A stretch of DNA of 64,000 bases, taken from assembly GCF_963921235.1 (NCBI RefSeq), contig NW_026948187.1, positions 3,162,001 through 3,226,000 of the forward strand, read 5' to 3'. Positions 1 through 64,000 of this stretch are shown in pieces. The position numbers were made by a program, and so were the translations under genes. Below the pieces are notes generated by a model. It did not search any database. It worked only from the letters and a program-made list of their open reading frames with translations, and was not told where the DNA came from. The DNA comes from Mobula hypostoma. Its lineage: Eukaryota. The number at the start of each line of letters is the position of its first letter. Within the stretch, counting starts at the first letter, position 1.

Positions 1-276
1 TGGGGGAAGTTAACGGGACTCAGTGGCCAACGTCTGATTCCCCAAAACATGGAGGAAGCATCACCACCAACCAAACACCACGTGATCTTGCGTCACAATG
101 CAGAGGGCGGGGCAGAGCTGCGGTAAACAACCTCACGTGATCTGTTGGCGGGAGTTCCATTTCAATTCTGCCGAAATAGACAGCCTGGGCTCCTGGTTTG
201 GATCGTTCAATGCAGATTAAGTGAAGTCTACACATTATTGACAAGCCCAGATAACTGGGTACTAAGTATGTAATTG

Positions 277-1093
277 ATAGATAGATAGATGTACTTTATT
301 AATCCCGAGGGAAATTTGGTTTCGTTACAGCCGCACCAAACAAGAATAGAGCGTAAATATAGCATTACAAAAAATCCCAACAATCAAACAACAAAATGCA
401 AACTATGCCAGATGGAAAATAAGTCGAGGACCAGTCTAATGGCTCAGGGTGTCTGACCCTCCACGGGAGGAGCTGCACGTTCGATGGCCACAGGCAGGAA
501 CGACCTCCCGTGCCGCCAAGTGTTGTATCACGGTGGAATGTGGCCGAAGTCCAACAGTAAAAAGTTCAGTATCCAGTCTGCAAACACGTTCCTCGATCGT
601 AATATACTTCGGATTGCACCGTCCGTTGTTAGCCAGAACAGTAAGCACCCAATTCCTTTCCGCCGCTTACCGCTCTCAGTGCACTTCCAGTCAGCCGGAA
701 CGGTATTACCCACCGAAACTCCTCGTCTCCAAAAGTCTCTGTTGTCTCGACCCGGTCCTCTTTCCTCCGCTTTGTGATCCCCCTCTGTGTTTTCCTCAGG
801 ATTTCAGCAGGGGTGTCCACCGCTCTGTTCGCTAAGCCGGCCGGGGTTTGCTGGTCCGTGGAATACACAATGCGACTTTGCTTCTGTCCCGCGGGTAGGG
901 ATGTAACCATTTCCAGCGCTAAAGAAAACCCAAATAAAACTCTGTCTACCAGCATGTTAGAGAGGGTGTAGCTTCGACGTGTTACCGTGAGAAAAATACA
1001 AAAATAACGTAAATTAGAAAGTAAGAAGAAGAAAGTGAAAGAATATTTCAGAGCGGCTGTACCAGGCGGCATGCAGGACCGGCGCATGCGCAC
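277..1093 (-). mobile_element. Non-autonomous, internally deleted Rex1/Babar-type LINE derivative
   Basis: (GATA)n at about 276-290 reads as a (CTAT)n tail on minus. Minus strand near 484-513 encodes HGRSFLPVAI, resembling the Rex1-type ORF C-terminus. Flanked by TAATTG at 271-276 and 1094-1099 (candidate TSD). Confidence 0.6.
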
Positions 1094-1099
1094 TAATTG

Positions 1100-1455
1100 G
1101 CCCTCAGTTCGGGGCTCACGGACAACATCAGATCTCCCCGCTCGGGATCGGTCTCAATACTCACCGATGGGAAAGTGATATGTTCGGCCCGCGGACAGTG
1201 ATCCCGACCCAGGAGACGAGGAGACCATTCCCGAACCCGCCGATGATCGGCTTCAGCACTGAGCGGAAAGGAAGCCCACCCGGACACTGTGAGCATGCGC
1301 GAAGTGAGTGTTACATCATCCGGAGGGCGGGGCATCGGAAACAGTCGCGCAGATGCTGCCCATCTGCGGTTAAACGGCGGGGGGGGGTAAACGGGATCAC
1401 GTGACCGGTGGGGTCTACCACCCCAGACCGGGACTCCAGCTACCAACTACTCACC
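1100..1455. promoter_or_regulatory. CpG-rich promoter-like segment
   Basis: Local CpG enrichment, GCATGCGC (NRF1-like), GGGCGGGG (Sp1-like) and TCACGTGA E-box; no linked coding exon identified. Confidence 0.35.
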
Positions 1456-1750
1456 TTAAATGTATTCAACACTTTAATAACCCCAGCGAAAATATATCAT
1501 CTGTCAACTCTACCAGTCCTCTCGTAATCTTATAAACGTCCATCAAGTCTCACCCCAGCCTGCGCCGCTCTGGAAAAAAACAACCCAAGTTTGTCCACCC
1601 TCCCGTTATAGTTTATGCCCTCTAATCCAGGCAGTATCCTGGTAAACCTCTTCTGCGCCCTCTCCAAAGCCCCGACATCCTTCCGAGAATGGGGATGACC
1701 AGAACTGTATGAAACACTACAGATGTGGTCTAACTAGTTTTATAGAGCTG

Positions 1751-2704
1751 TGTTACGAACTGTAACGTTTTAGAAATGAACCAGCAGCAATGGAGTTCAC
1801 ACTGGAGTCTGGTTTTGATCTTAAAACCACTATCCTTACTAGTATCTACTTATACTGTAGTAACTTAACGAAATAAATGTAAGTTAACAGTGTTATGTGT
1901 ATATATGTGTAAATATAACTCCCAAACTATCGAGCCTGAGGGAACAAAGTTTAGAGTCTTGAGACGGTAAAGTAGGAAAATTCAGTAATCCACGGAATAA
2001 GTGATGGGAGAGAGATATTTGTAATCCAGGGTGAAACGTAGAGAAAAGGCCGTTACATCAAAATAACCGTCGTCGAAGTTCTTATCCGTTGAATCCGTCC
2101 ACATGCAAGTTATCAGCGAAAGTGACCTGTCACAGGAATACCGTCTTCCAGGGGTGACCACACAACACACCCAGGCAAGGGTTAACACAAGCGGTCCCCC
2201 AAGATATTCCAAAATCCACTCCAATGGATATTATGAAGTGACAGCCACACACATTCGTTGTGGTTCCGTGTACCGATGATCAACTCACTCTTCTGGGCAT
2301 AGGAGAGTTCCAAGCCTCAGCTGCGACAAACTGAAGCTATCAGCTTTTCCAGTCCTCTCTCTCTCTCTCTCTCTCTAGACTGTCCGACNNNNNNNNNNNN
2401 NNNNNNNNNNNNNNNNNNNNNNNNNNNNNNNNNNNNNNNNNNNNNNNNNNNNNNNNNNNNNNNNNNNNNNNNNNNNNNNNNNNNNNNNNNNNNNNNNNNN
2501 NNNNNNNNNNNNNNNNNNNNNNNNNNNNNNNNNNNNNNNNNNNNNNNNNNNNNNNNNNNNNNNNNNNNGTCTGCAGATCGCTCTCTCTCTCTTATGGTTA
2601 AATCCACAGTCAGCGCCGTCAGCCTGTGACTGACGTCATAGTCCCGCCTCCTCACTCCGGCGCTCTTAAAGACACAGTCACAGTCCGACCGCAGGCTCGC
2701 AACA
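1751..2704. mobile_element. Solo LTR (contains an assembly gap)
   Basis: Termini TGTTACGA...TCGCAACA (imperfect inverted repeat); 4-bp TSD GCTG (1747-1750) / GCCG (2705-2708); interrupts a CR1. Confidence 0.75.
2389..2568. other. Assembly gap (180 N)
   Basis: Run of N with (CT)n tracts nearby on both sides. Confidence 0.98.
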
Positions 2705-2954
2705 GCCGCAACACAACTTCCCGACTTTTCAACTCAGTGCTTCAACTAATAAAGACAACCACGCCATTTGCCTTCTTAACCACCCGATCAATCTGTGCAG
2801 TCTCTTTCAGGGAGCGATGAACTTGGAGTCTAAGATCCCTCTGATCATCAACACTGTTCAGGGTTTTACATTTAACAGTGTACTGTCTCAGACATTCGAC
2901 CTACCGAGCTGCCAAGATGATCATCACTAATCAAATCTCACTGAGATTTCTCAG

Positions 2955-3590
2955 GTCCAGTTGAATTTATTGCCAAGTGCACAAGTACGGGAAGGTACAG
3001 GTACAGAGAAACACTGACTTGTGGCAGCATCACAGGCAAGTACATTCAGATAACACACGGAACACAAATTATACGATTCTCTGTCAGTCACAATCTATAA
3101 ATATGTTTTATGTCATTAACAATATATAAAATACATTGTGTCATGATCAATATTAAAATGTGCATTTTGTGTCAATAACAGTCTTCGAAATGTTGAATTC
3201 GGTTCCTGTCTCCATTCCTCCTGTAGTCCACAACCAGCTCCTTTATTTTTGTCACCATGAGGGAGAGGTTGTTTTCTTGACACCAGTGTGTCGGGGTGAT
3301 GATTTCTTCTCTGTCGGCTGCCTCGTTATTATTTGAGATTAGGCCAATCAATGTAGTGTCGTCAGCGAATTTGTTTAGCAGATTGGAGCTGTGGGTGGCT
3401 ACACAAGTCATGGGTGCACAGAGAGTAAAGGAGGGTCCAAGGAGACAACCCTGTGGGGTATGTGTGCTGAGGGTCAGAGAGACAGAGGTGAGGGAGCCCA
3501 CTCTTACCACCTGCCGGCGATCTGACAGGAAGTCCAGGATCCAGCTACACAAGGCCGGGTGAAGGCCGAGGTCTCTGAGCTTCTTGTCGA
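2955..3590 (-). mobile_element. Rex1/Babar-type LINE RT fragment
   Basis: ORF 3172-3552: CSWILDFLSDRRQVVRVG, PQGCLLGP, KFADDTTLIGLISNNNE, KIKELVVDYRR. Confidence 0.85.
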
Positions 3591-3599
3591 TACTTCACG

Positions 3600-4000
3600 C
3601 CTTCGTATGGCTACTGCTCTGCCCATGACTGCAAGGAACTGCAGAGAACTTTGAGGAACAGAGAACATCAGAGAAACAAGAGTCCCCTCCATGGACTCTT
3701 CCTACACTTCCCCTGCGTCGGAAAAGCAGGCCGTGTACTCAAAGATCCACAACCTGGACATTCTTGCTGCAAACCCGTTCCCCCATCGGGGAAGTGATAC
3801 AAAAGCCTTAAAGTCCGTACCACCAGGCTCAAGGACAGCTTCCTGTCTGCGGCTATAACAAATGAATGGTCTCCAGTCCAATAAAATGGACTCAACCTCA
3901 CAATGTAACTCGACGTGACCCTGCACCATATGTCTGTCTGCACTGCACTTTCTCTGCAGACATAATGCTTTGTTACAGTTATTGTTTTGTCGTATATCAG
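3600..4000 (+). mobile_element. Rex1-type LINE 3' fragment
   Basis: Degraded ORF end (accaccaggctcaaggacagcttc = TTRLKDSF) followed by 3' UTR-like sequence. Confidence 0.6.
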
Positions 4001-4069
4001 GTCACTGTACTGTTACAATGTATAGATCTGGTGACTGAAGGCAGCTGCAGGTTCATGAGGGACTGTTAC

Positions 4070-4230
4070 TGTCAGATTCTGCAGTTCTTGCGGCTGCTCA
4101 TCGCACCCAGGACTGAACCCTGGTCACTGAGCATTGGAAAAGTCTGTTCTGCCGATGTTAGCCTTAAACTAGACTAGTGTTTAATATTGTGGATCTGTGA
4201 AAGATAAATCAGTTCTGTATCAAATCCCGT
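4070..4230 (+). other. Orphan copy of zinc-finger gene 3' UTR
   Basis: Aligns by eye with 22283-22398 (gctgctca..cacccag..ctg.accctggtcactg.gcat.gga...gact...gtttaatatt.tg); no finger array upstream. Confidence 0.65.
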
Positions 4231-4434
4231 GTCTCAGGTACTTACTGTCTTTACCAGACTCGCAATGTACACTAGAGAGGCCACTCGGCCCATCTGGTCC
4301 CTGCCCAGGTTTCTGTTCCATATAAGTTTATCAAAATCTATCCCTGCCGTTCCCCTCTCACTCTCCGTGTGATGACAGGTTGCAACTGGTCACTATTCCG
4401 TGGGACAGGAGATTCCCCTTGAATTTCATGCAAT

Positions 4435-4792
4435 CATAGAAATATACAGCACATTACAGACCCTTCGGCCCACAATGTTGTGCCGACCATGTAACTTACT
4501 CTAGAAACTGCCTAGAATTACCCTACCACATAGACCTCTATTTTCCTAATCTCCATGTACCTATCTAAGAGTCTCTTAAAAGACCCGATTGTATCCACCT
4601 CTACCACTGTCGCTGGCAGTACATTCCACACACACACACCACATTTTGTTTTTAAAAATTAGCTCTGACATCTCCTCTGTACCGACTACCAAGGAGCTTC
4701 AACCTATGCCCCCTCGTGTTAGGCGTTTCAGCCCTGGGAAAAAGCCTCTGGCTATCCACACGACCAATGCCTCTCATCATCCTGTACACCTG
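4435..4792 (-). mobile_element. CR1-type LINE 3' end
   Basis: catagaaatatacagcac...cccttcggcccacaatgttgtgccgacc is a CR1 3' UTR stem and tail in reverse orientation. Confidence 0.7.
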
Positions 4793-4936
4793 CATGAATT
4801 TCCTGCAGGCGAAGACCGCCCCTGTCTGCAAATGGAGTAGCAGTAATTTTGTGCTGCTCTTAGTTTTCTTTCTCTTTGCCTAGTTTAAACTTTGAATTTA
4901 ATTTTTTTATTTGCTGATTCTTGAGGGGGAAACAAT

Positions 4937-5775
4937 ATGTCTATGTCTACGAAAAGTGGGAAGAATTTACCTGAACATAGTGATAAAGGTAATGGGAAAG
5001 GAAAGGTGCAAAAGCAACGATCTGATGAAATGCCATCGTGGGCTGAAGATATCGTTCAGACTTTGAATTCCATTAAGAATCAGAATGGATCATTTAAAGA
5101 TCCACTGCAAAAGAATAGTAATGAACTGAAGTCATTTCTGGGAAAACATAAAGACCTGGAAACTCAAGTTATTACACATGAAGAGGAATTGAAGATAACT
5201 AAGCAGAAGTTGCCTGAAGCTACAACTCGTTTGGAAAGATATCAAAATAAGATTATAGACCTGGAAACTAGGGCTTGCCGAAAGAATATACGAACTGTTG
5301 GGCTGCAGGAAGGAGCTGAAGATGGAGATCTAACTGCTTACTTTGGTAAGCTTTTCCACACTTTATTTCCTACCATTCTATCAAAGCCGCTGCTATAGAA
5401 AGGGCACACAGGGCGTTTATCTCGACATCGAAGGATTCTCGTAAACCAAGATCTGTTCTGGTTTGCTTTCATCACTTTAAAATTAAAGATCAAATAATGC
5501 GACAGGCAAGAAAACAGAGAGTTTTTAGATTTATGGAAACTGATCTCCGCTTTTACGAAGATTACCCAAGAGAGATAATGGAGCAAAGATCAAAATTTGC
5601 ACTGGTAATGAAACAGACATATGATAAAAAAAACTCTTTCCCTCTCTGAGGTATCAGACAAGAATTAAAGTTTTTCCTGCTAATTCTCCTCCTCGTACTT
5701 TTTTTTTGATCCAAAAGCTGCACGGGACTTTGTTCAGGCAATACTCGCCGCAGTTACTGACGCTGCTATTGAATG
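4937..5775 (+). pseudogene. L1 ORF1p (coiled coil plus RRM/CTD), disrupted
   Basis: Coiled-coil heptads then IIDLETRACRKNIRTVGLQEGAE, the L1 ORF1 DLE.R.RR.N.RI.G.PEG.E motif; stop at 5396-5398 and later frameshifts. Confidence 0.88.
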
Positions 5776-6627
5776 AACTATCTGAAAAACTGTTTGGCTA
5801 TCTGTATATTATTCGCATTTTGGAAAGAAGATTTATGAAGGTAATTTGTATATTTCATTGCGAGACTAATTAAAGAAGACAAAGGGAGTTGTTCATTATT
5901 ACATATTGTTGGTTTTCCTTTGGAAAGAAGATTTACGGCTCAAGTATGACTGTCTAAATGATCATCTGAGCATTCGACTGTGAGAAGAAGATAAGGGGAT
6001 TTGTTCCTTTAATTTAATATTTGGTTTGTTTCTTTTTTTAATCAGCTAATCGGTAGTTTTTTTCCCCTACTAATAAGGCTTTATATATATATATATTTGG
6101 GCGGGTTTAATTACTTATGATATTATTAATCAGTCTTTTAAAAAAATTTCAGCTGGGTAAAATACACTATTAATTTTCCTTTCTGTTTTATTATAACATT
6201 TTATAATTGAATTGAAAGCTTTTTTAGGGAATTAATATGAATCTTAAAGATGGTGCTGGTTTTTCTCGCTAAGAGATAACATTATTTTGGTTCTTTCTTG
6301 TTTATTAGTTGATGAAATGTAAACAACTTTCTTTGATAAGACTTTATTGTTTTTTTACAAGGTCACTCTACTTTTTTACTAACTGGGGGGAGGGAAAGAA
6401 AACACAGACAGAGCGGTCAGTAGCTTTGAACTGTATTGCAGATCGCTTGCCTTTTTCGGGCTTCCGGGTGTGAGTGGCTGGGTTTAGATTTAGTAGTTTT
6501 TTTCCCCATTGGGCGGTTCCGGAGCATGCGTGTTTTTTATGTGGTTGTATTCTTCATCACCGCCATTTTTGATCATCCCGTATTGGTGTGTGCTCTGCGC
6601 ATGTACAAAGTAGAATAAAATTATAGC

Positions 6628-9600
6628 ATGGTATTTAAACGGATTAATATAATAAGTTGGAATGTACGTGGTTGGAATCATCCTATTAAACGAAAAAAGA
6701 CATTTAAAATTACTAACCGATTCCAACCTGATAAAATTTTTGCTCAAGAGACACAGATCAGGGAGGGCGTTCAAAATAGATTTTTTGGATGGTGGATTGG
6801 TTTGCAATTCCACTCTACTTCTCAGAGAAAAACAAAAGGCGTGTCTATTTTCATTAAACATGATATATTTATTCAAGGGGATGTTGAATCAGATTCTAAT
6901 TGTAGATTTGTAATTGTTAAAGGACCGATCTGTAACAGAAAAGTTGTTTTGGTTAATTTGTATGGTCTTAACTTAGATGATCCTTTTTTTTAAAAAGGTA
7001 TTAGCTTTACTGCCTGATTCAAATGAATACATGCTGATAATCGGTGGAGATTTTAACTGCTGCTTAAATCCTATGATTGATAAGAGCTAAAACATCAGCG
7101 ACTTCCAAATCTATCCGCTTCATTTATTAATTTCTTTTTGATTGATTTTGGATTGATTGCATTGTGGAGGTATCTCCATTCCGATAACAGTGAATATTCT
7201 TTCTTCTCACATGTTTATAAAAAATATTCGAGGATCGAGTATGTTATAATCGATCCCCGCTTCTTGCCTGGTGTTAAAACTTGCGAATATGACGCTATTG
7301 CTATATCTGATCATGCGTCTCTGAGTTTGTCTTTTGAATTTGATGATGTCATTCTTGCTCGCCCGACTTGGCGCAGGTCTCAGACATTATTGCAAATCTC
7401 TGACTTTGTCAGTTTCATTGAAACCCAGATAAAATATTTTCTTTTTTTCTTTTTAATGGTATGGGGGTGTGTCTAATTTAATTATACGGGATACATTTAA
7501 AGCATTTTTACGTGGTCAGATCATTTCTTATTCAGCTAAACTTAAAAAAAAACAGACCAAAGCAGAATAAGATAGAACTTCAAAACAAATTAAAGATTTA
7601 AATAATATCTAAGCAATTTCCCCCAATACTGATTTACTTAAACAAAGGGCGGAACTTCAATCACAATATAACCTGTTATTAACTTATCCCATTGAAGGAT
7701 ATTTGCTTAAGTTAAAGAGCCAATTTTATATGTTTGGAGATAAAAATAATAAACTGCTCACATCTCAAATAAAAATGGCTGCAGCCAAAAGGCAAATCAT
7801 GAGAATTTGTAGGAAAGATGGTACTTTGGCTCCGGAATATGAAGAAATTAATAAGATTTTTCAAGATTTTTATGCTGAACTTTATAAATGTCAATGTCCG
7901 TTAGATACCTCTGAAATGAATACTTTTTTACGAAAGATTGTTTTTCCTAAATTCTCGGCTGAGGATCAAAAAACTCTTGATGCTCAAATCACTGAAGCCG
8001 AAATTTATAAAGCTATCTTTTCAATGCAGTCTGGTAAGTCCCCGGGACTTGATGGCTATCCTGTAGAATTTTATAAAAAATTGGGAAAGTTGCTTTCTCT
8101 GTATATGTTGGAAATGTTTAAGGATTCTTTTGTGAAAGGTGACTTACCCTCTACTTTCTATGAGGCTTCTATTTCTTTAATTCTTCAAAAAGATAAAGAT
8201 CCCACTGACTGTGCTTCATATAGACCTATTTCATTACTAAATGTCGACGCTAAGATTTTGTCAAAGACAATGGCCAATCGGTTGGACAATATTTTGAGTA
8301 AAATTATTTTTAAAGATCAAACAGGCTTTATAAAGGGTCGCTATTCTTTTTCAAATGTTCAGAGACTATTTAACATTATATATTCGTCCTCTTTTAAAAC
8401 TCCACAGTGTGTTGTATTTTTGGATGCTGAAAAAGCGTTCGATCGAGTCGGATGGAAATATTTATTCAATGTTTTAGAGAAATTTGGTTTTGGTGTTAAT
8501 TTTAATAATTGGATTAAAATGATATATAAAGCCTCTATTGCTACCGTTGTCACTAACAATTGTAGGTCTCCTTTTTTTCAGCTTTCACGGGGGACAAGGC
8601 AAGGCTGTCCATTAAGTCCTTTGTTGTTTAATTTAATATTAGAACCCTTTGCTATTGCTCTTCGTGAGGCTAAAAATATCCATGGAATTTTTGTGAATGA
8701 AACCATGCATAAGATCTCTCTTTACGTTGATGCTTTATTGGTTTATATATCTAATCCTAACAAATCTATTCCTGCCTTGCTAAAATTATTTAATGAATTT
8801 GGAGGTTTTTCAGGATATAAAATAAATTTTAGTAAAAGTGAATTGTTTCCTTTAAATGATTCTGTCTCTATATATGATAATACTCCGCTTGGAATCACAG
8901 ATTCTTTTGGACATTTAGGTATTATAATTACTAAAAAATATAAGGATCTTTATAAAGCCAATTTCGTTCCTTTAGTAGACTCTATGAAGTATTTATTTAG
9001 TAGATGGAGTCCACTTACAATTTCACTTGTTTGTCATATTCATATAGTTAAAATGATGATTTTACAAAAATTTTTAGATTTATTTCAGAATATTCCTGTA
9101 TTTTTGACTAGGAAGTTTTTTGATCGGATTGATTCTATTATTTTATCTTTTATTTGGAATAATAAAAGACCAAGAATTAGTAAATGTCACTTACAAAAAT
9201 TGAAAAGGGATGGAGGTCTTGCTTTGCCTAACCTAAGAATGTATTATTGGACTGTTAATGTGCGATACATGTCTTTTTGGTTATATTGGGTTGATAAGAT
9301 GTAGGCCTGGAACTGAAAGTTGTAAAACAGTTTTATTTAACCTCGTTATTAGCAGCTGCTTTACCTACGCAATTAGCCAAAGTTGTTAATTTAAACCTAT
9401 ATCCTGTGATTAAGTATTCTTTACAAATTTGGCTCCAGTTCCGCAATTTTTTTAATTAAAAAAAAACTAAACTTTGTAGATTAATTTATCGAAATTACTT
9501 TTTTAAGCCTTCTTTGAGTGATCCTTTTTTTTTACTTTGGGAAAATAAAGGTATTAATTCTTTTTTGGATTTATTTAAAGAAGATATATTGATGTCTTTT

Positions 9601-10395
9601 GAACAATTAATTGATAAATATTCTCTTTCATACTCACACTTTCTGCAATACCTTCAAGTTAGACATTTTTACAAAAATATTTAAGTAATTTTCCTTACAT
9701 ATTGGAGGCTGACCTGTTAGATACTATTATGAGTATGAATCCTTCAATCAAGAGTTCCGTTGGAAGAATTTATAATTTATTATTACAACGGGATAAGCGT
9801 CCTTTATCTAATATTAAACAGGATTGGGAAAAGGAACTCAATTTGACTTTTACGACGGAGGATTGGATGCGGATTTTGATGTTGGTTAGCTCTTCTTCAA
9901 TTTGTGCTACCCATTCATTGATTCAATTTAAAATTGTACATCGTTATCATTTGACGAAGGAGAGACTTTCTAAAATCTTTTATAATGTTGATAGTCATTG
10001 AGATAGACGTAAAACTGAGATAGCTACACTGGCACATATGTTTTGGTCTTGTTCTATGTTGGAACGGTTCTGGAAATCGTTTTTTTCAACAATTTCTAAA
10101 GCACATAAAATCAATCTACAACCTAATAAATTAACTGTGCTTTTTGGAATAATTTCTGAAAATATTCATGGTATTTCTGTGTCTGACCAACACGTTATTG
10201 CATTTGTTACATTGATAGCTAGGAGGGCCATTTTGTTGAAGTGGAAGGATACATAAGCTCCCACTTTGTCACAATGGTTCTCTCAAGTGATGCTCTGTCT
10301 TCGTTTGGAGAAAATTCGAAGTCGAACCTTTGAACCTTTATTTGATTTTGAGAAAAGGTGGGGCTCATTTGTTCCTTATTATCATTTGAGCTAAT
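6628..10395 (+). pseudogene. L1 ORF2p (AP endonuclease, RT, Cys-rich domain), disrupted
   Basis: SWNVRG, AQETQ, ISDHA (EN); KSPGLDG, SYRPISLLNVDAKI, LDAEKAFDRV, RQGCPLSP, YVDA (mutated YADD); HMFWSC. Multiple stops and frameshifts. Confidence 0.93.
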
Positions 10396-11089
10396 TGATA
10401 GATTTTTTTTCCACGATCTAATTGTAAATTTTTTAGTATATTTTCTTTTCTTGCTGGCGGTTTGATGTTTATTTTTAGGAGCTTTTTGTATGACGCATGA
10501 CTCCGGGGTTGTACACCTAATGGGTTCTTATTTTTTCTCACATTTTCTGCTTAGAAGGTTTTTTTTTGTTATCACAAACTTTTTTTTTCCAATCTTTAAG
10601 ATAATGTCTTTTTTGAGACATTGTAAGTGTTGTTACTTCAACGTGCTCATGTTATTTCATTTGCATAATATAACAATTAAAAGATTTGAAAAGAAAGAAT
10701 TTCTTGCAGGTATCTCTCCAGGTTGAATAAAGCGATGAGTTCACTGTGGTTTTAACGTTCTTCAGGGCTCTGGTCTAAGGTGGTTAAGCTCCTTCTTCCC
10801 TGCCTTTTTGAACTTTTTGTGTAATTTTCACTCATTCAAAGGACTGTGCCTCAGACAGCTGCAATGCGTCTCTAAAGTCTGACAGCAGATGAGCAAGTGA
10901 ACCTTCGATGCTGTAGAGTCAGAAACCAAAGAGTTACCAGCTTGAATTGGGGCTTTGGGGCTCCAGAAAGAGATGGGAACTAGAGTTTACAAGGAGGAGG
11001 AGGAAGAGGAATCAGACGAGCAGGATGTGGCTCAAATGAAAGATCAGAAACATTCTGAAACTGTTTGATTGAAAAAAAAGGTGGTTAAT

Positions 11090-11290
11090 TTGTGCAAAAT
11101 ACTGGAGCAAATCAACAGATCAGGCCGCAAATGTGGAGAGGAATAAATAGACAATGTTTAGGCTGAGCCCCTTCAGCATGCCTGGAGTCTGTACTCCTCT
11201 GCTTAGTTGCCGCCTGAACTGGAGAGTTCCTCCAGCATTTTGTGTGTATGTGTCTACATTTCCACCAACAGCAGAATCTCTTGTGTTTCA
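11090..11290. repeat. Penelope-like-derived inverted-repeat remnant
   Basis: caaaatactggag...ctccagcattttg inverted arms; the same motif recurs at 11.9-12.0 kb and 45.96-46.07 kb. Family assignment is from recall of chondrichthyan repeats. Confidence 0.55.
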
Positions 11291-11499
11291 TACCTGCATT
11301 TGTAAGAAGGTTCTACTTTGGCATTAGGCACGCGGAAAGTTTGATGCTATTAACTGCATTGATTATGGGAGCTGCTTTCTGCATTAAAAGAGCTGCTGAG
11401 TTTTCTACACACAAAAAAAACCTGAGGTATGGACATGGAACCGGTGCTTGCAGGAACTTTTAATGGCACCGTGATTACCCAGAAAGCTCTGCGCAATAA

Positions 11500-11830
11500 T
11501 TTTCGCCGTCGCTGAAACACCGATCGAATACAGGCTGTTCCTGAATATCGCGCATGCGCGCAGTACACAAAGGCCTCGGGAATTCGGCTCCAGGTAAGAG
11601 ATATTCCCCGGCTGCGGGAGGGGATTTTCAACACCGATTCGGGACAATTGCTGTGAGCTCCGGACACCGTGGCCCGTAATCCCGCAATCCCGGGACAGTC
11701 CTGTTCTCTTCCCTCTCTCAGCACCACGATCCGTACACGGGTCCCGGGGAGCTTCCGGCTGATGAGGGAATGGGAACCGATGGATCTCTCAGACAGAGCT
11801 GAGCTCCAGCTGTCTAAATGCAAGGATTGG
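11500..11830 (+). promoter_or_regulatory. CpG-rich promoter / putative non-coding first exon, possibly of the ZNF gene
   Basis: Palindrome CGCGCATGCGCG (NRF1 consensus) at 11549-11560, dense CpG, and a strong donor CAG|GTAAGA at about 11591-11599. Confidence 0.45.
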
Positions 11831-11899
11831 GAACTCGGAGAAAGGGAACAAAATCTTTTACATCACCAGCTGATAAAATCACTTTTGTTCTGCCTCCAA

Positions 11900-12039
11900 T
11901 CACAAACAAGAGAAAATCTGCAGATGCTGAAAATCTAAGCAACACACACAAATTGCTGGAGGAATTCAGCATTCGTACTCTTTTCCATAAATGCTGCCCG
12001 ACCTGCTGAGTTCCTCCAGCATTTTGTGTGTGTTGCTTG
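11900..12039. repeat. Hairpin-forming Penelope-like-derived short repeat
   Basis: aagcaacacacacaaattgctggaggaattcagc (11937-11970) is a near-perfect inverted repeat of gctgagttcctccagcattttgtgtgtgttgctt (12005-12039). Confidence 0.75.
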
Positions 12040-12214
12040 TTTTACCCCCTCTTGTTCTGGACCTTTCTACCCGTGAGAACACGTTTTGACCCATTCTCTC
12101 TGGGTACATAATGATATCAAACACTTTTCTCCTGAGCGTCAAGTAGCTTTCACATCACAAATGTGACAGACTCCAATGAGACAGACTCCTGCCCTTCCCT
12201 TCATATTCATTGGC

Positions 12215-12639
12215 CGTCAGTCACGTGGGGAAGGGTTCAGGGGAAATATTTATGTACAATACAGAAACTGGTATTACCTGTGTGTATTGTGGCAATGCAA
12301 AAGTTGCTGGAGAATTTGCAAGTGGGAGGAAGTGGAGTGATATTTGGAAATCTGACTTTTTAAAGTGTCATTTAGCAAGCAAATCAGATATGGACGGTGT
12401 GCAAAAGCTGGAGTGAGAAAATCCTTCATCACCCTCTACAGGCCTGCTACATAGGTTGTGTGAGAGTGCAGATTAACTTGATCAAACTCAGAGGATACCT
12501 TATTAACAGTGATTTGCTGGCTGTTAAAATAAATACCTCTATTTAAAATTCAGTGTGCACATGTTGTTATCACTGGGTAAAAATTGCACAGCACAAGATT
12601 TTTCGGCACCCCGATCATTACAAATTAGACGGGACATTG
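12215..12639 (+). mobile_element. hAT (ZNF862-like) DNA transposon remnant
   Basis: ITCVYC...DFLKCHLASKS zinc-finger-like N-terminus of ZNF862-type transposases; ends in the TIR-like aaattagacgggacattg. Confidence 0.5.
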
Positions 12640-13786
12640 GTGGGAAGGTGGGGAGACTTCCAGTGTACTTGACACCATCACCTACAAGATGTGCATCCAG
12701 CTGCAGCTTGTAACCCTGCACGTTAGGGAGTTGGAGCTGGAAATGGATGAATTCCAGATCATCTGGGATAGATATGACATGAAGAGAGGTGAGTTACACC
12801 CAAGGTGCAGGACACAGGAAACTGGGTGAGAGTCCGGAAGGGGAATGAGGTTAAATAGCCATCGCAGAGTACTCGTGTGGCCATTACACACAACAACAGG
12901 TAGACCACTTTAGAAACTGTTAGGGGGGATTACCAAGCAGAGGAATGTCAAAGGGCTGATAGGGGATTTGTTAGTTCGGGAATTAAAACTAGCAGAGATC
13001 AAATATCCTCGTGGTAAGGCTTGCTAGTGCTAGTGTGTGGTGGTGGGGGGAGGATAAATTAAGGTTTCAGAAGGGATTGGAGTCAGAATGCCAGAACAGA
13101 TAGTGGAGAGGACGAATTGAAATGACTTGTATCCTTAATATACATGAGAAGTAGAAATCTTTACATTACTTCTCCATCTAAATGTGCAATGTGTAATTTA
13201 TAATAAATCGTTTGTACATGGGACAGTCATTATAACACAGAAATACAATCGCATCAGCATGAATTAATCAGTCTGATGGCCTGGTGGAAGAAGCTGTCCC
13301 GGAGCCTGTTGGGCCTGGCTTTTATGCTGTGGTTCCATTTCCTGGAGGGCAGCAGCTGGAACAGTTTGTGGTTGGGGTGCCTCGGATCCCCAATGATCCT
13401 TCGGGCCTTTATACGCACCTGTCTTTGTAAATGTCCTGAACAGTGGGAAGTTCACATCTACAGATGCTCTGGGCTGTCCACACCACTCTCTGCAGGTTCC
13501 TGCGATTGAGGGAAGTACAGATCCCATACCAGGCAGTGATGCAGTCAGTCAGGATGCTCTCAATTGTGCCCCTGTAGAAAGTCCTTAGGATTTGGGACCG
13601 ATACTAGACTTGCCCAAACATCTGAGGTGAAAGAGGCTCACAGCCACATACCACACAGCCGGTATGTACAGACCAAATGAGATCCTCGGTGGTGTTTATA
13701 CCGAGGAATTTAAAGCTGTTCACCCTCTCAACCCCAGGTCCATTGATGTCAATAGTGATCAGCCTGTCTCCATTCCTTCTGTAGTA

Positions 13787-14525
13787 CAGCGGTCCCCAAC
13801 CATGGGGCCGCAAAGCTTGTGCTAGGGGGCCGGGAGGAACCGATAGGAGTCAGCTGCACCTTTCCTCATTCCCTGTCACGCACTGTTGAACTTGAACACA
13901 GGGTTGTTAACTGTCCCTTATTTGCTGGGACATCCCGTATATTGGGCTAAATTGGTTTGTCCCATACGGATTGTCCCGTATTTCCCCCGCTAAGGTAGAG
14001 TGTTCCTATGAAACCATTCATGCCAAAATGGCGTGAAGCGAAGAAGCAATTACCATTAATGGGAAAAATTTATGAGCATTCCCAGACCCAAAAAATAACC
14101 TACCAAATCATACCAAGTAACATATAAAACCTAAAATAACACTAACATATACAAACGTAGTAAAAGCAGGAATGATATGATAAATACACAGCCTATATAA
14201 GGTAGAAATAATGTATGTACAGTGTCGTCGGGAAGATTAAGCCAAAGCCGATTTGCGGGAAAAAAAATCGGCACGTACGCGCATGTACACACAGTGCCCA
14301 CGCAAGGCTTCATGGTCATTGTAGTCTTTCTCGGGGTAAACGCAAGTGTCCCGTATTTGACTGCTACTTTTGTCCCTTATTTGGGAGTGAGAGAGTCGGC
14401 AACCCTAACTGTAAAAGACATGTTGAGGTGAGTTTAACCCTACTTGAACACTGCCCACCCCCCCCCCACAAGAATATTGTCAATTTTTAACCGGTCCGCG
14501 GTGCAGAAAAGGTCGGGGACCCCTG
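13787..14525. mobile_element. hAT (Charlie-type) MITE
   Basis: TIRs CAGCGGTCCCCAACC / GGTCGGGGACCCCTG; perfect 8-bp TSD CTGTAGTA (13779-13786, 14526-14533). Confidence 0.92.
13899..14442. mobile_element. Second hAT MITE (TAGGGTTG-type ends) nested in the first
   Basis: Starts CAGGGTTG, ends AACCCTA; 8-bp TSD CTTGAACA (13891-13898, 14443-14450); subterminal TGTCCC repeats. Confidence 0.85.
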
Positions 14526-15719
14526 CTGTAGTACACAACCAGTTCCTTTGTTTTTGTGACATTGAGGGAGAGGTTGCTTTCTTGACACCCAGACAGATGT
14601 TGCTCAGACAAAGTCAGCAATCAAAAGGTTGAGCATGGTGCGATGAATGTACTGAGCTGTGTATATCACAATGCAGGAAGCATCATTGGAAAGCCAGATG
14701 AGCTCAGGGCATGGAATCATGATATTGTCGCCATTTCTGGGACTTGGTTGCGCCCAACAGTCTGAGGGATTTTGAGGAACAAATTTGTAGAGAGATCGCA
14801 GATCATGCCAAGAAACAAAGGTTGATTCAGTCAGTGATTATAACTTTCCATATATTGACTGGGGCTCCCATACTTAAAAGGACTAGATGGGGTAGAGTTT
14901 GTGAAATGTGCCCTTAATCAGTACATAGAACTCCTGATGTCGAAGTATGCAATAAGCTGTTAGGGAATGATCCAGGGCTGGTGACAGAAATTAGTGATCA
15001 TAATGCTATGAGATTCAAAGTAAATATGGAAAAAGAGAGGTTTGGACCATGAGTTGAGATTCTAAATTGGAGAAAGGTTAATTTTGATGGTATCAGAAAG
15101 GATCTAGAGGAACAGATTTGTAGAGAGATTGCAGACTATGTTAAGAAACAAATGTTGATGTAGTAAGTGATTATAATTTTCCAAATATTGACTGTGTCTC
15201 CCATACTGTAAAAGGTCTAGCTGGGGTAGAGTTTTTCAAATGTGTCCTTAATCAGCATGTAGAATTCCCAATGTAGAAGTGTGCAATAAGATATTGGGAA
15301 ATGATCCAGGGCTAGTGATGGAAATTAGTGTGTGGGAACACCTTGTATCAACTGATCATAATGCCATGAGATTCCAAGTAAATATGGAAAAGAGAGATCT
15401 GGACCACGGGTTGAGATTCTAAATTGGAGAAAGGTCAATTTTGATGGTATCAGAAAGGATCTGACAAGTGTGGATTGGGACAGGCTGTTTTCTGGCAAAG
15501 GAGTACTTGGTAAGTGGGCATCCTTCAGAAGTGGAATTTTGATGTGTAGAGTTTGTATGAGCCTGCCAAATTAAAAGTTGAAAGGTAACTGGTGCAGGGA
15601 ACCTTGGTATTCAAGAGATATTGAGGCCCCAGATATCTTGTGCCTCTGAATGCCTCAGACTGTTGGGTGCTACCAAGCCTCATTAATGACTGCAAATCAT
15701 AATTCAATGCCCTGAGCAT

Positions 15720-16660
15720 ATCTGATTTTTTTGTAGTTGTCTTCTGTTAGTTTTAAAAACTTTACAATAGTTGTGTTCTATTATTTGCCGTCTCTTTGGC
15801 TTTTATGTTGGCTTTGGCTTCTCGTTTCAGCCATGGTTGTGTCCTCCTGCCTTTCCAATGCTTCCACTTCTTTGAAATGTATCTATCACTCACCTCCTGA
15901 AATTCTCCCAGAATCTCCAGAAATTGCTGCTCCATCATTAATCCTACCAGTCTCTCCTTCCAATCAAGTTTGGCCGGCTCCTCTGTCATAGGAACATGGA
16001 GAAGTTCTGTTAAACAGGTCATTCAGCCCATCGAGACAATGCCTAAAATATTTAAACTCTCTGATGCAACGTCCCACACTGGGACCACAGCCCTCCATAC
16101 CCCCACCATCCAGGTACCCATCCAAATTCAGCTGGCATGAGCCACTTGTGCTGGCATCTCATTCCACACTCTCACAACCATTTCAGTGAAGAGTTTTTCC
16201 ACATGTTCCTCTTAAATTTTCACCTTCCCCATTTACCCATGACCTCTGGTTGTCATCGCACCCAACCTCAGTGGAAAAAGCCTGCTTGCATTTACCCTGT
16301 CTAAACCCTCATAATTGTGTATACTTCCTACAGTTTCTATCTTTAACTTTTATTCTGACAAGCACATATCCAAATTTTTTCAAAATTTTGCTTTGAAGGC
16401 CTCCCATTTACCATAAAGCAGCCTGTCCCAGTCCACAGTTGCCAGATCCGACTGTCATAATTCCAGGTGTTGATCCGTGCCCTGAACACATCCGCCTTTC
16501 CTACGATGCTCCTGGTATTGAAATATACAGGGGTCAGCATATTCACTGCACCATGCTCAACTTTTTCATTTCTGGGTCTGAGATCTGAACAACATCTGTC
16601 TCCACAACCCCTCCACTCTCTGCTCTGTTATTCAGGCTCCCATTCCACCTTCAAATTTAA
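15720..16660 (-). mobile_element. Patchwork of CR1 fragments
   Basis: AKLDWKERL/QPWLKRE (ORF 15762-16022), a 3' end at about 15990-16330, and YFNTRSIVGKAD (endonuclease start). Confidence 0.7.
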
Positions 16661-16709
16661 TTTAACACCCCGCCACATCCCACCTCCCACCACTATCACT
16701 CCTTTGGCT

Positions 16710-19115
16710 TTCATCTCCCAGATCAATGAAAAGCAGGTGCATACCAGGTACAGACAGATAGGAACAAATGAGGTTCTTATGAAGTACAGGAAATTCAAGT
16801 GAACACTTATGAAAGAAATAAAAGAAGGCATGAGGTTGCCCCAGCAGACAAGGTGAAGGAGAATCCTCAGGGATTCTGCAGATATGCTAAAGCAAAAAGA
16901 TTGCAAGGGAAATAATTAATCTTCAGCAAGATCAAAATGATAATCCATATGAGGAGACAAAATAGATGTGGGAGATATTTTTTGCATCCGTATTTACTCA
17001 GGAGATGGACACAGAGTCTATGGAAGTGAGGCAAAGCAGCATCAACTTCATGGACCTGTACAGATTACAGAGGTGGAGGTGTTTGCTGTCTTATGCCAAA
17101 TTAGCGTCGATAAATCCCCAGGGCTTGACAAGTTGTTCCCTGGGACCCTGCAGAAGACAGGTGCAGAAATTGTCGAGGCCCAAGCATAGATAAATAATTC
17201 ACTCTTCGTGACAGGTGACGGACTGGAGGATTGGAGGACAGCCAATGTTGTTCTGCTGTTCAAGAAAATCTCTAAAAATATATGAGGAAATCTTATGTTG
17301 GTGAGCTTGACATCAGTAGGGGGAAAGTTATTGCAACACATGTGCAGGAACCAGATGTATAAGTATTTGGATAGATGTGGACTGATTAAGTATAGGCAGC
17401 ATGGCTTTGTGCATGGCAGGTCATGTCTAGCCAATCTTACAGATTTTCTCGAGGAAGTTATAAGGAAAGTGGATTAAGGCAAAGCAGTGGATGTAGTCTA
17501 CATGGACTTTTGCAAAGCACTTGACAAGGTCTCATATGGGTGGTTGGTCAAGAAGGTTCAGTCACTCAGCACTTAAGATTAGACATTAAATTGGATGACG
17601 CACTGAAGCCAGAGTGTGGTAGCAGATGTTTGTCCCTCTGACTGCAACCTGTGACTGGTGGTGTGCCATAGAGATCAGTGCTGGGTCTGTTATTGTTTGT
17701 CATCTATATCAGTAATCTGCAGTGAGGAAGGTTTTCAAAGCTTGCAGAGGGATTTGGACCAGCTGGAAAAATGGGCTGAAAAATGGCAGATGGAGTTTAA
17801 TACAGACAAGTGTGAGGTATTGCATTTTGGAAGGACAAACGAAGGTAGAACATACAGGGTAAATGATAAGGCACTGAGGAGTGCAGTGGAACAGAGTGAT
17901 CTGTGAATACAGATACAAAATTCCCTAAAAGTGTCATCACAGGTAGATAGGGTCATAAAGAGAGCTTTTGGTACATCGGCCTTTATTAATCAAAGTATTG
18001 AGTATAAGAGTTGGAATGTTATGATGAGGTTGTATAAGGCATTGACGAGGCTGAATTTGGAGTATTGTGTACAGTTTTGGTCACCAAATTACAGAAAGAA
18101 AATTAATAAGGTTCAAAGAGTGCAGAGTAGGTTTACAAGGATTTTGCCGGGACTTGAGAAACTGAGTTACATGGAAAGGTTGAATAGGTTAGGACTTTAT
18201 TCCCTGAAGCGTAGAAGGATGAGGGGAGATATGATAGAGGTATGTACAATTATAGAAACATAGAAACATAGAAAATAGGTGCAGGAGTAGGCCATTCGGC
18301 CCTTCGAGCCTGCACCGCCATTTATTATGATCATGGCTGATCATCCAACTCAGAACCCTGCCCCAGCCTTCCCTCCATACCCCCTGACCCCCGTAGCCAC
18401 AAGGGCCATATCTAACTCCCTCTTAAATATAGCCAATGAACTGGCCTCAATTGTTTCCTGTGGCAGAGAATTCCACAGATTCACCACTCTCTGTGTGAAG
18501 AAGTTTTTCCTAATCTCGGTCCTAAAAGGCTTCCCCTCTATCCTCAAACTGTGGCCCCTCGTTCTGGACTTCCCCAACACCGGGAACAATCTTCCTGCAT
18601 CTAGCCTGTCCAATCCCTTTAGGATCTTATACGTTTCAATCAGATCCCCCCTCAATCTTCTAAATTCCAACGAGTACAAGCCCAGTTCATCCAGTCTTTC
18701 TTCATATGAAAGTCCTGCCATCCCAGGAATCAATCTGGTGAACCTTCTTTGTACTCTCTTTGTACTTTCTTTGTTTATGATGGATATAGATAGAGTGAAT
18801 GCGATCAGGCATTTTCCACTGAGGCTAGGGGAGAAAAAAAAAACATGGGTTATAGATGATGGGGGGAAGTTTAAAGGGAACATTTGGGGGGCTTCTTCAC
18901 ACAGAGAGTGGTGGGAGTATGGAATGAGCTGCCAGATGAGGTGGTAAATGCGGGTTCTTTTTTAACATTTAAGAATAAATTGGACAGATACATGGATGAG
19001 AGGTGTATGGAGGGATATGGTCCAGGTGCAGGGCAGTGGGACTAGGCAGAAAATGGTTTGGCACAGCCAAGAAGGGTCAAAAGGCCTGTTTCTGTGCTCT
19101 AATGTTCTATGATAA
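16710..19115 (+). mobile_element. CR1 LINE ORF2 3' half, degenerate, carrying a younger CR1 insertion
   Basis: FASVFTQE, DKSPG, QHGFVHGRSCL, WAEKWQMEFN, LEYCVQFWSP; 3' UTR ends ttctatg. Confidence 0.9.
18254..18757 (-). mobile_element. Young 5'-truncated CR1 with (TTCTATGT)n tail
   Basis: Near-identical to 56545-57049; the host sequence TTAT appears on both sides. Confidence 0.92.
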
Positions 19116-19194
19116 CATGGTTAGCTGGAGCAGCAAATTTGTGGATGAAACCGAGACTCGGGGTTTAAGAGACTGTGCGAGGTCTATCATGGCT

Positions 19195-20010
19195 TGCAGT
19201 GCAAACTGGAGCAGCTGGAAAAGTGGCCTGAGAATTGGAAAATAGAATTTAATGCAGACAAATGTGATGTGTTGAACTTTGGTAGGACCTACAAATGTAG
19301 ATCTTTCTCAGTGGCTGGTAGGGCATAGAGGAGTGTTGTTGAAGAAAGGGATCTGGGAATACAGGTGTATATTTTATTGGAAGTGGTGTCACAGTTAGAT
19401 AGGGACAGAAGGAAAGATTTTGGCACATCGGCCTTCATTAATTGAAGTACTGAGTACAGGAGATGGATGTTATGTTGACTTTGTACAAGACATTGGTGAG
19501 GCCTAATTTGGAGTATTGTGTGCAGTTTTGGTGACCTACTTACAGGAAAGATGTTAAAGAGGTTGAAAGAGTTCAGAGAAAATTTGCAAGGACTTTGCCA
19601 GGTCTGGTGGACTTAGGTTATGAGGAGAGATTGAACAGGCCAGGGCTTTATTCCTTGGAATGTAGAAGATTAAGGGGAGGTTTGATGGAGGTGTACCAAA
19701 ATTATGAGGGTTATAGATAGGGTAAATGTAAGCTGGGATTGGGTGGGACTACAACCAGAGGCCATGGGTTAAGGGTGAAAGGTGAAATGTTAAGGGGAAC
19801 ATGAGGGGAAACTTCCTCACACAGAGGGTCATCCAGGTGTGGAATGAGCATCCAGCACAACTGGTGTATGTGAGCTCAATTTCAACATTTATGAAGTTTG
19901 TATAGGTACCGGGATTGTAGGGGTATGGGAGTGGAAAGTTTAAATAGTTCAACTCCAACTATATGGGCCAAAGGGCCTGTTTCTGTGTTGTACTTTTCTA
20001 TGACTGTGAC
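19195..20010 (+). mobile_element. CR1 3' fragment
   Basis: gaggcctaatttggagtattgtgtgcagttttgg (RPNLEYCVQFW) through the 3' UTR gggcctgtttctgtgttg. Confidence 0.85.
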
Positions 20011-20911
20011 AAGAACCTTCAGTAATACTAATATTCACTCAAATTCCTTTTAACAGCTGTGCAGACCAACCATACATCTGAGTAGGAGATATTTACATGG
20101 CATTAAAACTGTGGCACTTTCAGTTAACAGTACATAAAGAAAATCCGAGCTGCACATTAGCAAAGGCTATTTGTGTGAGAGTGCTTCAGTTACTGTGAGG
20201 CCAGGCAATGCCGCTCAGGCAGAACGGGGAATAACACCAGTGGAGAGAGTCAAACCGAACCAGGTCACAGATTGGAGTTGGCAGAAATGCCCCATTCTTA
20301 TAGAGACAGGAAGAGCATCAGAGAATTTGATGGTCATTCCAGTCACCAGCACTGTGACCAGCTAGAAGATGATTTCTCTCTCCAACTTGGGTTGAACCTC
20401 ACTGTAACAGTGCGATGTCGGATCACACCTTGGCAACTAAAGTGATCTTATCTGAACTGTTATCCTTCACCCATTGATGGATTTTGTAAATCTTTTTTCA
20501 GGTTTAAAAAGGACAGGGAATTTGTCTTTGGGAATCTCGAACACGGCACGCCAATTTTGCTGTCTCTGTCTTGATATTTAAGAAGTGGAGCAAGGGATTC
20601 ACTCGATCATCCTTCCTGCTCAGACTGTGGGGAGGGATTCACTCGATCATCTGAACGACTGACATGCCCGTCATTTTACACAGGGGGGGAACCCATTCAT
20701 CTGCTCAGACAGTGGGAATGGATTCACTCGGTCATCTCAACTGAAGGTACATCAGCAAGTTCACACCGGGACAAGGACATTCACCTGTTCTGTGTGTGGG
20801 AAGGGATTCAGTCGGTCTTCCCACCTGTGGACACACTGGTCAGTTCACACTGGGCAGAGGCTGGTCATCTGCTGAATTTGTGGGGAAGGATTCACTCGGT
20901 CATCTGACCTA

Positions 20912-22033
20912 ATGGCTCACCAGTCAGTTCACACCGGGGAGTGGCCGTTCTCTTGCTCGGACTGTGGGAAGAGATTCACTTGCTCATCTAAACTGAAGGT
21001 ACATCAGAGAGTTCACACTGGAGAGAGGCCGTTCACCTGCTCAGTCTGTGGGAAGAGATTCACTCAGTCATCCAACCTACAGAGTCACCAACGAGTTCAC
21101 ACTGGGGAGAAGTCATTCACCTGCAAAGACTGTGGAAAGGGATTCACTAAGTCATCCACCCTATTGGCACACCAGTACGTTCATACTGGGGAGAGGCCAT
21201 TCACCTGCTCAGAATGTGGGAAAGGATGCACTCAGTCATCTGATCTGCTTGTACACCAGCGAGTTCATACTGGGGAGAGGCCATTCACCTGCTCAGACTG
21301 TGGGAAAAGATTCAGTCATTCATCCAACCTAATGGCGCACCAGCGAGTTCACACTGGGGAAAGGGTGTTTACCTGCTCATTCTGTGGGAAGAGATTCACT
21401 TGGTCATCTAACCTAATGGTGCACCAGCGAGTTCACACTGGAGACAGGCCGTTCACCTGCTTAGACTGTGGAAAGAGATTCACTCGGGCATCTCACCTAC
21501 TGACACACCAGTCAGTTCACACTGGGGAGAGGCCGTTCACCTGCTCGGTCTGTGGAAAGGGATTCACTCGGGCATCTCACCTACTGACACATCAGCGAGT
21601 TCACACTGGGGAGAGGCCGATCACCTGCTCAGACTGTGGGCAGGGATTCACTCGGGCATCTCACCTACTGAGACACCAGTCAGTTCACACTGGGGAGAGG
21701 CCATTCACCTGCTCAGAATGTGGCAAGGGATTCACTCGGTCATCTAATCTGCTGGCACACCAGCGAGTTCACACTGGGGAGAGGCTGTTTACCTGCTCAG
21801 TCTGTGGGAAGAGATTCACTCGGTCATCCAACCTAATGGTGCACCAGCGAGTTCATACTGGAGACAGGCCGTTCACCTGCTCAGACTGTGGGAAGGCATT
21901 CACACATTCATCCAACCTACAGAGACACCAGCATGTTCACAGTGGGGAGAGGCCATTCACCTGCTCAGACTGTGGGAAGGGATTCACTCGGGCATCTCAC
22001 CTACTGACACACCAGTCAGTTCACACTGGGTAG
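20912..22033 (+). CDS. Tandem C2H2 zinc-finger protein, 13 fingers, no effector domain visible
   Basis: 13 x CxxCx12HxxxH with TGERP-type linkers, 373 aa open frame; candidate splice acceptor tcttttttcag ending at 20501; degenerate fingers on both sides (about 20610-20911 and 22034-22200). Confidence 0.9.
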
Positions 22034-22398
22034 AGGCCGTTCACCTGCTCAGACTTTGGGAAGAGATTCTCTCTGTCACCTCAACTGTATGTGCATCATT
22101 CAGTTCACACTGGGGAGAGGCCGGTCAAGTGCTGTGAATGTGGGAAGGGATTCACTTAGTAATCTAACCTTGTGACATATTACCGGGTTCACACTTGGGA
22201 GAAAGTTTCAATAAGCTGTATGCTGGACATTTGTCTATCACTGTTGCTGAATGCAATTTCGAGAATGACTATCGGTGCTGAACTCTGCAATTATTGCTGC
22301 TGCTCACCACACCCAGTTCTGCACCCTGGTCACTGGGCATGGGAGGAGTTTATTCTGCTGCATATTCACCTTTAATGGGACTGGAGTTTAATATTCTG

Positions 22399-22907
22399 TG
22401 TAGTGTTCTCAGTAATATTAGTTGGACTGTTAACTGTTAATTGCTAATTACAAAATGGCTTCTCTGAAGTGTTATACTAAAAGGGCTTCCCGTACTGTTT
22501 ACTGCTGAGTAAGGGGTTCTCTGTAACAGCATGTTTGGGTTATAATTAGTGATAATGGGAATTGTATTCATTTGCCAGCCAATGGAAGTCATGCTGTGCT
22601 ATCTTGCATGTGTGTGCTGAGCTGAGGATCGGGGGCTTTTTCAGGTGGCAAGTGGAGAGGACGGATGTGTGGGGAGCGGACAGCGGTTCCAGGGCAGCAG
22701 ATACCAGACCCTGGGGGTTTGGATTGTGGCTGGAGTCTTGGAAGGACATTGTGAATGGAATTGGAGGCGTGAGCTCCAACGTATTAAAATATTAGGTGCA
22801 CAAGACTGATAAGTTACTTATGTGGCACCTTTTCTTTTAGTTGTTTCTACTAACCCATCATTACGAATTGCTATAAAGTATGTTCTGGTGGGATGAAAGA
22901 CGTTACA
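22399..22907 (+). repeat. Gypsy 5' LTR
   Basis: TGTAG...GTTACA termini; 22561-22880 aligns with 29228-29540. Confidence 0.85.
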
Positions 22908-22910
22908 TTC

Positions 22911-22933
22911 TGGGGGCTCGTCCAGGATTTGAA
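22911..22933 (+). promoter_or_regulatory. Primer-binding site, tRNA-Pro
   Basis: TGGGGGCTCGTCCAGGATTTGAA versus the tRNA-Pro complement TGGGGGCTCGTCCGGGATTTGAA (22/23), 3 nt after the LTR end. Confidence 0.9.
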
Positions 22934-22977
22934 TTCTGTCAGATACAGAGTAAGTTACCGGGTTTAAATTAGGGGAG

Positions 22978-24407
22978 ATGGACTCAGATAAGATTGAACT
23001 TTGGTGTGAGATCGATGATGTCCCAGTTAATCATACCTGCTTACTAAGGGGGTGGACATACGTACTCCGGACGATGTGCTAATACGATGTTTGACTATGG
23101 TCAGAGCTATCGGTAAGGTTGAGATTGTAAGCAGAAATATTGGTAAAATGTGGGACTCAGCCTTTCTGCTGGTACAGACGGGTGCTGACGTCAAGGAATT
23201 GGGACTGCAGCCGTGTATCAGTGACATAGGTGAGGCGGGTCTATGGGGCGTGCACACTGTCATGGAGGAAGTGTTTGAAGGGACACCAATAGCGTTGCCC
23301 GCGGCTTGGGGTGCAGATTTTAGAGAGCGGGTCAGTCGTTTTTGAAGGATGAAAGAAGGGAGTGGTCAAATTTTGAGAATGTAATTGATTCTCATTCCCC
23401 ACGGAAGGAGGAAGGCTCTGAGTTGGCTTCAGCCATTATCTCCCTGGTGAACAGGGCGGTGGGTCCGCGTCAGAAGTTAAGAATTTTCTCAGGGATGACT
23501 CCCATTCCCGAAGGGAAAGATGATGATGAAACCTGGGCAGAACATACCTCTCAGCTGCTGGGTGAGTGGCAGTGTTCTGAGGAGGAGAAGCAGCAAAGAG
23601 TGGGAGAAAGTTTGAGAAGGGTGGCAGCTGAGGTGGTAAAAGGCGTGGAAGTTAACCAGCCCTTGGCTTCCTGGAAGGAGTATCTGGAAGCATTCGTCGT
23701 CTGAACCCTCAGTGCCTAGGTGGCACATGGGGCCTCCACAAGGGTCTAGAAGCATTAGAGGAGGCTTTTGGGCTAACTGGGGGCAGGGTTGAGCTTTCAG
23801 GGGGAATTCAGAATTTGTGTCAGGAGAAAGGGGAAAAGCTTTCTGAGTATCTTTTCCGGCTGGAGCGAAGGCTAAATTGCTTGAGACGCCGGGGATCATT
23901 TCAGGGAATGAGGTGGATCGGATAAGGATCGACCAGGTAGCCAGGGGCATGCAGAGACATGATGCGGTCGCTACGAGCCTCCGGCAGCCCCGTAGAACGC
24001 GTCCGTCACCCCTGTCTTTTGTTCGGTTGCTCAGAGAGGTAAGGGAGGAGGAGGACACATTGGAAGTGGAAGAGGGCCTCGTTAGGACGGTGCCGTCCTC
24101 GGTAGCAGCTCCTTGTGGTGAAATGACCGGGGCCAGATCCACGCGGGATATAGCAAAAGAGGTCGCGGCAGGTGGAGTCTCTCCACGTGGGGGGACTAGT
24201 GGAAAAAGCCCCTCCCTGAAGGGACGGACAGCACTGAGGCCAGGCAGAGGCTGGGGTCTCGCGAGACGAGGCGTGTGCCATAACTGTGGGGAAGAGGGGA
24301 ACTTCAGGTGGGAATGTGAACGGCAGGGAGCCCCTTGGAGGGAGAGCCCCCGGGTGTCCCAGCTGGAGAGGAGGGGGGTGTTGGGAAACTTAGAAGAGAC
24401 TCAGTGA
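22978..24407 (+). pseudogene. Gag: PNMA-like capsid plus CCHC knuckle, frameshifted
   Basis: KLRIFSGMTPIPEG...ETWAEH...EEEKQQRVGESLRRVAAEVV; knuckle CHNCGEEGNFRWEC (His replaced by Asn). Confidence 0.85.
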
Positions 24408-24427
24408 GAGTACGGACTGGAGTTTTC
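24383..24427 (+). promoter_or_regulatory. -1 programmed ribosomal frameshift signal (gag-pol)
   Basis: G GGA AAC heptamer in the gag frame at 24383-24389; the protease ORF (24335-24880) is in the -1 frame; downstream hairpin gagactcagt/actggagtttt. Confidence 0.75.
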
Positions 24428-27400
24428 AGGAAAAATATGTTCCCAACAATGTGCCACGGGGCCCTCGAGAGGAAAAGACCCTATCCCAGAAGTATTGGTG
24501 GGACCCCGAGAGAGGGGACAGATGCAAAAGCCATACTGGACACGGGGTCGCAGGTCACATTACTGTACCAGTCATTGTACGATCAGTATCTGGCGCATTT
24601 ACCCCTGACACCTTTCAGTGCACTGGAAATTTGGGGTATCAGTAATGGTGATTACCCATACAATAGCTATTTGTCCGTGAAACTGGAGTTCCTGGAAGCT
24701 GAGGTGGGGGTGTCTGAAGCACATGAGGCCCTGGTACTGGTTTACCCTGACACTGGTGAGACTGGGAGTGTGTCCATTCTGGTGGGGATCAACACCCCTA
24801 TTGTGCAGAGACTCTTCGGAGCCTGTAAGGAAAAGCCGAGAAAGACATTGGAGGCCCTGTCAGTGCACCCAGTGTTCTGAGCTGCTTTTGAGGAAGCGTG
24901 GGGTCGCCCGGGGCTGGACGCGGCGTGTGAACGAGTCACTGTGTGGTGTGCCCAGTCGAAGCCCAGGGTGGTACGGCCCGGTGAAGTAGCAAGGTGATGG
25001 GGATCCCTAGATTCCCGGGAGTGCCTGAGGGTGAAGCACTTTTAGTGCACACCTCGGAAGACCTTGAGGGGGCGTCGAGATTCCCTGCTGGGGTGCCGGT
25101 GAGACCCGAGTTGCAGAAGACCTCGGTGATACAGGCACGCAGGCCGGTGGTGATCGCCAGGAACACTACGAAACCAGGAGGTCACCTTTAAGCAAGGAAT
25201 GCCTCTGGCACATTTGTTCCTGGAGACGGTTATGCATAGCGCCACCGTGAGGCCAGTTGGGAAGAGCTGTCGGGAAAACGGCCTAAGGTGACAGCTGAAG
25301 CTTTTAACTTTGAGGCATCCCCTGTGCCGGAGGGTTGGAAGCGGAGGCTGGTGGAGAAGATGTTGACGATGACAGATATTTTTTCCATTAACGAATTTAA
25401 TGTGGGTTGTTCCAGGAGCACTCGCCACACCATATGGGTGACTGAGGATACTCTGTTTAGTGAAAGATCACAGAGACTGGCCCCTGCAGATGTGGAAGAC
25501 GTGCGGCAGCATTTGTGTAAATTGAAGGAGGCTGGGATCATCACAGAGTCCCGAAGCCCTTATGCGTCTCCTATCGTAGTGGCCTGGAAGAAGAATGGGA
25601 AGGTTCGTATGTGTGTGGACTATAGAACACTGAAGAGGTGCACGGACCCTGATCAGTACACAGTTCCCCGGGTCGAAGACGTGCTGGCCTGTCTGAGTGG
25701 GGCGAAGTGGTTTGGCGTGTTGGATTTGAGGAGTGGATATTACCAGATCCTGATGAGTAAGACCGATAAGGAGAAGACGGCCTTCATTTGCCCTCTGGGA
25801 TTTTACCAGTTCGGAAGGATGCCCCATGGCATATCGGTGGCCCTTGCCACTTTCCATAGGGTCATGGAGAAGACAGTGGGGGATATGAACCTGCTCGAAG
25901 TGCTCGTTTATTTGGATGACCTCATAGTATTTGGATCCACCTTGGAAGAACACGAAGTGAGACTAATGAAGGTGCTCGGCCGTCTGAAGCAGGAAGGGTT
26001 AAAACTTTCCCTGGACAAGTGTCAGTTCTGCCAGACGTCGGTTGGCTATGTTGGGCACATAGTCTAGCGAATGGAGTAGTTACAGACCCGGCTAAGATAG
26101 AAGCCGTGACCATGTGGCCGAGGTCCCAGACCGTGAGCGCTCTGCGCTCGTTCCTGGGGTTCTGTGGGTGCTACCGGAGATTCGTGAAAGGTTACGCCGG
26201 GGTGAGTCATCCCTTGAACCAGTTTCTGCGTGGCTACCCTCCCCTGGGACAGAGGGGGGAGGGGAGGAAAGGACAGGAGGATGGAGAATATTTGAACCCA
26301 TCAGAGCCCTCCGGACAGAGATGGGATGACAAATGTGAAACGGCTTTCCAGTCACTGAAGGAGATGCTGACTCAAGCGCCGGTATTGGCTTTTGCGGACC
26401 CCCGATTGCCCGACGTGCTACACACCGATGCCTGCCATGAGGGCTTGGAGGCCGTCTTGTATCAGGATCAGGGCGCTGGCCTGAGGCCTGTGGCGATTGT
26501 CAGCTGGAGTTTGTTGCCATCGGAGAGAAACTATCCCCCTCCCACAAGTTGGAGTTTCTGGCGTTGAAATGGGTGGTGGTGGATAAGCTGAGTGACTATC
26601 TCTACGGGGCCAAGTTTGAGGTGCGGACAGACAACAACCCGCTCACCTACATCCTGACCTCGGCGAAACTGGATGTCACAGGCCATCGGTGGTTGGCAGC
26701 CTTGTCTGTAAATGATTTCAACCTGAAGTACCGCCCCGGGAGCCGGAATATCGATACGGATGCTCTGTCCCGACGGGGGCATGAGGAACTGAGGAGGACG
26801 AGGAGAGGGAGAGTCTTCCTGCATCCGGGGTGAAGGCGATGTGCCAGTCTGCTGTCACCGTGCAGGTTGAGGAGAAGGAGAGGCCAGAACGAGAAGTGGA
26901 TTCATTCGGGGCATCCGATGCTGCCTTGCCCCTAGTTTACTGTGATCTGACTGTTCTGAAGACACGCAGCTGCCGGAGTTAAGCCCTGGGGAAGTGGCTG
27001 CCGCTCAGGGAGATCACACAGGCATTTGCCGTGTCTGGCACGTCGTGAAAGAGGGGGATGTGACAGGCGGAGAAGGCTAAATACGTTTCAGTGTGTCTGC
27101 TACTGAGAGAATGGCGTCGGTTGAGGTTGAAGAACCAGATGTTATAACGGGGAACGTCACCCCCGGACCGACCGCGCTGTTGGCAGCTGGTCCTGCCTGA
27201 GAAGTATCGGAAGGTTGTGTTGAAGTCTCTCCATGATGACTCCCGACATTTGGGTGTGGAAAAGACCTATGGATTGCTCAAGGATCGGTTTTATTGGCCC
27301 CGAATGAGGTCGGAGGTTGAAGAGTACTGCAAGTCCTTCATTCGTTGCATAAGACGGAAGACGCTGCCCGGGCAGGCTGCCCCTTTGTCCCACTAGCAGA

Positions 27401-28834
27401 GTGCGGGGCCTTTGGACCTGGTGTGTATGGATTTCCTGTCCATAGAACCCGATGCCAACACACGGCAAATGTCTTGGTCATCACGGACCCCTACACCAGG
27501 TATGCCCAAGCTTTCCCTACCAAGGATCAGAGGGCGACTACCATGGCGAAAGTGCTATGGGAGAAGTATTTTGTGCATTCTGGTCTTCCTCGGTGGATCC
27601 ATAGTGACCAGGGACGGGACTTTGAGAGCAAACTCATCTATGAGTTGCTGGGCATGCTGGGGGGTTGAGAAATCGAGGACCACGCCCAATCATCCGCAGG
27701 GCGATCCCCAGCCGGGAAGGTTCAATCGGACGCTACTAGACATGCTCGGGACTCTGGAGATCAGCAAAAAGAATTGTTGGAGTCGACATATTAGGCATCT
27801 TGTTCACTGTTACAACTGCACACGCAATGAAGCTACTGGTTACCCGCCCTATAATGTCGTGTTTGGGCGCGAGGCGAGGTTGCCCATTGACCTCTGTTTC
27901 AGGACTGATGCGGGTGAGGTGTCGCCGAAGCCTTACTTGAAGTATGTGTCTGATATGAGGCAAGAACCGAAAACAGCTGGCCGGGGAGGCAGCCGCCCGA
28001 CAGAATCAGGGAAATAAGAGGAGGTACGACCAGAAAGTAAAGTTCACTCAATTCCTGCCTGGAGACAGAGTTCTCATCAGGAATCTGGCATTACCGGGAA
28101 AACACAAACTGGCTGATCGCTGGGCAGCCACGCCCTATGTGGTGGAGAGTTAAATGCCAAACCTGCTGGTTTTCCGGGTATGGCCCGAGGATGGAAAGGG
28201 GCCTGTCAGGATTCTCCATCGGAATCACCTGTTGCCGCTGGGGCAAGATGTGCAGGTAGAGCGGGAGCCTGAAGAGGTGGCTGCACCCCATGCCAGGACT
28301 CTGCGTCCCCGCAGGGTGGAGGACGTGCCCACCCCTGGAGAGACGGGCCCAGGCCCAGCCCCTGTGAGGGATACTGATTCGGAAGATGATGACTGGGATG
28401 GTTGGTCCATTCTGACGTTCGCTGATGCTCCCGGCACTGAGGAAGAGACTCCCGGCCTTTCCCCCACTGGGTTAGCAGGGGCTAGTGAGGGACAGTCCGT
28501 GGTGCCGCAGGGCGCTGAAGGAGTGGATGTAGGGCCTGAAACAGAGATAGAGGGTTCCGAGGTGCAGAAGGGCTTGGGGCACCGCTCGGGGGAGGATTTG
28601 CCTCGTAGTTTCAAAGGGTCCCCTGTAGTGTCCGAGGCAGAAAGGGTAGGTGAGGGGATGCGTAGGCCTCAGAGGAGTCGGAAACCCCCAGAGAGATTGG
28701 CCTACATGATACCCGGGGAACAAGGTCTGATCTCCACTGTGTTGGGGAGTCATATCACTGCTTTCTGCACGTGGATTGGGCTGTGCGTTCTGCGGGAAGG
28801 GATGGCGAATTATCTGAGTATCATGAGGGCATGA
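24383..28834 (+). pseudogene. Pol (PR-RT-RNase H-IN), fragmented
   Basis: ORF pieces 24335-24880, 25288-26067, 26019-26567, 26549-26833, 27345-28017 and 28154-28834 carry the successive motifs. Confidence 0.92.
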
Positions 28835-28859
28835 CTTATTTCGGTGGGGCGGGGTGGAA

Positions 28860-29698
28860 TGTTGGGCTCTCAATATGCTAGGTGAATGCACTGCCTCTAC
28901 AATCTCTCAGCACCAATCTCAAACTTGCCATCAAAGTGCTGCTGTTGTAGAGTAACACATCTTCATGCTGCACCTTGAAGAAACATAGAAACATAGAAAA
29001 TAGGTGCAGGAGTAGGCCATTCGGCCCTTCGAGCCTGCACTGCTATTTATTATGATCATGGCTGATCATCCAACTCAGAACCCTGCACTAGCCTTCCCTC
29101 CATACCCCCTGATCCCCGTAGCCACAAGGGCCATATCTAACTCCCTCTTAAATATAGCCAATGAACTGGCCTCAACAGTTCCCTGTGGCAGAGAATTCCA
29201 CAGATTCACCACTCTATGTGTGAAGAAACTATATTCATTTGTTAGCCAATGGAAGTCCTGTTCTGTTATCTTGTATATGTGTGCTGAGTTCAGGAGCGCA
29301 GGCATTTTCGCGAGGCGAGCGGAGAGGACGGACGTGCGGGGAACGGACAGCGGTTCCAGGGCGGTAGATACCGGACCTCGGGGGTTCGGATGGTGGCTGG
29401 ATTCTTGGAAGGACGTTGTGGATGGAATCAGAGGCGTGAGCTCCAACGTATTAATATATTATGTGCACAAGACTGATAAGTTACTTATGTGGCGCCTTTT
29501 CTTTTAGTTGTTGCTACACCAAAATTTACTATAAAGTATAATTCTTTACCCGCACTTTGTATATTGTTTCATATTTGTGTCACGGCTGATATTTGCGTGC
29601 CTCACACCTTATGCGTGCTAAAGCATTTGGACTGTTTGGCGGGGTTGACGGCTATTCACCCTAGGCAATGGGGGTCAGTTGGAGTAAAAGCCGTTACA
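28860..29698 (+). repeat. Gypsy 3' LTR, interrupted by foreign DNA and a CR1 3' end
   Basis: Follows the purine-rich tract ggtggggcggggtggaa; begins TGTTG, ends CCGTTACA. Confidence 0.8.
28980..29228 (-). mobile_element. Young CR1 3' end, about 250 bp
   Basis: (GAAACATA)n plus sequence near-identical to 18256-18500. Confidence 0.92.
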
Positions 29699-30629
29699 AT
29701 TAAATAGTAAATATAGCCCTGGAAACAGAGTATAGAGATTTTTCTTTTTTTTTTGATTCACAAATATTGACCGATTGCAAGATGTTTGTGACATTCTAAA
29801 AAGATTTGTATAAATACAATCCCAACATTTATTAGTCATCTCTCCATTCCAGCACAGACATCATATATTCCATACAGTAAATGTTCAAAACATCCTCGAA
29901 TCTACACTGGATCCTGAGGCCACTGCCTCTCCGCTAAGGGGTTATGACTACAGAGTGATACAAATCTTCAAAGCTCCTTGAAGTTCTGGAGGGCTGTTTC
30001 CCTGGTGACTGAGGAAGAGGCCCACCAGAACTAAACCAAAAAGGAAGTAACATTCTCAACCTCACATGCTCTGTGTTTCCTTATGATCACAATGAATACT
30101 GAACACTCAGACATTTTGTAATGGTGAAACTAAAATACCAGTTGCTGTTTTAACCCTGCCGATGTGCATCCAGTAAATCTGCTGGTAGTTCCAGCTCTAC
30201 AGTGCAAAATAAAACACATAGTTGAATACGATCAGTCTGCCTCAAACACCGGTAATCTGTTCTTTGCAAAAAGCATTATATTGTTATGATATTCATGTGG
30301 TTTCCGTCTTTGCTTAGTTAAGCGATTACAATTTCTATCAAATTTCTATACCTTCGAATAACGTAAAACTAAATTTCTCAATGTAATTAAGTTTGGCCCC
30401 AGCTCCTGCATAGAATGATGGAGGACAAGGTTTTTCGATACAGCTGAATAGATTGTGAGGTTTGGCTCTCAGTTCCTAGACACCACGACTGATGAAAGCA
30501 TCTTCACCCGTCCACTCTAACGGGGCACCTATATTTGGTAGGTTTCATTGAGGTTCCCACTCCGAGCGCCCCCATCCCTCCTTTGAGAACAGGCCCAGAA
30601 TCAGTAAATGTATCACGTAGATAAAGCTT

Positions 30630-31025
30630 TTTATTCCAAAAATCTTTATTGTAAACTTTGAAAACAACTACTGGGATGAGAACATTTCCACCAATAACAG
30701 ACTATTTGGTGTCAGGATAAATAAAATGGAAAACCTGTTGTTTCCTTACTGCCCCAATAACTGGTCCAAATAACTTCTGAACATTAGAGTGCTCAACTCT
30801 GCAAGGTGCCAAAAGAGTTGGGGGAGATCTTCAATGATTTCTCCGTGTCTACATGTGCTTAGGAGACAGATATAGAGACGATAGAAATGAAGAAATGTTC
30901 GGCTAGTCACCGAATGTATACAGTTTACAGAACAGGCGCTTGCTCTCTTGAGGTGAATTTGGATGGATAAATCTCCAGGGCCTGACAACGTGTTTCCTCT
31001 GAGCATTCGGGAGGCTAGTGAAACA
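30630..31025 (+). mobile_element. Old CR1 ORF2 fragment
   Basis: MDKSPGPDNVFPLSIREAS motif. Confidence 0.55.
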
Positions 31026-31096
31026 CTCAGTTTAGATTCATTTTCCTACAGCACAGAAACAGGTCTTTCAGCCCATCTGTCTAATTCCCTGCAATG

Positions 31097-31533
31097 TGTC
31101 ATGGTCCCTTCTGGCAATCCCCCACCTTGCTATTTACCACAGGAATTGGGCCTCAATCTCCTCATTTAATTTCCAATCATTCCCAGGTTCCACTAACTAC
31201 ACACACCTGCTCCCATCAGAAACTGCAGGATAAAGACCCCGTGATCACAATAAGGAGCTGCCAGTTCGTTGGTCGACTCGTTCCATCCTTCTAAGGACTA
31301 TCAGTTCTAAGTCCAGCATCGTTCCTGGAATCGCAACGAAAACCAAGACTCCCGCTAAAGACTCTCTTGGACACCAATTCCAAGCTCGCTACGACCGTAA
31401 CGCCTCCCGACTCGGCCTCAGCAGCTGGGCTCGTTTCCACCTCCATGTCCTTGCACCAGAAACAAATGAAATTTTCTTTGAATGAAACTCCCACCTGCTT
31501 CCAGATATGCTTTCCGGTCCACGTGGGTCAGCA
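31097..31533 (+). mobile_element. Possible degenerate solo LTR
   Basis: Starts TGTCATGG; internal cacacctg...gataaagaccc layout typical of LTRs; no convincing TSD or right end. Confidence 0.35.
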
Positions 31534-31918
31534 TTCAGTATCTCCTTTTATTATCAAACTTATCCTTGTTAGACATTGACGTCTGTCTCCAGTCTCTGAC
31601 GTCACAATGCAAGCCATAGAAAGACGGGACCTCAATCATCGGTCGGCAATGACCCATCCAGCAAGAGAAAGCTCAGGGATTTGAACAATTAGTTTTATAA
31701 GGTAACCGGAATTAAAAGGATAAATCAAACGACAGCTACCATGAACGTACGGGAGTTTTGCATCGAAAATTGCGGTAGCTTCCTATACCAGTAGCAGTGA
31801 GGAATATTTCAAAATCCGTGAACCCCCGGTATTGTAAATCACAGGAAATCTTCTCTGCATATTCAGAGCAGAGGTACATTGACAGCGGTCACTGCGGATG
31901 GGGACTTACCAGCCTAGA

Positions 31919-33708
31919 TCATGAGTGCTGTTTGGAATTTGTTGTTTTCATTGGATCTACAGTCCGGTGCTGGTCGCTGATTGCAAATCCAAGCGTGGAG
32001 TCTTTTCGATTGTAGCACTGATTTTTGCTAATGGAAGATGAATCCAACATATTACAGAGGCCTCTGTACTCCGCACAACAGCTGGTTTTCGTAATGAACA
32101 CAAACACTGATCTGCCGTTGTTTTTCACTTGCTCCCTGAATCTGGACTGAGTCGCCACATAAATAAATGTGTTTGTGCAGCAGCTTAAAGATCTCAGCAA
32201 AAATCCAACTTTATAAAATATATATTCAGAATCATTCCATTCGCCTCCTGTTCCTGTTATCTGATAATAGAGGAACTGTGAAAAAGTTGTCAGCCACAGG
32301 GTGATGAAGCTTCCGGAGAGGGTGAGAAGTAAGATCACAGACCTCCTCCTTCTCTCCATCTCCGGGTCACTGCGGTTCTCCGCCTTGCTCTGACCCCTCA
32401 GCCCCTTACGGACGCGACTAGTCACTGAAATGTGTCTGACTGTCAGAGCGTTGAACAGCAGAATCACTGCGAAAGGCAGCAATGAAGTTAGTACCGTGTC
32501 AAACCAGTCAGATCCCTTCCACCCCGGATCAGTGAAGTAACTTAGTTTTATAACATTGAACCACGGTACGTTGTTAATGATTTCTCGCGGTTCAAGCCGG
32601 AAGTGGAAGGGAATGTTTTTCAAATAGAACAACACGGCAGTTGCTGCCAGAACCGCGGCCGCTGTTTTCCCGGTGCAATACTTTGCTTTCAGCTTATGGC
32701 AATAAAGGGAGACAAAGCGATCCAATGTGAAAGTGACAGTGAACCCGACAGAACAGTCTACGGCGACACGGGTCAAGACAACTCTCGCACTCTCCACGGG
32801 AGTAATGTTCAGGACACTCACTGGGAAATAATAAATGCTGATCCGAGACAAAATTACCTCAAAGATAACGACCATCAGATCTGCCGTTGCCATGGCCACC
32901 AAATAGCGAGTGGTGCAAGTGGCCAGACCGCACTTCCTCTGTGACAGGATTGTAATCGACAATATACTCACTAGAAAAACAGAAGTGAGAGGCATTATGG
33001 ATTACAATACATACTTTCAAGAAGTAAAGCCATTGATATATTTAATCAACGAAAACAAACAAAAACTTTGCCCCGGAAGAGTCGATACAGTTTGAGATAA
33101 ATACCTATATCTCTGGATACCGACAATTCAAGTTCTGGGGAATATGGAGGGAGAAAGCGTGTAACCAAAGCAACTGGACACCTTTTACAGCAAGAAGACC
33201 TTGAGAGGGAAGACAAAGTTGTTCAGAAGAAAACACTTTCATTACATGATTACTGTCGCACTGAATACATTTCTGTTTTCATGTGAACTCTATTAGGTGT
33301 CCGTCAAATGAACTGAACAACGTGAACCGTCTCAGTAAAGCCTTCCGATCACTTATCTTTCCTGAGCTGGAGTACGCCAGTGTCGAAAGCGTCAGTGAAG
33401 GGGCTGCTTCGACTTTCAGGTTTACGGTACGTTTAATGCAGTGCTTTGATTCCTGTGACTGAAAGTAATATATAAACAGTGATGGTAACAGTGTGATTGA
33501 ACGAAGTGATATCACCGCACGTGGCTTTGGAAGCTCCTCGCCGATCTCGAAGCCTATCATTTTACAAACCAAACCAAACTCAGAGTAACCTGCACAAAGT
33601 CGGCTAACTCACGGAGTTCCGGTGTTCTTTCATTAGCTTACCAGGAGCGCCAATCAAGACAATGCTGATGTAAAATATTTTCTCCATATGGTAATACGCT
33701 TCAAGCAT
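31919..33708 (-). CDS. GPR139/GPR142-like class A GPCR #1, two exons (33708-33642, 32970-31919), about 372 aa, apparently intact
   Basis: Exon 1 MLEAYYHMEKIFYISIVLIGAP then G|gtaagc; acceptor tttttctag; phase-1 intron of 671 bp. Motifs MATADL, ITPV, TLDRFV, KLKAKYCT, DPEMERRRRS, TLWLT, SCCTNTFIY, SRFREQ. Atypical: N1.50 is Ser, the TM3 Cys is absent (ITPVES), and the C-tail is longer than in the paralogs. Confidence 0.85.
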
Positions 33709-33781
33709 TTTTTTTCTCGCAATTCTCTGGTCCGTTTTAGTTGTAGGACAGTCTCTCTGATTGAAGTTGTACGCCAATGCA

Positions 33782-33810
33782 ATTTATATCCTTTATGAAC
33801 TCCAGTGGGA
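33782..33810 (-). promoter_or_regulatory. Putative core promoter of GPCR #1 (O/E-like site plus TATA)
   Basis: Minus strand TCCCACTGGA, 12 nt, TATAAAT; the TATA starts 80 nt upstream of the ATG. Confidence 0.55.
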
Positions 33811-34299
33811 CAATCGTTCACGACTTCTACCATTGCATTCTAAAAATGTGAGCAAACAGATGACGCCATCTCAGTTAAATCCCGACGTGCCAGGTTATGT
33901 AAATCTCTGAGATCGAATCAGAAGCCCCAGAACGGTCAATCCTGTCATACCAATCGGTTAAATTGCAGGAAATTAATTGCAGTAAATGGGATACCCTTTC
34001 AAATGCCAACATCCCATCGCCATTTCTCATATTATTAGAATGGTATTTCTTCTCCCGATCATTAACAAACTCGTTTTAGCCACCGACATCAGTGCATGAA
34101 CTATATAGCAATGCTATAGTTGAGTCCAGCATTGTGTGTCTGCTTCTTTGATATCTGGCAGATGCAGCATGCCTTTTTTTATGGCTTGCTACTCCACTGT
34201 AAAGTCACTTCCAGGGATGTGTACACCGAAAAAAAGCTTAAATCTTCACAAACAAACAAAAAGAAAATCACTCCCCTTTTCCTCTGATCCGCACTCTGA

Positions 34300-34445
34300 C
34301 TTCTTTCTTGTTCTCATCTGTTTATCACCTCCTACGGGGCCCCCTTCTCCTTCCCTTTCTTCTAGGGGTCCATTCCCTTCTCCATTTAGATTCCTCCCTC
34401 TGCAGAGCTTTATTCTTGCTCACCAGGCTTCAGCTACCAGCTTCT
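34300..34445 (+). repeat. Penelope-like terminal-repeat fragment
   Basis: Pyrimidine-rich ccccttctccttccctttct...tagattcct...cagag.ttt...ggcttca tract, recalled as a chondrichthyan Penelope 3' region. Confidence 0.4.
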
Positions 34446-35699
34446 TGCAGAGATCACAGAGGTGGCATTGACACCAATTCATGGAACTCGTGAAAGTGTG
34501 CGTCCCAGGAGAATAGAAACCTGCAGACCAAGGCATTGGTAGATCTTAAAACTAACCGTGCAGAACCGCCTTCTATTAAGACCCAGGTATCTCCGAGACA
34601 TCCGCTTTCGGGTTTCGCTGCCACCAGTGTAACGATATTAGCTTTTTACGCCAAAGCTGGGCGACTGGATGCAGTTACATTTACAAATCGAAAGCTTACT
34701 CCAGTGGAATGAGATGTGTAACATCTGAACGTCTTAAGCGATGTTTTGGGTAGTTAATCATTTTACTTATGTTGTGGGTCTTAATCCAGTAATCATTTTA
34801 ACCGAGCATACTCCAATTCAGCTGGTTGGAGGTAGGAAGGGGGCAACTATCAGGCAAATTCGACAAGTCTGGCTGTAACGTCAGAGTTGAAAGAGTTAGA
34901 AGTGCAATAATGCTCGCTGACAATTTAACTTATCGTGGTGAACCTTCTGATTGTCCGGTGACTGTAGTATAACAAAGGAAAGGAACATTCATTCTCATTT
35001 AAAATTAAAATAAAATGAGGAATGTACAGTCATGCGAATGAAAAGTTCCTATTGATGTATCTTTACTGACGGATCGTTGTCAATTCACGACGAAGCATGG
35101 TTTACAGGATCTGTTATATACGGAGAGGGTAAGAGTGCATACAGAAATTGTTATGAGAAATCTGCCTAAATTAATGTGTACATAAGTGGCAGAACTTGCT
35201 TCGAAGGCTTTTATTGTTAACGACCCAGACGAATATCCTGCGGGGACGACATTACGCTCAGATAGTATGTGTGGTTGTAAGAGTTTGGCTGAATAATTTC
35301 TACCATGTAAAGCCAGATCTTACGTTTCAGACCAGAGTAAAACCTTACAAGTCAGCACCCCTGTTGCGATATATATTAGAGGAGGCGAAATAAAACTCAT
35401 TTGGAGTAAACAGTAAAAACAAAAAACTGAAGGTTACAGGAAAAAAAAACAACAACAACAACCCTTGGAGGGAACAGGAAGACGGAGCAAGTTGTGGGGC
35501 TGGGAGCAGGGGATGGTAGTGGGTGTAAATGGAATCTACAGATGTGCCACCACAAAACTGGAAACTTTATATGAATAAAGCTTAGTCAAAGGCTTCGTCA
35601 AGGTACAGCAATAATATCAGAAGTTAGCAAAGGTATGAGATGGGGAAGTCTAAGTAATATGGGAAAATTCGTGAGTACAGATATATAGAGGATTTTAAT

Positions 35700-37415
35700 T
35701 AATAATTGTGCATGTGTGTTGCCGGAAGGTGGAAGGAAACTAGGAAATGTTTCAAAAAAAAAAGGTAATAATAAAGATATAGAAGATTATAAGGCTAGCA
35801 GGAAGGAGCTTAAGAATTAAATCAGGAGAACCAGAATGGGTCATGAGAAGACCTTGGCGGGCAAGATTAAGAAAACCCCAAAGCATTCTACAAGTATGTG
35901 AAGAGCAAGAGGATATGACATGAGAGAATAGGGCCAATCAAGTGTGACACTGGAGAAGTGTGTATGGAAACGGAGGAGAGAGCAGAGTAATTAATGAATA
36001 CTTTGCTTCAGTATTCTACGGAAAATAATCTTGGCGATTGTAGGGATGACCTACAGCAGACTGAAAAGCTTGATCGTATAAATATTAAGAAAAACGATAT
36101 GTTGGAGCATTTGAAAAGCATTAAGTTGGTTAAGTCACCAAGACCGAACAAGATGTACCCTAGGCTACTGTGGGAAGCGAGGGAGGAAGCTTCTGAGCCT
36201 ATGGCGATGAACTTTCAATCACCAGTGAGGACGGGAGATTTTCCGGAGCATTGGACGGTTGAAGATGTTGTTCCTTTATTCAAGAAAGGGAGTAGCCATA
36301 GCTCAGGAAATTACAGACCAGTGAGTCTTTCTTCAGTGGTTGGTAAGTTGATGGAGAAGATCCTGAGAGGCAGGATTTATGAACATTTGGAGAGGCATAA
36401 TATGATTGGGAATAGTCAACATGGATTTGTCAAAGGCAGGCCGTGGCTTACGAGCCTGATTGATTTTTATTGACGATGTGAATAAATAGATTGATGAAGG
36501 TAGAGCATTAAATGTAGTGTATATATATTTCAGCAAGGCGTTTCTTAAGGTACACCATGGAAGGCATATTGAGAAAGTAAGGAGACATGGGAGGCAAGAG
36601 GACCTTGCTTTCTGGATTCAGAACTGGTTTTCCCACAAAAGACAAAGTGTAGTTGTAAATGGTTCATATTCAGCATGGAGGTCGGTGACCAGTGGTGTGC
36701 CTCAGGGATCTGTTCGTGGACCCCTTCTCTTCTTGATTTAAAAAATGATCTGAAAGAGGAAGTGGAGGGATGGGTGAGTAAATTTGCTGATGACACAATG
36801 CTTGAAGTTGTGGATAGTGTGGAAGATCGTCAAGGTTTAAACGGGACATCGATATGAAACAAAACTGGGCTGAAAAGAGGCAGATGGAGTTCAACCCAGA
36901 TAAGTGTGAGGTGTTTCATTTTGTTATGTCAACCATGATGGCAGAATACAGTATTAATGGTAAGACTTTGGTACTGTGGATGATCAGACGGATCTTCGGG
37001 TCAGGGTCCATAGGACACTCAAAGCTACTGCTCATGTTGACTCTGTGGTTAAGAAGGCATACCGTGCCTTGGCCTTCATCAGCTGTGGGATTGAGTTCAA
37101 GAACCGAGAGGTAATATTGCAGCTATATAGGGCCTTGGTCGGACCTCAGTTGGAGTACTGTGCTCAGTTCTGGTCACCTCATTACAGGAAGGATGTGAAA
37201 ATATAGAAACAGTGCCGAGCAGATTTACAAGGATATTGCCAGGATTGGTGAGCATGCGTTATGAGAATAGGTTGAGTGAACTTGGTCTTTTTTCCTTGGA
37301 GCCACGGAGTATGAGAGGTGACCTGTGCTATATTCTGCCATTGAGAGACATTGATCGTGTGGGTAGTCAGAGGCTTTTTTTTCCCCCAGCGCGGAAGTGA
37401 CTAACACAAGAGGGA
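35700..37415 (+). mobile_element. CR1 LINE ORF2, degenerate
   Basis: GNYRPVSLSSVVGKLME, GVPQGSV, SKFADDT, LEYCAQFWSP. Confidence 0.92.
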
Positions 37416-37514
37416 GCCACAGGTGAGAGCTGAGTGCCAGGTGGGGACCAAAGGTGGACTAACCAACTTAAAAAGGACGCGACATGTTCCTCCACCAGAG
37501 ATGCTGCCAATCCC

Positions 37515-39230
37515 TGATACCCCATACATCCCTAATACAAAGTCGGCATGGTTTCCTTAAGGGAAAATCTTGCCTGTCGAACCTGTTGGAATTTGTTGAG
37601 GATATTAAACATTCGGTACCTAAAGGTGACGCAGTGAATTTATAGCAGGCAGCGAGTGCCCATCCTCCTAATCTGTCTGAGTCCCTCTGCAGCCTACCGG
37701 GTTCCTGAACACTACCCTTCCCTCCACCAATCTCTGTATCATCTACCGTCTCAATCATTGAGATAGAACATAAACAGAAACGGTCCCAGCCGCAACCCCT
37801 GTGGAACACACACTTGCAGGCAACCAGAAAAGGAGCCTTTTATTCCCACTCGCTGCCTCCTACTTGTCAGTTAATGCTCTAAACAGGCCAGTAACTTTCC
37901 TATAATATAACCGGGCCTTAACCTGGTAAGCAGCCTCATGTGTGGCACCTTGTCAAAGGCCTTATGAAAGTCTCAATATCCACGTCCACTGCGTCCCCGT
38001 TAGTATGGCATCATTAATATCCTCAAGAAATTCCAACAGGTTCATCAGACAAAATCTTCCCTTTAGGAACCACGCCGACTTTGCCCTACCTTGTTTTGTG
38101 TGTCGAAGGACTTCATAACTTCATCCTTGACAAATGACTCCAAAATTTTAGCAGCCACTGCTGTCAGGACAACTGATCCACAATTTCCTTTCTGCTGTCT
38201 TCCTGCTTTCTTAAAGAGTACAGCCACATTTCCAATTTTCCAGTTCTCTGCCAGAGTCCACTTAATTGTGAAAAGATAATTACTAATCCCTACACAATCT
38301 TGAGAGCTACTTGAGTCATAACCCGAGAGTGCAGTTCACATGGTCCGGGGGAGTTATGCACTATGAGATCTTTCAGCTTTTTGTGCGCACTCTGCCTTGT
38401 TATAGTAACTGCAATCATGCCCCCCACTCACAGCCTTTAACATCTGGCGCAAAGCTCGTACTTTCCGCTGTGAAGTGTTCTGCAAAATATTCATTTAGTG
38501 CATCTGCCAACTCCGTACCCCTCGTTATCTTTTCTTTGGCCTCATTTCCAGGTCTGCAGCATCATACTAATGAGTCACTTTCCTCCACTGCTCCTGGTTC
38601 ACGACATATTTGCCTTTATTAACAAAAGTTTCAGTTCATGAGTCAGGAAGTACTGCTGCAGCTTTATAAAAGTTTGGTCAGGTTGCATCTGGGATATTGC
38701 ATCTCGTTTCGGTCGCCCCATTGAAGGAAGATGCCGAGCCTTCGGAAAGGGCATAGAAGACTTTCAACAGGAGGAGTTTAGGAGGAGATCTAAACGGAGA
38801 AGTTGCACAATTTTGTATTGTTCTTCGCAGAGTGCTGGAAGCGAAACGGAGACTGAAATGTTTATCCGAGTCGTAAATAAAGTAGACAGTCAGTATCTTT
38901 CTCAGAGCATCAAATACCCAATACCAGAGGGCATGCAGTTAAGGTGAGAGGGGAAAATATTCAAAATACATGTGCAGGAAGTAATTTAGAAGAAAATAAA
39001 ACAAAGAGTTGTGGGGTTCTGGAATGGAGTTCTGGGGTGGAGCTGGAGGTCGGTGAAACGGTGGCATTTATGAGGCTCTTAGGCAAGGAAACACACAGAA
39101 AACGAAGCGATATAGACAACTTGCAGGGAGATGGATTAATTTAATTAGGCATCAGTGGCTTAATTACGTCAGCCCAACATCACAGACCAAAGGGCGCCTT
39201 CATGTCCTGCACTGTTACAGGTTCTAACTA
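37515..39230. mobile_element. Old CR1 fragments in mixed orientation
   Basis: Short plus piece at 37520-37640, minus pieces at 37650-38550 (DDTEIGG...LQRDSDRLGGW), plus 3' end at 38600-39230. Confidence 0.7.
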
Positions 39231-39554
39231 GATAAATGATCACCGACTAAGGACAGTTTCTTTTCCTCTCCGTCCTGAATTTCTATTCCTTCATGATGAA
39301 ACTATGTCCCATGGTAACAGAATCCTAATTGAGGGGAATCATCACTGTAATCGGTCGGAATATTCTCAAAGGATCGATCAATTCTCCTCAAAATTCCAGA
39401 GAATACCGGCCTGGCTCACACAATTTCTCCTCACATACCACCCTGCCATCCCTGGAGCCAGTGCGGACAGTGTGAGCAATAATCCCTACACTCTTGGTGC
39501 TGCAGGGATGACTTTACTGTGGAAATGCGACGAGAGCGGCAAATGATAATTTGA

Positions 39555-41990
39555 GTGGGAAGCTCATACTGTAAAGGGGCTGGATGGTTTGGAGTTTGTT
39601 AAATATGGGCAGGGTAGTTTTTTTTTGTTTGTTTTGTTTTTTTTGCAGCAATACATAGAGGTACCAACTAGAGAAGGGACAGTGTTGGATCTCCTGTTAG
39701 GGAGTGAGATAGGTCAGGTGACGGAGGTTTGTGTTGAGGAACACTTCGGCTCCAGTGATCACAATGCTATTAGTTTCAACATAATTATGCAGAAGGATAG
39801 GTCTGGACCCAAGGTTGAGATTTTTGATTGGAGAAAGGCTAACTTTGAGGAAATGCGAAATGATTTAGAAGGAATAGATTGGAACAATTTGTTTTATGGG
39901 AAGAATAGAATAGAGAAATGGAGGTCATTTAAAGGTGAAATTTTGAGAGTACAGAATCTTTATGTTCCTGTTAGGATGAAAGGAAAGGCTGAAAGTTTGA
40001 GAGAGCGATGGTTTTCAAGGGATATTGGAAACTTGGTTGGGAAAAAGAGAGATATCTACAATAAATACAGGCAGCATGGAGAATATGAGGTGCTCGAGGA
40101 ATATAAAGAATGTAAAAATAATCTTAAGAAAGAAATTAGAAAAGCTAAAAGAAGATATGAGGTTGCTTTGGCAAATAAGGTGAAAATAAATCCCAATGGT
40201 TTCTACGGTTATATTAATAGCAAAAGGATACTGAGGGATAAAACTTATCCCTTAGAGAATCAGAGTGGACAGCTATGTGTGGAGCAAAAAGAGATGGGAG
40301 AGATTCTGAACAATTTATTTTCTTCGGTATTCACTAGGGAGAAGGACATTGAATTGGGTCAAATAAGAGAAGCAGGTAGGGAAGTTATGAAAACTATGAT
40401 GATTAGAGTAGAGGAAGTACTGGAGCTTTTAAAGAATATGAAAGTGAATTAGTCTCCGCGTCCTGACAGGGTATTCCCGAGGAACTTGAGGGAAGTTAGT
40501 GTGCAACGAGCAGGGGCTCTGACAGAAATATTTCAAATATCATTAGAAACGGGTATGGTACCGGAGGATTGGCGCATTGCTCATGTTGTTCCATTGTTTA
40601 AAAAGGATTCTAAGAGTAAACCTAGCAATTATCGACCTGTGAGCTTGACGTCAGTGGTAGGTACATTGATGAAAAGTATTCTTATGGATGGTATATATAA
40701 TTATCTGGATAAACAGGGTCTGGTTAGGAACAGTCAACATGGAGTTTTGTGCGGAAGGTCATGTTTGACAAATCTTATTGAATCTATATGGACTTCAGTA
40801 AGGTCATTAACGAAGTCCCACACGGAAGGTTAGTTGGAAGGTTCAATCGTTAGGTATTAATATTGAAGTAGTAAAATGGATTCGGCAGTGGCTGGATGGG
40901 AGACGCCAGAGAGTGGTGGTAGATAACGGTTTGTCAGATCGGAGTTCCGTGACTAGTGGTGTGCTCAGGGATCTGTACTAGGTCCAATGTTTTTTTTTGT
41001 CATACACAATAATGATTTGGATGATGGGGTGGAAAATTGGATCAGTAAGTATGCAGATGATACTAAGATAGGTGGAGTTGTGGATAATGACGTAGGTTTT
41101 CAAAGCTTGAAGAGAGATTTAGGCCAGTTAGAAGAGTGAGCTGAAAGATGGCAGATGGAGTTTAATGCTGATAAGAGTGAGGTTCTACACTTTTGTAGGA
41201 CTAATCAAAATAGGACATACATGGTAAATGGTAGGGCATTAAAGAATGCAGTAGAACAGAGGGATCTAGGAATAATGGTGCATAGTTCCCCGAAGGTGGA
41301 ATCTCATGTGGATAGAGTGGTGAAGAAAGCTTTTGGTATGCTGGCCTTTATAAATCAGAGCATTGAGTACAGGAGTTACCATGTAATGTTGAAGTTCTAC
41401 AATGCATTGGTGAGGCCAAATTTGGAATATTGTGTACAGTTTTGGTCACCGAATTACAGGAAAGGTGTCAACAAAATGGAGAGAGTCCAGAGAAGGTTTA
41501 CTGAAATGTTGCCTGGGTTTCATCACCTAAGTTACAGAGAAAGTTTGAACAAGTTAGGTCTTTATTCTTTGGAGCGTAGAAGGTTGAGGGTGGACTTGAG
41601 AGCGGTATTTAAAATTATGAGGGGGATAGATAGAGTTGACGTGGATAGGCTTTTTTTTTCCATTGAGAGTGGGGGAGATTCAAACAAGAGGACATGAGTT
41701 GAGAGTTAAAGGACAAAAGTTCAGGGGTAACATGAGGGGTAACTTCTATACTCAGAGAGTGTTAGCTGTGTGGAACGAGCTTCTAGCAGAAGTGGTTGAG
41801 ACAGGTTCGATGTTGTCGTTTAAAGTTAAACTGGATAGATATATGGACAGGAAAGGAATGGAGGGTTATGGGCTGAATGCAGGTCGGTGGGACTCGGTGA
41901 GAGTAAGAGTTCTTCACGGACTAGAAGGGCCGAGATGGCCTGTTTCTGTGCTGTAATTGTCATATGGTTATATATGGTTATGTGGTTATA
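39555..41990 (+). mobile_element. 5'-truncated CR1 LINE with TATGGT-type tail
   Basis: PTREGTVLDLLL, SSDHNAI, NYRPVSLTSVVG, LEYCVQFWSP; tail catatggttatatatggttatgtggtta; small internal deletion near 40785. Confidence 0.93.
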
Positions 41991-41999
41991 ATATTCAAA

Positions 42000-42480
42000 A
42001 TGCATTCTCACCAGAACCCAATTAGACACTTCCTGTTCCCCAGTCATTCTGCTTCATAGGACAAAATCAAGTTTGTTTCCCTTAATATTTGTAGTACCTG
42101 AATGTTAACTCTCAGTGAATTATTCAAAATGCTCCTCACGTCCCTCTGAAAGATGACCTCCGTCCCCATATAAAAATGGCTTTTCCTACCTTGTTCTCTC
42201 GGAATGGTTGGCCTCAAGTCATCCCGCACTTTGTACATCTGCCAGGTCCTCACTCATTCACTTCTGCCTGCGTCCCCGGACCCACTCTGTATCCTTCTCA
42301 CTACTGATCCTGCCGCCCAGCTCTGTAACACCAGCAGACATTGATAACATCGCACATCCAAATCAGTGATGTAGACTGTGAACAGCTGGGGTCTCAGCTC
42401 CAATCCCTGATTCACCCTACTCGTCACAGATTCCCAAATCGAAAGTGGCGTATTTATTCCCTCTCTCTGTCTTTGAACTG
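42000..42480 (-). mobile_element. Old CR1/L2-type RT fragment
   Basis: Reverse strand shows ...gggattggagctgagaccccagctgttcacagtctacatc (G..LGPQLFT.YI-like) and RTWQM. Confidence 0.5.
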
Positions 42481-43084
42481 CTGACTAATTTTAAGTCTGC
42501 ACAAGTACACCAGAACCTTATTTGCTTATTATAAACTTTCTAATATTCCACCAACAACACATACATCAGTTCGTAATGCTCCAACTGTTTCTAATGTCCA
42601 GAACACACACTGACTCTGCCAACCCTACTGCTGCAATCCTCCCAGCACCGTGTCTGGGCATTTGGGATCTGGGTCACTCTCGCTACCTATAGGACACTGT
42701 GGTACAGAATACAATGAAAATACTGAACATGTGTGGTTCAGTGTAATAGTAGAATGTGTATCTGGACTGGACTCAGTGTGGGACTGAATGCCTTCGGTCT
42801 GAGACTGTGGAACTGATGAGCTGTCAGTATCCCTGTTCTTTGAAACACACCTTCGATGCGAGAGATGCTCGTTAACTTGGGTATCGACAGGAAGGAATAT
42901 TGCAGTCTTTCCCTGCGGGAAGAAGAAGGAAACTGGGTCAGTGAGACAGAGTCAAAACGTCGAAGGTTCTGTGAAGAGGACGGCTTATGAAAGTCAACCT
43001 CTCCAGCAACATATCAAAATGTTTGACGGACTCAGCGAAGTTTCTCTAGCACTTAGTGTGTTCTCACCTTCATTTCCAGGATCT

Positions 43085-43433
43085 NNNNNNNNNNNNNNNN
43101 NNNNNNNNNNNNNNNNNNNNNNNNNNNNNNNNNNNNNNNNNNNNNNNNNNNNNNNNNNNNNNNNNNNNNNNNNNNNNNNNNNNNNNNNNNNNNNNNNNNN
43201 NNNNNNNNNNNNNNNNNNNNNNNNNNNNNNNNNNNNNNNNNNNNNNNNNNNNNNNNNNNNNNNNNNNNNNNNNNNNNNNNNNNNNNNNNNNNNNNNNNNN
43301 NNNNNNNNNNNNNNNNNNNNNNNNNNNNNNNNNNNNNNNNNNNNNNNNNNNNNNNNNNNNNNNNNNNNNNNNNNNNNNNNNNNNNNNNNNNNNNNNNNNN
43401 NNNNNNNNNNNNNNNNNNNNNNNNNNNNNNNNN
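43085..43433. other. Assembly gap (349 N)
   Basis: Run of N about 400 bp upstream of GPCR #2. Confidence 0.98.
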
Positions 43434-43698
43434 AGGAGGAGGTGAAACACTGAAAATTTTAAACCGCTGGGTCAGAAATTAGTACGGTGTCGGTGAAATC
43501 TGTTTACAGATTAATAATTAACCAACAAAAACATGAACCCTGTAAATATGGCTGCTGCGACAGAAAGCTCAGATCTTGTCATAATTCCCACCGCTAACGT
43601 AATACCCAATAATTTGGATATATTTCTATTCAATCTGCCCAATATTTACATCAGAATCAATGGTGTTGAATAAAAGTGTTTGCTCAAGTAATTTGAAC

Positions 43699-43754
43699 TA
43701 ATGACGTTAGTCGGGGTATAACCGTATCTCTCGAGACTGCTCCTTTGTATAAAT
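43699..43754 (+). promoter_or_regulatory. Putative core promoter of GPCR #2 (homeodomain site, O/E-like site, TATA)
   Basis: TAATGA (43699-43704), TCTCTCGAGA (43727-43736), 11 nt, TATAAAT (43748-43754); ATG at 43837. Confidence 0.6.
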
Positions 43755-43836
43755 CAGGGACGTTTTGAAAGCACCAGCTCAGATTTTCTGCCGGCGCTGT
43801 GAATTCAAAAGCATCAGATCACAAATTCGCACTGAA

Positions 43837-45859
43837 ATGAGTTATCCAGTCATCCTGAGAATAGGGGAGGTTTACTATCCTTTCATTTCAGCCTTAGGAA
43901 TTCCCGGTAAGCCGCCGTATCAGCTGCTGTAGGTGGGAATTGAAGTTGAAATCCATTGTTGTAATTGTTTCTGTCGCTGGATTCCACTGCCACATGTCCA
44001 GTCCCAGTCTGCAGCATTTCAGGAAGGGAATGGAAAGATCAGGAATGTAGATTTGGGGATCTGGATCTAAAAACAAACCGATGGTGGAATTCAGCGATTC
44101 TTGATTTCAATGGTTCAGGCAGAGTTCTCCCAGTTGCTTCTGTTGAATAATGTGATGTTCGTGATTATCTGCTTTTGGTCGTGGAGTAGCTATACTGAAA
44201 TCACAAAATAGTATGTCTATGCAGCTCCCCGTGTTTATATGGACGGATTGTCTGCATTTGTATGTGAGCGGTCTTGTGAGGTGCAATAATCAAACCATCG
44301 ACTGGTAGTAACTTTTTAGTAAATGTGAGGAATTCCATTTGCAGCATTAAACTTGTGGATTTTTAACATATGTGTGCGCTGTGACTGAATGTGAAGCAGT
44401 TGATGGACAACTCAATGAAGTCGTTGTTGAGCCAATTATCACAACAGACGTGTGGCTTCATAGTTATCAACACTATGAAATGTATTATATATTATCTACA
44501 TCTGACACCGATACAGTTATCTAAAAGAGACATCGAGTTGGCTACTGGACGATGAATTCCTCTCCCCTGCTTGATAGTTGGAACTATCCCGCAATCAGGA
44601 TGCGGATGTATTCATTTTATGTCACGAAATGCGGAGGCGCCAGTAGAAAATATTCCATCCACTATGGACTCTGAGGAGGTAAATACCCAGTTTTCACATC
44701 CCGCTGCCACTTCACATTTCGGTCACCAGTAAGGAATCCGTACACAAAATATATTGATTTTATTTTACTGTGTAACGTCCTTCTTTGTCTCCTCCAGATC
44801 TGCGCCCTCTTTGGAATCTTCCTTCACTAAACGCGTCAATGACACGGAAGTATGACGGTATCCGCTCACATTGCTGCACTAGCCTCTGCTCAGTGTTTTT
44901 TCAACTTGCTGTTCCCTGTCTCTCTTTCAGCGAACCTGCTGGCCATTGTGAATGTGTCCCGGGGAAAGTGCGGTCTGTCCAAATGCGTCAATCGTTACAT
45001 GGTGGGAATGGCCGCCGCCGATCTCTTGCTGGTTATCTCCTATCCGCTGCTGACGTGGACTGCTTGGATTTATTTTCCCGGATCATTCCGGTTCATCACT
45101 CCTGTGTGCAGATTGTGTGGGTGGTTAATTTTTGCGAGCACTGCGACCTCAGTCTGGCTGACTGTCGCTTTCACCTTTGATCGATTTGTGGCTATTTGCT
45201 GTGAGAAGCTGAAAACAAAACATTGCACCGAGAGAACGGCCGCTGTGGATATCGGGACAGTGAGTGGGCTGGCCTGTTTGGAGAGTGTCCCCTGGGGATT
45301 TGTATACGAGCCTTTGGTAATAATGGATAGTGTTCCCTGGTATTGTGTTCATACATCGAGCTACAAAGGAGCTCCCTCATGGGCGGCGTTTGCAATGTTT
45401 CACCGCATTTTAACCCCTTGTGTCCCATTCTTTCTGATCTTGCTGCTCAATATTCGAACTGTTAGGAAGATTCTAGCAGCCCGCCGAGCCCGCCGAGCCC
45501 GCCGGGGGCTCCGGGGACGAAGGAATGGAGAGAATGACAAGGACCGGGAGATGGAGAACCGACGCAAATCCATCGTTTTGCTCTTCAGCATATCCGCTAG
45601 TTTCATACTGTGCTGGATAACACAGCAGGCATTTTATATCTATCAACGGATTTCAATGAGTTTTGTTTATTATTCTGTAACAGATCCCCGCTACCTTATT
45701 GAAGACATATCGGGAATGCTGCAGATTCTCAGTTCCTGAACCAACATTTTTATTTACGCCCTGACCCAGAACAAATTCCGAGAAGAACTCAGGGATATGC
45801 TGAAATACCCAATGAATCGGATTGTGGACCAAATTAAACGTTGGAAATATATACTTTAA
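43837..45859 (+). pseudogene. GPR139/GPR142-like GPCR #2, two exons (43837-43906, 44931-45859), in-frame TGA in TM7
   Basis: Exon 1 MSYPVILRIGEVYYPFISALGIP then G|gtaagc; acceptor tctctttcag; ANLLAI..SRGKCGLS, MAAADL, TFDRFVAICC. TGA at 45737-45739 is followed in frame by TNIFIYALTQNKFREELRDMLKYP to TAA at 45857-45859. Confidence 0.88.
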
Positions 45860-45954
45860 ATTATTACAATCAAGCTGCATTCATGATCCTTATTTTGTAA
45901 ATCCACTTGTGTATAAATGGAAACAATGTGATGAACAGAGTTATAGAACTAAGA

Positions 45955-46072
45955 CGGGAGAAAATCTGCTGATGCTCGAAGTAGAAAACACCACACACTA
46001 TTCGGATTTACTCTTTTTCTCTATTTGCTGTCTGGTCTGCTGAGTTCCTTTAACATTTTGTGTGTGTTGCCT
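45955..46072. repeat. Penelope-like-derived short repeat
   Basis: gagaaaatctgctgatgct and ctgctgagttcct..a.cattttgtgtgtgttgc match 11909-12037. Confidence 0.65.
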
Positions 46073-46652
46073 CAGAGTAATAAACCAGTTTCTTACAGCT
46101 GATTCTGACGGCATCACTGACTTCAGCGTCCCAGTGAAATCCACTTTGCACCTTACCTCACGCCCCGATTACATTGAACATTGTGGCGAATCTGTTACCT
46201 CTGTTTCCCGGTTCTAACACAACTGCCTGATCATGTGGTATACTTTCGTCAGGAATAGCCACTGCTTTTCCCGTCATAACCCGTCCTTTCTTTTACCCTT
46301 GTTTTCTCCCCTTTCTCAACCTGTAGGTTCTCCTTCTCTCAGTTATCATGAACTATCTTCCAGTAGCACAATTGTAACTGTCTTACATATGACAACAAAA
46401 TACCATTGTCTTTACCACAGCGAGAGAGAGAGAGAGAGAAAGAGAGAGATGTGGGGGGACGGATAGGAGGGAGATATCCTGAATGCGAGAAATATGTGAA
46501 GATAATGTAAAGTTTGGGATGCTGATATTGTACTGGGTCTCGGGGGAACATGAGGAATCAAGAAGCAAGTTAAATTGTGAATTGGGAGAGTGAATAATGA
46601 CGAGGAAATGACTAGACTGAAGAGTATTAACGGGAATCCCAAGGCATTTTAT

Positions 46653-46701
46653 ACATTGTAAACACCATAAACATTGTAAACACTGTAAACACTGTAAACA
46701 C
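46653..46701. repeat. 9-bp minisatellite (ACACTGTAA-like), about 5 copies
   Basis: acattgtaa acaccataa acattgtaa acactgtaa acactgtaa acac. Confidence 0.85.
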
Positions 46702-46949
46702 ACCACGATTAAATTGAAGCTTGTGGTGAATCTGTTACCCCGGCTTCCCGGTTCTGACAAGAAGGCCTGATCTTGGAGTATATTTTCATCTGTAACTATA
46801 ATATCCCTTAAATTAACTGGGATCCTTAGTGTAGAAGCTCAGAGGAGAAGAATTTGTTCGTTATTATCGTGGAAAGACTTAGCGATATTTACCGTCTGTA
46901 CGACGACAGTCTGTGCAGATTATGCATGTTACCTGAAACTTAGGCCAAC

Positions 46950-47290
46950 TTCTAGAGTAGTATAGTGGAGAGGACCCTGACCTGTTGCTTCGTTGTCTGG
47001 TATGGAAACACCGGGTTCCTTGAATAGAATAAACACTGGAAAGTTGTGGATGCAGCCATCAGATGTACATCCCTCCCCACCGATGAAAACATCGGCAAGG
47101 AAAGAAAAAATGACAGGAAAGCAGCATTCATCATCAGGGACGCCCACCACCCAGGTGATGCTCACTTCTCGATGCTGCTGTCCAGAACGAGTGACAGGAG
47201 CGTCAGGTCCCATAGCAACAGTTTCATCAATACTTCTACTCGTAAATGATCAGGCTCCTCCAGTAGAGGGGATAATTTAACTTACCCCAG
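46950..47290 (+). mobile_element. Rex1-type LINE 3' fragment
   Basis: RKAAFIIRDAHHPGDAHFSMLLS (ORF 47046-47249). Confidence 0.75.
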
Positions 47291-47880
47291 CAATGAACTC
47301 ACATGGGAGTTCCTGGTCCTTCCCTTCGTCTATTGTTGCAGAAGGTACTTCACAACGCCCAGAGTCTCACCAGTGCCCTCTTTGTCCTATCGCTCCTCTT
47401 CCTCCCAAGCCCATCGGTGCCCCCCTACCGAGGAACTTATGTACACATGTGGATTCTATATATATAGTTCATTCAATGAGTCAGCCTTTAGAATTAAATC
47501 ATACATAAACAAGACGATATAAAACAGTCTGTCTACTGTTTCAAGGTTAAATACCGCTATTGCCATCTAGATCACAGTCGATCCCTGGATTTTGTCCATG
47601 GACATTGGATGTTCTTTCGCAGCCATTCTGTGTCCGGCAGCAGCCACTGTAAGTGAATGTCTCACCGCATCCCTGACGCTCACATTAACCAGGGATTCAC
47701 CCATTTTAAGTCAGTACGTCACTCCAACCTTTGTGGTCATTTCTACCATCACTCCCTTTCCAGCAGCCATTTCAAGTGATGCGGCGGGAATTTGGAGTCA
47801 TTCTGGGCCTCTTCTCGTCCCTAGAAGTCAAATGTGATTGTTAACCGCAGTGGTTCTGAGATCCACCTATAGCCTCTCTG

Positions 47881-48305
47881 TGTCACAAACACTGATTCGG
47901 CAGCGCAGTAGATACGGCAATTGCGCTTGTGGACATGCACGTGTCAACTAATTATTAACTCATTGTGGTAATATTTAACTCCATACTCGTCCTCGTAGTG
48001 CTTGTTTTAGACTTGGACATAGCTACGCTTTGATATCTGCATTCCACCTTGGCTGTAAAATCGGGCTGTGGATTCAGCTGACTCTGAAGACGAGCGGTAC
48101 TGTATTCGTTTTATTCCTGATTGTTCTTTCCAGCCGCAGTGTAGGCTTCGTTTTCCATTTGAGCATTTTGGTCAATGACCCTGTTTGGCCGAGCGGTTAT
48201 TGTTTTCCTTTTCCCTTTAACACTGTTCGCATTAAGGTCTGTGAAATATCGACCGGCTCCAGTGTCTCTCACTCCGCACTTGGGTCATATCCGAACCGGG
48301 TGACG
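47881..48305 (+). mobile_element. Solo LTR, 425 bp
   Basis: TGTCAC...GTGACG termini; perfect 5-bp TSD CTCTG (47876-47880, 48306-48310). Confidence 0.85.
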
Positions 48306-49148
48306 CTCTGTCTCTTCCGCGTCCTTCCTTCTCCTGCGACCCTGCCTGTCTCAGTGACTCTCCCTCTTCCACACCGCTCTACGTCTCCCCTGACCTTTCG
48401 ATTCACTCATTCACTCATTCACTCCTTCCCTGCCGCTCACCTTTCCAAGGCGTCACTAACTCCTTGATGCCCCTGTCAACACAGCCGACGGGTTCTCTTT
48501 CAGCCAGCACACCTCTCCCTTTGCCTCGACAAAACTAACCGTTGTGACGGTCGTTTTCAATCGACGCCTCACTCCTTTCCTTCCAGGCTCTATGTTTAAC
48601 CAAGTTATCACGAACCCAACCAGCCCATCAGGCACTTTCGGTCAGTCCGTCACTCCTTCCCAATCGACCATTTTACATCAACCCATTACCATCTCTTTCT
48701 TCTCAATGTGTCAGTCCTTCTCCTTTAGCCATTTTATCCGGTGGGCCTCTCCTTCCCTTTTTGCCCGTCACTCCCTCCTTTCGGCCAAAATAACAAAGGC
48801 GTCAGTGATCATTTCATGTCGGCCCGCCACTCCCTTTGGATTTCAGTGAGTCGCCGCTTTCCTGACATCCATTTTCTCTCTGTATATTTTCCATTTTCTT
48901 TCTGTGTATTTTCCCTCCCTGGTGACCATTGTCATCCCGCTTCCTAGTGACGATACCAACTCGACGCGTCACTCTCTCCCTGGTGATAATTTTAAAGTCT
49001 GGCTTTTTAACTCCGTCCCTAGCTCCAACACATAACTTCCTCCCTGGTGTTGGCCAGAAGAGACTACAGTCTAATCAAGGACAGGAGAAGCAGGCAGACT
49101 AGTTGTCATTGTTTCCCCCTATTTTGTGGACGCTGAATTGATTCTTAC

Positions 49149-49817
49149 TGTTGCATAATCTAATAGGAGTAATTGAATGTGGATACAAGCAACAAGGTAT
49201 TGACCTGCTAAATCTGAGGCCGTTCTCATGGGAGTAGCCTCTTGTTATGTAAAATGCCAGATTTACCAAAGAAGCAATCTGTAATCTCTGAATCTCTGCC
49301 TGGGTTGCCTCATTTAACTGTATTGGACCACTCAGAGTGTAAAGGCAGAAAGACACAAGGCTGGGGAGAGCAGAATCACGAAACAATGTTGGTTGTAGCC
49401 CTGTACAATGACCAGTAAGAAGGTCATCCAGGTAGTTCAGATGACCTTGAGCCAAATGGACGGAGATCCAACAGTCCAGTTGATGAGGGACGGTATAAGA
49501 CTCAGGAACTGCAAATACGCAGGGGTGATAACTCTCCAGCAACCAGAGACCTACCGCCGCGGATACGGTGGATCCCACGGACACGTGGTGATCGGGACCA
49601 CAGGCAATGCCTGGACAGCCAAGTCACCTTTTCCAGGGTAATAGCTTTTCTCTTCATTCAAGTAGGGTGCACGCCTGGGAGATAGTTTGTGAACCCGCGC
49701 TTTTTAGTTCAGACAATAGCAGATACTTTTCGGCAAACACGGATTCTCTGTGCCTCACTGATCATTATTACAAAGGGTAATTCTTGTAACAGAACTGACG
49801 TCCCTGTTGGGGTTCGA
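49149..49817 (+). mobile_element. LTR plus degenerate tRNA-Asn-like PBS of a truncated LTR retroelement
   Basis: Ends TGTAACA at 49791; TGACGTCCCTGTTGGGGTTCGA (49796-49817) resembles the tRNA-Asn complement TGGCGTCCCTGGGTGGGCTCGA (17/22). Left boundary TGTTGCA is tentative. Confidence 0.55.
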
Positions 49818-50186
49818 GGATAAATCTCTTTGTTCAGCGGGAGAGTCGAGTCGGACCCCGTGGGTGAGGTACAGAGAGATCTGGGACTCGGTAGTTAGCG
49901 GTTGCTTCCACCTCCAACCCCCCAGGAAGAAGAATTCAGGAAATTCTGCAAGTCCAAAAGACTTGGACTGTTTTGAATGGAGGATGACTGGCAGAAAGTT
50001 TAAACAATTACAAACATCAGTCGTAATTGCTAGTTTAATGGATGATTTGATTAAATTACGAGAAAGTGCTATGGCAGAATGGCACAGATTAGAAGGGGAA
50101 AACGAATGTCAACATAAAGCAGAAGCCGAGCGAGATAGGTTGCAACAGGAAGTCCTGGAATATCTTCAAAGAGCTGACACCGAGAA

Positions 50187-53100
50187 ATTTGAGATTGCCT
50201 TGGAGCCCTTGAATCGCTCTTCATGATTCACCGGATATATTTGGCATTATTGGTGGGAATGGGACGCATAAGGTATCATTATATGCAGATGACATGTTAC
50301 TGTATATCTCTAATCTGTCCTAACAACTCCTATTATATCCAATTTTGTTTTCTTCCAACCATCCAGAACTGATCAAACTTTTCTTTTATGGAAAACAAAA
50401 GGAATAATATGTTTTCGTGATTTATTCATGGATAATTGTCTCATGTCCTTTGAACAGTTGTCTAATAAATACAATTTGCCTAGATCACATTTTTTCAGGT
50501 ATTTACAGATTAGAAACTTTTTGAAGGTTATTTTACCTACTTTTGCGATATCACCTCAAACTGAAATTTCAGCAAATATTTGAGATTTAACCCCCTATCA
50601 GAAGAGTTTAATAACAATTGTTTATGATTTAATTACGAAAATACCTTTAGGTATGGCTGATAAAATTAAGAATGAATGGGAAAGAGAACTTTAGGCATCT
50701 TTACCGATAGAAAAATGGAAGAAAATTTTCCAACTAGTTAACACTTCCTCAATGTGTGCCAGACACGCTTTGATACAATTTAAGGAGGTTCATAGGGCAT
50801 ATTCTACCTCGTCCCACTGACCTGCACACGGACCATATCCCTCCATACACCTCCCATCCATGTATCTGTCCAATTTATTCTTAAATGTTAATAAAGAACC
50901 CGCATTTACCACCTCATCTGGCAGCTCATTCCATACTCCCACCACTCTCTGTGTGAAGAAGCCCCTCCTAATGTTCCCTTTAAACTTCCCCCCCTCACCC
51001 TTCACCCATGTCCTCTGTTTTTTTCTTCCCTTGCCTCAGTGCAAAAAGCCTGCTTGCATTCACTCTATCTATGCCCATCATAATTTTATATACCTCTATC
51101 AAATCTCCCCTCATTCTTTACGCTGCAGGGAATAAAGTCCTAACCTATTCAACATTTCTCGGTAACTGAGTTTCTCAAGTCCTGGCAACATCCTTGCAAA
51201 CCTTCTCTGCACTCTTTCAACCTTATTTTTATCCTTCCTGTAATTTGGTGACCAAAACTGAACACAATACTCCAGATTCGGCCTCACCAATGCCTTATAC
51301 AACCTCATCATAACATTCCAGCTCTTATACGCAATACCTTGATTAATAAAGGCCAATGTACCAAAAGCTCTCTTTACCACCCTATCTACTTCTGACGCCA
51401 CTTTTAGGGAATTTTGCATCTGTATCCCAGATCCCTCTGTTCTACTGCACTCCTCAGTGCCTTACCATTAACCCTGTATGTTCTACCTTGATTTGTCCTT
51501 CCAACGTGCAATACCTCACGCTTGTCTGTATTAAACTCCATCTGCCATTTTTCAGCCCATTTTTCCAGCTGGTCCAAGTCCCTCTGCAGGCTCCGAAAAC
51601 ATTCCTCATTGTCTACTACACCTCCAATCTTTGTATCATCAGCAAATTTGCTGATCCAATTTACCACATTATCATCCAGATCATTGATATAGATGACAAA
51701 TAACAATGGACCCAGCACTGATCCCTGTGGCACACCACGAGTCACAGGCCTCCACTCAGAGAAGCAATTCTCTACCACCACTCTTTGGCTTCTTCCATTG
51801 AGCCAATGTCCAATCCAATTTACCACCTCTCCATGTATACCTAGCGACTGAATTTTCCTAACTAACCTCCGATGCGGGACCTTGTCAAAGGCCTTGCTGA
51901 AATCCATGTAGACAACATCCACTGCCTTCCCTTCATCCACTTTCCTGGTAACCTCCTCGAAAAACTCCAATAGATTGGTCAAACATGACCTGCCACGCAC
52001 AAAGCCATGTTGACTCTCGCTAATAGGTCCCTGTCTATCCAAATGCTTGTAGATTCTGTCTCTTAGTACTCCCTCCAATAACTTACCTACTACCGCCGTT
52101 AAACTCACTGGCCTGTAATTTCCCGGATTACTTTTCGATCCTTTTTTTAAACAACGGAACAACATGAGCCACGCTCCAATCCTCCGGCACCTCACCCGGA
52201 GACAGCGACATTTTTAATGTTTCTGCCAGGGCCCCCACAATTTCAACACTAGTCTCCTTCAAGGTCCGAGGGAACACCCTGTCAGGTCCTGGAGACTTAT
52301 CCACTTTAATTTTCCTCAGGACAGCAAGCACCTCCTCCTTTTCAATCTGTACAGTTTCCATGATCTCACTACTTTTTTCCCTCAATTCCATAGACTTCAT
52401 GCCAGTTTCCTTAGTAAATACAGACGCAAAAAACCTATTTAAGATCTCCCCCATTTCCTTTGGTTCTGCACATAGCCGACCACTCTGATCTTCAAGAGGA
52501 CCAATTTTATCCCTTACAATCCTTTTGCTCTTAATATAGCTCTAAAAGCTCTTTGGATTATCCTTCACTTTGACTGCCAAGGCAACCTCATGTCTTCTTT
52601 TAGCCCTCCTGATTTCTTTCTTAAGTATTTTCTTGCACTTCTTATACTCCTCAAGCACCTGATTTACTCCGTTTCCTATACATTTCATACAACTCCCTCT
52701 TCTTCTTTTTCAGAGTTGCAATATTCCTTGAGAACCAAGGTTCCTTATTCCTATTCAATTTGCCTTTAATCCTGACAGGAACATAAAAACTCTGCACTCT
52801 CAAAATTTCCCCTTTGAAGGCTTCCCACCTACCAATCACATCTTTGCCAGAGAACAACCTGTCCGAATCCAAGCTTTTTAGATCCTTTCTCATTTCTTCA
52901 AAGTTGACCTTCTTCCAGTTCAGAACCTCAACCCTAGGACCAGATCTATCCTTGTCCATGATCAAAATGAAACTAATGAAACATTTTTGATATTATTTCA
53001 GTATTTTTGCGGATTAATTTACAACCTCATCGTATTACTGCAATTTTTTTGTACTACCAGTGATGGACTCTAGTCATTTATCCCCTTCAGCTTGTCGTTT

Positions 53101-53632
53101 GATTGCATTTGTTACATTAATATCCAGAAGATCCGTTTTTTCAATGGAAAGATTCTAATCCCCCTACTACATATCAATGGTTTTCCCCAAACTATAACAT
53201 GTTTAAATTTGTAAAAAAAAAAAAATTAGGAGTGGTACTATCGAGCCTCGGTTAAATTTGAAAAAAAAACTGGAGGCCATTTATTCAGCATTTTCATATG
53301 ATGTAACCTGACCTTTTCCAACTTTTTTAATTAACTTTTTGTTTGTGTATAGAGGAGCGGAGTTAATGACAAATAATGATTTTAGCCGATGAAATATGGC
53401 ATCCCAGTCTTTTTTTTGTTTTGTTTTTTTTTAGTGTAGCGGGTAAAAACTTGTTTGAATTTTTTTCATGTTCAGTTAATAAGAGATTGGGAGGTTTAAA
53501 TTAAACATGTTACTCGGACTCTGTGTCTGAATACGTTAACCGTTGTCATTGTAATCCCGATCTCTTTGTATTATTATCATTGTTATGTTTATCCATTTGA
53601 AACTCAATATAAAAGATTGAAACAGAAAGAAA
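50187..53632 (+). mobile_element. 5'-truncated, internally deleted L1, split by a CR1
   Basis: FEIALEPL, HKVSLYADDMLLYISN, LIQFK..HRA; the 3' part from about 52979 parallels 10080-10696 and ends aatataaaagattgaaacagaaagaaa. Confidence 0.85.
50788..52978 (-). mobile_element. CR1 ORF2 segment lacking a 3' tail
   Basis: ORFs 52651-52965, 52128-52454, 51404-52195 (PQGSVLGP, KFADD), 51111-51419, 50790-51005. Confidence 0.93.
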
Positions 53633-53709
53633 GGACGTAGAAACCTTCAGAGAAAGGATTACTGAGTTACAGTATCAGAGAGGTACGGGCTTGATGCATA
53701 TGAAACAGT

Positions 53710-56700
53710 GAGAGTAGGAATGCAATGAGGTGGAGGATAAATGCGTGGCTGAGGGATTGGAGCAGGGGGAAGGGATTCAAGTTTTTGGATCATTGGGGCC
53801 TCTTTTGGCGCAGGCGTGACCTGTACAAAAAGGATGGGTTACACTTGAATCCTAGGGGGACCAATATCCTGGCGGGGAGATTAGCGGGGGCTACTGAGGT
53901 GACTTTAAACTAGAATGGTTGGGGGGTGGGAATCAAATTAAAGAGGCTAGGCGTGAGGAGGTTAGTTCACAACAGAGGGATGGGAACCAGTGTAGAGAGA
54001 CAGAGGGGTGTAAAGTGAGGGTAGAAGCAAAAAGTACAAAGGAGAAAAGTAAAAGTGGCAGGCCGACAAATCCAGGGCAAACATTAAAAAGGGCCACTTT
54101 TAAAAATAATTGTATAAGGGCTAAGAGAGTTGTAAAAGAGCGCCTGAAGGCTCTATGTGTCAATGCAAGGAGCATTCGTAATAAGGTGGATGAATTGAAA
54201 GTGCAGATTGTTATTCAGGATTATGATATAGTTGGGATCACAGAGACATGGCTCCAGGGTGACCAGGGATGGGAGCTCAACGTTCAGGGATATTCAATAT
54301 TCAGGAGGGATAGACATGAAGGAAGGGGAGGTGGGGTGGCGTTGCTGGTTAAAGAAGAGATTAATGCAATAGAAAGGAAGGACATAAGCCGGGAAGATGT
54401 GGAATCGATATAGGTAGAGCTGCGTAACACCAAGGGGCAGAAGACGCCGGTGGGAGCTGTGTACAGGCCACCTAACAGTAGTAGTGAGGTCGGAGATGGT
54501 ATTAAACAGGAAATTAGAAATGTGTGCAATAAAGGAACAGCAGTTATAATGGGTGACTTCAATCTACATGTAGACTGGGTGAACCAAATTGGTAAAGGTG
54601 CTGAGGAAGAGGATTTCTTGGAATGTATGCGGGATGGTTTTTTGAACCAACATGTCGAGGAACCAACTAGAGAGCAGGCTATTCTGGACTGGGTTTTGAG
54701 CAATGAGGAAGGGTTAATTAGCGATCTTGTCGTGAGAGGCCCCTTGGGTAAGAGTGACCATAATATGGTGGAACTCTTCATTAAGATGGAGAGTGACATA
54801 GTTAATTCAGAAACAAAGGTTCTGAACTTAAAGAGGGGTAACTTTGAAGGTATGATACGTGAATTAGCTAAGATAGACTGGCAAATGACACTTAAAGGAT
54901 TGACGGTGGATATGCAATGACAAGCATTTAAAGGTTGCATGGATGAACTACAACAATTGTTCATCCCAGTTTGGCAAAAGAATAAATCAAGGAAGGTAGT
55001 GCACCCGTGGCTGACAAGAGAAATTAGGGATAGTATCAATTCCAAAGAAGAAGCATACAAATTAGCCAGAGAAAGTGGCTCACCTGAGGACTGGGAGAAA
55101 TTCAGAGTTCAGCAGAGGAGGACAAAGGGCTTAATTGGGAAGGGGAAAAAGATTATGAGAGAAAACTGGCAGGGAACATAAAAACGGACTGTAAAAGCTT
55201 TTATAGATATGTAAAAAGGAAAAGACTGGTAAAGACAAATGTAGGTCCCCTGCAGACAGAAACAGGGGAATTGATTATGGGGAGCAAGGACATGGCAGAC
55301 CAATTGAATAGTTACTTTGGTTCTGTCTTCACTAAGGAGGACTTAAATAATCTTCCAGAAATAGTAAGGGACAGAGGGTCCAGTGGGATGGAGGAACTGA
55401 GCGAAATACATGTTAGTAGGGAAGTGGTGTTAGGTAAATTGAAGGGATTGAAGGCAGATAAATCCCCAGGGCCAGATGGTCTGCATCCTAGAGTGCTTAA
55501 AGAAGTAGCCCAAGAAATAGTGGATGCATTAGTGATAATTTTTCAAAACTCGTTAGATTCTGGACTAGTTCCTGAGGATTGGAGGGTGGCTAATGTAACC
55601 CCACTTTTTAAAAAAGGAGGGAGAGAGAAACTGGGGAATTATAGATCGGTTAGCCTAACGTCGGTAGTGGGGAAACTGCTGGAGTCAGTTATCAAGGATG
55701 TGATAACAGCACATTTGGAAAGCGGTGAAATGATCGGACAAAGTCAGCATGGATCTGTGAAAGGAAAATCATGTCTGACGAGTCTCATAGAATTTTTTGA
55801 GGATGTAACTAGTAGAGTGGATAGGGGAGAACCAGTGGATGTGGTATATTTGGATTTTCAAAAGGCTTTTGACAAGGTCCCACACAGGAGATTAGTGTGC
55901 AAACTTAAAGCACACGGTATTGGGGATAAGGTATTGGTGTGGGTGGAGAATTGGTTAGCAGACAGGAAGCAAAGAGTGGGAATAAACGGGACCTTTTCAG
56001 AATGGCAGGCGGTGACTAGTGGGGTACCGCAAGGCTCAGTGCTGGGACCCCAGTTGTTTACAATATATATTAATGACTTGGATGAGGGAATTAAATGCAG
56101 CATCTCCAAGTTTGCGGATGACACGAAGCTGGGTGGCAGTGTTAGCAGTGAGAAGGATGCTAAGAGGATGCAGGGTGAGTTGGATAGGTTGGGTGAGTGG
56201 GCAAATTCATGGCAGATGCAATTTAATGTGGATAAATGTGAAGTTATCCACTTTGGTGGCAAAAATAGGAAAACAGATTATTATCTGAATGGTGGCCGAT
56301 TAGGAAAAGGGGAGGTGCAACGAAACCTGGGTGTCATTATACACCAGTCATTGAAAGTGGGCATGCAGGTACAGCAGGCGGTGAAAAAGGCGAATGGTAT
56401 GCTGGCATTTATAGCGAGAGGATTCGAGTACAGGAGCAGGGAGGTACTACTGCAGTTGTACAAGGCCTTGGTGAGACCACACCTGGAGTATTTTGTGCAG
56501 TTTTGGTCCCCTAATCTGAAGAAAGACATCTTTGCCATAGAGGGAGTACAAAGAATGTTCACCAGATTGATTCCTGGGATGGCGGGACTTTCATATGAAA
56601 AAAGACTGGATGAATTGGGCTTGTACTCGTTGGAATTCAGAAGATTGAGGGGGGATCTGATTGAAACGTATAAGATCCTAAAGGGATTGGACAGGCTAGA

Positions 56701-57049
56701 TGCAGGGAGATTGTTCCCGATGTTGGGGAAGTCCAGAACGAGGGGTCACAGTTTGAGGATAGAGGGGAAGCCTTTTAGGACCGAGATTAGGAAAAACTTC
56801 TTCACACAGAGAGTGGTGAATCTGTGGAATTCTCTGCCACAGGAAACTGTTGAGGCAAGTTCATTGGCTATATTTAAGAGGGAGTTAGAAATGGCCCTTG
56901 TGGCTACGGGGGTCAGGGGGTATGGAGGGAAGGCTGGGGCGGGGTTCTGAGTTGGATGATCAGCCATGATCATAATAAATGGCGGTGCAGGCTCGAAGGG
57001 CCGAATGGCCCACTCCTGCACCTATTTTCTATGTTTCTATGTTTCTATG
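53710..57049 (+). mobile_element. Young CR1 LINE: end of esterase-type ORF1 plus almost intact ORF2
   Basis: LYKKDGLHLN (SGNH esterase DxxH block); NARSI, ITETWL, MGDFN, SDHN; 559-aa RT ORF with FADD; (TTCTATGT)n tail; TSD TATGAAACAGT (53699-53709) / TATGAGACAGT (57046-57056). Confidence 0.95.
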
Positions 57050-57812
57050 AGACAGTTTCAGTTGAAGTGTGAGAAATTACTTGAAGAAAATGAAAGTAAA
57101 CTAGAGGTCAGTGATGCGCCACCAGCAGTCTGATCGTTCCGTTTACTGTATGTTGAAGTGATGGGTCACTTTGAAGTCCTGCCAGTGATCTCACTCACGT
57201 TCGAGAAGTCTAATGAAATTAATTGCTAATCTTCACGCTCGATGGTGAAACTGTGCTTTCATTCGCGAAGTACCTGAATCTATAGCATATTGTTTGCGCG
57301 AATTCACGGTTCAGGAAACTGTCAATATGACCAATTGGAGATGAAGGGAATTCCCCAGCTGACGTCATTAGGATTAATGCAAAGGTTTTTTTCAGCGTAA
57401 CATGGACATGCAAACGCTGATGGAAAGTGCTGGTACTGCAGGGGTACAATATATGCAATCTAAACCGAGAGCAGAAGCTCTAAACGTAGAGACAGGACAC
57501 AATAATAATACTCCCTGTCGATATTCGTCAGAAAATCCGTCTTTGCAGTGGTAGTGCTCACTAAAAGAAAGCGGAAGTTCTGCCGCTGTTCTCCATAAAT
57601 AATTATCGGTATTCTCATGTCCGTAAAAATAGAACAAATTCCCAGGGCTGAGAGAGACCTTATCCCATGGCGTGTGTGGTAGTCTGGGTGGAAATTTCTA
57701 AAGACATGGAGAAACACAGCACAGAAACAGGCCACTCGGCTCGTGTAGTCATGCTGAAATATTCTGCCGAGTCCCATTGACCTGCACCGTGACCGTAGCC
57801 CTGCACTCCATT

Positions 57813-58046
57813 CCCAAACTTCTGTTGCATCTGTACTTACCCAAACTTCTGTTGTATCTGTACTTACCCAAACTTCTGTTGTATCTGTACTTATCCAAAC
57901 TTCTGTTGCATCTGTACTTATCCAAACTTCTGTTGTATCTGTACTTATCCAAACTTCTGTTGTATCTGTACTTATCCAAACTTCTGTTGTATCTGTACTT
58001 ACCCAAACTTCTGTTGTATCTGTACTTACCCAAACTTCTGTTGCAT
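57813..58046. repeat. 27-bp minisatellite, about 8.7 copies, within a CR1 3'-end remnant (57705-57840, minus)
   Basis: Unit CCAAACTTCTGTTGYATCTGTACTTAY, preceded by acacagcacagaaacaggcc...cccattgacctgcacc. Confidence 0.93.
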
Positions 58047-58659
58047 GTGTAGCCGAGTAGGCTTGTCCGCACGTTCGTCTAGGGAAACCAGCTTTCGGCC
58101 CCGCCAAAACAGAGCATTCAAACTGGGGCGGATGTTGTGTAAATACCCCAGTACAAACTCACAACGCAAATTTCAGACAGTACGCAATAACCGAGTCAAT
58201 GATTACACTTTATAACTCTTATTTTGTTGTGTGGTTAGCAGAGAAACAAAATATAAAAGGCAAAAGCGCCACTCTTATTAAAGTTAACATTTCGTGCACA
58301 AAATCCTCCTTTAACGACCTCCGCCGAAACGCCGCCATTCTCCGGACGCTCGAATTCCCATATTCTCCGTCTGCTGAACACCGAGCGCTCCCCGCACTCG
58401 TTCTTCCTCTTTCCTCCCCTCGACCGAAAGCCCGCGAGCAAACTCGGTTCCCAGACATATAAGATAGAATAACATGTCTCCCATTGGTTAGTTTCCCGTT
58501 ATCTGTAAGTATAACCCAAACATCGCAGCTACAGAGAAACCAGTACATCAGCAGTTAGCATTACAGGGAAGCCACTACAGTAGTCTTAGCAGTTAACATT
58601 ACTGAGAACCCTACACATGTCGTAATCAATCCTCCGCTCGTTAGTCCCGAAGCCAGCCT

Positions 58660-59160
58660 GTTCCACTCTCACCACCCGCATGTTCCCCTTAAGAATTTCA
58701 CCTTGCACCCTTAACCTCCGACCATTAGTCCCACCCAGCCTCAGTGGGAAAGAACATGCTTACAATTACCCTATCCAACCCCTAAAAATCTCTATGAACT
58801 CATTCAATTTCATTGCTATCTTTCCTTCCGAAAGGTGACCAGGACTGCACACAATACGCCTAATCGGCCTCACTGACGTCTTATTCAACTCCAACATAAC
58901 ATCTCATCTCCGATACTCAATACCTTGACCTATGAAGGTCAATGTACCAAAAGTTCTCTTTACCACCCTGTCGACCTGTGATGACACTTTCGGGAGATTA
59001 TGGATCTCTATTCCCGGATCCCTCTGTTCCACCGTACTCATCGGTGCCCCAACATTCAACGTGTAAGCCTCTCAAAGTGCAATGGCTCGCAGTTCCCTGC
59101 ATGAAATTCCATCTACCACTTTTCAGCTCAATTTTCCGGCTGGTCCAAAGACTCTAAGTG
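58660..59160 (-). mobile_element. Old CR1 3' fragment
   Basis: Parallels 50930-51590 (ggcctcac...aatgtaccaaaag.tctctttaccaccct). Confidence 0.75.
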
Positions 59161-61320
59161 ACTCTAACAGATTTTCGGGAAGTCTGATAAATTTAGAACT
59201 CACGCCAATGACATTAAATCTGTGATAAGTCTGAAGGAACGAGCTGTTCCAGAGTTTTAAGTCTACAGATCCCCATAGGTAAAACACTAAAGAATATGAG
59301 CTGTATTTCCCCCGCGTTTCTTTACCCAGACCGGGGTGAGAACAGAACGGCTTCCTGGATGTAACAGATTCCCGGAGCCACTGAACGATGAATTCCCAGC
59401 CCAACATTTCCATATAAACTGAAATGCATGCTTCCTTTAATTACACGAGACACGGTGCATAAGAACAGAGACATGATATTGTTGTACATCGTTCTACTCA
59501 ATTATCTGTGTAATCATTGGAGTTTCATGGAACAAAACGCCAGACACAGTTCCACTGTATCTCGGTACACGTGAGAGGACTAATCCGAAACCAGCACGAA
59601 ACCGATGAGCCGGATAGGTGTGTGACCGCTGTAGCGAAACACCCTGAGGCTGAGAGGATCGCGATTATCGACAGATGATAACCAGTTTGTAATTACCCCA
59701 CGCAAGGAGGCGTCAGCATCCAGGCACCACAGATGGTTCTGAAGTACAGCGAACACAGAGAATATCGGATCGCTTTGTTCCTCACCGGGTGAGTTGCTGC
59801 AGATCTGAAACCGATTGCGTGAGCACCCGGCGGCGGCAGAGAGTCTGACAGTTCAGAAGGATCTGGGTGAACATTTGGATAGAAGGGGCGTAAAAGTTTC
59901 GCCATCCACTTCTAGTCAGGGAGAACACCTTACCGGAAATGACGTGCCGCCGTTTCGTACTCTGTGAACTTGCGAACCTGTGATATCCAAGTAGCCGTTC
60001 ACTTCTCACTGTGGTCCGGACAAGGGAACTCTATGTGAGCGGCCTGATCTGTCCACGGACTGTGACTCCCCCATGGTGGGGAGACTGATTCAGATATGAT
60101 CTCCAGGTGGATGGAATTGGAATCGGTTTAATATTGTCACATGTACTGAGATGCTGTGAAAATTCAGTCCTGTGTACAGTTCAAATCATTATATAGAGCC
60201 GTGAAGTAGAATAAACAGAAAAAGGTCAAACAGTTACAATTCTGAATAAAATGTAACAACCACAGAAACACTGAACAACAAGTCTACAAAAAAGGAGGAA
60301 AATCACAACGGAATAAACTGGGAGGTGAAGAGTCCATATTATCGTGCTCGGGATCATTTCAACAATATTTTATCAGCAGAGCAGAAGACCTGCCCGAGCC
60401 TGTAGTTATGTGTTTTCTGTACTCTGTAGCTTTACTCGCGCGTTCCTGATCTTTTCCAGAAAACAGTTCCTCGGTCAGTTCTCCTTCCTCTCTGCTCAGA
60501 GAGACACATTCAGTGACACAGTTTCGGTCTAATCCGGCCTCTGTGATAGAGGCAACCCGTAGAGTTTCGGCTCTCTTCAACCAGCCGCGTTCGATAAAAC
60601 CTGATAGCGGTAGTGCTCTAAAAAAAAATTGTTAAGTTTATCACCACTCAGGACCGTAAAAACGAACAATGTAGCTGCGACAGACAGACAAAGCTGGAAG
60701 ATCTGTACCAACACCTGTTCTTTTACCCAGGCCCTGCAATAGCCCTGTCGGGAGAGACTGCAAATGCAATGCAAATCCCTCGACATGTCTGTCCCCGGAT
60801 GTCGCTGCGGCCAAGTTAATACTAAAAATAACCGAGAGCAAGTGCACCCCACATTGCGGATTGGCATTCGCATTTCCTCACCACTAACATCGATTTTTCA
60901 AACTTCTCTTAACATTGTGATTGCATGATGTTTCTGGAATGCTATGATTTATCAGAGCGATACCCGTGACAAGAGCTAATTTCCAGTATGACCTGCGAGC
61001 TGGTTGAACCGGACCGTTCGCACTCACTGTTAAACGGGAGAGGTTTCACGGTGGAGCGGAGCAGTACGGCTGAAACAGGCGAACAGAACTGTGGCGCTGA
61101 TCTACACTAACAAATATAGGTCGTTCCACTGGGGAAGAGAGGGGGGATATAAACTGGTGAATGCAGGAAAAAAAGATTAAAATGATCGTCAGTGAACCAG
61201 AGCGAGCAATCATGCTGGCGAGGAATGAGATAAACAAGGAGAACGCCTGGCTTCATTGGTGCAGAGATTGTTTGCAATGGGTGGTGAATTATTTGGGCCA
61301 GGCAGGGAAACATCACTAAT

Positions 61321-62223
61321 TCATGACATCCTTGCAGCAATGAGAGCCAGGGGATGTTTTATCACGTCCTTCAGTTGCTCCCTGAACTTGGTCTGGGTGA
61401 CGGCGTAAAAAGCCGTGTTTGTGCAGCAGCTCAGAATCTGCAGCATCGAGCCCAGTCCTCGCAGAGAATCAGCAGGAAGCGTCACAGCAGAGAAAGCAGA
61501 CAGTCGGTTCCAAGCAGAATACACAGTGAACGGTGCCCACAGCAGGACGAAATTGCTAGAGATGATCAGCAGTAAAACGAGTGATTTTCTGCGGCTCTCC
61601 ATCTCCGGGTCTCTGGCACTCTGTCCCTTGTCAGCACGCCGGAGTCTCCTGCGCCCTCTGCTGGTGACTAAAACGTACCGGATGGTTAATCCATTCGTCA
61701 GGAGGACCAGCAGGAATGGGATTACAGGAGTCTAGAAGGTAATTAAATAAGTCAATTGACATTGCGACAAATAAAGACACATAATCTGCGGTATCTACAC
61801 AAATAAATGGAGCAATCAGCATTGCATAATATCCCGAGAGTCGAAAATACCAGTAAATGTTCCTTAAACAGCTGATCGCAGTCACTGTCCCCAGCATCAC
61901 AGCCGCAGTTCTCCCGGTGCAATATTTTGTTTTCAGCTTCTGGCAACAAATGGCCACAAACCGGTCAAATGTGAAAGTGACGGTGAACCAGACCGAACAA
62001 TCGGTGGCGGCGTAAAGCAGGACGGCGTGGATTTGACACACTGGTGTGTCCGCAGCCCAGATGAGAAGTTCAATTGGCGCGTAAATATTCGGAATCTTGT
62101 TCAGTATCAGGTCCAGGACAACAACCATAAGATCGGCCGCTGCCATGGCAACTAGGTAGCGAGTGACAACTCTGGAGAGACCGCACTTTCCTCTGGACAA
62201 GATTAAAATTGTCACCAGGTTCA
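61321..62223 (-). pseudogene. GPR139/GPR142-like GPCR #3, exon 2 with a 1-bp insertion; exon 1 not found in the window
   Basis: Acceptor cttcttgcag|TG AAC (VNLVTILILSRGKCGLS); TFDRFVAICCQKLKTKYCT. An extra base near 61732 shifts LL-TPVIPF; the second frame gives RDPEMESRRKS, LLWAP, LSCCTNTAFY, KFREQ, with stop at 61323-61321. Confidence 0.88.
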
Positions 62224-62615
62224 CTGCAAGAAGCATAAAACACAATCAGTGGAAATGGAACTTCAAATACGAAATCTACAGAATCTTGAATTCCATTAGA
62301 TAAATTTCCTCAACAATGACTGTTTAGATCAAGGGCAGACTCCCTCCTCTGATCATTATACGCTACTCTGCAAAAGTCTTTGGCAAACATATATATAGTT
62401 AGGTAGACTAAGCGTTTTGCACAATACCGTATTGTCAACGGAGAGCGGAGAACCAGGTTGCAAACATGGCGGAAGAAAATGATGTTGAAAATTATTGTCA
62501 ATTACAGAATGTCTCCCCGGTGCTTCCCGCTCCCTCCCCTCTCCCTCCCACTTTTCCCAACTACGATTCTCTCACCCTGACCCCTTCCCACTCTCAGTCG
62601 ACAACCGACACCCAT

Positions 62616-62700
62616 ATCAGAATCAGATTGAACGTCACCCTCTTAAGTCAAGAGATCAGTTCCTTTTTGTGCGGCAGCAGTACAGTGGAATACACACAAT
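62616..62700 (-). repeat. LINE 3'-tail remnant (Rex1/L2-like)
   Basis: atcagaatcaga...tttgtgcggcagcagtacagtg pattern; a similar remnant lies at about 60115-60200. Confidence 0.4.
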
Positions 62701-64000
62701 TACTACGGTATGGTGGAAAGGTCTCGGGCATCCACGCTATATATAAAATACTGTCACTGGTCATCCTGTCAGCAGTAGTTCCGATGAATTCACTCAGTGT
62801 ACGAGTAATTCCGAACAGCGAAATCTATCCAACTCTATCCAAGTTTCAGACAACCCATTAACCGATTTGAATCCGCTGACCTAAAGCTCGGAGAAGCTGG
62901 TCGTTCAGATTTGACATTGCTCTGACACGTTCAGCGGGAGACCAGGTTTTGCTGCAGCCGATGCTATGTTCAGAAGCCGAAAGTTAACTGGGCAAATGAT
63001 ATTCCTTTGTTTTTTCCCCCCCCCCTCCACGGTTCTGTATCCCCTTCAGATCCTCCTGCCCTTATTAAAGATATTTTCCTCCATTCCTTTGCATTTTATT
63101 TCAGTCGTGGTAAAATAAAAATGCCTCCCGGCAATAATGACCCTCTTTTATCCCCAAAGCAATGCGTCGCTGTCAGAATCTCATGATCTGTTCGTAATCT
63201 TTCAGTGCGCAGATTTTTTGTTCAGTTTTTGTTGCTTCAGAACACTGACCGAGTTGACAGTCAAATGTAAACGCCGACGATAATAAAATCATCAGTTGGG
63301 GACGTCTTTGAATTTCAATAGGAGAATGGAATCGGTTTTGTACCAGGACTACTCTAAATTACTGAGATCACAGTCAATTTTCACTGGTCAAACATTCAAA
63401 AATAAAACACACAGAAAGGACAGTGGCATTTTATAATCGTTGAGTTCCAATCAGAGAATCAAATCCGATACTGATATCGATTGGACGAGGATCGTCAGAG
63501 GAGAGTGATTGATTGTGAGGAGACTTTAACGATAATATAGTAAAACTGAGATCCCTTTCCCTTTTTTTTGAATAAAATGCCTATGTATTTCAAGGAAGAA
63601 TTCTGAACTTCGAATGGAATTGCAGAATTCAGTCCATACAGACAACTACATTTTCTGCTGCACAGTGTTATTCAGATGAATATTGTTTGAAATAACCAGA
63701 GAATAAGAGAGTCGATAATATTCACCATAATGTAACTTCTCTCAGGAGAAGACAGATAATAAGCAGTCTCTCATTATCATCATTATAACCCAGTTCGGTG
63801 AAAGCCTCAGAGTGACGTTTGAAAAGCGAATGAAGGACTGTTTTAAATCACGTGAATTACCACAGGAAAGGGCAGAGGTGAAACAATTCAGACATTTGCT
63901 GACAAATTCCGATAATGCGGAGATGGAGCTGCAGCGGGACGAATGCCAGTGGTGAACCGTCAGGAAAGGACCACGGATTCCCTGGACAGGCCGAGAGTTT

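What the first reader, a model, noticed from the sequence alone, without database searches (positions are those of the whole stretch)
31919..62223. Cluster of divergent GPR139/142-like receptors: candidate unrecognised chemosensory repertoire of cartilaginous fish
Seen: three paralogous 7-TM genes within about 31 kb in mixed orientation. All have an acceptor just before TM1 position 1.50, and the phase-1 intron is confirmed in the two genes with a visible exon 1. Those two have only about 10 residues before TM1. Cytoplasm-facing motifs are strongly conserved (S..KCGL, MA.ADL, DRFV, KLK.K.CT, D.EME.RR.S, FRE), while ECL1, ECL2 and ECL3 are barely alignable. Two of the three carry disabling lesions. 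Established: mammalian GPR139 and GPR142 are single-copy receptors activated by aromatic amino acids (L-Trp, L-Phe), and chondrichthyans have very small OR, TAAR and V1R repertoires. Inference: clustering, birth-and-death, minimal N-termini and variable outer faces are the pattern expected of a sensory receptor family, for example for amino acids or peptides in water. The expansion itself may already appear in automated annotations; the function is the open question.
Basis: partly seen in the sequence, partly recalled or inferred. Interest (0 to 1): 0.85.

Follow-up and report, generated by a model that had tools for sequence, protein, structure and literature searches.

The report
Expanded GPR139-like receptor family, sharks and rays
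Three neighbouring receptor genes (one open but oddly mutated, two broken) belong to a very large family of GPR139-related receptors that I found only in sharks and rays and in no paper I could search; its ligand pocket varies enormously while its signalling face and promoter stay fixed, which is the pattern of a sensory or otherwise ligand-diverse repertoire, but its tissue and ligands are still unknown.

Summary
The window carries three two-exon class-A GPCR paralogues, 41-47% identical to one another. Gene A (31919-33708, minus strand) has an open frame. Gene B (43837-45859, plus strand) has one in-frame TGA. Gene C (61321-62223, minus strand) has one frameshift, and its exon 1 is not in the window. 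The assembly gap lies 404 bp upstream of gene B's ATG and touches no coding sequence.

All three belong to a large family that public annotations call "probable GPR139". Every named member I saw is a shark or a ray. It forms one clade, sister to a single-copy amphibian/sturgeon orphan, so these are not GPR139/142 orthologues.

In this family the positions matching GPR139's ligand contacts are the most variable in the protein. In the single-copy sister groups the same positions are the most conserved. The GPR139/142 hallmark Arg/Lys at 6x51 is lost. The inner face and a roughly 100-bp promoter module are conserved. Gene A looks relaxed: it departs at 10 of 91 near-invariant columns.

This supports a ligand-diverse receptor repertoire. 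A chemosensory role is plausible but untested, because no RNA data could be reached, and amino-acid sensing in the GPR139 manner is not supported. First-stage notes flag similar clusters about 26 times elsewhere in this genome. I found no paper describing the family.

The parts
33783..33858 (-). Gene A core promoter module: TGTTTGCTCA, an A/T-rich box, the TCCCACTGGAG palindrome-like box, 12 bp, then TATAAAT
   Evidence: The composite occurs only twice in the window (0.08 expected by chance). It aligns with the upstream regions of four Rhinoraja paralogues.
33642..33708 (-). Gene A exon 1 (22 codons plus 1 base; N-terminus and the outer part of TM1)
   Evidence: tblastn hit with the orthologue's N-terminus, followed by a GT donor.
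31919..32970 (-). Gene A exon 2, from TM1 position 1.50 to the stop. The frame is open, but N1.50 is S, W3x41 is G, both disulfide cysteines are lost, and the C-terminal tail is about 50 aa longer than in the orthologues
43085..43433 (.). Assembly gap, intergenic, upstream of the gene B promoter
   Evidence: No family homology on either flank.
43677..43753 (+). Gene B core promoter module: TGTTTGCTCA, the TCTCGAGA palindrome, 11 bp, then TATAAAT
43837..43906 (+). Gene B exon 1 (23 codons plus 1 base)
44931..45859 (+). Gene B exon 2. Pseudogene by a single in-frame TGA at 45737-45739; the frame continues to a normal C-terminus
61321..62223 (-). Gene C exon 2. Pseudogene by one frameshift at about 61725-61745. 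Exon 1 lies outside the window or is lost
35994..41956 (+). LINE debris (reverse-transcriptase-like ORFs) between genes A and B
   Evidence: translations. One search confirms the same kind of element at other window positions.
51111..56950 (.). Two LINE copies (RT on the minus strand at 51404-52195; APE endonuclease plus RT on the plus strand at 53919-56950) between genes B and C

Best explanation
The three genes are local members of a large multigene family of class-A GPCRs. Every named member I saw comes from a shark or a ray. The family arose from one ancestral jawed-vertebrate gene of the GPR139 superclade, whose single-copy descendants survive in amphibians and sturgeon.

Each gene is a compact two-exon unit. 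It has its own TATA promoter carrying a family-specific module, almost no extracellular N-terminus, and a phase-1 intron just before TM1 position 1.50.

How it most likely works (inferred). The ligand enters a transmembrane pocket roofed by an ECL2 beta-hairpin, and the residues lining that pocket differ from paralogue to paralogue. The signal passes through a nearly invariant inner face (DRF, KLKTKYCT in ICL2, RVRKGLRG...DPEMESRRKS in ICL3, NTFIY, FRE in helix 8) to one shared transducer. The family is therefore many detectors wired to one output, switched on by one shared promoter logic.

In this window the family is dying. B and C each carry one recent disabling lesion, and A is open but evolving fast at conserved sites.

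My odds: about 0.8 that this is a functional ligand-diverse repertoire, and about 0.4 that the cells expressing it are chemosensory (olfactory, oral, or skin/solitary chemosensory cells).
For: Family size and spread:
- 960 proteins at E<=1e-3. The best 120 include 116 named shark or ray proteins plus one unnamed metagenome contig and three UniRef-only entries; about 65 are distinct Heterodontus proteins, on about 20 different contigs.
- 114 clusters at 50% identity reach E<=1e-30.
- Deep-branching members are also sharks or rays.

Phylogeny and gene structure:
- The family is one clade (95/85), sister to the amphibian+sturgeon group (100/99), then to a group found from sharks to reptiles (98/94).
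- The intron position and phase are shared with Xenopus and Seriola relatives.

Pocket and inner face:
- 24 positions homologous to GPR139 ligand contacts (PMC8807744, PMC5430874) average 2.81 bits, against 2.13 for other outer-half TM positions (p=9e-5) and 1.26 for the inner half.
- In the sister groups the same positions are the most conserved (0.66 against 1.19; 0.18 against 0.54).
- ICL1 averages 0.89 and ICL2 1.41 bits, against 3.02 for ECL3.

Selection: omega is 0.17-0.35 on the inner face, 0.27-0.67 on the outer face, and pocket dN approaches dS.

Promoter: the module is shared by genes A and B (41% identical proteins) and by four skate paralogues.

Structure: the AF2 model has pLDDT 93 with an ECL2 hairpin, and its top structural match is GPR139, followed by peptide receptors.

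Decay in this window: lesions in B and C. Gene A departs at 10 of 91 near-invariant columns (family median 1, maximum 6) and has about twice the lineage rate of its orthologue (p=0.0075).
Against: - There is no expression evidence of any kind. The only runs holding the locus are fragmentary contigs with no splice joint.
- No ligand is known.
- True vertebrate GPR139 and GPR142 were not in my tree, so the position of the whole superclade relative to them is open.
- Pocket positions were transferred from human GPR139 by ungapped offsets from anchor residues.
- The lower synonymous divergence on the inner face means that part of its conservation may come from gene conversion rather than from selection on the protein.
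- Two or three of the three local genes are dead or dying, so this locus by itself shows no function.
[quoted passage not shown] This is weak evidence, since chemoreceptor transcripts are never abundant.
Confidence: 0.7

Rival explanations
1. The family is an internal receptor repertoire rather than an exteroceptive one. For example it could sit on leukocytes (chemoattractant-like or peptide-fragment receptors) or on neurons and endocrine cells, and bind a diversified set of endogenous or pathogen-derived peptides.
For: After GPR139, the nearest folds are peptide receptors (opioid, neurotensin, somatostatin, CCK, galanin), and the model has the ECL2 beta-hairpin typical of peptide-binding class-A receptors. 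The catshark study reports that most catshark OR, TAAR and ORA genes are expressed most highly outside the nose, some in spleen (PMC11979771). A first-stage note places another cluster of this family beside a TCR-beta V array (not checked). A promoter with forkhead-like, E-box-like and EBF-like boxes fits lymphoid cells as well as olfactory neurons (my own knowledge).
Against: Among vertebrate class-A GPCRs, families of more than a hundred genes with a hypervariable pocket are mostly chemosensory or somatosensory (my own knowledge). No matching expansion of endogenous ligands is known. There is no expression evidence either way.
Confidence: 0.25
2. The family is mostly a neutral by-product of segmental or LINE-associated duplication in repeat-rich DNA. 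On this reading its apparent conservation is kept up by gene conversion, and few or no members are functional.
For: In this window two genes are broken and the third is aberrant, and all are embedded in LINE debris. Synonymous divergence is two to three times lower in the inner-face coding segments, with runs of 37-40 identical codons between skate paralogues.
Against: Motifs, intron position and promoter are conserved between sharks and rays, and between paralogues only 41% identical. Omega is well below 1 (0.17-0.35) on the inner face. Hundreds of open reading frames are annotated in a dozen species. The pattern of pocket variation is non-random.
Confidence: 0.05
3. These are ordinary GPR139/GPR142 orthologues or recent duplicates, sensing L-Trp/L-Phe as the mammalian receptors do.
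For: The RefSeq name is 'probable GPR139'. GPR139 is the best solved-structure match by sequence (E 4e-14 for a typical member, 4.5e-6 for gene A) and by fold. The YY...G.P|xN start of TM1 is shared.
Against: Identity to GPR139 is only about 20%. Arg 6x51 is reported to occur only in GPR139/142 and to be critical for ligand recognition (PMC8807744). It is T, Q and F in the three genes, and 6x51 is the most variable of the pocket positions tested (3.8 bits) in the family, whereas the sister groups keep R (117/118) or K (21/21). The nearest relatives are other non-mammalian orphans, and sharks keep their own single-copy orthologue of one of those (P0287).
Confidence: 0.03

Closest known systems
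GPR139 (and its close homologue GPR142), mammalian orphan receptors activated by L-Trp/L-Phe
   Same: GPR139 is the best solved-structure match by sequence and by fold. Shared features are the YY...G.P-x-N start of TM1, the A-A-D motif in TM2, the S.W.TV...DR. motif in TM3, W6x48, a TM7 NxxxY motif without proline, a very short N-terminus, and LRG in ICL3.
   Different: Identity is about 20%. The family is multi-copy, not single-copy. Arg 6x51 and the acidic wall (2x61, 3x29, 7x35) are not kept. The family has the canonical C3x25-ECL2 cysteine pair and an ECL2 about 11 residues longer. It is not an orthologue.
Single-copy orphan of amphibians and sturgeon, annotated 'probable GPR139' (P0232, P0405-P0424)
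   Same: It is the sister clade of the family (100/99). Identity is 32-33%. The phase-1 intron sits at the same codon (Xenopus).
   Different: It is single-copy, and its pocket positions are almost invariant (0.18 bits), with K at 6x51 in 21 of 21 sequences. The family promoter module is absent from the 240 bp upstream of the Xenopus ATG.
Single-copy orphan found from sharks to reptiles, next to TMEM183A (P0234 coelacanth, P0287 catshark, teleosts, amphibians, reptiles). It may be the 'GPR210' clade of Rinne et al. 2019 (PMC6504862)
   Same: It is the next-closest clade (98/94), with the same intron position and phase (Seriola).
   Different: It is conserved one-to-one, including in sharks, and keeps R6x51, E2x61, D3x29 and D7x35. 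The equation with GPR210 is my guess from the paper's description; I did not check it by accession.
Vertebrate chemoreceptor multigene families of class-A type (OR, TAAR, V1R/ORA, T2R), and the MRGPR family of sensory neurons
   Same: A large lineage-specific family in clusters, pseudogenes, a hypervariable pocket against a conserved transducer face, and a minimal N-terminus.
   Different: It has a different ancestry (the GPR139 superclade). Its coding region is split by an intron, whereas those families are mostly single-exon (my own knowledge). Expression in sensory cells has not been shown.

Membership tests
GPR139/GPR142 subfamily | Orthology: falls within the GPR139 or GPR142 clade | tested here: inconclusive
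   The family's nearest relatives are other orphan groups. GPR139 itself matches at only E 4e-14 and 20% identity. True GPR139/142 sequences could not be put into the tree.
GPR139/GPR142 subfamily | Arg at 6x51, reported to occur only in GPR139/142 and to be critical for ligand recognition (PMC8807744) | tested here: not met
   Genes A, B and C have T, Q and F. Position 6x51 is the most variable of the 24 pocket positions tested in 72 family rows (3.8 bits: Y13, N10, F6, T5...).
GPR139/GPR142 subfamily | Other ligand-contact residues F3x33, H5x43 and N7x38 (PMC5430874) | tested here: not met
   A has R/D/F, B has F/H/G and C has Y/N/S at 3x33/5x43/7x38. All three positions vary by 2.9-3.2 bits in the family.
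GPR139/GPR142 subfamily | Single copy per genome | tested here: not met
   Three copies lie in 30 kb here, and about 65 distinct Heterodontus proteins are among the best 120 hits.
GPR139/GPR142 subfamily | Activation by L-Trp/L-Phe | not testable with these tools
   This needs a cell assay.
Rhodopsin-like (class A) GPCR | 7tm_1 profile, seven helices, D2x50, a DRY-type motif, W6x48 and a TM7 NxxxY motif | tested here: met
   Pfam 7tm_1 above cut-off for A, B and the first part of C. AF2 model with seven helices plus helix 8, pLDDT 93. DRF, W6x48 and NTFIY are present. Gene A alone lacks N1.50 (it has S).
Chemosensory receptor multigene family (as a kind) | Large lineage-specific family in genomic clusters with pseudogenes | tested here: met
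   First-stage notes flag about 26 further clusters in this genome (not checked).
Chemosensory receptor multigene family (as a kind) | Ligand-contact positions hypervariable while the transducer face is conserved | tested here: met
   2.81 against 2.13 (p=9e-5) against 1.26 bits, with the opposite pattern in the single-copy sister groups.
Chemosensory receptor multigene family (as a kind) | Expression in sensory cells, typically one or a few receptors per cell | not testable with these tools
   No RNA run holds the locus and the contigs laid show no splice joint. Supplements of the two catshark papers held no entry.
Chemosensory receptor multigene family (as a kind) | Response to external chemical cues | not testable with these tools
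   This needs heterologous expression and ligand screening.

The most novel reading that the evidence does not exclude
Sharks and rays, thought to be poor in class-A chemoreceptors, may carry a chemosensory receptor family of their own that is missing from the literature I could search. It would number in the hundreds of genes, be built from a GPR139-like ancestor, and be driven by one shared compact promoter module. A coding block (TM5-ICL3) conserved at the nucleotide level might also serve in gene regulation or receptor choice. If so, it would be a further vertebrate chemoreceptor family and part of the answer to how elasmobranchs smell or taste with a handful of ORs, TAARs and V1Rs.
Probability: 0.35. 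Interest if true: 0.88.

Novelty: new variant of a known kind. Interest (0 to 1): 0.64.

Why it matters
Published surveys describe cartilaginous fishes as poor in GPCRs and in olfactory receptors: 2 OR plus 6 OR-like genes and 3 TAARs in the catshark (PMC11979771), and a 'relative paucity' of GPCRs (PMC8455134). Here is a class-A family with over a hundred 50%-identity clusters across sharks and rays. It appears in databases under inconsistent automatic names (GPR139, vasopressin V2-like, capa receptor-like, CCR3-like, mu-opioid-like), and none of my nine literature searches found it discussed.

Its sequence pattern is what one expects of a repertoire that reads many different ligands through one output. 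The question of what it senses is now directly testable, because the genes, a diagnostic promoter module and the pocket positions are all defined.

It is also a clean natural experiment. One ancestral gene stayed single-copy with a frozen pocket in amphibians and sturgeon, and exploded with a free-running pocket in elasmobranchs.

Tried and rejected
Expression:
- The look-up of sequencing runs gave only three small runs of one study, none on record as RNA (the first attempt was busy).
- Laying them gave short contigs, no splice joint, and coverage running into the 3' flank, so they say nothing about transcription.
- Two short contigs carrying family members (ENA and JGI metagenomes) hold exon 2 only and are not transcripts.

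Literature:
- Nine searches found no paper on this expansion.
- The supplements of the two catshark sensory papers held nothing, or no match.

Gene C exon 1: neither tblastn nor a scan for ATG...G.P plus a phase-1 donor found it in 62224-64000.

A dN/dS test on the gene A branch was therefore impossible, and I used a protein relative-rate test instead. It is significant with P0006 as outgroup (p=0.0075) but not with the subfamily consensus as outgroup (p=0.33).

True GPR139/GPR142 sequences: none was returned as a usable protein id, so the tree is rooted on ghrelin/NMU-like receptors and amphioxus GPR139-like proteins.

'O/E-like' reading of the promoter palindrome: no copy matches TCCCNNGGGA exactly (consensus recalled from my own knowledge). 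I leave the factor unnamed.

Rejected readings:
- That the ORFs across the N gap are real (they come from translating N).
- That the genes are GPR139/142 orthologues.

Full report
**1. What is in the window.**
ORF listing and Pfam show three rhodopsin-type receptor genes. Reading the DNA and running tblastn with full-length homologues fixed their structures.

- Gene A (minus strand): exon 1 is 33708-33642, a 671-bp intron follows, and exon 2 is 32970-31919.
- Gene B (plus strand): exon 1 is 43837-43906 and exon 2 is 44931-45859.
- Gene C (minus strand): exon 2 is 62223-61321.

In A and B the intron is phase 1 and splits the codon just before TM1 position 1.50. C has the same acceptor. Exon 1 of C is not in the remaining 1.8 kb, which is unsurprising because a skate paralogue has a 12.4-kb intron.

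B has a single in-frame TGA at 45737-39. C has a single frameshift near 61725-61745. Both read on to normal C-termini, so each died recently, or the lesion is a polymorphism or an assembly error. No further copy or fragment is in the window.

The N gap (43085-43433) is intergenic, 404 bp upstream of gene B's ATG. It affects only the estimate of distance. Between the receptors lie LINE reverse-transcriptase and endonuclease remains, and upstream lies a 13-finger C2H2 array.

**2.
The motifs it named are present in all three genes. The three are 41-47% identical overall. Identity is 51-62% on the inner face, 24-30% in the outer halves of the helices, 19-39% in the extracellular loops and 14-18% at pocket positions.

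**3. What family this is.**
A word-indexed search returned 960 proteins. The best 120 include 116 named shark or ray proteins, plus one unnamed metagenome contig and three UniRef-only entries. Most are called 'probable GPR139', and about 65 of them are distinct Heterodontus francisci proteins on about 20 contigs. An exhaustive HMMER search of 50%-identity representatives found 114 clusters at E<=1e-30, followed by a sharp drop. The deepest-branching members are also sharks or rays. Their names are inconsistent (V2 receptor-like, capa receptor-like and others), which is the mark of an uncharacterised family. I saw no chimaera, though this was not an exhaustive test.

The nearest outsiders are two conserved single-copy orphan groups:
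- One is found in amphibians and sturgeon.
- One is found from sharks to reptiles, often fused in gene models to TMEM183A.

A careful maximum-likelihood tree makes the elasmobranch family one clade (95/85). It is sister to the amphibian/sturgeon group (100/99), then to the shark-to-reptile group (98/94), with amphioxus GPR139-like proteins outside. All three clades have GPR139 as their best solved-structure match, but only at E 1e-13 to 1e-18. The phase-1 intron at the same codon is present in Xenopus and Seriola members of the two sister groups, so the gene structure is ancestral.

Rinne et al. 2019 named a 'GPR210' orphan near GPR139/142 in coelacanth, gar and other fishes. They did not include sharks. 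It may correspond to one of these sister groups.

**4. Test of the 'variable outer face'.**
I took the 24 positions reported to contact ligands in human GPR139. I transferred them by offsets from the anchor residues, using the HMMER alignment.

| Group | Pocket positions | Other outer-half TM positions | Inner-half TM positions |
|---|---|---|---|
| Elasmobranch family (72 near-full-length rows) | 2.81 bits | 2.13 bits (p=9e-5) | 1.26 bits |
| Shark-to-reptile group | 0.66 bits | 1.19 bits | 0.92 bits |
| Amphibian/sturgeon group | 0.18 bits | 0.54 bits | 0.57 bits |

In the two single-copy sister groups, then, the same pocket positions are the most conserved.

Position 6x51 is the clearest case. 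Its Arg is reported to occur only in GPR139/142 and to be critical for ligand recognition, and in the docked model it interacts with the ligand's carboxylate (PMC8807744). It is R in 117 of 118 shark-to-reptile sequences and K in 21 of 21 amphibian/sturgeon sequences. In the elasmobranch family it is the most variable of the pocket positions tested (3.8 bits), and genes A, B and C have T, Q and F.

So the pocket was released from constraint, or driven to diversify, after the expansion. Nothing points to amino acids in particular.

Nei-Gojobori estimates on five skate paralogues and gene A give omega 0.17-0.35 for the inner face and 0.27-0.67 for the outer face. Pocket dN approaches the local dS. 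This is suggestive, but the sample is too small for a claim of positive selection.

**5. Structure.**
An AlphaFold model of the closest homologue of gene A is confident (pLDDT 93.3). It shows seven helices, helix 8, almost no N-terminal tail and a beta-hairpin in ECL2. Foldseek ranks GPR139 first, followed by peptide receptors.

**6. Promoter.**
A first-stage note on this stretch claimed a shared promoter module, and I tested it. The composite TGTTTGC-N(40-70)-TATAAA occurs exactly twice in 64 kb. Both copies lie 75-85 nt upstream of the ATGs of A and B, with 0.08 expected by chance.

Aligned with the upstream regions of four skate paralogues, about 100 bp are conserved:
- (GTCATC)TGTTTGC;
- an ATTTTTA...GTTGAAAC box;
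- a GTCCCnnnGGAG-type palindrome;
- 10-12 bp of spacer, then TATAAA.

The exact TGTTTGC...TATAWA composite is found in two of those four skate loci; the other two carry variant boxes. It is not seen upstream of the Xenopus or Seriola relatives. Which factors bind is unknown. 'O/E-like' is not justified by the sequences.

**7. Is gene A alive?**
Its frame is open. Yet it departs from the consensus at 10 of 91 columns that are at least 95% conserved in its subfamily; the family median is 1 and the maximum is 6. The departures include N1.50S, W3x41G and C3x55Y. It has also lost both disulfide cysteines; the TM3 cysteine loss is shared with P0001 and the ECL2 cysteine loss with both P0001 and P0006. 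It reads about 50 residues past the usual stop. Its lineage carries 38 unique changes against 18 in the Hemitrygon sequence (p=0.0075), although the contrast fades when the subfamily consensus is the outgroup. I rate it as relaxed, and possibly non-functional.

**8. What could not be done.**
There is no RNA evidence. No open-access paper describes the family. The two catshark sensory studies do not mention it, and their supplements hold no match.

**9. Verdict.**
The evolutionary signature of a ligand-diverse repertoire is now supported by a quantitative contrast with the single-copy sister groups, by a shared promoter, and by family size. The chemosensory function remains an inference (about 0.4), with an internal peptide or immune role as the main rival. 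The same kind of cluster was flagged by first-stage readers about 26 times elsewhere in this genome. Those notes are unchecked.

Noticed in passing
window 32283-32456 (ICL3 coding part of gene A); L001-L005 exon 2, codons about 150-200: The TM5-ICL3 coding block is conserved at the nucleotide level. Skate paralogues share runs of 37-40 identical codons (permutation p<0.001). Synonymous divergence is two to three times lower in inner-face segments than in outer ones. Contigs from paralogues pile up on exactly this part of gene A. The cause could be gene conversion or an exonic cis element; it is unexplained.
   Followed up: partly
window 33783-33858 (-) and 43677-43753 (+); L001-L004 about 9830-9930: A family-specific core promoter module is shared by deep paralogues and by a skate. 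It consists of a forkhead-like TGTTTGC box, an A/T box, a palindrome and TATAAA. The binding factors are unknown.
   Followed up: yes
proteins P0234, P0287-P0404 (not in the window): A single-copy orphan receptor lies next to TMEM183A in sharks, sturgeon, teleosts, amphibians and reptiles. It keeps the GPR139/142 hallmark R6x51 and the acidic residues at 2x61, 3x29 and 7x35. No mammal or bird appeared in the hit list. It may be an uncharacterised third member of the amino-acid-sensing GPR139/142 group.
   Followed up: partly
window 31919-32970 (gene A); proteins P0001, P0006: Gene A has lost both cysteines of the conserved TM3-ECL2 disulfide pair. The TM3 cysteine is also lost in its Hemitrygon relative (P0001), and the ECL2 cysteine is lost in both P0001 and the Pristis relative (P0006). 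The ECL2 loss is therefore a lineage trait and not private decay of gene A.
   Followed up: partly
window 20615-22202: An array of 18.9 copies of an 84-bp unit encodes a 13-finger C2H2 zinc-finger ORF (20912-22033, plus strand).
   Followed up: partly
window 57813-58051: A 27-bp tandem repeat, 8.9 copies at 96% identity, produces long spurious ORFs on both strands.
   Followed up: no
window 7703-9304, 25288-26067, 35994-41956, 51111-56950: There are several LINE copies (RVT_1, Exo_endo_phos) in both orientations. The longest open RT ORF is 559 aa (55271-56950).
   Followed up: partly

What the first reader, a model, noticed from the sequence alone, without database searches (positions are those of the whole stretch)
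33782..43754. Same promoter module (O/E-like palindrome 11-12 bp before TATAAAT) ahead of two otherwise unalignable GPCR paralogs
Seen: GPCR #1 has TCCCACTGGA-N12-TATAAAT (33810-33782, minus). GPCR #2 has TCTCTCGAGA-N11-TATAAAT (43727-43754), preceded by TAATGA at 43699; a TAATTG lies further upstream of #1 (about 33974). The TATA starts 80 and 89 nt before the respective ATG, and the surrounding sequence shows no similarity. Established: EBF/Olf-1 binds TCCCNNGGGA-like sites, and O/E plus TAATNN homeodomain sites are characteristic of mouse odorant-receptor promoters. Inference: the family may be wired to an olfactory-neuron programme. EBF1-driven B-cell expression is an alternative. With n=2 and imperfect matches, chance is not excluded.
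Basis: partly seen in the sequence, partly recalled or inferred. Interest (0 to 1): 0.72.

Follow-up and report, generated by a model that had tools for sequence, protein, structure and literature searches.

The report
Shared promoter of shark-ray receptor genes
The two matching motif pairs are real leftovers of one old TATA-type promoter shared by a large shark-and-ray orphan receptor family, but the element beside the TATA box only loosely resembles an olfactory (EBF) site and no data show where the genes are expressed.

Summary
It is not a chance pair. The window is from Mobula hypostoma. Both genes are two-exon members of the elasmobranch-only "probable GPR139" expansion.

I recovered exon 1 and upstream DNA for 10 more family members (skate, sawfish, whale shark, zebra shark). 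All 12 promoters share one layout:
- an ATF/CRE-like box joined to TGTTTG, about 70 nt before the TATA box;
- an A/T-rich or TAAT box;
- a box at a fixed offset of -22/-21 from the TATA box;
- TATA(A/T)A;
- a CAGA initiator-like site about 30 nt further on;
- the ATG 61-92 nt after the TATA box.

An unbiased positional k-mer scan gives TGGAGA, not TCCCNNGGGA, as the shared core of the box. The TCCC half is kept only in the batoid clade that holds GPCR #1. There the box is TCCC-N3-GGAG, 1-2 mismatches from the EBF core. The palindrome of GPCR #2 is a decayed copy, and its relatives are poor EBF matches. TAATGA at 43699 is conserved in two relatives. TAATTG near 33974 is not.

No RNA evidence could be obtained, so the olfactory reading is untested. 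GPCR #2 carries an in-frame stop and a third paralog has a frameshift. The assembly gap lies outside both modules. The scan had already noted this family elsewhere in the genome (s1-142121, s1-142842, s1-143426).

The parts
33861..33868 (-). GPCR #1: ATF/CRE-like box TGGCGTCA. Family consensus is TGA(C/T)GT(C/A)A.
   Evidence: Aligned block in 12 promoters; its TG, GT and A columns are invariant or nearly so.
33852..33858 (-). GPCR #1: forkhead-like TGTTTGC, 70 nt before the TATA box.
   Evidence: TGTTTG is exact in 7 of 9 representative promoters at -72 +/-4. The TGTTT columns are invariant in A1. There is a 10/10 match to GPCR #2.
33799..33812 (-). GPCR #1: proximal box TGTCCCACTGGAGT.
   Evidence: Offset -22 from the TATA box; 1 mismatch to the EBF core; 0 mismatches to TCCCNNNGGAG. 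The skate-trained matrix gives p=5e-4.
33782..33788 (-). GPCR #1: TATA box TATAAAT.
   Evidence: The TATA.A columns are invariant across 12 promoters.
33755..33760 (-). GPCR #1: initiator-like TCAGAG. The predicted start is the A at 33758, 30 nt after the first T of the TATA box. This is inferred, not mapped.
   Evidence: Read. A CAGA block aligns in the family.
33642..33708 (-). GPCR #1: coding part of exon 1 (22 codons plus 1 base); the gtaagc donor follows.
   Evidence: Exon-1 HMM E=8e-6. The spliced translation is open.
31919..32970 (-). GPCR #1: exon 2, holding the 7tm_1 domain. The frame is intact, but 11 of 79 family-invariant positions are changed.
   Evidence: Pfam 7tm_1 E=1e-11. 77% identity to the Hemitrygon akajei protein P0001. 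Departures are listed.
43677..43683 (+). GPCR #2: forkhead-like TGTTTGC, 71 nt before the TATA box.
43697..43705 (+). GPCR #2: homeodomain-like ACTAATGAC.
   Evidence: The same position reads ACTAATAAC in whale shark L007 and ACTAATGAT in skate L009. It is absent in L010 and shifted in L008.
43727..43737 (+). GPCR #2: degenerate proximal box TCTCTCGAGAC. The core is TCGAGA, 1 mismatch from TGGAGA.
   Evidence: Offset -21; 2 mismatches to the EBF core. The skate-trained matrix gives p=0.05.
43748..43754 (+). GPCR #2: TATA box TATAAAT.
43778..43784 (+). GPCR #2: initiator-like CTCAGAT. The predicted start is the A at 43781, 33 nt after the first T of the TATA box (inferred).
   Evidence: Read. 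CTCAGAG lies at the same place in L007 and L008, and TCAGAG in L010.
43837..43906 (+). GPCR #2: coding part of exon 1 (23 codons plus 1 base); the gtaagc donor follows.
   Evidence: Exon-1 HMM E=0.012. The peptide resembles P0198 and P0173.
44931..45859 (+). GPCR #2: exon 2. An in-frame TGA at 45737-45739 replaces a family-invariant Cys in TM7. The frame continues to the TAA at 45857-45859. Probably a pseudogene.
61252..62224 (-). Third paralog: exon 2 only, with a frameshift near 61718-61731. No exon 1 or promoter is detectable up to the window end.
   Evidence: tblastn gives two frames. Neither the nhmmer promoter profile nor the exon-1 HMM gives a hit.
43085..43433 (.). Assembly gap. It lies between the two genes and outside both modules.

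Best explanation
Both motif pairs are the proximal part of one ancestral promoter. Every member of this elasmobranch receptor family inherited it together with its short first exon.

The promoter is of the focused TATA-plus-initiator type. TBP/TFIID would sit on TATA(A/T)A and start transcription about 30 nt downstream. That predicts starts near 33758 on the minus strand and 43781 on the plus strand, with a 5' UTR of 50-56 nt.

Three upstream islands are kept under selection:
- an ATF/C-EBP-like box fused to a forkhead-like TGTTTG, about 70 nt before the TATA box;
- an A/T-rich or TAAT box;
- a box that ends 10-12 nt before the TATA box, roughly one helical turn.

The invariant core of that last box is TGGAGA(T/C), with TGTC a few bases upstream. 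It is most likely the site of a sequence-specific activator that works right next to the pre-initiation complex.

Shown here: the layout, the fixed spacing and the conservation across five species and two deep clades. Inferred: the start site, protein binding and the identity of the factor. EBF is one candidate, for the clade of GPCR #1 only.
For: - Twelve promoters from Mobula, Pristis, Rhinoraja, Rhincodon and Stegostoma share the layout. The TATA box lies 61-92 nt before the ATG in all of them.
- MAFFT alignment A1 has invariant or near-invariant columns in TGA.GT.A, TGTTTG, the T of TGTC, G.AG of TGGAGA, TATA.A and CAGA.
- In the unbiased positional 6-mer scan, TGGAGA with up to 1 mismatch falls in 8 of 9 representative promoters inside one 5-nt window at -18. 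The maximum under random shifts is 4-5. TGTTTG is exact in 7 of 9 at -72.
- A matrix trained on skate boxes only detects the box at the expected offset in the others: Mobula #1 5e-4, sawfish 2e-4, zebra shark 3e-3, skate L009 9e-3, whale shark 1e-2.
- The boxes are islands. BLAST aligns only the exons between Mobula genes and their skate or shark paralogs.
- The two clades are separated by about 0.77 changes per amino-acid site, each with 100/100 support.
Against: - There is no transcript, start-site or chromatin evidence.
- The four small runs that hold pieces of the locus behave as genomic DNA. One contig runs unbroken from the intron through exon 1 and the TATA box to 128 nt upstream of it.
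- Between Mobula #1 and its sawfish ortholog the promoter is 68% identical and the intron 67%. In orthologs, slow elasmobranch divergence alone could explain the similarity.
- Several skate promoters are recent duplicates and are not independent.
- Identity across clades, with promoters anchored on the TATA box and no gaps allowed, is only 0.34 in the box against 0.27 in the background.
- GPCR #2 is probably a pseudogene, so its copy may no longer function.
Confidence: 0.75

Rival explanations
1. The box is a true O/E site. EBF-family dimers bind it, and together with a homeodomain site and the TATA box it drives expression in olfactory sensory neurons. That would make the family a hidden odorant-receptor repertoire. 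A variant of this reading has EBF1 driving expression in B cells.
For: - In the clade of GPCR #1 the box is TCCCGG(T/A)GGAGA or TCCCACTGGAG, 1-2 mismatches from TCCCNNGGGA at a fixed offset. TCCCNNNGGAG is matched with 0-1 mismatch in 6 of 7 promoters, against a background rate of 3e-4 per position.
- The natural mb-1 EBF site AGACTCaaGGGAAT also has one imperfect half (PMC2394523).
- Mouse OR promoters are enriched for O/E, homeodomain, MEF2A and TBP motifs close to the start (PMC12547500). In one study, 78% had a conserved O/E site within 200 bp and 39% had a TATA match at -60 to -10 (PMC3247239).
- ACTAATGA is conserved in three clade-B promoters.
- Catshark canonical OR, TAAR and V1R families are tiny (PMC11979771), which leaves room for another receptor family.
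Against: - The family-wide core is TGGAGA, which is not a GGGA half-site.
- The deviating base is always the first G of the GGGA half.
- The TCCC half is absent in clade B, where boxes are 2-3 mismatches from the core.
- EBF-core matches with up to 2 mismatches occur once per roughly 250 bp by chance.
- The neighbouring boxes can equally be read as C/EBP, FoxA or HNF1 sites.
- There are no expression data.
Confidence: 0.17
2. The resemblance is passive inheritance. Slow neutral divergence, recent duplication or gene conversion among paralogs has preserved promoter sequence without any selection on the box.
For: Promoter identity (68%) equals intron identity (67%) between the Mobula and sawfish orthologs. 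Skate promoters L002, L003 and L005 align over their whole length. Duplicated promoter fragments exist in L001 and L006.
Against: Between clades and between genera, only the exons and the short boxes are recognisably similar. The boxes keep their distance to the TATA box across paralogs that predate the shark-ray split. The positional k-mer counts exceed every shifted control.
Confidence: 0.06
3. Pure coincidence: two unrelated imperfect palindromes happen to lie beside two TATAAAT strings.
For: The loose composite is common: 13 seen against 8 expected in the DNA examined, six of them unrelated to genes. The window has 13 TATAAAT against 8.7 expected.
Against: The same arrangement is found in 12 of 12 homologous promoters at the same offset and the same distance from the ATG. 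The matrix p-values are independent of the window.
Confidence: 0.02

Closest known systems
Mouse odorant-receptor proximal promoters (O/E site, homeodomain site, often a TATA box)
   Same: Both are compact promoters of a large clustered rhodopsin-class GPCR family. Both have a TATA box, a TCCC..GG(G/A)-type box and TAAT or A/T-rich boxes within about 100 bp of the start, in AT-rich DNA full of LINE elements.
   Different: Here the box sits at one fixed distance from the TATA box in every gene, because the promoter was duplicated together with the gene. Its conserved core is TGGAGA, not the O/E palindrome. An ATF/C-EBP-like plus forkhead-like block is equally conserved. Exon 1 is coding. No olfactory expression is known.
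Canonical EBF/Olf-1 sites (palindrome TCCCNNGGGA; mb-1 site AGACTCaaGGGAAT)
   Same: One perfect TCCC half and an imperfect second half, as in the mb-1 site. From memory only, the OMP Olf-1 consensus TCCCC(A/T)NGGAG has the same TCCC-N3-GGAG form as the clade-A box. That paper is not held, so this could not be checked.
   Different: No member has both halves intact. The flanks are TG..GA rather than AT..AT. Clade-B boxes lack the C-run. Binding is untested.
Generic focused TATA-plus-initiator promoters of tissue-specific genes
   Same: A conserved TATA(A/T)A, a CA(G)A initiator-like site 28-35 nt downstream, a short 5' UTR and proximal activator boxes.
   Different: Nothing unusual in kind. 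The new point is that a whole lineage-specific receptor family keeps it.
Human GPR139 (the name these genes carry in databases)
   Same: Rhodopsin-class 7TM fold. Human GPR139 is the closest solved structure (7VUG).
   Different: The match is only 29 bits, E=4.5e-6. The best 120 relatives listed in each of two searches that carry a species name are all elasmobranchs. These genes are distant relatives, not orthologs.

Membership tests
O/E (EBF/Olf-1) binding site | Match to the palindromic core TCCCNNGGGA with both CCC/GGG halves | tested here: not met
   Mismatches at the fixed offset are 1 (GPCR #1), 2 (GPCR #2) and 1-3 in the ten relatives. None is perfect, and the first G of the GGGA half is always lost in clade A.
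O/E (EBF/Olf-1) binding site | Both half-sites conserved across homologous promoters | tested here: not met
   The TCCC half is kept only in clade A. The de novo conserved core is TGGAGA.
O/E (EBF/Olf-1) binding site | Bound by EBF proteins | not testable with these tools
   Needs EMSA, DAP-seq or ChIP.
Odorant-receptor-type promoter | O/E-like and homeodomain (TAAT) motifs within about 200 bp of the start | tested here: inconclusive
   There is an O/E-like box in clade A and a conserved ACTAAT(G/A)A in 3 of 5 clade-B promoters. The proximal promoter of GPCR #1 has no conserved TAAT, and TAATTG at 33974 is not conserved.
Odorant-receptor-type promoter | Expression restricted to olfactory sensory neurons | not testable with these tools
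   No RNA run holds the locus. The candidate runs behave as genomic DNA, and the short public contigs are unspliced.
TATA-plus-initiator core promoter | TATA box conserved at a fixed place upstream of the first exon | tested here: met
   Twelve of 12 promoters have TATA(A/T)A or a one-base variant 61-92 nt before the ATG, and the columns are invariant.
TATA-plus-initiator core promoter | Transcription starts 25-35 nt downstream of the TATA box | not testable with these tools
   Only an initiator-like CAGA at +30 to +33 is seen. There are no 5'-end data.
GPR139 orthologs | Close sequence relation to vertebrate GPR139 | tested here: not met
   29 bits to human GPR139. Pfam matches only the general 7tm_1 model. 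Every listed relative that carries a species name is an elasmobranch.

The most novel reading that the evidence does not exclude
The conserved promoter (TCCC..GGAG box, TAAT box and TATA box next to an ATF-like box) is the signature of an olfactory-neuron programme. On this reading the elasmobranch 'GPR139-like' expansion, hundreds of genes per genome, is a so far unrecognised odorant-receptor repertoire. It would compensate for the near-absence of canonical ORs in sharks and rays and use the same EBF/homeodomain logic as mammalian OR genes.
Probability: 0.12. Interest if true: 0.85.

Novelty: new member of a known kind. Interest (0 to 1): 0.5.

Why it matters
This receptor family is one of the largest gene expansions in shark and ray genomes, and I found no paper on it in the held library. 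Nothing is known about where it is expressed or what it senses.

A defined, family-wide promoter gives concrete handles:
- a predicted start site;
- three short boxes to mutate;
- an exon-1 and promoter profile. This profile finds the true first exon where public gene models miss it.

With these, the question 'is this a chemosensory repertoire?' becomes directly testable by reporter assays, EBF binding assays and targeted RNA mapping.

If the olfactory reading held, it would change the view that the shark nose relies almost only on V2R receptors. If it fails, the result is still a tidy example of a promoter kept through hundreds of millions of years of birth-and-death evolution.

Tried and rejected
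- **RNA evidence.** Two run searches gave no run on record as RNA. Contigs of the four 'RNA?' runs lie on intron, promoter and flanks without any splice joint, so they behave as genomic DNA. The short public contigs behind P0151 and P0037 are unspliced or hold exon 2 only.
- **Fetching promoters.** Hemitrygon and Cetorhinus assemblies were too large for DNA to be returned. All 12 look-ups are used.
- **Exon 1 of the third paralog and of the L002 minus-strand copy.** Neither the exon-1 HMM nor the nhmmer profile finds them. A TATAAAA at about 63434 with a ..CCTG|gt 90 nt downstream was considered and rejected, because the frame has a stop and the spacing is wrong.
- **Literature.** No paper links GPR139-like genes to elasmobranchs. 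Kudrycki 1993 and Wang 1997 are not held, and a search for the Olf-1 consensus string found nothing. The resemblance to TCCCC(A/T)NGGAG therefore rests on memory only.
- **Other factors considered for the box and set aside as poorer or inconsistent fits:** STAT, E2F, RBPJ (GPCR #1 only), AP-2, CTCF, NF-kB, TALE half-site TGTC(A).
- **The bacterial promoter scan** is irrelevant to this organism.
- **The assembly gap** was not filled or looked up.

Full report
**Observation.**
- On the minus strand, TCCCACTGGA (33810-33801) is followed after 12 nt by TATAAAT (33788-33782). The ATG is at 33708.
- On the plus strand, TCTCTCGAGA (43727-43736) is followed after 11 nt by TATAAAT (43748-43754). The ATG is at 43837 and TAATGA at 43699.
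- Each ATG opens a short exon of 22-23 codons ending ..CC(T/C)G|gtaagc in phase 1. It splices to the large exon that carries the Pfam 7tm_1 domain.

**Assembly gap, tested first.** The only N runs are 2389-2568 and 43085-43433. The second ends 225 nt before the part of promoter #2 that matches the family profile (43658-43914). There is no N between 43434 and the end of gene #2. The gap touches neither module nor gene. Only the distance between the two genes, and whether they are truly neighbours, depends on it, and that stays unknown. I did not fill it or look it up.

**What the genes are.**
- A protein search with GPCR #1 returns 960 relatives, and one with GPCR #2 returns 1906. Every one of the best 120 listed in each search that carries a species name is from a shark, ray or skate. 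Nearly all are labelled 'probable G-protein coupled receptor 139'.
- The window's own ORF lies on a 7,461,842-bp contig shared with Mobula hypostoma proteins, so the window is from that devil ray.
- The closest solved structure is human GPR139 at only 29 bits. The family is a distant, elasmobranch-specific relative, not GPR139 itself. Earlier scan notes on other windows of this genome say the same (s1-142121, s1-142842).
- The window holds a third paralog at 61252-62224 on the minus strand, with a frameshift.
- GPCR #2 has an in-frame TGA at 45737-45739 where the family has an invariant Cys in TM7.
- GPCR #1 is open but departs from 11 of 79 positions that are at least 95% conserved in 79 relatives. 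These include W98G and the F of the FDRF motif.
- So this is a birth-and-death cluster with decaying members.

**Is the module more than chance?**
- Taken alone, it is not. EBF-core matches with up to two mismatches occur 262 times in the window against 260 expected.
- In 274 kb read on both strands, such a match 10-13 nt before a TATA-like site occurs 13 times against 8 expected. Six of those are unrelated to any gene.
- The two promoters show almost no pairwise similarity.

**More promoters.**
- DNA could be fetched for ten annotated relatives: seven from the skate Rhinoraja longicauda, and one each from the sawfish Pristis pectinata, the whale shark and the zebra shark.
- An HMM of the exon-1 peptide, applied to every possible splice donor, located exon 1 in each locus. 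This includes two loci where the public gene model had missed it.
- A protein tree splits the twelve genes into two clades, each with 100/100 support. They are about 0.77 changes per site apart.
- Clade A holds GPCR #1, the sawfish gene and five skate genes.
- Clade B holds GPCR #2, the two shark genes and two skate genes.
- Clade B mixes sharks and batoids in a way that suggests its paralogs may be older than the shark-ray split, though the inner branches have less than full support.

**Result.** All twelve promoters have the same layout (and alignment A1). From 5' to 3':
- TGA(C/T)GT(C/A)A, an ATF/CRE or C/EBP-ATF-like box. It is weak in GPCR #2 and the whale shark.
- TGTTTG(C/T), forkhead-like, about 70 nt before the TATA box.
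- An A/T-rich box. It reads CTATTTTTAA-like in clade-A skates and ACTAAT(G/A)A in GPCR #2, the whale shark and skate L009.
- A box starting 22 or 21 nt before the TATA box.
- TATA(A/T)A.
- A CAGA initiator-like site 28-35 nt after the first T of the TATA box.
- The ATG, 61-92 nt after the TATA box.

**Statistics.**
- A positional scan of all 6-mers in nine non-redundant promoters puts TGGAGA (up to 1 mismatch) first. It occurs in 8 of 9 inside one 5-nt window at -18. Thirty controls with random shifts never exceed 5.
- TGTTTG is exact in 7 of 9 at -72.
- A 15-nt matrix built from the five clade-A skate boxes, scored at five allowed offsets against the window's own score distribution, gives these p-values:

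| Promoter | p |
|---|---|
| GPCR #1 | 5e-4 |
| Sawfish | 2e-4 |
| Zebra shark | 3e-3 |
| Skate L009 | 9e-3 |
| Whale shark | 1e-2 |
| Skate L008 | 0.048 |
| GPCR #2 | 0.051 |

- BLAST aligns only exons between Mobula genes and their skate or shark paralogs, so the boxes are islands in diverged DNA.
- One caveat: between GPCR #1 and its sawfish ortholog the promoter (68%) is no better conserved than the intron (67%). Orthologs alone say nothing about constraint.

**Is the box an O/E site?**
- EBF binds TCCCNNGGGA (PMC4312928) and tolerates one imperfect half, as in the mb-1 site AGACTCaaGGGAAT (PMC2394523).
- In clade A the box reads TCCCGG(T/A)GGAGA in skates, TCCCACTGGAG in GPCR #1 and TCCCCGTGCAG in the sawfish. 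These are 1-2 mismatches from the core (3 in L003), and the first G of the second half is always lost.
- The pattern TCCC-N3-GGAG fits better: 0-1 mismatch in 6 of 7, against a background of 3e-4 per position. From memory, this is the form of the classical OMP Olf-1 consensus. I could not verify that, because the paper is not held.
- In clade B the C-run is missing. The boxes read TCTCTCGAGA, TTACCGGAGA, TCAGTGGAGA, TTCCTTTGTA and TCGCTGGAGA, which are 2-3 mismatches from the core.
- What all twelve keep is TGTC, a few bases, then TGGAGA(T/C). The palindrome in GPCR #2 is therefore incidental.
- The O/E reading applies at best to clade A.

**Homeodomain sites.** TAATGA at 43699 lies in ACTAATGAC, which is conserved at the same place in the whale shark and in skate L009. 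TAATTG near 33974 aligns to CAAGAAAT in the sawfish ortholog, so it is not conserved. AATT cores drift around in that A/T-rich block.

**Comparison with OR promoters.** Mouse OR promoters are AT-rich. They carry O/E motifs within a few hundred bp of the start, together with homeodomain, MEF2A and TBP motifs (PMC12547500). In one study, 78% had a conserved O/E site within 200 bp and 39% had a TATA match at -60 to -10 (PMC3247239). The parallel is suggestive. But the same boxes here can also be read as C/EBP, FoxA and HNF1-type sites, so motif content cannot name the tissue.

**Expression.**
- No expression evidence could be obtained.
- The four small runs that hold parts of the locus give contigs on intron, promoter and flanks with no splice joints.
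- The short public contigs of relatives are unspliced.
- No paper in the held library treats the family.

**Verdict.** It is an inherited, constrained TATA-type promoter with three upstream boxes. I put about 0.75 on 'conserved functional promoter with a proximal activator box of unknown factor'. I put about 0.17 on a true EBF site, and small weights on passive inheritance and chance. The finding is a new, useful description of a known kind of element. The exciting reading, a hidden odorant-receptor repertoire, stays possible at about 0.12.

Noticed in passing
window 45737-45739: In-frame TGA in GPCR #2 where 79 relatives have an invariant Cys (SCCTN motif, TM7). The frame runs on to the TAA at 45857-45859, so this is probably a young pseudogene or an assembly error.
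   Followed up: partly
window 61252-62224 (minus strand): Third family paralog, with a frameshift near 61718-61731. No recognisable exon 1 or promoter lies in the 1.7 kb upstream that the window still holds.
   Followed up: partly
window 31919-32970 (minus strand): GPCR #1 is open but changes 11 of 79 near-invariant family positions (W98G, FDRF to LDRF, C112Y, C138Y, P185S and others). It and its stingray ortholog lack the Cys pair C82/C161.
   Followed up: partly
window 33852-33868 (minus) and 43677-43683 (plus); L001-L010: An ATF/CRE or C/EBP-ATF-like box (TGATGTCA, TGACGTAA, TGACGCAA, TGATGTAAT) lies directly before a forkhead-like TGTTTG.
   Followed up: partly
L001 about 9866-9875, L004 and L005 at the equivalent aligned position: Clade-A skate promoters carry CTATTTTTAA or CTAATTTTAA, which fits the MEF2 consensus YTA(A/T)4TAR recalled from memory. 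Mobula #1 has only ACATTTTTAG there.
   Followed up: no
L006 9039-9238: Decayed duplicate of the sawfish promoter and exon 1, about 800 bp upstream of the live one. The box is kept (TGTCCTTGTGGAGG) but the TATA box is deleted.
   Followed up: partly
L001 2542-2609: Duplicated promoter fragment that breaks off in a poly-G run right after TTCCCGCGG. This is either a segmental duplication or an assembly artefact.
   Followed up: no
L002 10001, L009 10001; proteins P0122-P0128: Public gene models of this family often miss the true first exon. P0040 starts in a spurious exon. P0235 is called intronless although exon 1 ends at about 9388. The Mobula models have unrelated N-termini. This suggests little RNA support at annotation time.
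   Followed up: partly
window 20912-22033 (plus strand): ORF with 13 tandem C2H2 zinc fingers (Pfam zf-C2H2, E=3e-88) lying between LINE fragments.
   Followed up: no
window 7703-9304, 25288-26067, 55271-56950 (plus strand); 51404-52195 (minus strand): Four reverse-transcriptase ORFs (Pfam RVT_1). The receptor cluster lies in LINE-rich DNA.
   Followed up: no
window 32296-32469: In low-coverage runs of the same species this part of exon 2 collects many near-identical short contigs with variants. That fits a very high copy number of the family in the genome.
   Followed up: no
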